DNA of 63,561 nt, filler included, from Neolecta irregularis DAH-3 (lineage: Eukaryota), in NCBI GenBank assembly GCA_001929475.1. It is 7 parts of 7 records of this genome, joined end to end, with 100 filler letters (N's around TTAATTAATTAA, not from the genome) between each part and the next. Parts side by side here need not be neighbours in the genome. Positions count along the whole stretch, not along the records: positions 1 to 3,254 come from LXFE01003014.1; positions 3,355 to 28,113 come from LXFE01000292.1; positions 28,214 to 29,684 come from LXFE01003016.1; positions 29,785 to 31,396 come from LXFE01000293.1; positions 31,497 to 59,965 come from LXFE01003019.1; positions 60,066 to 61,738 come from LXFE01003021.1; 1 more part is not named here. One strand, written 5' to 3'. The notes under the pieces were generated by a model that ran no database searches, was not told the DNA's origin, and saw nothing but the letters and a program-made list of their open reading frames with translations. The first letter of the stretch is position 1. The number at the start of each line of letters is the position of its first letter. The position numbers and the translations under genes are program-made. Below, in pieces: positions 1 through 63,561 of this stretch.

Positions 1-577
1 TCTCTCTGTTAAGTTATTAACCAAGATGTGAACTATCCGAAGTGCTCTAAGCTGAATTCGCAGGGAAAGCTGAGACGTGATCGCTTTCTCCCTTCTTTCT
101 TGTCTCATCTGGACGAACACTCTTAAATATTAATATCTTTAAAACACAAGCTTCAGCTCAACTCAGTTTTCTACATTTAGAATTTCAAGAATTTGGAACC
201 TTATGGAACTCGGAGTATCGGTCGATAACTGATCTTGAATCCGATCTTGATATAGAAATCGTCTTTCACCGTCGTAATAGTTAAAAAAAACAAGACGGCA
301 GTTGTCGAGTATGCAAGGCACTTTATTTAACCATATTAAAAGGTAAGTCTGATCAGGAAACGAACAGACGATCAAGTTTACCCGTTGGTGTTCAAGCGAG
401 CCGCTTCGAAGAAGTAATAGCGACTCCTTTCCAATACTCTTAGGCATATCTGTATTATTTCCGCTCGTTTATTCTCCGTGAGATTATCGCGATAAAGTGT
501 TTTGTCGAACCATTTGCCTTGCAATGAGTACGGAGATTCACTTTAGTTACGTTGACTTGACCCCAACCTATACAATA

Positions 578-1277
578 ATGGCACAACAATCTCCAATGGA
601 GCCGCCCGCGCCGCCATCAAACCCCGAATCTAGCGCTCTGGAAACCNNNNNNNNNNGCACAACAATCTCCAATGGAGCCGCCCGCGCCGCCATCAAACCC
701 CGAATCTAGCGCTCTGGAAACCTTAGAGAAACAACTCCGCTCATTGGTCGATATTATGCTCGAAGCAAGCATTGCAATTCATGATGTTGAAGGGCCTCAA
801 TCAAACCAGATAGTTGCTTCGAAATTGTACATTTCCTCTGTTCACCAAAGCTCACAAGATAGAAAAGAGACTGTAAGTCAGTTTCAGAGCTTACTACGCA
901 TTAAAGATTCGATTACAGAAACAGTTCCACAGGACGTACTACAGTATCCTGACATTGGATCGGCAAACGTTGATCAATTTCAGATACATTGAAGACGGTA
1001 GAAATCCCGATGTCTATACCCGCGACTTCGTGGAATTGGTACGGAAAGATAATCAGTTTGTCAATGGCAAGATAAAGGCTGCCAGGGTATCCTATCGATG
1101 TAAAGAGAGCTTGACGATTAGGATTTTGCACTTATTTTTGGCAAAGAACTTCAATATTCGTTTCCAGAGCTGAAAGATGATGTTGAGAGAGTTTGGAGGG
1201 CTACAGGGCTCGGCGAGGCCACTGAAGAACGAGAAATGATTAAAGAAGGCCAAATAAATGGAAACACGACTGTGTAA
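578..1277 (+). CDS. MED10: Mediator complex subunit 10 (Nut2), 3 introns; 5' part duplicated around a 10-N gap
   Basis: Spliced product has [36 protein letters not shown] (Med10 signature). Three GT-AG introns restore the frame to TAA at 1277. Confidence 0.93.
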
Positions 1278-1758
1278 ATAAAATTTGGTGAAGGGTACTT
1301 GGATTCTGTGAAATTGCTAAACAATACGGTTTGTTTGATATCTCCATTTTCCCCTAGAATAATTCTTGCAAGCTTTAAGGTTTGTTTATTTCGAAGCAAG
1401 GACTAACATGTCTTTTCGAAAAGATCTTCAACCAGGAAAGGATTCTCTCCTTCTTTAAATATTCGTTCTGGGTTTCGTTTCGCAATGTCGAAAATTGGCT
1501 GTCGAAAATTCTGAACAACAAATCTGCTGGATTTTCGATCGTTATCCAGATCAATGCTCTCATGAATAAGCCCCAAACCAGTCTTAGAGCTTTTCAACAG
1601 ATATCAAACAATTCAATGGTTTCATTTTCGCAGTCGGTTCCTCCAATTTGTTGGATTAAACTCAATGGTCAAGTATATTGAAGATCATTACGAGCACCTC
1701 TGATTCCCCTGAACAACCGAACTTGAAAATAGTATGGGCTTCCCTCTTTCGAGAGAAT

Positions 1759-2021
1759 GGCCTGTCTTGCTAATCAAGCCAGGCCCTACTTATAGAAGAA
1801 CTAGCAGATGCGCTTCCTCATCTCTGTTTGCCTCCCTGCATACCTCTCGCGTGGTAAAGCTTGTGGCCGTCCTGACTTGGCTCGGTAGTACTGTTTGCCA
1901 CAGTTAGGCTGCTTTGATCAGCGTCAACGTCAGTGAGTCTTGAACCGCTGGGGGAGTCCTGGTGGCTTGGGATGAGGGTTGCCGGTGCTGTCTGATCGTG
2001 GGGCATGATTAAGTCTCCACA
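1759..2021 (+). mobile_element. 5'-truncated solo LTR, family A
   Basis: Aligns by eye with 25556-25822 (hairpin, TATA, GTGGGG..CCACA end). Confidence 0.8.
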
Positions 2022-2125
2022 CAGCTCGTCCTAAATAGAAAAAGCAGCCACAGGGATATCCCACATTATGAAACAACAATCATACACAAGGCAAAGGAGA
2101 CACTAAAAACGAGCCGCTGCCGGGT

Positions 2126-2225
2126 CGCTCCCGGGTGGGTTCGAACCACCGACCCTTCGGTATTAAGGTCCTCTGTAATCAGAAGGGCTAACAGCCGAAT
2201 ATAATAACCACTATACTACGGAAGC
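2126..2225 (-). tRNA. tRNA-Asn(GTT) with 27-nt intron
   Basis: Reverse complement GCTTCCGTAGTATAGTGGTTATTATA-TTCGG-CT-GTT-A-[intron]-A-CCGAA..GGTTCGAACCC..CGGGAGCG. A/B boxes and a T5 terminator downstream. Confidence 0.93.
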
Positions 2226-3189
2226 AGTCACATGAGGATTTGCTGAATGGCCTAGTGAATTATACTATATAAATGCCGGTGACGGTTCAGTTTAGTGAGT
2301 TCATTGAGATCTAAGCTGGCAGAATTTTTCATGTTGGGCAGACATCTATACTATAACCTTTCTTTACTTGAAGCCAAATTTAAATTAATATACCATGTGT
2401 TCCATGTGAATTGTCAAGCAGTGAACTGACCACCACCCCAGCACTCGTAGGCTACTTTATCCAATTTCACCACCAGTAGTCTGCTTTGCCTTTCCCAGGG
2501 TATTATTCAGTCATAGAGTATTACTGCTTATACCCACCTCGATACCTGTTATCTAACCGAGATATGAACTAGTAGAATACTTCACCCCTGATAAATTTGT
2601 CTTGTGGAAAGAAACGTCATTTGAATAGGGGGTTTGTATGTTTCTGGTGGATTTTTGGATCGTAGTAGTAACAAGACAAGAAGGCATTCATTGAATATTG
2701 AAGAAAGTAAAGGCGAAGGAGGAATAGCAAAATTACGCTATTCCTATTTACAGAGTTTCGGAGGAGACTGATATCAGATATTTAAGACATCTTGAAGAAT
2801 ATTGTGAAGTGAATTGCTATGTCGGTATAGATACGTCAAAAACTCTTCAACAATTTGAAATGCTTTGAAGAAATGATGATTTACCATCTGATAAAGCGCC
2901 CGGTCGTCACCATACTGTATACGTCAGGGAATATGGGGCTGGGAGTTTGAGTTAGTCGCTAAAGAAATCCGCTTACTCGTAATAATATTTAAACACTCGG
3001 ATTTGTGGACCAAAGTCATGTCGCTACGAGACCTTTTGTATTTCGATAAATCATCGATCAAGATGTTTTTTTCATGGAGTCTAGGCCGGCTAGCTGTTTA
3101 ATACCGTGAACATGTATAAGGATGGTTCAACCAGAAAAAGCCCACAGGTAACGCAAAAGCACAACGAAGAACTAATAAATATGATCGGC

Positions 3190-3254
3190 TGTAAGGGTAT
3201 ATCCCGGCTATTACCCGGATATACCCATACCAATACAGCAAGTGGCGGAAAGGG
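3190..3254 (+). mobile_element. 5' end of a young LTR (family B-related), running into a gap
   Basis: Begins TGTAAG; exact reverse-complement copy at 29785-29848; similar to the 5' end of the solo LTR at 38197. Confidence 0.75.
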
Positions 3255-3354
3255 NNNNNNNNNNNNNNNNNNNNNNNNNNNNNNNNNNNNNNNNNNNNTT
3301 AATTAATTAANNNNNNNNNNNNNNNNNNNNNNNNNNNNNNNNNNNNNNNNNNNN
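3255..3354. other. Assembly linker (N44-TTAATTAATTAA-N44); same at 28114-28213, 29685-29784, 31397-31496, 59966-60065, 61739-61838
   Basis: Identical 100-nt spacer with a six-frame stop cassette. Confidence 0.97.
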
Positions 3355-3449
3355 CCAGCTATGATACTTGAGAATAGAAATGGGAGCCAGATGATGTTTG
3401 TTTGCAATTTTGTATACCAACTTTTTATTTATGTAGAGTATTGTGGGGA

Positions 3450-3510
3450 TGTGAGTGTTGCAGCTTGAGTACAATAAGATCAGGTTATATTTCCTTAATC
3501 TAAGCTTGTT
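3450..3510 (-). mobile_element. 3' end fragment of LTR family B
   Basis: GTACAATAAGATCAGGTTATATTTCCTTAA matches the reverse complement of 38420-38471; a smaller piece lies at 22497-22529. Confidence 0.65.
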
Positions 3511-3599
3511 GACGTGTAAGCTTCACATACCTTCTTGTAGATGTAAGGACATCGCCGCGTGCAGCAGGTGCGGCCATGCAAGGCCTCGCAGCGCTTACA

Positions 3600-3790
3600 C
3601 AAAAAACCCCAGCGGCCAGCAGAGCGCACCCCGTCCCGCCCGCCTCTCGCCCGTCGCCTGCCTCCCTCCCGTCTCCCATCTCGCTCCCCCGCCTCCCCGC
3701 CCGTCTTGCGCACCTGGCGTGTCTCTCCCGCCTCGCCTATCCTGCACGTCCCGCCCGCGCGTCCCGCTCGTCCTGCCGGCCCATTGCCAA
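3600..3790 (+). repeat. GC-rich, C/T-skewed dispersed repeat (related tracts at 15840-16120 -, 22540-22680 -, 23090-23280 +)
   Basis: CCCCAG(C/A)GGCCAGCAG..CACCTGGCGTGTCTCTCCCGCCTCGCCTATCCTGCACGTCCCG is shared with the reverse complement of 15960-16120. Confidence 0.8.
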
Positions 3791-4760
3791 CACTGGATGC
3801 AACCGAATGGTTCCAGGCAAATGAGACTGAAATCGAGACAATAGACGATTTCTACACCTTGTTTGCACAGAAATTTGTTGAGGAAAGCGATGTCAGTATT
3901 GCACAGGTTCAATTCAGAAATGTCAAGCAAGGCAACCGTACCGTGTTGGAATATGCAGATGAGTTTCACTCACTATGCCGAAAGATTGGCCGCACCCATT
4001 GCTCAGAACGATTCGCTATCGAAAAGTTTGCAAATGGATTGCATCCAACCATTTACACTCAATGTATTCCGGAGATCATACGAACTGAATAGCTCCATAT
4101 ATTTGTTGCAGCGGCAATGTTAATGGAATCCGACATTGCAAATAGAGCTTCTAGCAAAAGAAGTGGGTGGCGAACAGAAAGTCCTAGAAAGTTAAGCAGC
4201 GACAGAATGGTGAATGTTTCCAATGTGGCACACGAGGTCATATGGCTCGAGACTGCAGGAAAAGCATGAAAAAGAGATCTAATACGAACCATTCAGTAGG
4301 AAGAAAGGATATTATGTCATTTAGCCTAGAGGAAGAAGCAAATACAGTCTATTCCGAGTGCAGTTTCACAACTTCAACCAAACCAACACATAAAGTACAA
4401 ATACCACTCACAGTGGGCATTCAGGTTGGTAATAGGGTTGTGGAGGCACTGATTGACACTGGGGCACCATGCAATCTCATTGCATCAACCGTCGCAGATC
4501 AGCTAAGAGGACAAATTGAAGTCGACGTCTTGAGCAGAAAATCCGTTTGTCTCAAGCCTTGCAGGGGGGTCACGCTGAGATCATTCGCGAATATATCGAA
4601 ATTCCAATATCAATTCCCTTGATAAAGTTTACTTCAGAGACAACAATGGTATTTCATATTGTTCCATTGAATAAATATGAAGCGATTTTGGGAGAACCTT
4701 TTATTACGAGTTTTAAATTGACTATAAAACCATACAAAAGATGAGTTACTATGAAAGGGA
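3790..4760 (+). mobile_element. Degenerate Ty3/gypsy gag-protease remnant
   Basis: Retrotransposon gag (KQGNRTVLEYADEF..KFANGL), zinc knuckle CFQCGTRGHMARDC at 4215-4256, aspartic protease ALIDTGA at about 4446-4466. Stop at 4090 and frameshifts. Confidence 0.88.
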
Positions 4761-5006
4761 GCAAGCAAAATACCTTTCAAACAGCAATAGTATTAGGAAA
4801 CCATGGCCTCATGAGAAGAATACCCAGACCGGGCGTTTGAGCAACCAGTAATCCTAGAAAGTTATGAAGATGAGCATAGTATTGAACAAAGCTAGATGTT
4901 GTAGGATCGCAAAGGCCTCAGCAAGGCAGGTCTGGGTGCAGGCGCAGACGGACTGGAAGACGCAGAATGCGGCACTTACGGAGAAGGCCTGTATAGTATT
5001 ATTTAA

Positions 5007-5090
5007 TATCACGTGAAAAAGCCCGTTTCGGCCCATAGGCTTAGGGCTTTTAATGGGCCGGGCTAAGCCCATGGCCCATTACCAACACTG
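5007..5090 (-). mobile_element. hAT-like DNA transposon terminus (CAGTGTTGG..)
   Basis: Reverse complement resembles 15593-15680: CAGTGTTGG start plus GCCCATGGGC/AAAAGCCC subterminal motifs. Confidence 0.6.
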
Positions 5091-5429
5091 GTGTCAGGTT
5101 CGGGGGTGTTAGTTTCATCGCCCCGGAGCTTAGTCGTCAACACTAGGGCTCGCTCCCAGCTCGAAGTACATCAAGTCTGAGCATTCACTCAACAGACCCG
5201 TCTTTATTTAGATTGAATTCGATATCGGCTTCTTGAAATGTGTTATGGATATTGACAACGATCTTCCATGGCGGGCGCAGCCGATCATTTACTCTCTTCA
5301 ATAGTTTAAATCTTTAGAAGCCATTTTATATTACCAAAGTCATATTAAGCAATTCAACTTGAGAATCTAATTCAATGAGACATTTACTTATAGCCAATTC
5401 CCATTTCGTTCTCTTAGAATCATCTTCCA

Positions 5430-6125
5430 TTACAATGCAACGAATAATCCAAGCATCCCTCCCAACAATCCAGAAGCAATGGCATTCTTTCCGGAACCAC
5501 TATTCGCAGTGGCCAGGGTCGAATTCGAACCTCGCAAAGTAGGAGCTCCAGTTGAGGCTGTAGTGTTGCTACCCGTCGTCACAGTGGATGAATTCGTTGC
5601 TTGCGCGGATGTAGTTGCACTCAGCGAAGATGGTACACTAATCGCGACCGATGTAGCAATTGAAGGTGCAGAAGTAGCCGGTATGGCGCCAGAGCTGACA
5701 GGCGTCAAGGAAGTGCTTGCAGCCGAACAAGTACTGCAGGGTTGAATTTCGAACAGCGGCGAGCCCTCAAAGTCCACCATTGCAGAGGATGAACCTCCGC
5801 CGATCTCGATTTCGTAATCCTTGCTGGCTGGCAGGTTGGTATCTGGATTCCATAGATACGAGCCAGTGTTCTGGACTGATTCCGCGATGGTGAGGACAGT
5901 ATCGTCGTCTTTCTTCAAGATAATCGAGACTCTTGAGTAACTTGTGCCAGGGTCTGTTTGCCAGGTGATAGTGTACACACCTCCTCCCGCTGCCCATTAG
6001 GACATGTTCGTTCCATGGTGAGACTGCATACCTTGAATAACAGCATTCTCGGCCGGTGCCAGGATGGTAAAGCCAGCAAAAACAATTGAAGGCAATACGG
6101 AGAGAATGAAAGTCTTGAAGTTCAT
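5430..6125 (-). CDS. Secreted Ser/Thr-rich GPI-anchored cell wall protein (Kre9/Knh1 N-terminal-like domain), 1 intron
   Basis: Signal peptide MNFKTFILSVLPSIVFAG; YTITW..IAESVQNTGSYLW..YEIEI domain; S/T stalk; hydrophobic C-terminal GPI signal. Confidence 0.85.
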
Positions 6126-7506
6126 CGGATAGGGACGAGAGAAAATCAAAGGCCGAAGAAGGCTTTTTAAACATTTGTTCCGCGGGCTTACTTATCTTTG
6201 ACGAGGTGACAGATCATCAATTAGCCAACAAAGCAGAGCTTTCTATCGCTAAATATTTTGCCAATCGTCATACCTAAAAATACATATCTCGGCGGGACCG
6301 ATTTCGTACCTCCGTACTTGGCCCGGTCGGTAGAACCACCCATGAAGATACAAACACTGATCTTGGTTCGCCAGGCCCAAATATAAGCACATTTGACCAT
6401 TGTTCTGTATGCGGGGTGTCTTTAAAACAGCAAGTAGGGAAACCACACATAGAAATGCCCAAAGGAGGCGGTATGTTGGTGTGACTTGAAAATCAAACTT
6501 CGTGGATGTTTATTATACGTAGGGCAGTTGTAGTCCACTTATTTGTAGAAGTTGAGGAAGATCAGCGGAGAGAACATGCGAGATTGAAAGGCGTTGCCAT
6601 CAAAGATGGACTAACCTTGAATAAGTTGATTGAACTTATAGGATCGCCAGCTTCAAGAATCGACTAGTGCAGCAGGTTGAATTTCTGAATGGGGATGACC
6701 CCCTTTGAAATGTAATAAAATGTAATAAAATCTGATCTGTCATTGGACAACCAACTTATCAACTCCATGCGTCCTGTCGGAATACTGGATACCCGAAGCT
6801 AAAAATATCTCAGTCTAGCTTGTCTGAGAGATCAACACTGAAGTATTATCGTAAGCAGGCTCAAATGATGCGAGATTTGCAGGAAGAATAACCGAGTGAG
6901 CTTGGTAGATAATTAAAGTAAAAACTTAGACTTGAGTTGTTATTCTATAGGTTGAAAATGAGGAACTTCACAGCTCTACTCTATGGACAATCGGCAGGAC
7001 ACGTAAGAAAAACAACGAAATGAGAGATGCCTACGATACAATGCTCTCTTCCCAGGTTGAGAGTGCTATGGCGGGCCGAGTCCCATCAAATGTGCTCATT
7101 CCTACAAATGCGCGATCGAGACCACACATGCGCTGTTAAAGTAAGGCAAACGCGTAATGTTGATCAGCGGAAAAAGATAATTATTAGCATAAAGTAAAGG
7201 AGAGAAGCTTGAGAGGACAGGTCAGACAGAACGGGTGTCAGACAGACGAGAAAATATATAATGGGAAATAGTGTTGGGGTCAACCTGGCCTTGTATATAA
7301 TATGTTAGCAGATCCGGAGAGTCCGAACCACAGTAGTAGACTTGCCCTTATATTAGCATTTCCGTTAAATTCTCTCTACTGTATCTTTAGATATTTCACT
7401 AAAACCTAAAACAACACATAAATACTGAAACCATTTCAAAAACCAACAAAGCATGCCAAATAAACATACACTAAACCCTGAAAAACATACAACAGAACAA
7501 AAGGTA

Positions 7507-8980
7507 CTAAATATCATCCTCATCACTCTCATCACTCTGGTTCTTGATCCATTTGGCGCCAAGCCATCGTCTAATACAACTCTCAATAGGCCTTTTCTGA
7601 GGACTTTCCGGCGGGACAAGCATATCTGTGCTAATTAGCGATTCGTCGCCTATTCTGCTGACTTACAAAACCCGGAATCAAGACTTGTTGGCTCACACTG
7701 ACATTTCTGTTCCATGAATGGCGGGCAATGAGAATTGACATCATGTCTTTCATGTTAATGTAGGTCTGAACGCGAGAATTACACGTAGCCAATATCTCGA
7801 AAGAAGTGCACTGCATCTTTCGGGAGAAGAAGGGATAAAGCAAGGGTATGAACAGGCGCATCTCCAAGTCTTTCGTAAAAGAAACCACCTTTTTTGTCGA
7901 GATAATCAAAGTAAGCGTTATATTTATCGCCGCGGAAGAAATTTAAATTTGCTAAAAGGAGCATGAGCTTTGTGCGCGAGGAACTGGGTTCACAAACCAA
8001 TCTCAAAATTTGAAAAGTATTGGCAGCTATTGTATTCGCCGTCTTCATCCAACAGCCAATCTAAATTTCGATCCGGATGCAAAAGCTCAGGACGAAGAGA
8101 CATAAATTCCTTGGTTGTCTTCCATAAGCTCGGAAAGGATCTAGCGTCATCCAGAATATTGATATTAAAGCCTATTTATTAGCCAAGCTCCTCTATTGCA
8201 TACTGCCATAGGTTTTGTTATGTCTTACCATAAATTGGAAAGGATCATAGTCGATATCACAGAGAAACTTGACATCAGGTTCAACACGCCAGTACCAGTC
8301 AAATGTATCTAATCGGGGGTGTTTATAAAACATCCCAGAATTCCAACGACTATTGAAATTAGTAAATATAACGCTCAGTAGCAGGTAAAGCATTACCACA
8401 TATGATGGTACGATACCATCCAGCCTTTCCCTACGCCAATCGCCCCAAGATACTCTAAAGAATTCATGAAGCGGGTATTCTGGTTCATGAGAAAAGAAGG
8501 CTTGTTATATGATATTACGTCAATCCATTTTGGTATTGACCAATGTTCTTCTAGTACCAATTCTACCTGCATCAACAATATCCTTCCGAGAAGTTTACCA
8601 TAAAAGCATTCCGCCTTCGTCAAGCTCCGTGTCACTTCTTTAAATTCTTCCGTAAATGGTTCTTGTAAGGAGGTTAAAACTGAGTTTCTGAAGGGCAAAC
8701 CCTCATTGAAAAAAACCCAGGGATAATTGAAGCGATGATTGAATCGCCTTTCGAGGTGTACCATACTCTGCTTCATTCCCTTCAACTCGGAATTGCGAAC
8801 CAGACTAATCAATGCAGCTTTTGGCATTTCTTGGTCATTTTCCTGATGCAATTGTGATCTTGTGTAGTTTTTCAGGGGATGCGGAGCCGAAGTACGATTG
8901 AGGACTGCGAAAAATGATATCAACAGGAGAAGGATAAGAATAGGATAGCTAAGAAGGATCCTGGGCTCACGAGAGCCCAT
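7507..8980 (-). CDS. GT15 alpha-1,2-mannosyltransferase (KRE2/KTR family), 8 introns
   Basis: N-terminal TM; AALISLVRNSEL, YPWVFFN, SYHHMCRW, YWRVEPDV, FSNFEI, GGFFYERLGDAPVH. The last exon ends ..ESCIRRWLGAKWIKNQSDESDEDDI*. Confidence 0.92.
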
Positions 8981-10204
8981 TAGAACAGATGATTGGGAAG
9001 GAAACTCTGATTGCTTCCGCGGAGTGTTTATTGAAAGTGGAGAAAATCGGCAGTGTTAATTTGGAGGCGTTGGCGCTCGATAGGCTTCCAGCACTGATCT
9101 CGGCTCGCCAAGGGTTGCACAAATTTGATATTCGTCAAGAGGATGTGATCTCAGGGAAATGACATCTAAGGACATCTTGTCTGAACTCTCATGGATGTAT
9201 CGATAGGATCGAATGATAAAAATCATTTAATCAAGACAGCGAGATTGCGGATCCAAAGCACTGATGCTGTGGAAAACATGGGCCTATGTAAGTGTTGAAG
9301 CTCAAGTACGAATAAGACCAGGTTATTATACTAGTCTAAGTGACTTGAACTTGATTAGGTATGAACGCCTATCTAACTTTTATAGTACAAATGAAAATGC
9401 CGCAATATCATTGCCAGCCTTCCTTCCGTAATGGTAAGCTATACCCGAGAATATATACTTACAGCTTATCTAGCCAAACTCTGAGGGCTAATGACGGATG
9501 AACAGAAAGACACAAGGGTTCTGACTGTGGAGGCTCTATAATATAGAGCACCAATTTGTTCCTCACTGTCTTTCCAAGTGCTAGAATTAACTTTTTGAAC
9601 CGAAGGGAATGATAAAGTCACTATCATACACAAATATATTTGTGATCAGGTGCTGAACTTTAACCCGGCTAAAAGGGAGTTAAGACCCATTCGCAAATAG
9701 CATAGTTATTTTCAACCAAATGAGCCACGCTAGCTACCACAACCTAAATCTGACAAGAGTATCCGCCGCCAAAGGTCTTATACTCAGACATATCCATTGT
9801 AAGGCGTGGATTACACTGTATGCTTGGCTAATAGCCCAGACACTTGGACAGATTGAATTTTCAATCTTATAGATGGTAGTAATAACACGAGGGCTTTACA
9901 CAGAAGCAACCTGACTAACAAACAAGAAAGAAGTCAAAAATACCAGATTTCAACAAGGAGTTGAATACTCATTGAATAGTTGTCAGAGATGTAAGGAGCT
10001 ATATAAAAAGTCATAAGGCTAGGTATCTATATGAAGACCTTTTGCATATCTGGAGAAGTGCTTGACCAGCGTTTCCACCCTTGATTGGCATTCGCAATTC
10101 CTTGATCGTGTATATCGTGTTCATTGGTCGCGAATTAAAACAATGAAAATGACGGCAAGGCTGGAACGTTCGGATTGTTCACCTCCAATTGACGACTCGA
10201 GTAT

Positions 10205-13200
10205 ATGTTTATCATAAAACCCAATTGGTTATCGCACCAAGATGATAGAGAGACTCCCCTATCGATATTTTCGGTCTCAGTACATCCAGATGGATCTCGT
10301 ATTGCAACAGGAGGTTTAGATGGCAAGGTCAAAATTTGGAGCGTCGCTGCAATGGAATCAGAACATGAGAATGAAGGTCAACCGAGACAACTATGTTCAA
10401 TGTCAACTCATAATGGTATTTACTTGATAGAACTTCTACTTAAACTTGTAGGCGCCGTACATGCGGTCCGATTCTCTCCTGGAGGCCGATTTCTTGCCAG
10501 TGGAAGCGATGACAAAATTATTTTGATTTGGGAGCGCGATACGTAGGCGCTCTCCCTTGTGTAGACTGATCATCCTTAGAAGCGGTGCAGGTCTTGGTCT
10601 GTCGTTTGGGGGTGATAGCACGTTCGAGAATTGGCGAAGTGTACGAAGATTAGCCGGCCACGACAACGACATCCAAGATCTCGCTTGGTCTGCAGATTCC
10701 TCGCTTCTCGTCTCAGCTGGGCTAGATTCCTCAATTATTGTCTGGCATGGTCATACATTCCAACAATTGAAACGTATTGAAGGTCAGAGTCATGTTAAAG
10801 GTCTCACTTTTGACCCGAGTGGGAAATACTTTGCTAGTGCAAGTGACGACCGAACCGTGAAGATATGGAGAACCAATGACTTTGCGCTCGAGAAATCCAT
10901 TTCTACGCCTTTCGAGAATTCGCCTTTGACAACGTATTTTCGGAGACTGAGTTGGAGTCCAGACGGGAACAACATCGCTTGTCCAAATGCCATGAACGGA
11001 CCTGTTTCGAGTATTGCAATCGTTCAACGAGGTGAATGGAGTTCAGACTTTTCATTGATAGGTCACGAGGGCCCTGCAGAAATAGTCTGTTTCAATCCAA
11101 GGCTATTTAAACAAGTCCAAGAAGATGGGACCGAAACGCTTGGATCCACCATTGTCGTCAGTGCAGGACAAGATAAAGTTGTAACCTTCTGGAATACCAC
11201 TCAAAGCAAACCGTTCCTCATTACAGAGGAGCTGGGATTGAAAAGCGTCAGCGACCTTACTTGGTAGTATTCCCGGAGACCATTCGGCCAACTTTTTAGG
11301 AGTGCAAATGGAGATAAATTATTCATTTCAAGTTACGATGGTTCTGTCGCACTTGCAGTCTTTGAACCAGGAGACCTTGGGTTCCCACAACCATGGGAAG
11401 ATAACGTACAATCAATCTTCTTTCGACGAATTGAGAACATAGATTGCAGCATTGGCTAAGTATGGCCACGGTCAGCATGGCATGATTCTTCCAGAAAGTG
11501 TTCAACAGCTTGAGTTAGAAGCTCTTGCACAAAAAGCTGCTGCAGAAGCAACAGTAAAGAAAATGGACACGCTCATGGGCGGCGGCGAAATAGAAGATAC
11601 ACAAATGCAAGACGTTATGCCTATCGCAGCAAAACCAGCAAATTCAAATTCAGCAACTGCAGCACCGCAGGCAATTTCTCAACATGTGGAGAAGATTGTC
11701 GATAAACGGGTTGAACAAAAGGTTACCGTCGATAGTAAAGGCAGGAAAAGGGTTGCGCCAACGTTAATCTCAAAGTATTCGCTGCAGGTGAACAAGGCTG
11801 ACACCTAGCTTTCAAGGTAGCTCTACACCCGCTCGTCTTCCTGATTCGACACCTCGTCCTTCTGCCAAGGTAAACGGCACAACAACGGAATACAGCACAC
11901 CAAGCAACGCTCTTCCCGAAGGCGGAGTAGAAGGTCTCATTATTGGCAACAAACGCAAAGAACAAGACGAAGGAGATGAAATCACTGCAGCCCATCGCAA
12001 GAAAGGGAAAGTCACTAGTGCAGAGGAAATCCCAGACTGGATAAGGCCAGCAGTAACCAACCCTGCAATTGCACTTTCTCAAACTCGACTTGGCGCTCCG
12101 AAAGTCAAAGCTCTTATAACTTACACTAATGATTCGACATTGGTTCTGGAAATTCGAAATTCTCCAAATGTGCAGACACCCACTAGGTTGATTTGTAAAC
12201 GAGAAGGAGAGACGATATGGACGGATTATATACCGAGGTCTGTGCTTACCGCGACTGGTACCAAGAACTTCTGGGCCGTTGCTACCGAAGATGGATCGGT
12301 CTATACCTGGAATATTATTGGGAAGAGATTATTCCCAGTGATTGTCCTCGAAAGCCAATCTAGTATACTTGGTTCAAACGGCTGGTGGTTATTCTCAATA
12401 ACCGTTGCTGGTTTGTTATACGTATGGTACACCATCAATCGATTTTATAAGCACTCATCATTAGGGATATGAAGATGGAAACGGCAGCTCATACTCCAGC
12501 GTCTCTGGCTCCGATCCTTGATAGTGCAACGACATTCGAATCAACCCCGAAGAAAACAGCTTGTATCACAAACGTTGCAGTCACCAATACCGGGGTTGTC
12601 TGTATCACACTTACATCAGCTGATTCTTTTGTATACAACGGTACCATGTTAGTATGGCAGCGTGTCAGTGAGCCTTGGTGGGCTATTAACAGCCTTTACT
12701 GGGATTCAACTCGTCTTGGGATCCCCGGGCCATTAGGCTCTTTGGAGCGACGGACGGATATGGAGTTCATGAAGCATGGTAGAGGACGGGCATTCCAGAG
12801 AATGGTCAAAGGTGGCCTTAGGAGAGAAGGCTTCGAGGGCCTCGAGTGTATAGCGAGTTTAGCTCATTTAGAGGTACCATTCTTCTACGTTAACATTATT
12901 TTGACAATGAGAATCGTATATCCTCGGCTGCCCTGATCGGAAGTGCGGAGGAGTATAGATCAGCAACTCTGATGTATGCACGTAGACTAGGCGAGCAAAA
13001 CTTCCAGGAGAAGGTTAAAGGATTATGTCAGGAACTTCTCGGTCCCCAATTATTCATTGAAAACCATCACTGGAAACCGACAGTCGTTGGTATTTATAAA
13101 CGAGAATTGTTGAAGGAGGTGTTAGAGGTAATGGGTGGTTTTAGGGAAGTTCAGAGAATTACAACCGAGTACAGTGAAGCTCTGCAGGCTATCAGTGAGA

Positions 13201-13208
13201 TGAGCTAA
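10205..13208 (+). CDS. HIR1: HIRA histone chaperone Hir1, 7 introns
   Basis: MFIIKPNWLSH WD40 start, TTYFRRLSWSPDG, B-domain KGRKRVAP, C-terminal SLAHLENR. Confidence 0.95.
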
Positions 13209-13295
13209 TCTGTATTATAAAAATGGCTAAGCCGACTAATTAAGATAAGCCGACTCTGTATATACATCTTACGGGCTATTTAACTTAAATTTTCA

Positions 13296-14033
13296 TCACT
13301 GAAAGTCAGTATTCCACTAACGCTTAGAAACCATATGCAAAGAATATACCAAGGGATCTCCGAGGTAATGAATGTTGTCCACACCAATACCTTTATTCAC
13401 ACTTTTACTACCAAAGTCAAATACTATTCCAAACCAGGGCATACATATCAGCAGTCGACATTTTTGTCAACCCGATAGCAACAGCATGTTCTTTGCCTTC
13501 TGCAAAGACAGCGACGACTTTGTCAGTTTCAATTGCCTCGTTTAGCTGGGCTCCTTTTGATGTCAAACCAGGACACATGATATTCGCTCCAGATAGAACG
13601 AATTTGATTGCTCCTCTATCCACCTGGACTTTTGGGAAGACGTCTGGAACTGAGAGTTGCGTCAGCGAGATTCCTGGTTTCTAAATGCGTACATTTATGG
13701 GCTAATTTTATCGAAGGAAATAATGCGTCATCAAACGACTGGAAGAACATCACTTCATCGTTGAGAGTGTATATGCTGATATGGTCTTGACTATTCCATT
13801 ACTTCCGTAACTAGGGTTCTATGTAGTACCACTTTATGAGCGTTAATTGCGACTTTTTTGGAAGTATTTCATCAAGATACTGTTCTATCCGAGTATATTC
13901 TGCAACTAACTTGGCGCGGACTGCTCGTTGGGTAGACGACTTTAATGCGGTTCTTCCTGAGATGCTTTCACGCGGATCAAATCTGCTGTTTAGTCGATGA
14001 ATATGCCAAGTTGGGTTGATACTTTTTGAACAT
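13296..14033 (-). CDS. TMA20: Translation machinery-associated protein 20 (MCT-1, PUA domain), 5 introns
   Basis: [51 protein letters not shown]. Confidence 0.95.
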
Positions 14034-14234
14034 TTTAGAAGAGGATGAGGCCAGATCGCTTCACGTGATGGACGTTTATTGTCGTCGCCAAGAAAGTTGA
14101 GGATACCATACGAAGACAGCCTTTGTTTTGTGCGTTCCTGCTTTTCGACACTCGCCACTCTTTTGCGCCATTTCCCGGTTTCGGCGATCTCGCCCCAATA
14201 TCATCCCGTTTTATCGAAGGATTCGTACTTGAAG

Positions 14235-15017
14235 AGTATGCGAAGCCTGTCTCCACCTAACAGTAACTAACTGTCATGTTACAGTGGAGGACTTCTCTTC
14301 GGAAGGTTCCTATAACAAGTACTGGATCGACTGGTTTCTCGGGGCAAAAGGAAATGAATACTTTTGTGAAATTGATGAAGATTATATCACCGATCGGTTC
14401 AACCTTACTGGACTAAATGCCGAAGTTTCACATTATCAATATGCGCTTGATATTATCTGCGACGTGTTCGGTACGTCTCCTTCCTAGCACATGCCCCAAG
14501 ACAATAGAGCACGAAGTGGATGGCGAGACGCGAGATCAGATTGAAAAGAGCGCGAGACACTTATACGGATTGATTCATGCCCGGTTTATTATCACTTCTA
14601 GGGGTTTATCAAAGATGGTTTACCAATATGTTTTGCATGCGCTGAACCATCCAGCTCGACAAATTCAAAAAGTCCGATTTCGGTCGTTGCCCTCGGGTTC
14701 TCTGTCAGCAGCAGCAACTGCTTCCTGTCGGCTTAAGCGATCTTCCTCATTCTAAGAGTGTAAAGTTATGGTGTCCAAAATGTGAGGATATCTATACTCC
14801 AAAGTCTTCTCGCCATGCTTCGTTAGATGGAAGTTATTTCGGCACAACATTTCCCCATATGCTATTTCAGGTCTATCCAGCTGTCATACCTCTGAAACCC
14901 GAAGACCGCTATGTACCGAGAATATTTGGTTTCAAAGTTCATGAAAGCGCTGTAGTCCAGCGGTGGCAAGATGAAATCCGGGAAGAACAGAAACGCCGGA
15001 GAGCCATTGAAGGATGA
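14235..15017 (+). CDS. Casein kinase II regulatory (beta) subunit, 3 introns; start codon split by intron 1
   Basis: [74 protein letters not shown]. Confidence 0.93.
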
Positions 15018-15592
15018 CGACAAATAACCATTCCTCTTCTCCTAAGGCTAGGAAATAATCCAGCGAAAAGGCTATCGACGTTGATTTTGGGAGATGAAGT
15101 GATATTTGAGCTGCTGTCACTGTCGACTTGTAGTGTCTAAGAATTGGACTGTTGATACTCAGTTCCATATAGTTTTTATTCTCTTGTTCATTTTACGGGT
15201 TAATTGGCAATATAGATCAACTTCTACCATCTTTTTCCCTTCGGAGCAGTTCAATCTCTTTGCAGCATGATGTTAGACAGGCTTTCTCCATGAAAATCCA
15301 GCTACTGGTCTTTGTTAGTTTTATCTTTGCATATATAAATTACTTTGTTTTATTTCTATCTATCTATGGAGACTTTTCTATCATGGTGTTGGATAAAGCT
15401 GTGCCTGGCTGGTACATATTTCCTCATTGAAATGCTATATTTCGCTATTGACTTTTCGCACCAAGATCAAACTGTGACTGAATGCAATATTTATACTATG
15501 ACACAAGAAATTCGCGAATGAACAGGGTTTTGAAAGACAGAATAATGATTGACATAGAAACAACGAAATTAGTTCGTCATGGGTGTATCATG

Positions 15593-16120
15593 CAGTGTTG
15601 GCCATGGGCCAAAGCCCATGGGCTTTATAAAAAGCCCGGCCCGTGGGCTTTTCTGAGGGTCTGGCCTAACATGTGACAACCGTTTTAGGTAGTGGTGTTT
15701 AGGGCACAGATGGGTAGAGAAGCAGGAATATGTTAAAAAGCAAGCTTAAATTACTATATTATGTATATAATTCTCTATATTTATTTAAAATATTGGCAAG
15801 GAACTTATCGGCAGGAGAGCAAGGTAGGAGGGCCAAATAGGCCAAATGGGTGTGGGAGACAGAAAAGATGGGTCAGCCGGGCAGGAGATGGGAGAGGCGA
15901 TAGAGATGGGCGGGCGAGAGGCATGTGAGGCGGGCAGGACGAGCGCGTGGGACGGGCAGAACGAGCGGGCGGGACGGGACGTGCAGGATAGGCGAGGCGG
16001 GAGAGAGACGCCAGGTGCGCGAGACGGGCGGGGAGGCGGGAGACAAGCGGGAGATGGGCGGGAGACAGGAGACGACAGGAGGCGGGCGGGACAGGGTGCG
16101 CCCTGCTGGCCTCTGGGGTT
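15593..16120 (+). mobile_element. Non-autonomous hAT-like element: CAGTGTTGG terminus plus GC-rich tract
   Basis: Terminus similar to 5007-5090; GC tract similar to 3600-3790 in the opposite orientation. Confidence 0.55.
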
Positions 16121-17517
16121 CAACAGTATGCCACTTTCGATGTAACTTAAAGTCAGGTCATCGATAGCAATTTCCTTTAGAAATTCCCCATCATGACATC
16201 GAATGGTGCTTCCTTTTTCCGATGTAGCTCCTGGGAAAACGAAATCCCATTGCCTTGAGAAGGCTACAGCTGGCTAGTATCTTGTCCTGCTGGGTCCATC
16301 CAAGAACCATGTTTATATGAGTCGTGATGGTAAGAGCAAAGGCAGGAAAGACCAATTCAAATTCCACGTCTGAATGCTTGATTACTGTCAGCATTACAGT
16401 TAGATCCTAGGATTACCCGATTTAAATGATTTTGAAGCAATAGTATTATCTGATATCCTCCGGTTCATAAATTGGGTATCAGTCATGCAATCGACGGATC
16501 TCCTTTGCACTTTCTCGTATCTCGAATGTTTCATTTGTATTTGTCGAGATATAAGCATCCCTCAGCGCCTTGTAGATCGGATAAAACCCACAGATGGCTT
16601 GTGTCCCCTGTTTCAGCTAACCCCTCAATTATAATCAAATGAAACTAAATAAGTGATTTCAAGTGGGGTGGATCGTGTCACGTTTTTTGGTGGAGCTTGT
16701 TGTATGAACACAGCCTAATAAAACGCACCTGAGAGGAAATACATAAGCTAGAGGAAAAGCGCATACCTAACAAAGTTCACTTACTCTGGTTAATTGAATA
16801 TAATCGAGTCTTATTCTTACTCCGGTCCGGACGTGAGCCTACACTTCTAAGCTATAGACTATAAGAAGCATTTCGTAGTGTACTGTTATAACAAAGGGAA
16901 GCAAATATGCAAAAACACAACATAGGATCAGCTATGTACCATATATCAATAGTTATCCTCAACAAGTCGTCATGTTCTAGCAAAATATTCACCAAGGAAC
17001 ACTGCTGTTGAAACTTGCAAAATCATTCGCTTTGATATTCTGATTAAACAATAAAAAAACGGTATCTTGACTACAAATGACATGGATGCTGTGCAGATAT
17101 TTCTATTCGCAGATATCGGTTAACTGGGAGGAAGAAATACCGATGTTTTGGGGGAACGAAATATCTGCGATTCATCTTTCCGCCCTCCTTTTCAGAATAT
17201 TATACTTCATGGCGCACAGAAATATATCACGAAAATTAGGGCATCGTATATTAAAATTTCCCATTGGGATCTGCACGTTATCGCATAGATAGATTAGAAG
17301 GCTCTGGTTGTGTCAAGAAGGTTCGTCCGATTTATACTCAGTCATTTTTTTCTAAAAGATACATATAAACAATGTCAGCATTTTGGTTCGTGATGGGAGA
17401 AGGCCGAAGAAAAGTACTTTATTAACCTTTTATTAAGGTAAGGTTTTCTAGAAAAGTGCGCCTCCGACGTCAAGGACAACTACAGAAGTTTTCCCAACTC
17501 CGAAAATCCCAACTGAT

Positions 17518-18273
17518 ATGCGCAACTGCTTTCGTAGAAGACGCCCTCGTAGGACTCCCTTGCCCAACCTTCTAAAAGTCAAGTGTATCGGAAGATCGTT
17601 ATACTAGGCGACGGTGCCTGCGGCAAAACTTCCTTGCTGAATGTTTTCACTCGGGGTTACTTTCCTGAGATATACGCCCCAACAGTATTCGAAAATTATG
17701 TGCACGAAACACATATTGATAATAAAATCCTCGAGTTGTCGTTGTGGGATACAGCGGGGCAGGAAGAGTTTGATCGACTAAGAGCCTTATCATATTCCGA
17801 TACTTTTGTCATTATGGTTTGCTTTGCAGTTGACAATGCGAGCAGTTTGGAGAATATCTCGGCTCGGTGGATTAAGGAGATCATGGAAAACTGCGAGGGC
17901 GTACAGGTCGTTCTTGTTGCATTGAAGTGTGACTTGCGGGGTGGCGAGGAGAAATGTATCACCTATGAGGAAGGCTTGGCTTGTGCTAGTCGAATTAATG
18001 CTGCTAGATATTTGGGTATGCTAGCCTTTCAACCACCAGACACTAATGATTAGAATGTTCTGCAAAGGAAAATAGAGGTACGGTGACATGTTAGTTGACA
18101 CCTCATACTAACATTTCTAGGTGTAACGGAGGCTTTCGCTGCAGCATGTGTTTACACCTCGAATGCAAAACTGACCGAATTAGGCCGCCCGAGTCTCAAT
18201 TCCCGCGAAGCCGAAAGGTGCGACCATCGAAGAAAAGAAATATATTCGGACGTCGCGTTGCCAGATAATGTAG
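17518..18273 (+). CDS. RHO3: Rho3 small GTPase, 4 introns
   Basis: RKIVILGDGACGKTSLLNVFTRGYFP, LSLWDTAGQEEFDRLR, LVALKCDLR. The spliced end gives AARV..SRCQIM* (CAAX). Confidence 0.93.
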
Positions 18274-18827
18274 GCCTGCAGTTGAGCTTTCCAAGCTTTC
18301 TTGTGGGGTTCAGGTCGTTAGATTACCATTTTCGACGATATCTGAGCTGAAACGTATGGGATTTACTAAACATGATCTATTTTATTTAAACCTCAACCTA
18401 ATTAGGCAAATTCCGGGAGGACAAAGCAAATGCATATGTTCATATATACTGCCCAATATAGGCGAAACAGCCGGCGCGTTAAATTCAAATTTGACGAATT
18501 GGCTAAAATTTCTTGAAATTTTGAGCCTGCCAAACACGGCATTATGAATGGCAAAAGTCCTCAATTCTATGATGTTCAGTAGGACAGACTCGAATACGAG
18601 AATTCAGGAGGTAGGCTTGCGCATTACCAATTAGCCCTCTATATTATTATCAAAAGCAGGCTGTAAATAAACTCGCGATCATTTCCAACCGCCCTGTGAA
18701 TAATTATTTTTGGACCTTGATGCACGTGATATTCATGTGACAAGGGAGTACAGCAGGTGTTCTTATCCGACATTCACAAGATTCATCCTTCCCAGCCTCC
18801 AGGTTCATTAGTTTGATACTTTGGCAC

Positions 18828-21800
18828 ATGTACTGGCCATTCGGCGCCACCAGAAGTCTTGTCGAGCCCAATGTAGCGCCAAAGGAATATTACGAAGACG
18901 AGAAGGAGGATAATTTGTTGGAAGTAGGTGTGGAAAAGCCCAAATCCAACGAGCCTTTGATTTCCCTTCGGAAAACACGCCAGGGGCAGTTTTTTGCAAC
19001 TATCACAGATAGAGAGCTGACTATATGGCAAACGAAGGTGGGTCAGGATTGAAGAGATATTTGATTGATTAAAGAGCCCGCTGCAGTTACATGTAAGCTT
19101 CGAAGATCAGACACATCGATCAATAGTTATGGAAATAACGAGAAGGTGCATATTCGTCCAGACAATAAACTTGTAGTCCTTCAAACTGCGAATGGATATT
19201 TAATCGCCTATCATCTCATAATCGATCCTTCTTCGCATTCCTATCGGATGTCTGTAGGAAGAATCAGGAATGGGCCGAAAGAAGCTCTTGGGATTGCATT
19301 GGTCAACCTCAAATTCAAAATGATTATAAAAGTCGATGCTGGAATCACAGAGTACATTTTTTCAGTCAACCAGATAGTACTAATGACAGAGCTCTGGTTT
19401 TGGAAGATGAGCTTATCCTTGCAACAAGAACCCCGCCAGCTTTACAATGTATCAAATGGCAAAATGAGCCTGGAATACCACAGACCAAGACAGAGGTGAT
19501 ATCGAAGATGCCATGCATGCAGGCCTCAAAAGGTATTCGCTCCCTACGCAGATGAAACCCTGAGATTGAGAAACTATCGTTGAAATGTTGTACGATCGTC
19601 CTATGAACCTATTTACCTGGATTCTAAGCGACGGAAAAGCCTACACCGCACAAAAACATTTGATCGTGGTAAAATTCCATTATCGTCATACTCCTCACGA
19701 GATCAGGATGAATCTGTGCCCCGGCCGAGATATTGGAAGGGGTTCCTTTTCCATATTCCTGACAACCACAAGGATCAGGCAATATGTAGTGATATCAACG
19801 CAAGATTCTCCTTACTTGCCATTGGAACTACTTGGTATCTAGTCCATAGGCTCACGCTAATATCAGCGGTTCTATCCACGTGTACTCGGTTCAAAACTAT
19901 GAAGGCTCAATATCGTTATCTCACAAAATCGATGCTCCCCATAGCTTATCAGGGAAGGTGAGGAAGCTCGCCTGGTCACCAGATGGATACGCTCTTCTCG
20001 CTGGCTTCGAAAATGGATGGGTCATCTCGAGTGTCTATGGGCAGCAGTGTTTCTCAAGCTTTCATGTTGACAAACCTGCGAAAGGGTGGGGTGCTAATGG
20101 GAACATGGAAGGCGTCACAGATGCATTTTGGTCGATCGGCGGATACGAATTATTTATGATCAACACAAACGATCCTCGAAAGATATGGACAATTTCTATG
20201 GTTCATTGTAGCTCATCTACGTCAATAAATCCGGTAAATAGAACTTAGATCCCACTGCTGATTCTTGCAAGGACTCCTTATCCATAGCTTTGCTAGCTGG
20301 GACCGACCGTTTGTTCCTCTATCGTGGGTCAGCTCAGTCTGATAATGCTTTGATAAATCCTGAATCGCTTCACTGGCAGCAAATTCCCTACCCAGCCGCC
20401 TACCTTACCGATCATTGGCCAATCCGTCAAGTTTGTATCTCAAAAGATGAGTGTTATATCGCTATCGCCGGTCGGTGCGGTCTTGCTCATTACAGTGTGA
20501 AGAGTGGACGATGGAAAACGTTTATAGATGAAAGCATGGCTCTCGAATTTTATGTGAGAGGGGGGATGGCTTGGTTCCATCATGTCTTGATTGCCGCAGT
20601 TGAATGCGATGATGGAAGTTTTGAGGTATGCTTCGTTGTTTGGGGAGATTTCAAAGGTAGATTCGTCTGTTTTCGCGAGAAACGAATTTGGACATCTCAT
20701 TGTTACTTCATGCGGAGTCGATATCTTGTCCCGTGCTGCTGATGACTTTACTCGAGGATACATTACTCGTCTACACTACGGATAATGTCTTATATCATTA
20801 TATGATCACTACTACTAAAGACACCATCAAACTCGTAATGGTTGGCAATATTGGTTTCAATGGGATTGTTCATGCGGCTGCTCGAACTAGGGGAATAACA
20901 TGGTACATTCCAGAAGATCATCTTGGTACACAATGATATAACCTTGCGTTTATTGATAATCAAGTCCAAGGCGATCCAGCAAAGGATGTCACAGTAGCCT
21001 CACTGATTCTCCTAATCGACGGCCAATTAGTCCTTCTTCGTCCACAGGTAGCTGAAGACGGAAATGTGAAATACGATATGAAGGTTTTGCTTTCAAAAGT
21101 CGAATATTTTGGGCTTGTACCGCCTACAAGCTCTCATCTTTCAAACTCTTTATGGGCTTTCGATGGTGTTTCTCTAAAGTTTTGGCTTCATATTGAATCA
21201 ATGATCTCTTCGATACAAGAAGATCCCACTCTTGAGATACAGTTACACTTTTATCCATTATCAGTGCTACTTCAGCGAGGCCTCATCGTAGGTATCGAAG
21301 GAGAGACACTTTTTGGGAAAAATCTCATGCACTACAAATTTAGTACTTCAGTATGGTCCTTTACAAATCTTTACTCACTTAAGATTCACTTATATGTCAA
21401 CCACATTCTTCGATACTATTTAGCAAAGCAGCAGCTAACTGAAGCAGTAAATCTGGCGGGAGAGTTCGATAATTTACATTATTTCAGCCATATCCTAGAA
21501 CTCCTGCTACACGAGGTGTTGGATGAAGAAGCAGATAACAAACCCCTATCAGGAGGTGAGAAAAATCTTGTTACAAGATTTATCAACATAGGAGCGGTTC
21601 TTCCACGTGTAGTTGATTTCCTGAACTACTTTCCCGAAATGCTAGATGTAATCGTCGGCTGCACTCGTAAGACGGAAGTTGCCAGTTGGCCTGTGCTTTT
21701 CGATGCTGTTGGCAGTCCTAAGAGACTTTTTGAAGTAAAATATTTCCTGTTGGTAAACTAATGGAAGACTTGTATGGAGTTAGGAATGCTAAAGACAGCC

Positions 21801-22130
21801 GGTGCATATCTACTTGTTCTTCATACAATGGAACAGTTGAAAGACAGTACGGAGGGAAGTCCTATGCATTTATAATTGCTAATCTCGATAGGATATGTTC
21901 CGTCTGTTATCTTCGGCGATGGAAAGCCAAGACTACGATCTGGCCATCGAGTTATCACGGTTCTTCTATGCCGTTGACAGTATAAGCTACCTAGGGGATT
22001 TACACTGACTTTAAAAGGCAGCGGAAGGCTTCTTCACGAAGCATTGAATCATTGCAACGTGCGACTTCCGACCTCTGTAGTAGATCACAATTTCCATTTA
22101 AATCCTCTTCAACTCCATAACACAATTTGA
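18828..22130 (+). CDS. RIC1: RIC1 (Rab6/Ypt6 GEF subunit), 13 introns
   Basis: MYWP start, YIAIAGRCGLAHYSVKSGRWK, FSHILELLLHEVL, VGCTRKTEV, KTAGAYLLVLH. Confidence 0.92.
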
Positions 22131-23708
22131 GATATGCTGAAACATGCAGTTTGCGAAGGCAGTGTGTGAGATGTGCTTTTATTGCGGTAGAGAGGGAAAC
22201 CTACGATTTATAGACTGTTCCTGGATATTGCAATGTACAGTCGTTTTGCTCTTGCTTTTTTATCTTATTCTATTGTTCTGTTTCGTTTTTCCATTGAAAT
22301 AAAGCTATGGGCTCAATAAACATCAAGACTATTCTCTTTCGACTATCGCAGGTCCTGACAAATCTCGCCTCATCTGTCACACACTCTGGAATCCCCAGGT
22401 ATCTGTAAGAATCTGAATGCTAATTAAGCAGGTCACCTGAGCCTTTGTTATTAGTGCTAGCTCTCCGATATCTAAACAGGCTCAAAACTAAGATAATGCA
22501 AGTGTTGGAGCTCGAGTACAATAAGATCGTAGTTGGGGAGGGAGCACCATGGATGGAGATGGCGAGCAAGGCGGGGAAGCGCAGCAGGGCGAGCTGCAGG
22601 GTGGAGGCGGAGAGCAGGGTGGATCACAATAGGGCCAGCGGGCAGAAGGTAAGATGGGGCGCTGCAGGGACAGGGTGAGGGAGCTTACATAGGATCTCCT
22701 GCGCCCTTCGATTTGTATTGAAGTTCCGTCCATACATGATGGAACGAAGCCTGATGATTTCGTGTGTTTGAATTGCAGCGTATATTTCTCGCTGGAAACC
22801 GTCTGGAAAATCTTCAGGATCATTTACTCCACGGTCATTTTATGCAAAATCAGAGAATTCCGTTTAAAAAAGATGGTTATTTACATCATATGCCCAGCCC
22901 TCTTTGCCCTCCCGTTTGTGACCAGTCGAGTTGGACTGATTCAATTGAGGCTACCTCCTCGCCCATTACCGCCCGCTCCCCGGCGGCGGAAGCACTTCCA
23001 TCGCCCTCTTGATCTTCTCCACCATCTCCAGACTGTTGCTACTGCTCGACATGCCTGGAGAACCGCTTCCCCGTTGAGGATCCCGCTCCAACTCTCCCAT
23101 CTCTCCCGCCTCGCCCGCCCGCCTGGCGCGTCTCTCCCATCTCGCGCTCCTTCTCCCCCGCCTCGCCAGCCCGTCCCTTGCGTCCTGTCCCGTCCCGCCT
23201 ATTCCACCTCGCCTGTCTCGTGCGTCCCGTCCTGCCTCGCCTATCCTGTGCATCCTCCTGCCTCACCTGCCTGGCCAGTCCCTCCTTTTGAAGCATTGTC
23301 AGATTGGAAGATGAAACGGGGGTTTTCATGTGCTGGACACCTGTTCAAAGAAAGTGTGTCTGGCAAGAAGAGGATTTCTATAATCGATGAATGCGTGAAG
23401 ATAAACTTGAAAACCTATCCCTTTGGCCATATCGAGGATGCGAATCAGTGTATGGGAACTCGATGCATTGCGCCGTTGTTCAACCACAGCTGTGTTATAC
23501 ATGTCGACAAAGACTCCACCACGATAGATTAATACCGCAGAATACACACTCACAGCATGCTGGGTGCCCCTGTAACAACCTCTGCAGTCAGATCTTTTTC
23601 TCGTACCTTTGGGACAATCTTCCCCTGCTTTTCATGATATCTTTTCAATGCATTCCCAAACAATGCAAAGAAGACATATGACATAATCATCAGGACATGA
23701 CCATAGCA

Positions 23709-25273
23709 CTACATCATCAGTTGCAACCTACAATGGCCGATTACAAAAGTCTGTCTCATCGCTATTTTGACAGCCCACCAGTAGGACAAGTGAAATGGCA
23801 GAGTTACATAAGATGTCAGCAGGTGGTTAACTACCATGCAGACTGCCGCATAGATCTTCATTGACTTCTTTGCCGATCCATCTTTACCCAAGAAGAACGG
23901 CTGGATAGACTGTCGAAACCCTTCACAGTTAACAAGGTGAAAGTCTCAAACGGCATACTCCCAGAAAGCATTTGCAATGCTGCAACAGTAGAAAATGTGA
24001 TGAAATACCCAGCATTAAACCCATGCCATACGGCGCTAGCAAAATAGGTTGTGAACTTGTGCATAAAGCCCCGACACCTGGTTTCTTCCAGGGTGTCACG
24101 CGGGTGTAAATGTAGTATTTGAGATATCGATGAGTGGAGGAATTCCCATTTCGCCAAAACTCCGCTACTGACGTTGATGTTTCAGAACCCCACCAATGAA
24201 ATGTGGAAATCTTGTTCCAGTCATAAGAGCCATCTGGGTAGATTTGATAAGCCAGGCCATTCGAAGACAAAGATGATTCATTAAAAAAGTATACCGAGGC
24301 TACCTTGAAACTATAAACTTGGAGGATTATCCATTCAATAAGGATTCTTGCAATCAATCTTGATAACGAATGGATGTTTACCGCTGCAAAAAAGATTTCT
24401 CTCCATTCATGTATCTCAGTTGTGTAAATGGATCATATTCATCGCGCAGCTTGTACCAAAGCATGGAGAAGATTATTGCTCAACCAAATTTTCGAAGGGT
24501 TATCCAGATGGTTGAAGGAGTAGTTTGAACTTTCCAATTTTGATATATCGCATATTCGAAAGCAGGAGAGCGCAAATTTGTTTGCGGACACATTGCCCAT
24601 CCAAGAAAGTTCATTGGGCTGGGAAGCTGGATTGCATTTTCTCTGTGATATCGAATCAGTTCCTGTAACGTTGTTATATTGGTTGATTACACAGAAAACC
24701 GAACCTTTGCCGGCCGACGACCGTCGTGAACATTCCATGCAAACATGTTCATTCGCTGATATGTAACCATGAGGGAAGCAATAGCATTTGTAGGTCGTCC
24801 TGTGAATTCTCTATAGTGACTAACGAATCAACTGAATTCACTAGATTTGGCCTTATACAAATACCCGAGCAAGGTGTTCTGAGCAAGAAAGTTAATCCAA
24901 GGCATATTCTTCCCTTTGAACGTGTTACAGATCGTATATGTTAATAACATAGAACATCCAACCACGAAAAGACCGTTGTAATAGTCCATAATGATCAGGA
25001 AGAATGACACTGACAGCCTAAGCTATCAAATTTACTAAATGAGAATCGAAATTACAGAATATTCGAGATATCCCAATACTTTCTCGGTATCAGTTTCCTC
25101 TGAAATAATCCAAATACTGTGCTGATAATGACACATATTATATTCCGAATCAAGATGTAATCGAGCGTATATATTACAGCGAGATAATCGATACAGTAGT
25201 CTAGCTTTTTCGAATAGAAAGGATACGGCCGCTTCATGAAAACTGGAATCTTATCCACTTGAGGTGCTTCCAT
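23709..25273 (-). pseudogene. MBOAT (Ale1-like lysophospholipid acyltransferase) pseudogene
   Basis: FAWNVHDG, YLKYYIYTRVTP.KKPG, SAVWHGFNAGY motifs. In-frame TGA at 24480-24482 and a frameshift at about 24060-24090. Confidence 0.75.
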
Positions 25274-25453
25274 CTCAGATTGGAGTATGGCGATTGGGCG
25301 GTATGGCGGTGAAGTCATCCCCAATCCCGCCGAAAGCGGAAATGGGCTATATCAAAAGGCCTCGGATGTGTACGGGTGCTTCAGAGTATGAGATCCTACA
25401 TTAGCAGATTGGAGGTGAATGATGACGCCAAAACAAACTAAAAGAATAATATA

Positions 25454-25822
25454 TGTGAGCGTTGGGTGTCCGGACTTGCCGCTCAGGAGGCTTCACTGGG
25501 TATATACGATCGCGCTTCAGGAATACGGGCAATTACGTGTATATTGCTCCGGTGTGGCCTGTCTTGCTAATCAAGACAGGCCCTACTTATAAAAGAGCGG
25601 GTGCATGCGCTTCCTTCATCCTCTCTGTTTGTCCCCCGGCCTACCTCTCGGGTGGCGAAGCTTGTGAACGTCCTGACTTGGTTCGGTGATACTGCTTGCC
25701 CCACTGAGGCTGCTCCGATCGGCGCCGCCTTCAGTTGGTCCTGAACCGTTGGGGGCGTCATAGTCGCATGCGATGCTGGGCGCCAGTACCGTCAGATCGT
25801 GGGGCGCGATTATATCCCCACA
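25454..25822 (+). mobile_element. Complete solo LTR, family A (369 bp)
   Basis: TGTGAG..CCCACA termini, 5-bp TSD ATATA on both sides, internal TATAAAA at 25588. Confidence 0.9.
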
Positions 25823-25972
25823 ATATATGCCATACAAAAATAGTCGTGCAAGATAGATTGATCACGCAGATATCGGTTCCGAGCCCGGTACAGTGTCCAC
25901 CATCGCCCGCCCTAGAGTTCTGCGCTGCCTGCCTGCCGGAGGTCCTCAGGCGGACAGGTTGGGCAGGTAAAA

Positions 25973-26075
25973 TGTAAGTAGCGAAGCGTAGCGTACCAAT
26001 AAGATCAAGTTATATTTCTTAACCTAAATAAGCAAACCTCTACAGTTAGGTTGAGGTATGCCGGTCAGTGTCCCT
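25973..26075 (-). mobile_element. 3' part of LTR family B
   Basis: TGTAAG..CAATAAGATCAAGTTATATTTCTTAACCTAA..TTAGGTTGAG matches the reverse complement of 38385-38471. Confidence 0.75.
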
Positions 26076-26119
26076 TGGATATGGTCAAAGGAGCTCTACA
26101 ACTGAGACAAAATGTTGGT

Positions 26120-26224
26120 CGCCCGATGAGGGGCTCGAACCCTCGACCTTGGGATAGCATTTATGTTTTTGCACCTGTGATAGCGCGTAAAAGTCCCACG
26201 CGCTACCGATTGCGCCAACCGGGC
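26120..26224 (-). tRNA. tRNA-Lys(TTT) with 32-nt intron
   Basis: Reverse complement GCCCGGTTGGCGCAATCGGTAGCGCG-TGGGA-CT-TTT-A-[intron]-A-TCCCA..GGTTCGAGCCC..ATCGGGCG. Confidence 0.93.
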
Positions 26225-26310
26225 ATTGAGTATTTGCTGGGTGATTAGAACATACATAGATAGCAGCTACATTGCTAAACGGCAACTACATAGAGATGTT
26301 TCGATTCTGA

Positions 26311-27902
26311 ATGACCTCAACATCCTATAGAATAGCTTCTTCGACAGGTCGTCGAAGAGTTCCATCGATTGGCCTTGAATTGCATTTTCAGTTATCAACT
26401 CTGCGGAAGTTATTCTCGCCTGCACCAAAATCACTGCCTAGTTCTTCGCCGAATTCAAACCTTGCTCCTTTTGATGCAGGTCTGCCTGGGTCGCAGCCGG
26501 TACTGTATTCACAAGATAGAAATGGTCCTAAATGACATAGCAACTGAATCTACACGCTCTCGTTCAGGCTGTTCGTACTTGTCTCCTTTTGAAATGCGAT
26601 ATCCAGAGGCTATGTACTTTTGATCGAAAACATTACTTTTATCCAGATAGCCCAAATGGTTATCAAATCACTCAACACTACCGTACCTCCTCTCATTTGT
26701 ATCATTCTAACGATGAGATCCAATAGGGAGATCGGGGAGCTTTGATTCTGTCTGTATATCTCAAGTTCAACTCGAACAAGATACTGCAAAAACAATATAC
26801 TCAGATGCCTCTACTCTCATCGATTATAACCGTTCAGGAAACGCTTTGGTCGAAATTGTCACCACGCCCACGCTGAAATCGGCCCATGAAGCATCAGCAT
26901 TTATCCGCAGTCTCCAAAGATCGATGAAAAGTATGGGGATAAGTCAAGCGGCTATGGACAAAGGGAGCCTTCGAGTTGATGTGAATGTCTCAGTCTCAGG
27001 CGGCGGTAAAGTCGAGATTAAAAATCTGGCCAGTGTGCGAGGCGCAAAAGCAGCTATTGGTAGGATCATTTTCTTTTAAATAAATTTGACTTCAGAATAC
27101 GAGGTTACACGACAAACCAACCTTTTGGAAGCTAGATCCGATGTTTTTCAAGAGACAAGAGGATTCGATGGAGAAAAAACATTTAGTGTGAGAATGAAAG
27201 AGACCAGCAGTGATTATCGATATATGCCCGATCCAGATATTCCACCAGTTTATGTCGACGAAGTAGGTCTTCGCAATTGCATAATTAATCATACTCAGAA
27301 ATTTATATCACGATGTAAAGACTCGCTTCAATCTGAAGAATTACCTGAGTCGATCATGCAGCTTCTATCGTCTTCACCATACAATTTGCCATATGCGGAT
27401 GCCAAAAGTCTTCTCGACCATTCAGCCACAAATTTCTTTAAAGAAGCATGGAGCATTCATCCACATCGTTCTACTGCCAACTGGTGTGCCTCGAACTATT
27501 CGTCAGGTTAACTTTAGGATCATTCATGATCTTTGCGGACGGCTTAAGGATGTCGAATTCAATGAATGTCTAATTACGCCTTCCGATATCGCTCGCCTGA
27601 TCCAAAAGGTTGACGACAAAACAATTACAGCATACACAGCTAAAACAATTCTTGCACAGGCGATAACTGGTAAAATCCCAATCAATGATATTATTTTGCA
27701 AGCAACCAAGGCGAATGTTAACAATGATCTGGGCACTGTTTTGGAAGCCTTGATGAAAAGAAATAAGGCGCAAGCAAACCAACTCTCCAACGGCGAAGAA
27801 AAGATAGTGAAATGGTGGGTAGGGACTGTTATGAGAGAATTGCGAGGAAGATGTAAAGTAGAAGAAGTGGAAGTACTTGTAAGGTCTTTACTAGGGAGAT
27901 GA
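26311..27902 (+). CDS. PET112: Mitochondrial glutamyl-tRNA(Gln) amidotransferase subunit B (GatB), 5 introns
   Basis: [72 protein letters not shown]. Confidence 0.92.
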
Positions 27903-28049
27903 CTGTCTTCTTTCCTTTGCGACAGTATCGCAAGGCCTCGGATCGCCTTGAGCGGAATTCGCTTTTTCGCACATAGAGTTGTATCAATTAGATACAGGAT
28001 ATCATCTAGGGTTTATTTATTAGAGGAACCGATCCGTTTAGAATATAGG

Positions 28050-28113
28050 CAGGGTTCCTAACCGACTGGACCAGACCGACCAAGACCCCTGGTCTGGTCG
28101 GTCTGGACCGCTG
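28050..28113 (+). mobile_element. Probable DNA transposon terminus (CAGGG..) with GACCAGACC subterminal repeats, running into a gap
   Basis: CAGGGTT start; ACCAGACCGACC and GGTCTGGTCGGTCTGG are inverted motifs; lies at a contig end. Confidence 0.5.
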
Positions 28114-28213
28114 NNNNNNNNNNNNNNNNNNNNNNNNNNNNNNNNNNNNNNNNNNNNTTAATTAATTAANNNNNNNNNNNNNNNNNNNNNNNNNNNNNNN
28201 NNNNNNNNNNNNN

Positions 28214-28393
28214 GTGTTAATTTATACGTGGCCAGGCTTACTCAACTAGGAAATTATCGAACCGTCCATAAGAACCAGGGGTGAAATTCAGATTCCTGCC
28301 CAAATCCGGATGAAAAGGGTCGCAGAGGAAGGCGGCAGGGGCGAGGGAGGTGGGAGAACGACAACGGTGCAGAATAATCCTACAGATATTACA
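28214..28393 (-). mobile_element. LTR-like repeat (family E), partial
   Basis: About 130 bp near-identical to 29552-29684; ends ..ATTACA (TGTAAT on the - strand). Confidence 0.6.
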
Positions 28394-28970
28394 CTTCGCA
28401 GAAATGATGAATCATCGGTGAAAGTTAGCTTACAAAGAGATAACAAAGATATAACAAAGAAAGAACTACAAGAACAGGCTTTGAAGTTGACAAAGTGNNN
28501 NNNNNNNATAGAACATACCCATCATTTGAAGTTTCACCGACATTGGAAGATCGGGCTTTCCATATCTACGAAGAATTTCATCTTGTTAAGTTAGACAAGG
28601 TTGACAGATAATTATTTTAGTACTTGTTGCTTTAGTATAGACCGATTCGGAGTCAATCAAGAGCCCTATTTGGAAAGAACAATGTCTTTTAGGTTTACAG
28701 GATATCTACCATCCATATCAAAAATGCAAGCTTTGATAGGTTTCTTGGTTTCATGAATATCAAGAGTCGACATTTTCGAGGTTGAAAAGTTTCAGTTCGC
28801 GAAAGTGAAAGTCTATGGAAGTCTATGGACCAAAATGAAAAAAGGAACGACATTTCTGACATTGCAAAGGCCATCAGAAATTTTTGCAGTATATATATTC
28901 TCTTAGAAGACGACATTTTAATAATATTTTCGATCCAACGACAGGTAATAATACAAAAGACACAAAATTT

Positions 28971-29073
28971 TGCTCTGGGGGAGGGTCGAACTCCCGGCCT
29001 TCGGATTTTTAGATCTGAGATTGACTCAGGAAGGCTATGAGACCGACGTAATAACCAACTATACTACCAAAGC
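28971..29073 (-). tRNA. Elongator tRNA-Met(CAT) with 29-nt intron
   Basis: Reverse complement GCTTTGGTAGTATAGTTGGTTATTACG-TCGGT-CT-CAT-A-[intron]-A-TCCGA..GAGTTCGACCC..CCAGAGCA. G1-C72 and TTC in the T loop indicate elongator. Confidence 0.92.
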
Positions 29074-29392
29074 AGTTGGACACAAAGGTTTCAATTCTTT
29101 ATATAACTAATAAATTTATTTACAAGGGGTTACAATTGAAAGTAATAGCAAAATAGAGCTTGGGAGATTCTGTGGCGAGTGTCCTTTGGACTAGCTATGC
29201 AGCAGGTTGAAATAACCAAAACATACGTCATTTTCCTAATCTAACTCAAGGTCTCTGGTTTCTGTTTCGCTACGATCATGGAATTTCCTCTCCTTTGGAA
29301 ACGAAGTCGGGGCCCAACAAAGATCCATTTATTAGCTCCCGCAATTGGCTAATTGTGAAGCGATCATATAGTTTTCTGGGGATGCTGCTGCT

Positions 29393-29684
29393 TGTGTACT
29401 GTTTTCAGGATTAAAGAATACAGGCAACTATGCGGCCCACACCCCACACGGAACAAGGGAACTGGTGGTGCCCGTCCAGTTTGGGCATGCAGAGCACAAG
29501 TGGAGGTCACGGAGCCAGAAGCGAAAGGAGCGGGACTCAAGGCGCTCTGGCGTGTTAATTTATACGTGGCCAGGCTTACTCAACTAGGAAATTATCGAAC
29601 CGTCCATAAGAACCAGGTGTGAAATTCAGATTCCTGCCCAAATCCGGATGAAAAGGGTCGCAGAGGAAGGCGGTAGGGGCGAGG
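29393..29684 (-). mobile_element. LTR-like repeat (family E), second copy; left boundary approximate
   Basis: Direct repeat of 28214-28345, running into a gap. Confidence 0.55.
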
Positions 29685-29784
29685 NNNNNNNNNNNNNNNN
29701 NNNNNNNNNNNNNNNNNNNNNNNNNNNNTTAATTAATTAANNNNNNNNNNNNNNNNNNNNNNNNNNNNNNNNNNNNNNNNNNNN

Positions 29785-29848
29785 CCTTTCCGCCACTTGC
29801 TGTATTGGTATGGGTATATCCGGGTAATAGCCGGGATATACCCTTACA
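29785..29848 (-). mobile_element. 5' end of a young LTR, identical to 3190-3253
   Basis: Exact reverse complement; ends ..CCCTTACA. Confidence 0.75.
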
Positions 29849-30219
29849 CCTTGATACTACATTATCAATTTCCATACTGTCACAGGTGCTTACGTGTAGA
29901 GTGTTATCATTCGAAGTTCAAGTGATGATTGAACATATCGCACTTTATTCAGAGATAGCTTGTTCGCAGATGGAGAACATTGTTGACTTCCGCTACCATA
30001 GATTCCTTCAGTGAAGATGGCGGCGAATGAATTACAGGAATACTTCATTAAGAAGCATTCCTCTGCACATTGCTCTATCAGTTTTACAAAGTCATCGCGA
30101 TGGTGTCCTTTTTCACCAAATTCATCTATCCTTGTTTCCTCTGTGAAATAATGGAGATGTGATGCAGCGCAAACGAGATTCAAATGAAGCACGATCGACC
30201 ACAAGAGCTTTGATAACAT
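29849..30219 (-). CDS. Putative small secreted Cys-containing protein, interrupted by an LTR
   Basis: ATG, hydrophobic leader MLSKLLWSIVLHLNLVCA, CAEEC..CNSF motif, probable 37-nt GTAAGC..TAG intron at 29857-29893. Confidence 0.45.
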
Positions 30220-30339
30220 AATATAGGGTAATGGTCTGAGTAGAGTAAGGATGCGGTATGAGCCTGTAGAGGAGAGTTAGGCAAAACCTCTTCCTCACGG
30301 CATCAAGCCCTTTTATCAAGTCGCAAGGATTGTCCGGCT

Positions 30340-30800
30340 TCGGCTCTTCCTTACTCTCTCTGAAAAAGCCACAAATATGTGAAACACATTTGGTTGAGAT
30401 TAGCCAAAAAGTGTTGAAGTCCGGATGCGGACGACGCGGGCATTTGATGAGGGGAGGCCGGCAGTGCTGAATTTAGCAGAGTAGGCCATTCTCTGAAGTA
30501 GTGTAGACCCAGTCTCGTACTTCCTGGTCTTGAAACCAAGAAATTTAGGGTCTTTTCCCTTGAAAATAATTAATGATCGAGATAATTTTCCAGTGGCTGA
30601 AACTGTCTCAACAATAGTCAATAGATACCCACTCACGATTTTATTCATTCTGTTGTTTGTGGTAGTAATGTTGAACTTGTTCACATCTATTGAAAAACTC
30701 TTAAAGTATCTCTGGGCTCTGGCTGGGTATTTGGATTCGAGAAGTTTAAATAGGCCTACCAATACAGGAAGATATTTGTGGATTTCGTTGAATCGCCTAC
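30340..30800 (-). mobile_element. Degenerate pogo/Fot1-type DDE transposase fragment
   Basis: TIVETVSATGKLSRSLIIFKGK resembles the pogo TIIECISA.G..LP.LIIFKGK motif; RLNEIHKYLPV resembles the upstream HTH region. Confidence 0.6.
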
Positions 30801-33106
30801 CCTGACTAGCAGGAGAGGCTTTTAAGAGTTATTCAATATACACAGTTACTTCTTTAGGAATGTCAAAGGAGTACCTTTGAGTAAACAGCTGCCAAACGCG
30901 ATCAATTTCAAATTGATCGTGGAAACCCGAAAAGACATTGAAAAGATGCGCCTCGACGAGGGCTTTCTAAGCCAGCACCAAAGGCAAGTTTGCGTGCTGA
31001 CATGCCGCTTTGTATGTGAGGGGTATCGTTTTCTTTTCTGCATCTTTACGAGCTCTCTGAGCAGCAATGTACTAATCAATTGAAATCAACAGAAAGCTTA
31101 TAGGATTATAGGTTGTTGATTGGTGAGCGCGGTCGTATTGACTTTCAGTCTCTTGGGTCGTCAAGACTTTGAAACGGAAATATTACCCATGGTGAAAATT
31201 TGAGGGTGGGCGTTTGACGCAAAAGGTTGTTGAGTGCCGTAAGCTGGCCAGCAGTCGATCAGAATATTACCTTGAAGAACTTGTTCATCCTCTTGATATC
31301 GCTTGAGGAATTGGTGGATGAATTCAAGGTTTACTTGTGCGGAGTAGGCAATTTTCACAGTTTGACACTTGTACGTCAGGGAATTTCAACTCAAATNNNN
31401 NNNNNNNNNNNNNNNNNNNNNNNNNNNNNNNNNNNNNNNNTTAATTAATTAANNNNNNNNNNNNNNNNNNNNNNNNNNNNNNNNNNNNNNNNNNNNGCCC
31501 GCCCGCCCGCTGGAGATTGATTGAGCCCCCCGCCCGCCGGAGGGTCTCCTGTTAGGGTTAATAGCGTTCTGCATCGCTTCATTGTCTTCCTAATAAAACA
31601 TTGGAATGGAAGGGAAACATGTAATCGAATGGAGCCTTGTAATTCGAAAAAGCATAAAATCCACAATTTGAAAGGTTTAACGATCATAAAAAAGCAATAA
31701 CTTTAGTTAGAGATCTTCTTACAACTCATGAAATGACTCTTTCTCTGCGTTCAAAAGAACCCAAAAATCTTAAATGTATTCGAATCCAAGGCACAGCAGG
31801 GCTCGTGATCCTGCCCGCTTTGAACGATCATATGCACGTGAGCTATTAAGCTCCTCTTTCCTGCCCTTTCCCCCATTCTTCAAGTCAAGATTTTGTCTTA
31901 CCCCTACAGAAATCCCCCTGCCTTAAGGAAGACGAGGTTGAAATCTGCAAACGAAGCAATTTTTCATTTGCTTCTATACCATTAGCTTGTTGGATCAGTG
32001 AAACCGAGAGATCTGAGGAAATTAGATCCATAGATTACGAGATAGTTTGTTAGGTAGATATTCATGCAGGGTACCCGTCAAACAAAGGGTTCCGGAATTA
32101 TCCTGTAAATAAGCTTAGTAGGACATTTTACTAGAAAAGCGCATTTCCGTGTGATTAGATCATCGTGCATTCTATGCTCAACGAGATTCCAAACTCAATA
32201 ATGTTGGATCTACAAGGTTCTCGACTTCAATTCTTGTCCTGTGATGACATTTACTTCACGTTCATATCCTTCGCCTTTACAGTTCTATTATCTCGTATAG
32301 AGGACTTTGATATTTTGAGGGGTGCTGACTGTCCTAGTGCATGGGGGAGGACAGTTCCCGCGAACGAACTCGAAGCCTTGAGCTGTATATCTTGGTCATT
32401 CTTATACTGGCTATGGGAGGAATGCTTGTATCAACACCAAACTCGTTACTAGACTTCCCTTGGCTGAAGTTGAGTGTGTTTCTCGCAATTTCGTATTGGC
32501 TAATTTCTCAGAACCGGACACTTGTTCACCACTCCTTGAAGAACATTCGGCAACTCAGATACCAGATCCCCCAACTGGTAAATGTATTACGATAAGTACT
32601 TAATTAATATATAGATTGTCCTCCTTGTTTGTGTAACAAGCCAACTAAGCTTCGCAAGCTTCCACCAATCGGACATCATTCTCCTCCTGAATACGAGCAG
32701 TTACCTAGAAACACAGATTGGTTGGGGGAAATATACTTGTTCAAGGCGATATTGCCAAGGGATAAAGGCAAAGAGCTTGTGTGCAGATGCGGATGTTGAT
32801 ATCGATGAAATGGACAACTAATGCTACATATTGGCTTCGTACATACGGGGGTTTACAGGAAGAACTAGACTTCGCTATCTTAAGTATCAAATAGCGTTCA
32901 TGATTCCATAAAACTCCAGCTTTGAAATTCCGAGTACTTTAGAAGGACAAACAAGGAGATATTAGAGGATCCATTCAAGATAGCCTTCGAATATACTCAT
33001 ACTCAGCTTCAATATTTGTAATGGCCACAAGTTGAAAATCTCACTTCAGGTGACTCAGCTTATCTATATAATTTCTATGTCTTGATAATGCCTGAGCCAA
33101 TATAGA

Positions 33107-33660
33107 CAGTGTGTCCAACCGCCTGCCCACCGACGGGTCGACGGACAGATTTCATTCCTTCCCCAAGAGATCTAAACCACCCACCTGGAGAGTGCTCTGG
33201 CAGGCTATTTGGCAGTTTGGCAGTTTGGATTTGTTGAGTGCAGAATGTGAAAGAGGGTTCAGCCAAGCAGAAAAACTGACTACTGATGAAAGAAATCGTC
33301 TTGGGGATGACGCAGCTGAAGCAGATGAATGCCAGAAGAACTGGATGCCTAAGGGGCTTTTTGTAAATAGTTATGAGGAGAAATAATAGTAACAGTCATT
33401 GCACTCCTGTGTGATGCTTTCTCAAAGGTCCCACCTTGCCTTTCTTGTAACGAATGTTTCGCCTTTGAATTCTGATCTCAATAGTGGCCGTTTCGTTTGA
33501 ATCCGTTGGTTGGTTGTATAACTGTGGATTGCCTTTTGCTCTAAGTTCTGCACACAAGATTTGTCATGGATCACGTGATACAATTCTGATACACCTGGAA
33601 AATCCACCAGCCTTATCATCCGCAGTTGCATTATACATTTCACCACTACCTCACTGAGCA
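33107..33660 (+). mobile_element. Non-autonomous repeat family D (further copies at about 38690-39065 and 39590-39945), CAGTGTG terminus
   Basis: Shared blocks AGAGATC(C/T)AA(A/C)CACC.ACCTGGAGA.TGCTC, TGTGATGCTT, GTTTCGTTTGAAT, CAAGATTTGTCA..ATCA(C/T)GTGA. A similar terminus lies at 59861. Confidence 0.75.
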
Positions 33661-34256
33661 TCTACAAAATGTAAGAGCTTTGTAGAATAAATTTGAATTC
33701 TCATCAAGACAATATTTCTTAAGCACAATATTTCTTATTCCATACAGCTCATGGTACTTCTTTTCCCCTAAACCTTATTATCACACGTTGTTGCTTTGGC
33801 CACTTGAGCAAGTTGCAATATTGGGTTATCCATATCTCATCAAGAATCGTCTCACTTTTTGATTGGTTCTCAAGATAGTACTGGAATGCCTGGATAGATG
33901 AATGGGTAAATATCTCCACTGGGTTGCATGGCATCAAAGGATCATGATTCTCGGCAACAGGCATGATGGGTGGATTTGATAAAACTTTCGCGGTGGGCGT
34001 GGTGTGGCTGGTGGATTTAGTGGTGAAGCTGGTAGATTTTCCAGGTGTCGTGGTTTTCCAGGTATGCCAGAACACAGTGATCCTAAAGATTCGTCGTGAA
34101 CTTTGTGAGTTTGTGCAACATACTTGCACCATCTAAAGAAATTGTACACTAGCTGTTGATATTAGGTTTCTTTTCGGCCGGCTCTCCATCAATATGAGAG
34201 GATCCATCTCTAGATTTTACGGTCAACCGACAGTTGCATGTATCACGAAATAGATT

Positions 34257-35973
34257 TCACCTTTTTCGGGTTTCTGCCTCCCCAACAGCCTCAAGAACAG
34301 GCAAAGTTTTCCTTTTCGATTTCGTTCCGGGTCCCCAGTTTTTCGTCGGGTTCCTCTGGTAGCGAACGAGCTTTGGTCTACGCCCTAGCGCTGCGATTCC
34401 CACATGTTCTTCAAAGCTAACCTGAAAACTACAACATTAAGGCATATGAATATGTATCATACCTTGGATCCCGTTTCTCGAGAATCGTTTTTGCAACGGT
34501 GCCGTCCTTGACATTTTCCTCTTTGATTGGATTTTCCTTAATCCATTGTCTCATGATATCCCAAATATCCTCATTCGAAGCATCAGTCTTGATGCTCCCA
34601 GGAATACAGTGACTAGCAGACACTTTGAACCCAGCATTCAAAAGCGCTGATAAAAGTTCGCTGTGAGGTGGCGTTGACGAATGCAGCTTGGATGCAAGCC
34701 TTGAGGGAGTGAAAAAGAAAGGCCCCGGAAGTTCTTCGAGAGCGAGAGTTAGCATTCCTTCAATACGTGGACGAGTAGGGTAAACATTCGGGTCGAGAGT
34801 TTTTGCTGTTTCAAGCATTTTGGATACGAATTCTTTATCGTGTAAAGCACCTGCCCACATTGGTCCTGCGATCTGAAATGTCAAGGCAGATCATTAAGAA
34901 GGTATCGATACATGGGATTTGAAACCGCAATGCTGGCAATTTGAAGAGGCAGTTGGGCCGGGAGCGTTTGAGAACTTGGTTTTAACTTTCTCTGTGTTTG
35001 TAACACGGCCCATCGGCTGATTCACCCATGACCCGCAGCCGGAGCATAGGTAAGTGATCATCGATGTACTATATATCAGCATGCCATAAAAGCGAAGCAA
35101 CATCACCTTGGCAGCATCTTCACTGAAGCCGGGGAATTCTTCAGCCTTACAAAAAGCCTCACATAAAAATCGATAGATAAGCAAAGAAGCGGCTCAATAG
35201 CCTTTCCATATCTTGCTGCTGATAAAGCAATCGCGTTCAAAACCAAACGAAGTGCCTTGAATATAAATGAGTATATCTTGGATGGATCCACATACAGTTT
35301 CGTGGCAAAATTCAGCTTTCGTGGGGGACCCGCCGTAACTCGCATAACATTTCTCCGGATATCCGCTTCCCGCAAGCACCGCAACATCGGTGCAGGTCAC
35401 CAACAACAAACCGCCGTCAACAAGACATTGTACTGCTCCATCAAGAAAGGGAGCAGCCGACCCGTAAGGGTCAAGATCAACGACATTGAACTGTGAGCTG
35501 TGGCTTCGATGGGAATACATAGTTGCACATGCATCTCCTTTGTTGGCTACTACATTTTTCGAGGCTTTACTGTACTGGATATTCCGGTTGATCGCTTCAA
35601 TAGCCGATGCCGAAAGGTCATTGGCGAGGACTTGCTTAACGTGTGGAATTTCTTTTCCATATCGGATGGCACGTAACCCAGTCGCCGATAAGGCTTCCAA
35701 AATAGTAAAATCGCCATTCGAGTTGGCTTTTTCGCCATTAGAATTTTGCTTGGTTTTCGTTGCTTTCCGCTCCAGTGCTTCTTTCTTTTTCCTTTGCCAT
35801 TCATCGCCCCATGTTCGGATCGCAAGAACAGATAAATCACGGTTGAATTGCTGAACAGGGTTGTAAAAAACGGAATTCGTTTTCGGAAATAAAATGCTCG
35901 CTAACCCTTCTTTCACTATGGTATAACGATCCAGGGAGACTTCCTGAAACTTTGATGGAGGGTTTGACTCCAT
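34257..35973 (-). CDS. TRM1: tRNA (guanine26-N2,N2)-dimethyltransferase, 4 introns
   Basis: [57 protein letters not shown]. Confidence 0.95.
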
Positions 35974-36346
35974 TTTTTCTCCAACGCTGAAATGACTAGT
36001 GTTTGAGAAATGTTTTCTGTTTCGGATAATGATCCAGGGCGAAGAAGAAAATTGTAGCCAGAAAGCAGAACGGCGGTAGAATGGTATGAAGATAGTGTTA
36101 AAAATAATGATGCTGAGTGATAATTTGGTGGGCACTATTTCAATGGACGACAGCAAGAGTCGTCCGGTCAGATGTCAGCCAATATAAGTCAGAGGATACA
36201 ATAGACGCCAGCCCATACTACTTATGATATGTCAACAGATATACAGATATTAGAAAATACACAAGAAAAAAGAACAATAAACCTTATCTGAATTCCAGCT
36301 CTATCATCATATCTGAAAACTCTACAATTCGTAAAAATCCCACTTG

Positions 36347-37788
36347 TCACTCGAGGCCTTGAATACTCAAAGTAACAACCTCTTCAAGAGTAGAGTTGGG
36401 TGTCATAATACCAGTGCCCTTCTTTTCCCAGCGGAAAAGACAGCCCTGTGCAATTACACCATAGCCTGCTGCGAGACCTAAGATATAATCGCCCTCTTCA
36501 GCTTCATCAGCCTTTCTTTCAATCGTACGTTTCATGATCTGTAAACTAAGCAAGGCTGGAAAACAGATGAACATACCTCAATAGCCGTACAAGCAGCAAC
36601 ATTTCCGATCTCACTGTATACTTCCTGGGCTATGGCAACGTCGGAGTCGGAGAGATCCATTAACTTTGCAACGGCTCTCAATATTGCCGGTCCACCAGGA
36701 TGGATCACCCAATGTTTGATATCCGACCGTTGTAGACCATGCGATTTGAGAAGACTTTGTGCGCAGTCGGCAATTGCTTGGGGAGCCGATTTGATGAGCT
36801 TTGTTGTTAAATATCCCATGTATCCTTCATCAAACATCTATTACGCATCAGTAGTCAAGATTTAAATGAGAACCTACTTCCATCCCCACATGGTCAGTGG
36901 TATCAGGCACCGTCAAGTTGCGATGATCAATCAAGGCAGGAATCAAATTCTGTGAGGGAGAGCTTCGTAAACGGTGATCTGGGCCGACAAGAAGACTGGC
37001 TGAGACGAGATCCCCAAAAAGTGCAGTGGTGAGCAATTGACCACGGAAATGGCCCGCAAACCCATCATATTGGCGTTTTGCAGCTTCCCGGCACACTTTC
37101 TGCACGCCACCCATAAACATTCCCGAGTTAACTTCTACAGCAACGACAAGACAGGCTCCACCAGGGTTAAGGCGGAGATGATCGTGAGCTCGAGCGTAAC
37201 CAGTCATTCCAAATACACATCCGCCTGCAGTGTACTGCATATAATCAACGTCATTCTCAAAGTTCAAAATGGTTCCAAGACGATAAATTGGATGAGGGGC
37301 CAGTAATCCTAAAGAGATGATTAGTTTTGGTTTGCTATACATTTAAGTTTCACACCAGGAACGACAAAGACCAGGCCAGTAATCTCTTGGGAAGCAACCC
37401 CGGCTTCATCCATGCAATTCTGAGCAACAGAACGACTAGCTTCAAGCGCAGGTTCAGTAAAGAAATTGGTAGTATTGTAGTAGCCCATAGGAACGTTGTT
37501 TTCGGCGCAGTACTTTGGATTCATGAGTTTCTTTGGATCACAAGCGAAATATCGGCTGATAGGTCAGAGAAACCAAGAGACCACATACTCCTTGATTTCC
37601 AAACTGTGCACCGTCTTTCTGACCAAGAGGGCTGAATCTGATTGCTTGAATTTAGGAGTGATATCATCGAGGAAGTCGACAAGTATATCAGCGTATTCCT
37701 CTTGACTAACTTTTATATCGAAACGGTGGCTCGAGGAGGCGCATATAAGAGAAGAGTAACCAGGAGTATAGCCATTTCGAACGCGCAT
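36347..37788 (-). CDS. Type III polyketide synthase (chalcone synthase-like), 4 introns
   Basis: Catalytic Cys (AGGCVFG), His (WVIHPGGPAIL), Asn (EIGNV); also VAVEV and ALFGD motifs. Confidence 0.88.
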
Positions 37789-38196
37789 GTTAAAAATTGT
37801 TGCAGATTGTAAGTATATTCGTCACAATTTGAGTGGAAACATCAAGTATTACTTATACAGAGGTGGGCTGCTGAAGGCGTCGTGAGATGGCTTGGCATTG
37901 CTTAATACGCGCCCCTCCTATGACAAAAAGTATGGCCAGCAAAGGAGTGCATCAATTTCGCGTAAACTTTATACCAATAAACCTGGAAGATGGCTGGTCT
38001 TTGATGGGCAGTACAGGAAAATGATATGTCCTGACAGATGATGTTCCTGGGAGCAGGACGAAGAATGTTGCCCTGTCCATCTCTTCCCGTACGTGGCGCA
38101 ATTAATAAAAACGGGACTGGTCCTATCTCAAGTGGTGGCTTAGTATTTTCGATTTGTTTGTATTTCTTGATGCATAAACCATGATTGATAACTATC

Positions 38197-38471
38197 TGTA
38201 ACGATATATCCAGGGTATTACGGGATATATTGTACGGATGCAGCAAAAGGGGTTGTAATGATATATCCGTTAATATCGTTACAGATTGTTATCTCCCGGG
38301 GTATTGCCGGGCGTATATTACAGATGCGGGAAGAGGCGTAGTAAGACATAACATCTAGATAGGGTATATAAAGGCTTAGCTAGCATATCTCAACCTAAGC
38401 GTCTGAGGCCCACTGCTTAGGTTAAGGAAATATAACCCGATCTTATTTGTACACTACGCTCCCAACTTACA
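38197..38471 (+). mobile_element. Complete solo LTR, family B (275 bp)
   Basis: TGTAA..TTACA termini, 5-bp TSD CTATC, TATATAAA at about 38365. Confidence 0.9.
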
Positions 38472-40084
38472 CTATCACTTCTCGAGCGTTTGCCTACGAA
38501 GCAAGGAGGCTTATTCTAAGCAAGTGATCTAATCTACTGTTTGTCACATGACGGTGCTATCTGTTGTGGGATATTCTTAATTCCAATGGCTGAATTACTT
38601 TTTTGAACTGCCAAGAATTTTCCAGTTTTATCGCTTTCAAGTCTTTCACCTTTGTCTTCTTGTTTAGAGCACTTGTCTTTCAATCCTCCGGTGTCTGCAG
38701 GGGCGAGTGGGCAGATGGATTTTTATGCTGTCTGCCTTCTCAGAGATCCAAACCACCCACCTGGAGAGTGCTCCAATCTCAATGACTTTGGTACCGTTGG
38801 AAAGCCCTTGTCGAGGCGTATCCGCCGGTGGGAATTACGTTTTCCTGTGATGTGTTTTGAATACCGCCCTTCCATGTGATGCTTCCTCAAAGGTACCCAT
38901 TTGACTTTCTTGTATTGAATTTGTTGGCAGACCATTAGTTTTGGCTTTAAATTCAGATCCTGATAGTGCTTGTTTCGTTTGAATCCGTTTGTTGGTTGTT
39001 CAACTGTGAATTGATTGCCATTTGCTCTAAGTTATGCTCGCAAGATTTGTCACAAATCATGTGACAGGGTGATCCTGATGATTCGACCTGTGTTCTGTCC
39101 CACCTGTAGTCTACAGGCTGTAGAATCGTCCACCTCACCACCAAATCTGTGACTGTCCTACCTGCAGAAACCTCACCCTTTGATATTAAGTACCCATTTA
39201 TAATGACCCACCTGTGGAATCTTCCAACCTCACCATCAAATCTGTGACTGTCCTACCATGGAGACTTAATCATCCCCAGACTTGCTAATAAGTCTTTCAA
39301 GTAAGGTTTGCTTGCTTACTTTCAGAAAGCAAGTCTGACGGACAAAAATTTGCAAGTAAGTAAGTACAATAACGTAGACTTGCTTGATTGGACTTGATAG
39401 ACTCGACAGTTTAAGACTTTTAATGAGACATTGAATATTTTCTTAATACCTCTACCAAAAGTTGTCTGAGTTGTCCCAGGAGATAATACAATGAAATAAA
39501 TGGGTCAACAAGTGATAGAGATGAGTATGAGGAATGAAAAATCCTGGACCCAGTGCACCCAGATCATCCTTTGGCTGAGGATTGCCGGCCGCCTGCCGGA
39601 AAAATCTAAACTGTCCACCCGCCGGATCCTCTCTGGCAGGTGGGACCTCGCCGGCCGGATTTTTATGCCTCCTGCCTTCACCAAGAGATCCAACCACCGA
39701 CCTGGAGAATGCTCTGGCAGGCTATTAGGTTGTATGGCAGTTTCCTCCATGTGATGCTTCTTCAATGGTCCCCCTTTGACTTTCTTGATTTGAATTTGTT
39801 AGCAGACCATTAGTATCGGCTTTAAACTCTGATCCCGATAGAGTTTGTTTCGTTTGAATACGTTGGTTGGTTGTTCAACTTGTGAATTGATTGCAATTTG
39901 CTCAAAGTTATACTCGCAAGATTTGTCACGGATCACGTGACACCGTGGGATGATACGACATGCACTTTGTTATGTGCAGCATACTTCACCAATGAAAAGA
40001 ATGGCCGATAGAAATCATTTTATGTTAGAAATTTTGGTTATTTAGTGATATTGTATTGCAACTATCGTAATTGTCAAAAATGAC

Positions 40085-40185
40085 GAGCCGCCCGCCTGCC
40101 CACCCGCCTGCCGGAAAGGTTTTGACTCGCCCGCCCACCCGCGGAGATTGATTGACCCCCCTGCCCACAGGAGGGTCTCCGGCGG
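40085..40185. repeat. GC-rich transposon subterminal repeat (also at 31497-31550)
   Basis: CCCGCCC.CCCGC.GGAGATTGATTGA.CCCCC.GCCC....GAGGGTCTCC is shared between the two copies. Confidence 0.65.
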
Positions 40186-40442
40186 GGTCATACTGACCAA
40201 AGCAGCCTGACTGTGGCAAGCAGTACCAACTAGCCAAGTCAGGATGGTCACAAGCTTTGCCACCCAAGAGGTATGCAGGGAGGCAAACCTAGATAAAGTT
40301 CTTCTATAAGTAGGACCTGGCTTGATTAGCAAGCCAGGCCAAACCGGAGCAATAATGTACACAGTTGCCTTAATTTCCAGAATCGCGACCATATTTCCAG
40401 CAAAGCCTGCTGAGCGGCAAGTCCAGACACCCAACGCTTGTA
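40186..40442 (-). mobile_element. Truncated solo LTR, family A
   Basis: Reverse complement AGCGTTGGGTGTCTGGACTTGCCGCTCAG.. matches 25458 onward. Confidence 0.8.
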
Positions 40443-40584
40443 ATTATATGAATAAACATGGCCTAAATTACCTGAGATAATGAAAATATGCAATGTTATT
40501 TATATGATTATACAAACCGATATTGTCAGTAGAAGTAGGAAAGCATTTCGCAAAGGGTGTAATGTACTCACCTGACTATCTCAT

Positions 40585-43500
40585 TTATTGCCCTCTCATA
40601 AATCCAATGACACCTCTACAGTATCCGGCAAGTTTGCTTAGTCTTGCTCTTTCCTTCTCGTGCTCTAGCATCCAATCTTCAAGAGTTGTGATTGTGTTCA
40701 CATCACACTGAGTCATGATGATATCTCCGTGCGCCTTTAGGAAGACGGCCATCCACGCTTGGATAAGTTCGTAATCACGTTTGTTCCTCAGTTGACGTGT
40801 GAGCGACGAGACAAACCATTGGAATTCCTCACTCAAGGTGTTCGTGTTTAAAGATCTAATTTCAAAGTCTGCAGACGATGCCGAAAGGGTTTTAAGGTGT
40901 TCCAGGAAGAAGGTGTCTAATCATCAGGTTCTCAGTTTGAATAACCGTATACAATCATCCTCTCCCGCACCGAGCCGCAAAAGCTCAGTGAACTTGCTCT
41001 CAAATTTCATCACCGTACTGTTCAAAGAAATCAGCTCCTTCGTCGGTGTTACCTTCTGGTTCTTCTCATGAAGTCCTAATTGTGTATCTCGCAAACTGGG
41101 TAGAAAAAAAGGTGCTTTTTCGGGTGCCTTTGGCGGTTCTTTCGGTTTATTACGTTGCTTGCTCTTAGCACCGAAGAATATTGGAGAATACTTTGATAAC
41201 ATCCAAATGTAGAAGCGATTGCCATCGAGACCGAGGAACAAGACTAAGCGTGAGCAGTCCACTAGCCAGCTGATCCAGCGCTTGAAAAGAATTCGGATTA
41301 TCATCCTTGTCCTCTGGCGTCTCGAATGCTGCTTCGAGCGTTCCAATTCCATTTTCGCCAGATATGCTTGGGAGTTCGATTACCGCAATTTCAGACTCTG
41401 AAAGATGTCGTGTCGAGACGTGTTTAAATTGCGCTCTATTTGTCCTTCAAAAAATCAGTCAAGTGCAAAAGCAAAGCGCTTTACCAGAGGTTAATACCAA
41501 GACTGTCAATATGGGTCGTAGCTAAGAACTCGGCATTTTGTGAAAAGTCAAGACTTGTGCAAATCGTGGGAACTTTGAATGCATCGATCAGGTGGCCTGT
41601 TGGAAGATCCCATGTTCGAATAGTTGAATCAAGTGATGCCGAAATAAGCCAGCGGCCATCTGATGAGAAGGTCTGATGAGTCAGCGAAGCGAGTATCATG
41701 AGCAAACGAAATCTGTAATCCGGTTTTGATGGCCCCATAACTCTCTCACACACTTGAAGGTCTCGGTATCAATTACACGTAGTGATAAATCATCGGAAGC
41801 CACCGCAATCAGCTCGGATGACTGATTAATTTGCATCAAATTAACCGCAGCCGGAAAAGTAATTGTCTTAATCAACGTTCCTGTCTTGAATTCCCAGAAC
41901 TATACCCTCAATTTCCATTCATGAAAAACGTATACCTTAACAGTCCTGTCCAAACTCGAAGTAATTACAACTTTAGTTAAAGAATCCGCGACAATACCAG
42001 TAATTCCCTTCGAATGTCCATCGAGAACATGATTAAAGCATTTTCGATGAATTCCGCTTTGCATATTGAATACATCAACAATTCCACCTGCACTCCCAAC
42101 AAATCCAAAATTACCGCACAACGAAAGAGCAACGGCCGATACAGGAGTTTTATCATTCGTTTTAAATGCATGCTTCCCCATTACTTTGCGTGACCAGTTC
42201 CATGTACGAGCAGCTGTGTCATTTTTGTGAGCAGTAAGGATGTTGTCCCAATCTTTCTCGCGAGTAGGACAAGAGGCGACATTAATGATCTCCCCCAACT
42301 TCAACTCGTCAATTTGAATTTTGAGTGATTTGGACTTGGAATGAAGAGAGCCTTGGGAAAGTTCTTGAGACTGTGAATCACGATAGGCTGAAAATCCACG
42401 TAAAGATCGATCTTTAGAGGCAGATAGCAAATAATGGGCATCGGCACCATAATAACGAATCTTTGAAGGAGGAGCGTGATGGCCCCCTCGAGATCTTAAA
42501 AGTCGAGGAGTACCGTCTAAGGAATCAAAGATCCATTCTTGAAGGGAATTGTCCGTTCCTGAAGATAAAAGAAGCGGTTGACCGTTCAAAAAATATATTC
42601 GGCAAATTTCTCCGTTATGCGCGTTGTAAAAGGTATGATTAATCTTCTTGGTCTGAAGATTCCAAAGCGAGATGTCACCTTTGCTATTCGAGGACGCCAT
42701 GATATTATGCCCATCTGTAGCTAAGTAAAGTATTTTTCACCATGAGCGCACCTGTTCTGAAAGAGATAGATGTTACATATTCTTCCTGTTTGAACCGCAT
42801 TAATGTTTGATCTGCTTTGATCTGATGGACAATGATTGAGCCATCTTGCAGGCCGATACCCATAATGTCGACAACAGGCGACTGACATATGGCAGTCACG
42901 GCTTTTCCGAAGAGTTGAGATCGATATCGTAGTTTTCCAGTTTTGATGTTCCAGATTTCGAAGGTGCCATCCGATTTCCCGAGGATAATTTTATTTAGAT
43001 ATGTTGAAGGATGTTCTAGGACGGTAATCTGTGAATTGCTTTTCAGTCCCACATGCGAGTGAATTTCTTCACATTTAGAGGGAGTGCGTAAATGCCTGAT
43101 ACCTCTCGATTTAATCTTCCAGGTGACCAAGTGATCCCGATCAGTAGCTGCGACAATGAAGTCTCCAAATATGATGATATGCTTAATCACACCTGTGTTG
43201 CCAGCGTTGAGACGAAAGTCCTGAGGTTTCAGCTATTTCTTCTCTAGTAATCGAATATACCTCTTTCCCTCTCTTAAACGCGGAAATTACATTGCCGTTT
43301 GCTGCAAAGAAATGGTCTCCATGCGAGACGATTGCTGTAATGTCATATTTGGTGCGACTTGTAACGAACAAAAGATTCAGCTTGGCGCACTAACTATTAG
43401 CAATCAACAGCCTCTGTTATCTATGCATCGTATATCTGTAAAGCCCTTCCAACACACGTTGCCACTAGGTACTGCTTTCCTCGATTTCGAATATCAAACG

Positions 43501-43639
43501 GAACATGATTCGCCACATAACCTATAGATCTAAAAGGCGAGAAGATTCTGGACGGAAATTCTGTTTTTATAGAGACATTCAATTTTGCTGAACTTCTTGA
43601 TTGGGATCTTTTGCGACGTTTGGAGGAAACTTCGGGCAT
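40585..43639 (-). CDS. UTP21: U3 snoRNP WD40 protein Utp21, 9 introns
   Basis: SRIFSPFRSIGYV, HPSTYLNKI, ELSQGS, QRNKPKEPPKAPEKAPFFLPSL, DYELIQAWMAVFLKAHGD. Confidence 0.95.
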
Positions 43640-44164
43640 GGTCAAAATGAGTTCAGTTGTAACTGAGAAAAAGTAGTGAGGGACAGTCAAACCACGTGAC
43701 AAAGATTAGAGATTAGAAAAGGTACATGCTAGCATAGGCTTCCCAGAAAAGGTTGCTTAAAATCAGATGACCTGGTAAATGGAATGTACCGATATCCAAT
43801 CGTAATTGTTCAAAACAGGGTTATGTTTTAGCACCTGCCAAGAATGTTGAAAGTGTTCTTCAGAACGCGGACTGTGAATTTGAATTTAGGCGAAGAATAT
43901 ATACAAACATGATTAACCTAGAGTCCAGGGACATGTGAACTAATTCATCAGCCTTGGCGATTATAAAGGCCTGCCTCTTTCAAGGGTGATCAATGCACAA
44001 AAACATTCTATGACAAAGGCATTCCCATTCGGATGAATTACAGATCAACAGAATTACCTCTGGTTAACCTCTGGCATTTAGCTAATCAAAATCTCCGCAT
44101 TTCAAAGTGAAGATGAGAATGCGTGTATAGCCATCTATTCTTACACGTGACCTTTTAGAGCTAA

Positions 44165-47100
44165 ATGCCTGATATCGGAACGATCGCTATTCTAGCTATG
44201 AGTTTTCCTACGAGTCATTCGAATCAGTCTACGTCGACAGTCTACTCCTCACCGACAACACCTGTTATGAATAAGATCATGAGAATTGGTGTAGCTGCTA
44301 TGGATGCCAAGAGCAGGAGTAAACCATGCCGTCATATCCTTAATAGGATTATTCAGAACAACGAATTTGAAGTCATTGTATTTGGTGATAAGGTCATTCT
44401 CGATGAAGGTACTGTTTCTCCAAGCAATTTAACAGGTAGAGCCAGAGAATTGGCCTGGCTGCGATTTTCTCATCTCGTTCTTCTCTGGGGGCTTCCCTCT
44501 AGATAAAGCTATTAAATACGTCGAACTTCGCAAACCCTACTGCGTTAACGATCTACCGTGTCAGAAACTTCTTTGGGATCGAAGATGCGTTCTGGACCTC
44601 CTAGATTCGATAGGAGTACCGACCCCAAGTCGCATCGAAGTCAACCGTGATGGTGGTCCCACGGTTGATAAGAATGTCATTGAAAAGGTTAGTAGAAAGT
44701 GGGGGTTCAGGTTGGACAAGCCGAGACCTGTACCTGTAGTAGAGATGCTGGATGAAGATACTTTGAGTATCAACGGTGAGATTATCAGGAAACCGTATGT
44801 AGAAAAACCCGTTAGCGGCGAAGACCACAATGTTCATATCTACTTTTCGAAAGAAATGGGAGGCGGAGGAAGACGGTTGTTTCGAAAAGTATACATTACA
44901 CATAAGTTTTCTAACTGTCTAGATTGGCAACAAATCATCGGAATTTGATCCACAAATGTCCTCTCCAAGATCTGAGGGTTCATATATATATGAAGAATTC
45001 ATGTTAGTGAATTGTGCTGAAGATGTTAAAGTTTACACTATCGGCCCATCCTATACACATGCAGAAACTCGAAAATCGCCCGTGGTGGACGGTCTCGTCC
45101 GTCGTAATACTCATGGCAAAGAGATTCGATTTGTGACCGGGCTGACAGACTCTGAACGTCAAATGGCCAATAGAATCACACAAATTTTCGAACAGAACAT
45201 CTGCGGATTTGACCTGCTTCGCGCCAACGGCAAGAGCTACGTTATCGATGTGAATGGATGGTCATTCGTTAAAGATAATGACAAGTACTACGATGATGCG
45301 GCTCGGATTCTTCGTGAGCTCTTTTTTACCGAAGGAATGCGTAGGTCTAGTCAGGTCCCGCTTCTTAACGATATACTTTCCGCACCTCCTAGCGAACAAT
45401 CTAACTGGAGACTGAAATCACTGATAACTGTTCTTCGTCACGCAGATCGAACTCCAAAGCAGAAATTTAAATATACCTTCAAGTCCGCTCCTTTTGTTGA
45501 ATTACTGCAAGGTTATAAAGTTGAAGTCATCTTGCGTAATGAGCAACTGAAATTAGTCGTCAACGCAACTGAAAAGGCTCTTCAACAGAAGTGCGAAGAT
45601 CCAGATAAACTGAATCAGCTCCACATTGTCTTACTTAAAAAGATGGATCTCCCTGGCACAAAAGTGCAGTTAAAGCCTACTTTCCGCCTAAATGGAAAGA
45701 GTTTGGACAAGTTGCAGCTTATCCTGAAATGGGGAGGGGAATTCACTCATGCCGCTCGTTATCAAAGCCGAGATCTGGGCGAGAATTTCAGGAAAGATAT
45801 GATTATCATGAATAGACAGGCATTGGAGGATGTCAGAGTGTTCACAAGCTCCGAGAGAAGAGTCAGTACGAGTGGTATACGACCTACGTTAAGCTATATG
45901 CTAAAACCCCAGCTGAGATCTTTGCGTTATCCTTTCTAGAGAAAGAGTCTCTACCAGAAGGAATTCTGGAAATCAGAAAAGACCTTCTTGATGACAGCAA
46001 TGCAGCGAAAGATATGTGCGATAAAGTATATTCTTGCCCCTTCTTTATATCTGAAAATTAGGTCAAGAAACAACTCAAGAGTCTTCTCCGCGCCGGCGCA
46101 GAAGTTTCTTCAGAATTTACTTGGCCCAAAGACCGGCCTGAACCCAGTGTAGTAATGAAGGAAGTTGTTGAATTAATGCACTTTCATCGAAAGGTGATGC
46201 ATGATAACTTTGAGGGGTTTGGTGATCAGATTGATCTTATTCAAACCAGATGGTGTTGTTCCGAAAATCCCATGCTGTTTAAAGAACGATGGGAGAAACT
46301 GTTTGGGGAGTTCACCGATTCGGAAAAAGTTTGGGTCCTTTTGGAAGAGGCTGCGCTGATTCTCAGAGTGATCCTAGCAAGATTTCTGAACTATATGACA
46401 CAATGAAATATGATGCACTGCATAACCTTCATTTTCTAAAGGGGATATTCATGCCGCCTGGAGAGGATGAGTATGAGGAAATTGATCGAGCTTTCAGTCC
46501 GACCGAATCAAATAGTGAGAAGGAAGAGCGTGAAAAAGAAGAGCTAAATGGGCGCTTGGCTAAGTTGAAGGAGTTGTACAAGCTAGTTAAAATCCTATTT
46601 GAGTATGGGTTTACTTCAGGTATTCTGCTAATGCTAGTCTTGTCGGACCGCAAGAATATGGCATTACCAATGAGGAGAAACTCGATATTGGCTTACTGAC
46701 GAGCATGCCTTTGTTGAAACAGATTGTCCAGGATATTCACGATGCAAAAATTGCGGAACGACCGCAATCGAGATTTTATTTCACGAAAGGTAAATCGTTG
46801 CCATTGCAAACTGTTGAACGATATAGAATCTCACGTGTACACTTTGCTAAATTGCATATTCGAATCTGGAATTCAAACTAAAATTACGCGAAATCAAATT
46901 CCAGAACTAGACTACCTGACCCAAATTTCCTTTGAACTTTACGAGCGTACGAACCAAGTGAATGAAAAAGAATGGAGTATCAAATTAAGTATTTCACCAG
47001 GTTGCCACTCAACAGACCCTCTTGATATGAGCCTCGATGCAAAACACTGCATTGGTTGCGCTCCACGACGATCATTGACTAGACATTTGGACAAGAAGGA

Positions 47101-47182
47101 CGTTGTTAAAGTCCTGGAGAATAAATTTCACCGGGTTTCATTGCCAAAGCGTTTTACTGCGTTGACCTTGAATGAGGGATGA
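44165..47182 (+). CDS. VIP1: Diphosphoinositol pentakisphosphate kinase Vip1/Asp1, 7 introns; start may be 44198
   Basis: [64 protein letters not shown]. Confidence 0.95.
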
Positions 47183-47762
47183 GGGATTATAGACGGGTTA
47201 TAAACAGGGTGGCATATCTCTACCTACTCTAGGTCCTTTGTCAGGTATTAGGTCTTCCTTTGGCTTGGAAGACTAGAAATTATTTGCTATCGCGATAGCA
47301 ACTACGTCAACTTCAGCTTTCATAATGCAGGTTGTATTTTTCACTCGGAAATAGCGGCGATACGCCTATCAACCAGTGGTATTGTAGTGAGTGCATTAAG
47401 AATTTCTACAATGCATTTTTTTCTGCAGGCATTGTCAGTATTTTCTCGAAGTATTAATGGGGCGATAATCTGAACGGCTTTGGCAGGGATCTCACATTTA
47501 ACGTCGACTTATTCACTATCTGGAACAATAGAAATAAAGGTTGCTATTGTTTACCAATAAAACAAGAAACAGAAGACCCTGTAACCCTACAGCCTCTAGA
47601 ACCACCTTTGCCATTGCAATCCTATCCAGGAAATATAGCGGGATATTTGACATCACCGGAATGAGCCTCGAGCCAACGATTTGCTGCTTTGACCGAAAAG
47701 TGCCACGTTATATATAGGAGCGTCTGCCCTCTGAGTAGACTGTCATTTCATCGTATCATAAA

Positions 47763-49178
47763 ATGATAGGAAAATTTACAAAATCACGCCGGCCGCCGCC
47801 CCCTCTACCCGAATCTTGTGCAGATGAGGACAATCAAGAAGCACCATCGATGTCAAACAGCGAAAATGAAAATCCAGATACACTGCCAGGAATGCCATCC
47901 AAACATGCGGAGGAGATTCCCAGCAACGATCGGTCTGAAAACACAGTTCATTCAACGAAGTCCGTTCAAACAGCCCATTCATCATTAACCAATCCTCAAA
48001 TTAGTGCAGTGATCAAGAAAAGAAAGTTACAGCATACCTTGACGTATACGCATACAATTAACGATCTCCCTTCCTTTCTCCGGACACTTCACTCGCCGAA
48101 GAAGATATCGATTCTATTAAGCGAAAAGTGGAGTCTTGATTTCCGACCCCCAACAACCGAAGGTCAAAAGGAGTACATTCCAACTTATCTTACAGCACTT
48201 CCTACATGCGAGGATCTAGAATTTGGAAAATATTGGAGTAGGCCCGTTAATTTTAAACTTGGCTTCACCATTCGCAAGTTGAGCAATAATTCTCCATTTC
48301 ATAAATCTGCGAGTACGCCCGTCATCTCCGCCGCGTTTGATGGTTCTGAAAATCAGAGTTGGGGGTATGAAAAGTTATTGGTCATCGAAGATAAGATCAT
48401 TGAGAAATGCAAACTCGATATCGCTCTAGAGATTCATTATGAAACTTCCTGTCCATCCGTTCCTCCTTTAAAGAAAAGATTAGTGCCTGAGTCGCTTTGT
48501 AATCTTTACGGAATGATGTTAAACAAGCCCCAGTTCGCAGATCTCGTATTGCGTCTACGGCACGACGGCCAAGAGTCCGATTGTTTCGTGAATCGACAGA
48601 TTGTGGTCAGTCGGTCAGAATGGTTCAGAGAGCTTCTCAATGGACCTTTTGAAGAAGGGATGAAGAACATGACAAGAGAGGAAAGCGGGCGAGTATATCC
48701 AGTGGTGAGATTGGACGTTGATGATCTCCGTGGATTTTGGGGAGTAATGTGGTGGATATACACTGATTCAGTCACGTAAATTCTGTTTTTTGCATGAGAT
48801 AGCTAAAAGTTCAGGTTCACACCTATTGAAGACCAACCTGCCCTGATGGAAACAATGTCGTTCGCAGTACCGCCGATCTGTTCTTCAACAGGAATTTACC
48901 ATCTGTCCTGCCTTTATCTTCTCCCTACTCTGCAATCCAAGTCTCTTCAATACCTGATTAAATCTCTCAATATCGAAAACATCATATATGTTACGTTTGA
49001 AGACTCTCTCCGACTACCTTCACGCTACCCTGAAGTTAAGGCTGCATGTGTCGAATGGCTCGGTGAACATTGGGATGAAGTGAAAGTCGATCAACGTTTC
49101 TTAAATGTTTTGGGTGGAGGAGATGTTGGTGAGATCCTAGGAGGTGTGTTTCAAAGGACAAAGAGTTTTCGAAGATGA
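47763..49178 (+). CDS. BTB/POZ-domain protein with upstream MATH-like region, 1 intron
   Basis: FADLVLR..FVNRQIVVSRSEWFRELL.GPFEEG..WWIYTD (BTB), a BACK-like tail, and SWGYEKLL (MATH-like) upstream. Confidence 0.75.
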
Positions 49179-49601
49179 GAAACTATATATTGTGGGGTAT
49201 AAGGAATTCGGGTTGCCTCTTTGGGTAGGTTCTGGTGGGCTAATTACTGATTGATCCTTTACGAGGACCCAGGAATGTCATCAGAATTACAGCCATAAAT
49301 ATATTATCAACTTCTAGACATATACTCTGAGGAAGAGAATATTATCTCACATCTGTCTTTCTTGACCTTATCCCCCAAAATTAGAGCAACCCGAGACGCC
49401 ATTTCTGAACTCGATGTGGAAATGCTGTCGTAGCCTACCGGGCCTTTGTAAGGATTCTCAGTTGTCTTATCCATTGTTGTACTGAAGGTCATTCAGAATT
49501 GTGCGCAAAGAAATTCATGCTTTGACAAATTTGATACAAATACAAAGGACCAATTGGCAAAATTGTTCCCCACAAGATTCCTGTTCAACACATTTACATC
49601 A

Positions 49602-51116
49602 TTATACGCGATGGATTTCGGAGGGTCCTCTCAAGAAATATTCTTCGCGTGTCAAATACGCTCCAATAGAACTCGCAGCATCATTGAATGTCACCTTCCC
49701 GAGTATCTGTCCGCCAAGAAAACAAACCTCCTCAAAAACAGCCTTCTCTTTACCTTCTTTCCACTCAATAAAGTACTCGGGAATTTTCAGTAGTCGAACA
49801 TTACTCGCTTGGCCGGCTTGATTTCCGGACCCTGGATTGACTGGCGTATTAGTGCCATTTGAACCCGATGGCGTTGATATGATACTGAATGGCTGGGGCT
49901 GATGTGCTGTTGACGCAGCAGTATATTGTTTCGACATAAGAGAAAGAAGATGAGGACGAAGACCTTTAACTCGAGCACCGCCGCCACATATTAAAAGGTT
50001 CTCCCACATATCGCCTCGGCGAGTAGGTTCAACTAGACTAACTGCAAGGTGGACTGCTTCGGGGAGACTGGGACATCCTTCGTATCCCTTTTCAAGAATT
50101 TCATGAGTTAGAAAACGTTCTGGACCAACAAGAATGGTCCCTTTAGGCGCTGTAAAACTATTATATTCGAGTTCGATATTAAGCTTTAGGGTTTCATTCA
50201 CTTGCCTTTGTTTCTCGGCTTCTTTCTTGGCGATATATTCTTTTGTTTTTCCAGAAGCAACGACTTCGGCGATATCTTCAACTGGATCTTCGTCGGTTAT
50301 TTCGGCGATGTTTTGTAGGCGTAGTTCAGTTATTCCAGATGTCTTAATCTGTTCCGCCAGGTCGAATGAGACATCAGATATGATTTCGCCGTTCAACTTT
50401 GGTGGATTATCTCGAAGTAACTTTTGTAGATACTGCGTCTGATGAAATCCTCCCAAAGGGATGGAAATTTTTGCATATGGAACGATTAACGAGTCGACAA
50501 TTGGCGTGATATCTATGTATTAATGCGATTTAAAATGAATAATTACCTGTTTTTTCACAACCTATGTCAACAACCAGACCGTGAAGAGATCCACATGCAT
50601 ACAACCCAGCGAGTGATTCTTCATGTATCATAAACGCTGGTAATGCAAAGGCCTCCATGAATATTTTAGTCGCTCGTTCGCGGTCTTCTGGAGACCAAAC
50701 TGAGGGTACTAAAAGCATAACAGGATGGTCCGAGTTGTCTGGAGTGAGAGGATTGGGTAAACCGGCTTTTTCATATAATATGTGCGACCTACAACATGAG
50801 CATGGGGAAAAAGGACAGTAAGACCAAAGGAAAATTAGGGCATCCCAATTTTCTACAAACCCACGTCTTATGGGGCGAATAAGAGCATATGACTTGGCCT
50901 CAGTCAACTCAGACGGGATAAAAAACGATGATGAGCCTGATACTTGACCGACGACAGTGGCGATATGAAACTGAGGAGGAGCCAGGGACTCGCCTAAACC
51001 ATTTGTAACTTTGGTCGTTTGCGATCCAATTTGAATCACCTGATTTTAGATAAGGATGAATGAAGATAAAAGTGATTTACAATTAAGCGATCATCACGGT
51101 ACGAGGATGGAGCCAT
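49602..51116 (-). CDS. ARP9: Actin-related protein 9 (SWI/SNF-RSC), 3 introns
   Basis: YRDDRLIVIQIGSQTT..GLGES, GLVVDIG.EKTDITP, WENLLICGGG, KIPEYF.EWK, FLGGQILGKV. Confidence 0.85.
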
Positions 51117-51561
51117 CGCGAACAATCAAAAATTGATTTTGGGTGGTGAGGACAAATCAGAATCAGTCGGAAATACCCGAAATATGGACCTATGAAAGGA
51201 TTTACTCAAAAGCATACCATATACTATTTGTATGGCGGGGTTCGAGCGCTTTTCTCTTCAATTAAGCAAGAGTACAAAGCTGCAAGGAGAATACAGCGGC
51301 GGAACAAGGACCAATTATTCTCAAAAGAACTGTATAGCTAACGGTTTTGGAATGAGAAATATGCAGAAGGAATGAGAAATGTGCAGAGTTTAGTGTAACT
51401 GGCTATAATTTTCTGTTGGACTATTAATCATAGTTGGAACAAAGGTAATTAATTAGTTTGGTGAGAATGAACCGCAACAATTTCGACGTATGGGAATTTC
51501 CCTCTTACACGTACGTGGCTGCTCGACCCAGTCTCGTACTCATTAAAAAAAACCTGTCAGA

Positions 51562-52577
51562 ATGTCATCTCGTATAGAGACAACCCACAATGTCCCCTCC
51601 ACATATGCGTCACCCTCAGGACTCGAGACCAGCTCACCGGAGAAACCTGCACCTATCGATTCCGCGACACAGCAAGCTTCGGGCGACTCTACAGCTCCTT
51701 CATTATCTCCTATCCTCGAAAATCTGACACCTCACGAGGCAGAAGCTCTATCACAACTTAAAGAATCACAAACATGGAATTCTCTTCTCGCAAAGATCGG
51801 CGAAGAACAACACGAACTGTGGGGCATCCCGATTTCGACTAACTCACCCAAACGGGATGTCGTGCTGATGAAGTTTTTACGAGCACAGTACATCTCTTGC
51901 CAGATCTGACTGACACTTAGCAAGCTAATCGTTCCAAACGCAGTAGAAAACCTCGTTGAAACTTTGAAATGGCGGAGAGATTTTCGCGCGCTCGAAACAA
52001 TTACCGAGCCCCACGCGGAAAAGTTTCAAAAAGTGGGTTTTATTTTTGGAAAGGACCTCAGAGGGCGACCAGTAACCTATAATATCTATAGCGGTCTTGA
52101 TAATAAATCGGTCTATTTCCTACTCAATCTATCTAAACAATAGATATTCGGCGATCTTGATGCATTTTTACGCTGGCGTGTCGGTCTTATGGAACGGGCT
52201 GTTCAAACTCTTGATTTTGAGAAATTAGATCAATTATCTCAGATCCACGACTACCTAGGAACAAGTCTCTTCCGTATGGACGCCGGTACAAAGAAGGCTT
52301 CTCGTTCTGTCATCAAAATCTTTCAGCGCCATTACCCAGAACTTCTTGCCGCCAAGTATTTTGTCAACGTACCAAGAGGTATGGAATTTGTGTTTAGTGT
52401 CGTGAAGCCGTTTCTTTCTGCTGGTATGCTTATACTCGTGTTTAAGCTAAGCTATTAGACACAATCAAGAAGTTTGTCGTCCTCGCAGATTCCAAAAAGC
52501 TGGTTCAGTTTATTCCTGCTGATGAGCTGCCTGAAATATATGGTGGGAAAGGAAAAGTTCACGAGTTATCGCTTTAG
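51562..52577 (+). CDS. SFH5: Sec14/CRAL-TRIO phosphatidylinositol transfer protein Sfh5, 3 introns
   Basis: ELWGIP, KFLRA, TLKWR, VTYNIY, FLRWRVGLME, QIHDY, YPELL..KYFVNVP, LPEIYGG. Confidence 0.88.
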
Positions 52578-52845
52578 AGACCGGTGGCTAATAATTGTTT
52601 TGTGTGATGGGGGAGGCAGTTGTCGTATCAGTCCCTGGTGACAGTGTAGGAAGGAAATAGTGTATAATATTTACCGGGTATATCGTCTCAACTCAAAATC
52701 CATTATTGATACTCACCTCACTTTTGCACCTAGGGTGTCATGAAATGTTCTGCAGATCTCTTTAAGCATATTCTTTGTTTATCTGCATGAATTGAATACA
52801 GAATATATGTTTGACCAAAAGATCCTGAAAATATCTTGATTAGAA

Positions 52846-54353
52846 ATGCTCTGCCGACGATTTTATTCCACAGTCAGACGTAGACCATTAGAAGGCATTC
52901 GCGTCCTTGATCTTTCCAGGGTTCTGGCTGGTCCATATTGCACAGTATCAGGCTTCTGTCCCTTCTTTTCTAATCTCTGAGCAAATTTTGGGAGATCTGG
53001 GGTACTAGATCTTGTGCCATAATGAGAGATTGAAAGCAGAGCTGAGGTTATTAAGATTGAACATCCGGTCCGCGGAGATGATACCCGAGCTTGGGGACCA
53101 CCTTTCTCCAAAAGTGGAGAAAGTGCTTATTACTTATCAGTATCGACCACCCAATGTTTCTGGCAAGGACTAATCATTGCAAAAGGTCAATCGAAATAAG
53201 TATTCACTTGGTGTCGACTTCAAAAAACATGAAGGAAGGCAAATTATACTCGACCTTGTGAAGAAAAGTGACGTTTTTGTGGAGAATTATATACCTGGAA
53301 CAATGGGAAAATATGGATTGAGTTATGAGGACATAAAATCTATCAATCAGGAACTAATCTATGTCTCAATTACAGGAACTTAATCTTTTTTATTCTAATC
53401 GAGAACTCATTGATTCAGGCTATGGTCAAACAGGGCCACTGTCACAAAAACCCGGCTATGATGTCATGGTAGAAGCCGAGTTTGGGTTAATGTCCATAAC
53501 TGTGTGTGAGTTTTGGAAAAGATCTAATCAATTTTCAAGGGACATCCAGATGGAAAGCCCACAAAGGTCGGTGTAGCGATAACAGACTTGACAACTGGAT
53601 TATATGCTGTTAATGCAATCCTAACGGCACTCTTCCACCGCGAGCGAAGTCCATTGCGCGAAGGACAGTACATCGATGTAGCATTGAGCGATTGTCAACT
53701 TGCAAGCCTTACAAATGTAGCAAGCTCCGTGCTTCATGGTGGAACATCACAGAGATGGGGAAATGCTCATGGAAATATTGGTATATATACAACAAAGTCT
53801 ACTGTTAGCCAATCGGTTTAGTACCTTATCAGTCATTCCCTTCATTGGACGGCGAGATTGTGATAGGATGCGGTAACAATATTCAGTTCCAGAAATTTCT
53901 TGCTTTAGTTGGTCGTGAGGATATTGCCAAAGATGAACGATTTTCAACAAACAAGAGCCGTGTGAAACACCGAAATACTTTAGTGCCATTGCTCGAAGGC
54001 ATCACACAATCCAAAACTACTTCAGAATGGGAAATTTTACTGGAGAATACGGGCATTCCGTGTGCTCCCATCAAGTATTTTCACGTTGAAGTAGTTTATT
54101 GACTTTCAGTGACGTTAAAGCTTCACTTGAACATCCTCATTCATTGTCTCGTAATATGGTGCAGGATCATGGAAATAAAGATACCGGAGAGATGAGGCTA
54201 ATCGGGCATCCCATCAAATATATTACTTTGGACGTTGGTATCAAAAAGAGACCACCCATGTTGGGCGAAGATAGCTCGGATGTGTTATCTCGAATATTGG
54301 GGAAGAATAAAGATCAGATAGCTCGACTGAAGCATGATGGAGTAATCATGTAG
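52846..54353 (+). CDS. CaiB/BaiF family III CoA-transferase (SUGCT-like, probably mitochondrial), 7 introns
   Basis: [70 protein letters not shown]. Confidence 0.92.
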
Positions 54354-54547
54354 TTTTTATTAAATATTATGACATGAGTCAACAGGGATAATCATTGGCA
54401 TCAATCAGAAACACTCAGACATGGATGAAATACGAGGACTTTGAAAAAGCATCACTTATTGTATGACTGGTGCCTACTATAGTATATGAAATTATTATTA
54501 TAAGAGGAAAGTCCGATGAGTATTAGCATTGAAGGAAAAATGGACAA

Positions 54548-56367
54548 TTATTCTTTCCCGATATCTTTGAGATACTCAATTGAAAGCTTCTCGATGCTCT
54601 GAGGTGGGTTCTCCCTTGTTGGAGGCGCGGCTTGATCCGTGAAGAGCTTGTCCTGATAGTAAGTTTCAAGATAGTAAATATCATATCATACCATCTCTTC
54701 AAGGGTCTTTCCTTTGGTCTCCGGGAAGAAAAGAAAGACAGTGGTTGCAGAAACAACATTTAAGACAACAAACAAAAGGTAGTATCGTGATTTCGCTATC
54801 TCATGAGTGAAAGCAGAAAGTCGAGTGCTTGCAATGCTCCAGGCCAGGTGGAGAGACCTGAGCGAACAGAACGTTAAAAGCCCAGTTACTCATAGTTGAT
54901 ATTGCATTTCCCTTTGCTCTAGTTGATGCTCAGTGCTGTCGTCTAGGACTTGGGAGAACACACCGGATTCTGAAAGGAAATATTTCGGCAACATAAACCC
55001 AGCTGACTGGACCCCAGCTTAAACTGAAGATGATACTTGCAAGCCAGATCATCGCCAGTCCTGTTGACTGTGCATTTTTGTTCGTCGCTACTCCATCTCG
55101 AGGTTCATATTTAGTGTTAACAATACATTCGATCAATAGTACAGTAGCGAGTCCCAATGAACCATATATCAGTGGTCGTTTACGACCAAATCTGTCAATG
55201 ATGCATGTAATAAAGAAGAAATTCGCGATAGGTCCAACTACGCCGTAGATGGATTGAAGGAGGAAAATCTTGTGGCCTGTATACCCAAGGATCTTGTACA
55301 TTATGGGACCATAGTAATTAATGCTTCATGGATCTCAGAAGACAGAATGATGAGAAAACTTACACATTAATTCCAGTACATTGACTGAAAATCTGTGTTA
55401 AACAGCCGAGAGCAAGGTAAGGGCGATATGTTTTCTGCAGTAGAAGGTCTTTTAAAGACACCTGAACAAGGCGTTCTGATTGAATCTGGTGACTAATCTC
55501 AGAGTATTCTAAGAACCTTAACATGTATTTTATTAAAGGATGTACCAAGATTGATCCAGTCATCATTTTTCCCATCATAGTGCAATCGTCTTAGAACTTG
55601 TTTTGCTTCATCGCCACGGTTCATTTTAACAAGATAGCGGGGGGATTCCGGAAGAAAAAAGGTGAATACAATGAGCATTATTGAAAAACAACCTATGATA
55701 TCGGGTCTTTTCCATAGAAACAAGTATATTACATTGCACGGCTAACGGAAATCGCCATTGGAATGCAGATCCTTTAACATGAGCGCTTCCATAGCCAACC
55801 CTGTGTCTGTTAAATCTTTCAGGCATTCAAATTTGTACCAGTTCGAAGCAATAAATCCCAATCCAATCATCTGTTGTTGTAGGCCTGAAAGAAAGCCACG
55901 ATGCTTTGGAGGGCTAATTTCCGCTTGATACATTGGTACAATCATGCTTAATTGGCCGATAGAAAACCCAGCAATCAAACGACCGAATAGTATCATCACA
56001 AAATTCTGTCCAGAAGCTTGTAGCGCGCATCCATTTGCTGCTACTTAGTCCAGGCCCCCTGAAATGAAGACATGCTGCAAATCACCGCACCAATGAAGAT
56101 TGTCCTGACTCTTCCGTAACGATCTGCTAACCATCCTGCCATAGCAGCTCCAAAGAAGGCTCCTGCTGCAAATACAGAGACAATTCCACCTTCCTGTGAG
56201 GAAGAGAGATTAAACTTGGATATAAAAGTCTCCTGCACCAACGTTTCAGAGATAACTCCCGAATCGTAGCCGAACAGAAAACCACCAACGGCAGCCGCGA
56301 GGGCGCAAATGATTGTAATGACCAGACTGAGACTGGTCAATGCATGCTTGAAGATTGTATACCCCAT
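54548..56367 (-). CDS. MFS sugar porter, 8 introns
   Basis: GGFLFGYDSGVIS, DRYGR, YQAEISPPKHRG, PESPRYL, SWGPVSWVYVAEIFP, PETKGKTLEEMD. Confidence 0.93.
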
Positions 56368-57215
56368 AACTGTTGCTGAAAGGAAATTCCGTATCTCGGA
56401 TAGAGATACATGGCAGTATTTAACCTAATCTCAGTTAGAGTGATAGTTGGGCCGCCGTCCCAGACTATGCCCTCAATCCCGAAGTGAATACAATAACACA
56501 AACAGATAGAGTGGATCAAGGATATCGGGTATAGTTTGATATCCTCATGATCAGAATTTGGATTGAATCGGTTAATTATTGGATTGGAAGCAGAAGAAAG
56601 ACAAAGAAACCGTCACCTCTGGCAAAGCCATCATCTCCGTAAATATACCCCTTTCTGATGAGATTTACTACTGATTCGGGTGCCAGATAGCTTTGATCCA
56701 TTCCAATGGGTTCCCTAATGTGATTTTAGAAATATTAGAGCATAGAAGAAGGTGGAACTAATGTTCAGACCGACCCGTCCGGCAGGCGATTGGACACACT
56801 GCTAGATGTTGTGAATGCAACCAACCCCGTGATATAATTACAGCAAATCAGATGGTCCCCCTAAGCATACCCGCTAATTTGACCACGTACTCGATGCTTT
56901 CTTCCAATATATTTCCCATTGAACACAGGGTTTGAATAGCGAATGACCTCTTTACAGTCATACTCGGACATAAATACCCGAAATTTACTGCCGTGGAAGC
57001 GACTATCTAAACATGTATAATATTTGCCAAAAGACCAAAATATTACCCCGTACAAATAGGCTTTGTCGGAAACCTTGCAGTCTCGATAGAAAGAAAAATA
57101 AGAAAACAGCAAGCAATTGAGGAGCAAAGCATTTATGCAGCTAATGCACTGGCCCGTGGTCCCTCTACGACTCAAAAGCGAGGGAATCTCCTCAGTATGC
57201 TGATCGCAGTTTATT

Positions 57216-59614
57216 ATGAAATTTTCGAACGGTCGCTGGATGTTGGCTGAAGGAACAGAGATCGACTATGCCACTGAGGTTATAAAACTCGAAAAGACAG
57301 ATTCTTCGATACGAGGATTATTGGCTACGCGACATATCCGAAATCGTGGTGATACATTGAACTCTGGGACCATTACGCTGGATATTGAGAGTCGATGGAG
57401 TAACATCGTAAAGATCAGTGCTACCCACTGGGATGGAAAGCTGAATCATGGGCCAAACTTTGAACTTTTCCCTGATGGGGAACCCGACAGAAGAGTTGTC
57501 TCAGTATATTCAACAGACACCGTCGCATCTCTCGAATCAGAAGAGCTTAGGGTAGATCTGAGGTTAAAACCAAATGGCTTCGGCTTAGACTTCAGTGGAG
57601 GCGGGAAACCGTTGACAGCCATGGGCTTCCGATCGCTCTGCTACATCAAAAAACATCCCAGCAGTTTCCCTTATCTCCTAACTATGCTCGATCTCGACGT
57701 AGGTGAGACAGTATATGGTTTAGGCGAGAGATTCGGACCTTTCGTTAAAAATGGTCAGGAAATTGAAATATGGAACCGTGACGGCGGCACGAGCTCAGAA
57801 CAAGCGTACAAGAACGTCTCGTTCTACATGACATCCAACGGCTACGGTGTCTTCGTAAACACCCCCGAGAAAATTTACTTTCAGGTTCAAAATGAACGAG
57901 TTACAAGAGTTCAATTCAGCGTTCCAAATGAAAAAGTTGAATGGTTCCTCATTTATGGACCGACTCCCAAAGAGGTGTGCTTTCCGAAACTCCAATTCTA
58001 TAATGTGTCTTATTGCACAGATTCTCCAAAAGTACACTGTTATTACTGGAAGGCCACAGATACCTCCGACTTGGTCATTTGGCCTCTGGTTATCTACGAG
58101 CTTCACAACCCGTTACGATGAGACCACTGTGTCTGAGATCCTCTCAAAAATGGAAGATCACAATCTTCCGCTCCACACATTTCATTTTGATTGTTTCTGG
58201 ATGAAGGTACTTTTCCTATCATCGCACCCTGAGAAGGACAGCGTTACCAGTGGTGCGATTTTCAGTTCGACACGGATACATTCCCTGATGCGGCCGGCCA
58301 AATCGCACGGATGAAAGTGCGGGGGCTCAAGATCTGCGTTTGGATTAATTCTTACATTGCCCAAGAATCAGAAATGTTCGTCCAAGGCCGAGATAAAGGG
58401 TACTTGTTAAAGCGGAAGAATGGGGATATCTGGCAATGCGATTTGTGGCAAGCCGGCATGGGTATCGTAGATTTCACGAATCCTGAGGCGATAAAATGGT
58501 TTCTTGGAAAACTGGAGAAGTTGCTAGACATGGGCATTGATTCATTCAAGGTACCCCCTAAATTCCGCGCTATATTCATGCATAGACCGATTTTGGAGAA
58601 CGAATACCGACTGAAGATGTAGTTTGGCATGATGGCTCGTGTCCCCTAAAAATGCATAATTACTATTCAATAATATACAACAAATTCGTCTTTGGGCTTC
58701 TCCAATCGCGTAATCCGCAAGCTTGTCTCTTCGCCCGCTCGTCAGCAGCTGGAGGCCAGCGATTCCCAGTACATTGGGGCGGAGACTGCGAAAGCACTTT
58801 TGTCGCGATGGCTGAGACGCTTCGGGGCGGTCTAAGCCTAGGTTTATCGGGGTTTGCGTTCTGGAGCCACGATATTGGAGGATTCGAAGGTAATCCGGAT
58901 CCTGATGTTTATAAACGATGGATTGCATTTGGACTTTTAAGTAGTCATTCCAGACTTCATGGTTCAGATAGTTTTCGGGTACCTTGGGCTTTTGATGAGG
59001 AAAGCGTCGATGTTCTTCGGACGTTCATAAATTTGAAATGTCGACTCATTCCGTATATTCTGTTTGCCGCAAGGCAGGCTAGAGTTTTTGGGACACCGGT
59101 GATTCGGGCAATGTTGTTGGAGTTCCCGGGTGATCAGACAGCGCGGTACTGCGACCGACAATTCATGCTGGGAGAATCTCTTCTGATAGCACCTATTTTT
59201 AACTCAGAGGGTGATGTTCATTATTATGTCCCTGAGGGTAAATGGATTGGCCTAGTCGATGGAAAAGAGCGGATTGGTCCTAGCTGGGTTCAGGAAAGAC
59301 ATGGAACGCTCAGTATTCCGATTTTACTCCGACCCGGCCATACCCTAGTTCTCGGAAAGAGCGAATCACAGGTAGAATACGATTATCTTGATGGGTTTAC
59401 AATTGCAACCAACTGCATTTCATCGAATGTCACTGTTGAGATACCAGATTCAGCAGATCCGATGAAGTCACTCGGCTCAATTTCGTTTCAAAGAAACAAT
59501 GATAAGCTTTACCTCGCTAGCCATGGAATTTCGAGTCCCTGGAAGATGAAGCTTCTTGAAACAGGATTAGAAATCGAGATATTCGGGGCTAAGACTGTTG
59601 TTGCGCTTGAGTAA
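57216..59614 (+). CDS. GH31 alpha-xylosidase (YicI-type), no signal peptide, 3 introns
   Basis: MKFSNGRW, YGLGERFGPFVKNGQ, DGGTSSEQAYKN, WSFGLWLSTSFT, HFDCFWMK, FKTDFGERIP, HWGGDC, WSHDIGGFEG, LSSHSRLHGS. Confidence 0.93.
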
Positions 59615-60065
59615 CCATTTGAGTATTCTTGCCCGAAAGCCGCTAATCATCTGTATTGCGGTGTTTCCATAATGATGCTAATACATCTGCTTTATAACAT
59701 GATTATATGGTGACCTCTAGGTTATGTAATTTTTCCTCCCGATAGATTCCGCCATGCATTCTCCATTCAGACAAAGGCGTAATTCTACTTTATCCGTGCT
59801 TGGGTATTTATCAGTGTATCATATATACTAAAGATCAACCTTCACAAAAGGAATCTTAAGCAGTGTGGCCAACCGCCCGCCCTAACGGATGAGGAGGGCA
59901 GGCGATAATGGGCAAGGAGGACGGGGCAGTAATTGGCAGGAGAGCGAGAGGAAGTGAGTAGGGGANNNNNNNNNNNNNNNNNNNNNNNNNNNNNNNNNNN
60001 NNNNNNNNNTTAATTAATTAANNNNNNNNNNNNNNNNNNNNNNNNNNNNNNNNNNNNNNNNNNNN

Positions 60066-60233
60066 CCGCCGCCGCCGCCTGCCGCCCGCCTGCCCCGCGA
60101 CCTCGCCGCCCTGCTCGCCGCCTATGACGCCGCCCCCGCAGACGTCGCCGGCCCCGCAGACGTCGCCGGCCACGGCTCTTCTGCCGAGGACGACTTTTTC
60201 GAGATCGACGACCCGGAGGACGCCCATAGCTAG
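60066..60233 (+). CDS. 3' end of an unidentified GC-rich gene emerging from a gap
   Basis: Open frame PPPPPAARLPRDLAALLAAYD..EDDFFEIDDPEDAHS* with strong G/C bias at third codon positions. Confidence 0.5.
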   Translation, partial: PPPPPAARLPRDLAALLAAYDAAPADVAGPADVAGHGSSAEDDFFEIDDPEDAHS

Positions 60234-60265
60234 ATATATGCGTTGTGTATGCTGTCTGCTTCTGC

Positions 60266-60560
60266 TGTACTGCATGTCTATTCGGCTGTACTGCCTCTGT
60301 CATTTGGCTACTACTGTACTGTACTGCACTGCCTCTGTCATTCAGCTACTGCACTGTACTCACTTCGTCATTCGGCTGCTACTGCACTGCACTGTACTGC
60401 CTCTGTCATTCGGCTCTACTACTGCACTGCCTCTGTCATTCGGCTACTGCACTGCTGCTCTCTCCTAGCTACTTCCTGCCAGACCTANNNNNNNNNNCGT
60501 CATTCAGCTACTGCACGCTGCACTGCCTCTGTCATTCGGCTACTGCACTGCTGCTCTCTC
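60266..60560. repeat. Imperfect tandem repeat, unit about 25 bp (CTACTGCACTGCCTCTGTCATTCGG)
   Basis: About six units visible; part of the array is duplicated around a 10-N gap. Confidence 0.8.
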
Positions 60561-60564
60561 CTAG

Positions 60565-60850
60565 CTACTTCCTGCCAGACCTACTGTCAGCCCGCCCGCC
60601 CCGCCCCATACTTCTTGATCCCGGCCCCGCCTGCCCGTCAGCCCCGCAACATGCCCACGTACCCAGCGGCCCGCCCTTGAGCGCCCGCGCCCGCGCTTCA
60701 GCAAGCGCCTTCTCGTCCTCCCGCGCCTTCTGCATCCGCGCAACGTCCTCCGCATCAAACTCGCTCCGCTCCTTCTTCGGCTTTTTCAGCGGCTTGGCTT
60801 TGCCTCCTTGGCGGCTCTACTCTCAGCCCCCTCCCGCGTGGACATACCAT
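60565..60850 (-). CDS. TMA7: Translation machinery-associated protein 7 (63 aa), 3 introns (60817-60847, 60631-60662, 60581-60611)
   Basis: Spliced product MSRQGGKAKPLKKPKKERSEFDAEDVARMQKAREDEKALAEARARALKGGPLGGAGIKKSGRK*. Not present in the ORF track. Confidence 0.9.
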
Positions 60851-61001
60851 GGTGTGGGTGGTGGCTCGCCCAACCTCCCTCTTCCCTCCCTCCTCCCCCA
60901 CCGCACCTCCTCTCTCCCCAGAGACCCGCAACACTCTGACAGTACCAAATCACTGTCTTGTTCTCAATCCTTATTTACACACTCGCAGTGTTCTTTGCTT
61001 C

Positions 61002-61738
61002 ATGACTCGATCCGGCTCGTCCTCCCCAGACGAAGGCGAAATCATCGAACACGACTCCTTTGCCCACAAACGCCTTATCCATGACGACAACCACAGACCA
61101 CAAAAGCGCAGAAGAAAATCAACCCGTGACCGCAGACAACATCGTGTCGTCTACGAACCCCGCATGAATGACAAACACGGAAAGATCCATAGGTATCCTG
61201 TCCATTACCGCTGCTAATCCTAGCAATGTATCAATCAAAGATCCTCTATCAAATGTGACAAAATCTGCGAATCCAGACTTGAAAGCTGAAAATCCAGATT
61301 TGAAAGGAAATCCAGATAAGCCAGACATGAATCCACATTCGATGCCAGATTTGAATCCACATTTGATGCAAGCTTCCAAGGAAAATCCAAATGTCATAAC
61401 ATCTCAAAATCCAGATTTGAAAGCTGATATGACTTTGAATTCAGACATAACAGATCCAAAAGATCTAGATCTAGACGAGGATGCTCTCATTGAAAAACGC
61501 CGCCTCCGACGTGAGGCTATTCTAGCAAAATACAAATCTCTCTCTTCCGTCCCCGCATCGCCCAAACTGGACCCCTTTACTGGTTAGTCTCCACTATACC
61601 ATTCTCACTCTAGAAAACGCTACTTTTTCTCTCGCAAAACCAGCTGCCCAAGTTGACCCCGTCGACATCGAAGAAGGTCCCTCGGCCGCAGACTATGACC
61701 CCATCAACGACCGCAAACTCGACGAAAAACACAGAGAA
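61002..61738 (+). CDS. PRP4: N-terminal part of Prp4 splicing kinase (truncated by gap), 2 introns
   Basis: SPDEGEI, DEDALIEKRRLRREAILAKYK and EGPSAADYDP match fungal Prp4 kinase N-termini; the kinase domain is not visible. Confidence 0.7.
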
Positions 61739-62566
61739 NNNNNNNNNNNNNNNNNNNNNNNNNNNNNNNNNNNNNNNNNNNNTTAATTAATTAANNNNNN
61801 NNNNNNNNNNNNNNNNNNNNNNNNNNNNNNNNNNNNNNCGTTGGTTGCTTCCTGAATAGCGTAGAGTACCTTGAAGAGTAACTGATTCTATTCAGATAGA
61901 TGGTGAAAAGCCCAGCCTTCCATAGTGGGAAAAAGGCCTGCATATGGACATGGAAGCAAACGCCTTTTATTACGCTCTGAGTCATGGTCTAAGACAATTT
62001 TCCCAGTCAATTTCCCCAGACAATTTGGTGTCAGCAGATTTTGCTGATCGCGAGGATTCCAACTTTACCATGAGCAATAAATTTGATGGGAGTGGTTGTG
62101 CAGATAGTTGAGTTTTTGTATAACGCGCTCTCTTTTTATGGTTGCAGAGATTCAGATGATGGTCATCTTTGCCCGGAATTCAGGTGGCTGTTAATTACCG
62201 ATCGGGAAATATTAAATTGAGATGCTAACCCAATCTTTCATGATGAAGATTGCATGGCCTTGGGACAACTTCTTTCCTGGTTGCATTTTCTTGTACATTG
62301 TATGTTGGTCAGTTATATCAATGTATTTGGTCATTATTCACAAAACGCCAGGGGTAATATATTTCATTTATGTAGTTCACATTATCTAATTCACAATTCA
62401 AATACTTACACCAATTTTTGCACACGCTTGCAAAATACCATAATTACAAGCTTTTAGTACTTGACACCAAACTGCCAGGCTGGAAATCCCAAATATAAGT
62501 CTCAGAACCGAATATTGCTTATCGACTGGGGTTAGGGTTACCCAAGGGATTTAGGGTGTGGTATTC

Positions 62567-62856
62567 TGTGAGTACTTGACCGGTCTGGTCTATACTCCGC
62601 TGAGTCTTAAGGTCGTAGAATAGGGAAGGGTCGTCAAAAGTGATAACCGTTGGTATATTATACAGTGTTAAGCCTAGCGCGCTAACCGCGCTGGGCGCTA
62701 CCTATATACCCGTTCTTGCGCGCCACCGTCCGGCTATTTGACTGGTCCCTGAATCAGGGTCTCGGACTGAGAGGGCGCCCACAGCTTGTGGCGTCCTCTA
62801 TGTCTGACCCGGCTGTTGCGGTTGTGTAGGGGCGGTGGGACTTGATAGTGCCCACA
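62567..62856 (+). mobile_element. Complete solo LTR, family A2 (290 bp)
   Basis: TGTGAG..CCCACA termini, 5-bp TSD TATTC, TATATA at 62703. Confidence 0.88.
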
Positions 62857-62861
62857 TATTC

Positions 62862-63125
62862 AGAACCTGCCGGTATCCCACGACATTACGCATTGTAGGG
62901 GCACCACCTTGCCCAACGAGTCATATCACAGGCCTTGCCACAAGATACATAAGATGGGGAACAAAAAACAGTAAGGATTGAGCACATACCTGTATATGTT
63001 GTCAGTAGCGTCTGGTTTGATTAGCAGGCCAGGTTTCAACCGAGTATTGAATTCACGTAGTTACTATTATTCCGAGTGTCTATCTACATGAACCCGCTAT
63101 TTAATCCAAGTCTACCCGAGTCCTA
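62862..63125 (-). mobile_element. Old, degenerate LTR family A copy
   Basis: CTGGTTTGATTAGCAGGCCAGG and its flanks resemble 40314-40430. Confidence 0.55.
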
Positions 63126-63561
63126 CTTCCAGGCAGTCGAAGTACGTGAACGGTCGAAGCTCATGACTATACCGAAATCATTTCTCATGATAATAGAAAG
63201 TGACCTTTCGAGATAAGAATGTTTCTCTTCAGCATGGGGGCTTTTCTGCCAAGCCCTTTCTCCTGCTGGAAAGCCAAAAATGAAATCCAGAACTCCATTG
63301 TGATAGTTGAACATTTTACAATAATAGTTGATAAAGATTTTCAGCCTTTCTTCACGGTGATCGGGAGCATTCTGAATAGTGTTAGTGACGAAAAACATCC
63401 TTTGATAGATAGTGACCAAATCCGAAGCAGTGAAACTCAATACAAATTCTGTCTTTGAAATACGTTCGATAATTTCGACAACAGAAGCAGGATGCTCTGA
63501 TGATGGATACAGATGACTGAATTCGAAGGGACGGCAGAGAATGAGATTTGCAAGCGATGGA

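Follow-up and report, generated by a model that had tools for sequence, protein, structure and literature searches.

The 63,561-nt window of Neolecta irregularis nuclear DNA analysed here most probably carries ordinary U2-type (major-spliceosome) introns of high density, near-minimal length and weak donor, recognized by intron definition, and we put the probability of this reading at about 75%. The kind of system is already known, and its documentation for N. irregularis is new. Housekeeping families matched by Pfam on ORF fragments of the window point to eukaryotic, intron-dense DNA, with about 4 introns per gene. Short introns of about 38 bases appear to be real throughout the window, every position being deduced from the DNA together with protein homology. 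If the conserved protein blocks are kept, three to four introns would be unable to begin with GT. The preliminary description of these relaxed splice signals largely holds, with a GG donor and the number of GAG acceptors as the exceptions.

The curated set contains 47 introns (Table 1). Spliced alignment against 12-14 homologues per gene placed 31 of them (31-46 nt) in VIP1, UTP21, the CoA-transferase and the sugar transporter, which hold 7, 9, 7 and 8 introns, respectively; two of these four genes were selected since they carried candidate odd donors. The other 16 were placed by reading frames judged against known family motifs rather than aligned homologues. Apart from a small per-base cost, the alignment used no length prior. 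Curated introns measure 31-50 nt, with a median of 38 nt in the 45 tabulated for composition; the two GatB introns (41 and 44 nt) stand outside that tabulation. The 45 are 38.7% G+C, lower than the 43.6% of the window as a whole. Even under a flat length prior of 20-200 nt, a gene finder bunched introns at 32-41 nt, and after retraining it added 47 ab initio introns of 31-47 nt, giving 94 together with the curated ones. The retrained finder favours GT, and made 2 false calls within the four fully curated genes. Because it recovered just 33 of the 45 curated introns, a window total of about 110, as estimated beforehand for introns nearly all of 31-49 nt, is plausible.

Table 1. Genes and introns placed in the window. 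Lengths (nt), donor hexamers and unusual acceptors are given in brackets.
Gene	Span	Strand	Curated introns	Ab initio predicted introns	Basis
Putative Mediator Med10-like	578..1277	+		827-862 (36, GTACAT), 944-983 (40, GTATCC), 1087-1121 (35, GTATCC)	ab initio; name from our reading of the sequence
Mannosyltransferase-like (presumed)	7509..8980	-	8350-8399 (50), 8172-8203 (32, GTATGC; alternatively GC 8172-8206), 7952-7997 (46), 7747-7782 (36, AAG)	7631-7671 (41)	frames
HIR1	10205..13208	+	10416-10451 (36, 3n, stop-free)	10543-10579 (37), 11264-11299 (36), 11406-11442 (37), 11775-11808 (34), 12427-12464 (38), 12874-12911 (38, GAG)	Pfam CAF1B/HIR1 propeller
MCT-1/PUA-like (presumed)	13298..14197	-	13791-13829 (39)	13317-13349 (33), 13408-13444 (37), 13650-13692 (43)	frames
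CK2-beta	14233..15017	+	14471-14507 (37, GTACGT), 14618-14654 (37, GTTTAC)		frames; Pfam CK_II_beta profile positions continue through three ORFs
Rho GTPase	17518..18271	+	18016-18053 (38), 18078-18120 (43), 18150-18183 (34, GTTTAC; alternatively GC 18144-18183, 40)		frames
RIC1	18828..21875	+		19352-19389, 19533-19570 (GAG), 19669-19706, 19835-19866, 20234-20271 (AAG), 20626-20660, 20926-20964 (AAG), 21735-21767 (AAG); 8 GT-AG, 32-39 nt	Pfam RIC1
GatB	26311..27902	+	26500-26540 (41), 26683-26726 (44)	27060-27095 (36), 27484-27517 (34)	Pfam GatB_N, frames
TRM1	34151..36174	-	35256-35295 (40, AAG), 35069-35106 (38), 34873-34911 (39)	34429-34462 (34)	Pfam TRM; frames against family motifs
Polyketide-synthase-like (presumed)	36349..37788	-		36539-36576 (38), 36838-36877 (40), 37309-37355 (47), 37556-37588 (33)	ab initio
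UTP21	40587..43639	-	43390-43426 (37, GC-AG, GCATAG), 43221-43260 (40), 43067-43102 (36, 3n, AAG), 42715-42751 (37), 41900-41935 (36), 41673-41707 (35), 41445-41484 (40, AAG), 41158-41191 (34, AAG), 40917-40952 (36); 9 in all, 8 GT-AG		12 homologues
VIP1 kinase	44165..47182	+	44409-44439 (31), 44889-44922 (34), 45875-45912 (38), 46026-46061 (36), 46329-46366 (38), 46603-46637 (35), 46790-46826 (37); 7 GT-AG		14 homologues
MATH/BTB-like	within 47763..52577	+		48776-48814, 49144-49174 (AAG); GT-AG	weak Pfam match
Actin-related	within 47763..52577	-		50513-50546, 50789-50824, 51040-51080; GT-AG	weak Pfam match
Sec14-like (presumed)	within 47763..52577	+		51888-51920, 52111-52143 (GTCTAT), 52424-52458; GT-AG	weak Pfam match
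CoA-transferase family III	52840..54353	+	52945-52981 (37, GAG), 53002-53039 (38), 53140-53185 (46, AAG), 53376-53418 (43, GA-AG, cag/GAAC), 53502-53539 (38, AAG), 53781-53821 (41), 54075-54109 (35); 7 in all		12 homologues
MFS sugar transporter	54550..56367	-	56038-56075 (38, or 35 to 56041; probable GC-AG, GCATGT), 55801-55838 (38), 55693-55732 (40), 55509-55545 (37), 55324-55363 (40, AAG), 54919-54963 (45), 54796-54832 (37, GC-AG, GCAAGC), 54653-54691 (39); 8 in all		12 homologues, Pfam Sugar_tr coordinates
GH31 glycosidase	57216..59614	+		57975-58020 (46), 58207-58241 (35), 58551-58585 (35)	Pfam GH31 domains
Isolated, low reliability		+		32474-32511, 61193-61223	ab initio
Isolated, low reliability		-		5990-6031, 60572-60611, 60631-60662, 60817-60847, 60936-60978	ab initio

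In UTP21, six of the GT-AG introns were supported by 12/12 alignments, one by 10/12 and one by 7/12, and the intron 43067-43102 is missing from the public model. Six VIP1 introns were supported by 13-14 of 14 alignments and the fifth by 10/14 versus 3/14; its donor was placed at 46329, whereas the annotated model P0001 uses 46335. One VIP1 exon is 100% identical to the annotated N. irregularis VIP1 protein. Every CoA-transferase intron was supported by 8-12 of 12 alignments, including the two that flank an exon of 20 nt (52982-53001). A 2-nt shift would give the transporter intron 54919-54963 a GAG end. Each of the four public gene models that were checked appears to be wrong at an intron. Outside the aligned genes, Pfam gave no family support for the isolated predictions in 4527..61223, and one further call, 4527-4564 (+), is probably false, lying inside a retroelement with a score of 0.6.

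The curated introns all begin with G and end in AG (47/47; AG 45/45 tabulated), and 43/47 begin with GT; the 45 tabulated comprise 41 GT, 3 GC and 1 GA. At donor position +3, 35/45 introns have A (0.83 bit), and at +4, 28/45 have T (0.43 bit), whereas +5 is G in 16/45 (0.08 bit) and +6 holds 0.01 bit, information ending after +4. The degeneracy earlier ascribed to +3 through +6 is thus seen at +5 and +6 but not at +3 and +4, and the donors cited for it do occur: GTACAT at 827, GTATCC at 944 and 1087, GTTTAC at 14618 and 18150, and GTCTAT at 52111. From -1 to +5 the donor totals about 5.2 bits, of which +1 and +2 supply 3.45, and acceptor positions -3 to -1 hold about 4.25 bits. Acceptor -3 is T in 23, C in 13, A in 8 and G in 1 of the 45, making 36/45 YAG. 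AAG, said to end many introns, was found in 8/45 curated and 4/47 predicted introns. In place of the four or five GAG acceptors counted before, there are three, one curated (52945-52981) and two predicted only (12874-12911 and 19533-19570); homology showed the GAG-ending introns 35193-35243, 54837-54867 and 44414-44441 of early models to be false.

In 37/45 introns a CTRA-type branch motif lies 5-14 nt upstream of the 3' end, compared with 19.6% of 5000 random GT..AG segments of matched length, and in 34/45 the best branch-like A precedes the 3' end by 6-9 nt. The whole 7-mer carries up to about 5.0 bits, a ceiling value since the best-scoring site was chosen. Hardly any extended donor consensus remains, and the data support the view that the branch motif and the tight length window hold much of the remaining signal. 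Canonical dinucleotides still delimit the introns, and terminal sequence is not unimportant. The suggestion that introns may be defined mainly by length and branch point rather than by their termini stands in part: the weak extended donor, the branch signal and the tight length window speak for it, and the +1 G, AG, GT and YAG counts above against it.

The GC donor of UTP21 at 43426 was picked by 12/12 alignments with any donor permitted. It retains a 9-residue block ending ...IYD, directly before CAKLNLLF..., which is conserved in 7/7 other-species homologues displayed. The sole GT solution, 43453-43390, which is used by public model P0121, loses this block and at 64 nt exceeds every one of the 47 curated introns. 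The GA donor of the CoA-transferase at 53376 was picked by 11/12 alignments. In GT-AG-only mode a frameshift at 53413-53415 was required in 11/12, and the 12 alignments gave no in-frame GT-AG solution for this intron. Its removal joins ...SITG to YGQTGP..., contiguous in 5/6 displayed homologues, those with the motif; public model P0241 (292 aa) begins downstream of it. The transporter donor GC 54832 was chosen in 6/12 free-mode alignments, in which GT was unpenalised and no GT rival reached at least two homologues. GT-only mode gave introns of 31 or 58 nt with GAG ends (4/12 and 5/12); Pfam coordinates are contiguous under the GC and GT models alike and are therefore not decisive. Keeping the conserved protein blocks would thus require GC 43426, GA 53376 and GC 54832.

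A third GC donor, in transporter intron 1, is probable. Public model P0361 takes GC intron 56075-56038, GT-only alignments used donor 56090 (7+3 of 12), and free mode took GT 56071 with a non-AG end in 8/12. The Pfam Sugar_tr match extends to residue 126 in an upstream ORF of 127 residues, which donor 56090 would cut at about residue 111. Two further sites allow either a GC or a GT reading (18144 or 18150 in Rho, 8206 or 8203 in the mannosyltransferase-like gene); both Rho readings give a CAAX-type C-terminal end, so that GC is not required. The non-GT tally thus matches the one first proposed, three GC, two ambiguous GC and one GA, except that no GG donor was found. The sole GG candidate, 5424-5458, was rejected, as it would take away part of a hydrophobic C-terminal tail, by our reading of the GPI-signal kind. 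With a fungal average of about 1.3% as given in PMC7072748, 4 non-GT introns in 94 give, by our own arithmetic, a Poisson tail of about 0.03, and the 3 firm cases one of about 0.12; the excess is statistically weak.

Consensus errors or rare alleles (T to C at 43425, 54831 and 56074, T to A at 53377), with all introns being GT-AG, are an unlikely source of these donors. Every case is one base away from GT, and the window is a pseudo-scaffold stitched together across six linker blocks, with three 10-N gaps and a 66-base duplication flanking the gap 647-656; assembly quality is therefore imperfect. However, four independent errors would be needed in about 63 kb, each at intron base 2, the flanking exons of the four aligned genes are free of frameshifts in 12-14 alignments per gene (except a 1-base shift at 52933-52934 in the P0304 alignment), and the genome's annotators themselves took the GC donor 56075. 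Somewhat less likely still, the donors are artefacts of the inference, the true introns nearby being GT-AG and the Neolecta proteins lacking or altering the conserved blocks. Free-mode alignment does overfit, as 7/14 VIP1 alignments took a TT-AG shift at 46331; a small gain can be enough for it to favour a wrong, non-canonical boundary, and a free-mode vote by itself is therefore not proof. GT-AG solutions are also available for UTP21 and the transporter, but the former has the loss and length given above, the latter end in GAG and have lengths at the limits of the curated range or outside it, and the CoA-transferase has none in frame. Least credible are decaying pseudogenes or unspliced paralogues with inconsequential donor mutations, which nothing besides the donor changes favours, whereas frames stay open over 7-9 exons each, alignment with homologues runs end to end, and in other fungi UTP21, which acts in ribosome biogenesis, is single-copy and essential.

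For recognition, the intron sequences present an invariant +1 G, mostly with T at +2, A at +3 and often T at +4, whereas +5 and +6 are free of signal. A CTRA-type branch motif follows the 5' end at a distance of about 24-33 nt, and YAG, sometimes AAG, usually comes 6-9 nt beyond the branch A. The whole intron may be read as one unit (intron definition), in which case spacing and the branch/3' module would compensate for the weak 5' site. The same looseness might admit GC, and rarely GA, as donor. If non-GT donors are used, gene predictors restricted to GT-AG or GT/GC-AG would mis-model these genes.

Very short introns with high density and a weak 5' site have been described for other lineages (Irimia & Roy 2008, PMC2483917). 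Similar to Neolecta, Paramecium tetraurelia, the Bigelowiella natans nucleomorph and dicyemids have dense, very short introns with a 5' site of about GT(A) and weak sequence constraint overall, whereas they are reported to lack a branch signature such as the clear one of Neolecta (PMC2483917). In addition, Neolecta is a fungus and a close relative of fission yeast. Its introns (38 nt) are longer than those of the three systems, which are roughly 15-30 nt. Pneumocystis and Schizosaccharomyces pombe belong to the same subphylum (Taphrinomycotina), and Pneumocystis is likewise intron-dense. These relatives share with Neolecta a CTRAY-type branch near the 3' end. S. pombe donors, GTAAGT or GTATGT, retain the +5 G, in contrast to its low frequency in Neolecta. 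Pneumocystis genes hold about 5 introns each (PMC4764891), and an orthologue comparison placed Neolecta among intron-rich species, with 4202 introns in 1211 orthologues (PMC7940399); our literature search found no published description of Neolecta intron length or splice signals.

GC-AG introns make up about 1.0% of fungal introns according to PMC7072748. In the Neolecta cases, too, GC donors are paired with AG acceptors amid GT-AG introns of the same genes. GC donors are normally offset by a near-perfect remainder, AG/GCAAGT, unlike the Neolecta hexamers GCATAG, GCAAGC and GCATGT, which follow the exon bases GAT, ATT and GCA. Oikopleura introns are very short, a likeness to Neolecta. The GA donor at 53376 stands in the same AG/GA-A context as the GA-AG introns of Eurytemora affinis and Oikopleura dioica described in PMC7072748; in these animals GA-AG is commoner than GC-AG and accounts for several percent of introns, compared with 1/94 in Neolecta.

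Spliced alignment of homologous proteins against the window revealed 7, 9, 7 and 8 introns of 31-46 nt in the genes for a VIP1-type kinase (VIP1), UTP21, a family-III CoA-transferase and an MFS sugar transporter, respectively. Upon removal of these 31 introns, the frame of all four genes becomes colinear with the homologous proteins (12-14 per gene), and most of the introns are backed by 10-14 of the 12-14 homologues. The alignments were made with our own protein-to-genome aligner, whose only length terms are a cost of 0.04 per base and a minimum of 18 nt, and which was run twice per gene, with GT-AG only and then with any dinucleotide at a penalty. The homologues were picked for full length and taxonomic spread among those listed (14 of 120 for VIP1, 12 of 120 for UTP21, 12 of 120 for the CoA-transferase and 12 of 150 for the transporter), the remainder being unused. 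The free-donor mode over-fits at times, as at 46331 in VIP1, where a TT-AG shift was picked by 7 of 14 alignments. Sixteen further introns were placed by three-frame reading of CK2-beta, TRM1, a mannosyltransferase-like gene, Rho, an MCT-1-like gene, HIR1 and GatB, and lean on family motifs rather than on homologue alignments. GatB contributes two of these (41 and 44 nt), bringing the curated total to 47; the 45 tabulated introns are 31-50 nt long with a median of 38 and a mean of 38.2, and the length of 10 of them is divisible by three. Examples of 3n length are two 36-nt introns, at 43067-43102 in UTP21 (minus strand) and, free of stops, at 10416-10451 in HIR1 (plus strand); the UTP21 one is read through in the public model.

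A codon-usage gene finder of our own served as a guide and as a labelled second tier only. With a flat length prior of 20-200 nt, it placed most introns at 32-41 nt. The finder reads through introns of 3n length and often chooses wrong GT-AG pairs; its early models of TRM1, the transporter, the MCT-1-like and the mannosyltransferase-like genes were incorrect where checked, and unsupervised retraining escalated to 721 "introns" and was discarded. Retrained on the curated set, the finder predicted 84 introns, among them 33 of the 45 curated ones with exact boundaries, and two calls in the four fully curated genes that match no curated intron. A further 47 predictions, with lengths of 31-47 nt and GT-AG ends throughout, form an ab initio tier that is biased towards GT. 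Curated and predicted introns together amount to 94 in about 25 genes, and the roughly 110 introns of the preliminary description are plausible, as the sensitivity of the finder is about 73%. On the evidence of DNA and protein homology, on which all calls rest, these are genuine introns of about 38 nt, with a donor cut down to GTA(T) and a few GC or GA starts; the earlier observation of such introns was carefully made and, as a whole, largely right.

The 47 curated introns begin with GT (43), GC (3) or GA (1), and every one ends in AG. Among the 45 tabulated introns, donor position +1 is always G and +2 is T in 41, followed by A at +3 in 35 (0.83 bit), T at +4 in 28 (0.43 bit) and G at +5 in 16 (0.08 bit), with 0.01 bit at +6; G precedes the donor at -1 in 23, and 33 distinct donor hexamers occur. 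Position -3 of the acceptor is T in 23, C in 13, A in 8 and G in 1. A [CT]T[AG]A motif whose A lies 5-14 nt from the 3' end was found in 37 of 45 introns versus 19.6% of the controls (5000 random GT..AG segments of matched lengths). The best branch-like A lies 6-9 nt from the 3' end in 34 of 45, and its distance to the 5' end is usually 24-33 nt. In effect, the donor reads G-T-A-(T), and the branch/3' module and the spacing are better defined. The proposal that such introns are defined mainly by length and branch point is supported in that both carry much signal; its other half, that terminal sequence matters less, is not, since the terminal G and AG are kept as strictly here as elsewhere (47/47).

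The termini, GT (rarely GC) and AG, together with a CTRAY-like branch and a homologue-colinear frame, are those of U2-type (major) introns. The U12-type consensus comprises an RTATCCTT donor and a TCCTTAAC branch site 10-15 nt from the 3' end. GTATCC donors occur in three introns (944, 1087 and 61193). A U12-type reading of these donors was rejected, as the sequences close to the 3' ends of 944 and 1087 are TTGATC and CTTGAC and not the U12 branch box; the last 14 bases of intron 61193, the only part viewed, hold CTAAT.

Non-GT donors were found at three firm sites and one probable site (Table). The GC donor of UTP21 directly follows a conserved block, and the next conserved block opens the downstream exon; in the seven homologues compared from other species, the two blocks adjoin directly. 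The public Neolecta model of this gene (P0121) takes a GT 27 nt upstream, resulting in a 64-nt intron and the loss of 9 conserved residues. A CA reading at 43381-43425 was superseded by the GC reading at 43426. For the CoA-transferase, alignment with GT-AG only required a frameshift at 53413-53415 in 11 of 12 alignments. The GA intron joins the halves of a motif that runs without a break in five of the six homologues compared, the five in which it could be located, and its donor context is cag/GAAC, i.e. AG/GA-A. Full-length relatives have about 400-460 residues; the public model (P0241), with 292, starts downstream of the GA intron. A 339-residue protein from a 1313-base metagenome contig (P0242) shows 81% identity to the CoA-transferase exon and is uninterrupted at the GA-intron position; it may derive from a transcript or from an intron-less relative of Neolecta.

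Features located in the window, with supporting observations
Feature	Position	Strand	Observation
UTP21 GC intron	43426-43390	-	37 nt; 12/12 free-donor alignments
CoA-transferase GA intron	53376-53418	+	43 nt; 11/12 free-donor alignments
Transporter GC intron	54832-54796	-	37 nt; 6/12 free-mode alignments, GT rivals <2
Transporter GC intron, probable	56075-56038	-	used in the public model
Micro-exon, CoA-transferase	52982-53001	+	20 nt; between 37- and 38-nt introns; 8/12 homologue alignments
tRNA genes	2126-2225, 26120-26224	-	Rfam, 56.8 and 50.8 bits; about 100 nt each
Linker blocks	3255-3354, 28114-28213, 29685-29784, 31397-31496, 59966-60065, 61739-61838		each 44 N + 12-base all-frame stop linker + 44 N

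In the transporter, the GT-only alternatives at 54832 yield 31-nt and 58-nt introns with GAG ends, and Pfam coordinates across the junction are contiguous with the GC and the GT model alike. Around 56075, GT-only alignments use a donor at 56090 and drop about 5 residues that match the Pfam profile, and in free mode a boundary without AG was preferred in 8 of 12. Two other places read equally well with either donor, namely Rho (GT 18150 or GC 18144, with a CAAX-type end either way) and the mannosyltransferase-like gene (GT 8203 or GC 8206). The TRM1 GC candidate at 35123-35157 was rejected, as family motifs fit a GT-AG intron at 35069-35106 instead; a CT candidate at 4503-4537, which lies inside a retroelement, was likewise rejected. 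A GG candidate at 5424-5458 was also rejected, and the GG donor claimed in the preliminary description was not found in any gene readable in the window. ORF-pair scans for junctions without a GT-AG solution were too noisy; they recovered the GA site plus one of the GC sites and no convincing new case.

Averages from fungal annotations are 98.715% GT-AG, 1.009% GC-AG and 0.257% others (PMC7072748). By our own arithmetic, 4 non-GT introns among 94 correspond to a Poisson tail of about 0.03, and the 3 firm cases only to a tail of about 0.12, two of the four aligned genes having been selected for holding non-GT candidates. The genes chosen blind (VIP1 and UTP21) contain one non-GT donor in 16 introns. 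An excess over the fungal average is thus suggestive and not established. We suggest, independently of that survey, that published averages may be too low wherever gene predictors forbid other donors. An unlikely alternative is that the non-GT dinucleotides at the four odd donors are single-base assembly errors.

All four public Neolecta models compared are wrong at an intron; the VIP1 model has a shifted acceptor and the transporter model (P0361) skips 241 nt. As a practical result of this intron regime, public Neolecta gene models often go wrong at introns. The proteome of the fungus is a resource for comparative studies of fungal multicellularity and of intron evolution (PMC5309816, PMC7940399, PMC8476143), so that any systematic splicing errors in the models would skew counts of gene content and intron position.

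The window is eukaryotic nuclear DNA with a G+C content of about 43%. Six linker blocks and three 10-N gaps stitch its contigs, indicating a concatenation in which pieces side by side are possibly not genome neighbours. ORF fragments match the housekeeping families TRM1, VIP1-type kinase, GH31, UTP21, RIC1, HIR1, CK2-beta, MBOAT and GatB. The 303-residue VIP1-type exon is 100% identical to an annotated Neolecta irregularis protein, with runner-up matches in Pneumocystis, Schizosaccharomyces and Saitoella at 65-68% identity. An Rfam scan of the window found two tRNAs and nothing else, and these are probably intron-containing because of their length; ARAGORN, unlike Rfam, reported no tRNA in the window. 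The first gene begins with a stretch of about 66 bases that occurs twice, at 578-646 and 657-722 (plus strand), flanking the 10-N gap at 647-656; we take it as an assembly duplication, which makes the 5' end of this gene uncertain. By eye, 3455-4744 (plus strand) holds retrotransposon-like remains, with stop-broken gag-like ORFs and zinc-knuckle and aspartic-protease-like motifs, downstream of a C-rich low-complexity stretch at about 3600-3790 that precedes the ORFs. A stretch of about 120 bases at about 1760-1890 (plus strand) recurs inverted at 40230-40345 (minus strand), also by eye, and could represent a solo LTR or some other dispersed repeat; an ORF within it, at 40045-40443 (minus strand), is probably not a gene.

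The +4 U preference of Neolecta recalls the A-to-U switch in budding yeasts, which is linked to the loss of METTL16 or SNRNP27K (PMC10581693, a paper without mention of Neolecta). A bolder reading, which we consider unlikely, is that the Neolecta spliceosome demands only G at +1, prefers A at +3 and U at +4, and sets the 5' cut by its distance from the CTRA branch. On that reading, several percent of introns genome-wide would start with GC or GA, at least three times the fungal average, and public Neolecta gene models would by the hundreds be cut short or contain deletions. The preference for U at +4 and the lost +5 G would then reflect an altered interaction of U6 with the 5' splice site, for which METTL16 or SNRNP27K, lost or altered as has been suggested for budding yeasts, would be one candidate cause. 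Dense introns of about 38 nt, with a donor consensus that hardly extends beyond GTAT and a clear branch, place Neolecta between the fission-yeast and Paramecium types, and would make it a convenient natural system for how the spliceosome pairs sites in minimal introns.

The GC-AG subclass is characterized by a strong compensating donor context, AG/GCAAGT. The Neolecta contexts GAT/GCATAG, ATT/GCAAGC and GCA/GCATGT depart from it, only the second being near the consensus. The AG/GA-A context at the single GA case is the one reported for the GA-AG introns of Eurytemora and Oikopleura (PMC7072748); in those GA-AG-rich genomes GA-AG exceeds GC-AG, whereas the window holds 1 GA and 3 GC. The intron richness of Neolecta is already in print (PMC7940399). 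No account of the lengths or signals of its introns turned up in the literature searched, and the main text of the genome paper does not contain the word "intron". Two opposite routes of reduction are described by Irimia and Roy (PMC2483917), in which intron-poor lineages carry strong signals, and lineages dense in short introns possess 5' sites "largely restricted to GT(A)" without a branch signature. Similar to the latter class, Neolecta has dense introns with a median of 38 nt and at most 0.08 bit beyond +4; unlike that class as described there, it retains a branch motif. Neolecta is a new, well-marked case of a known intron regime.
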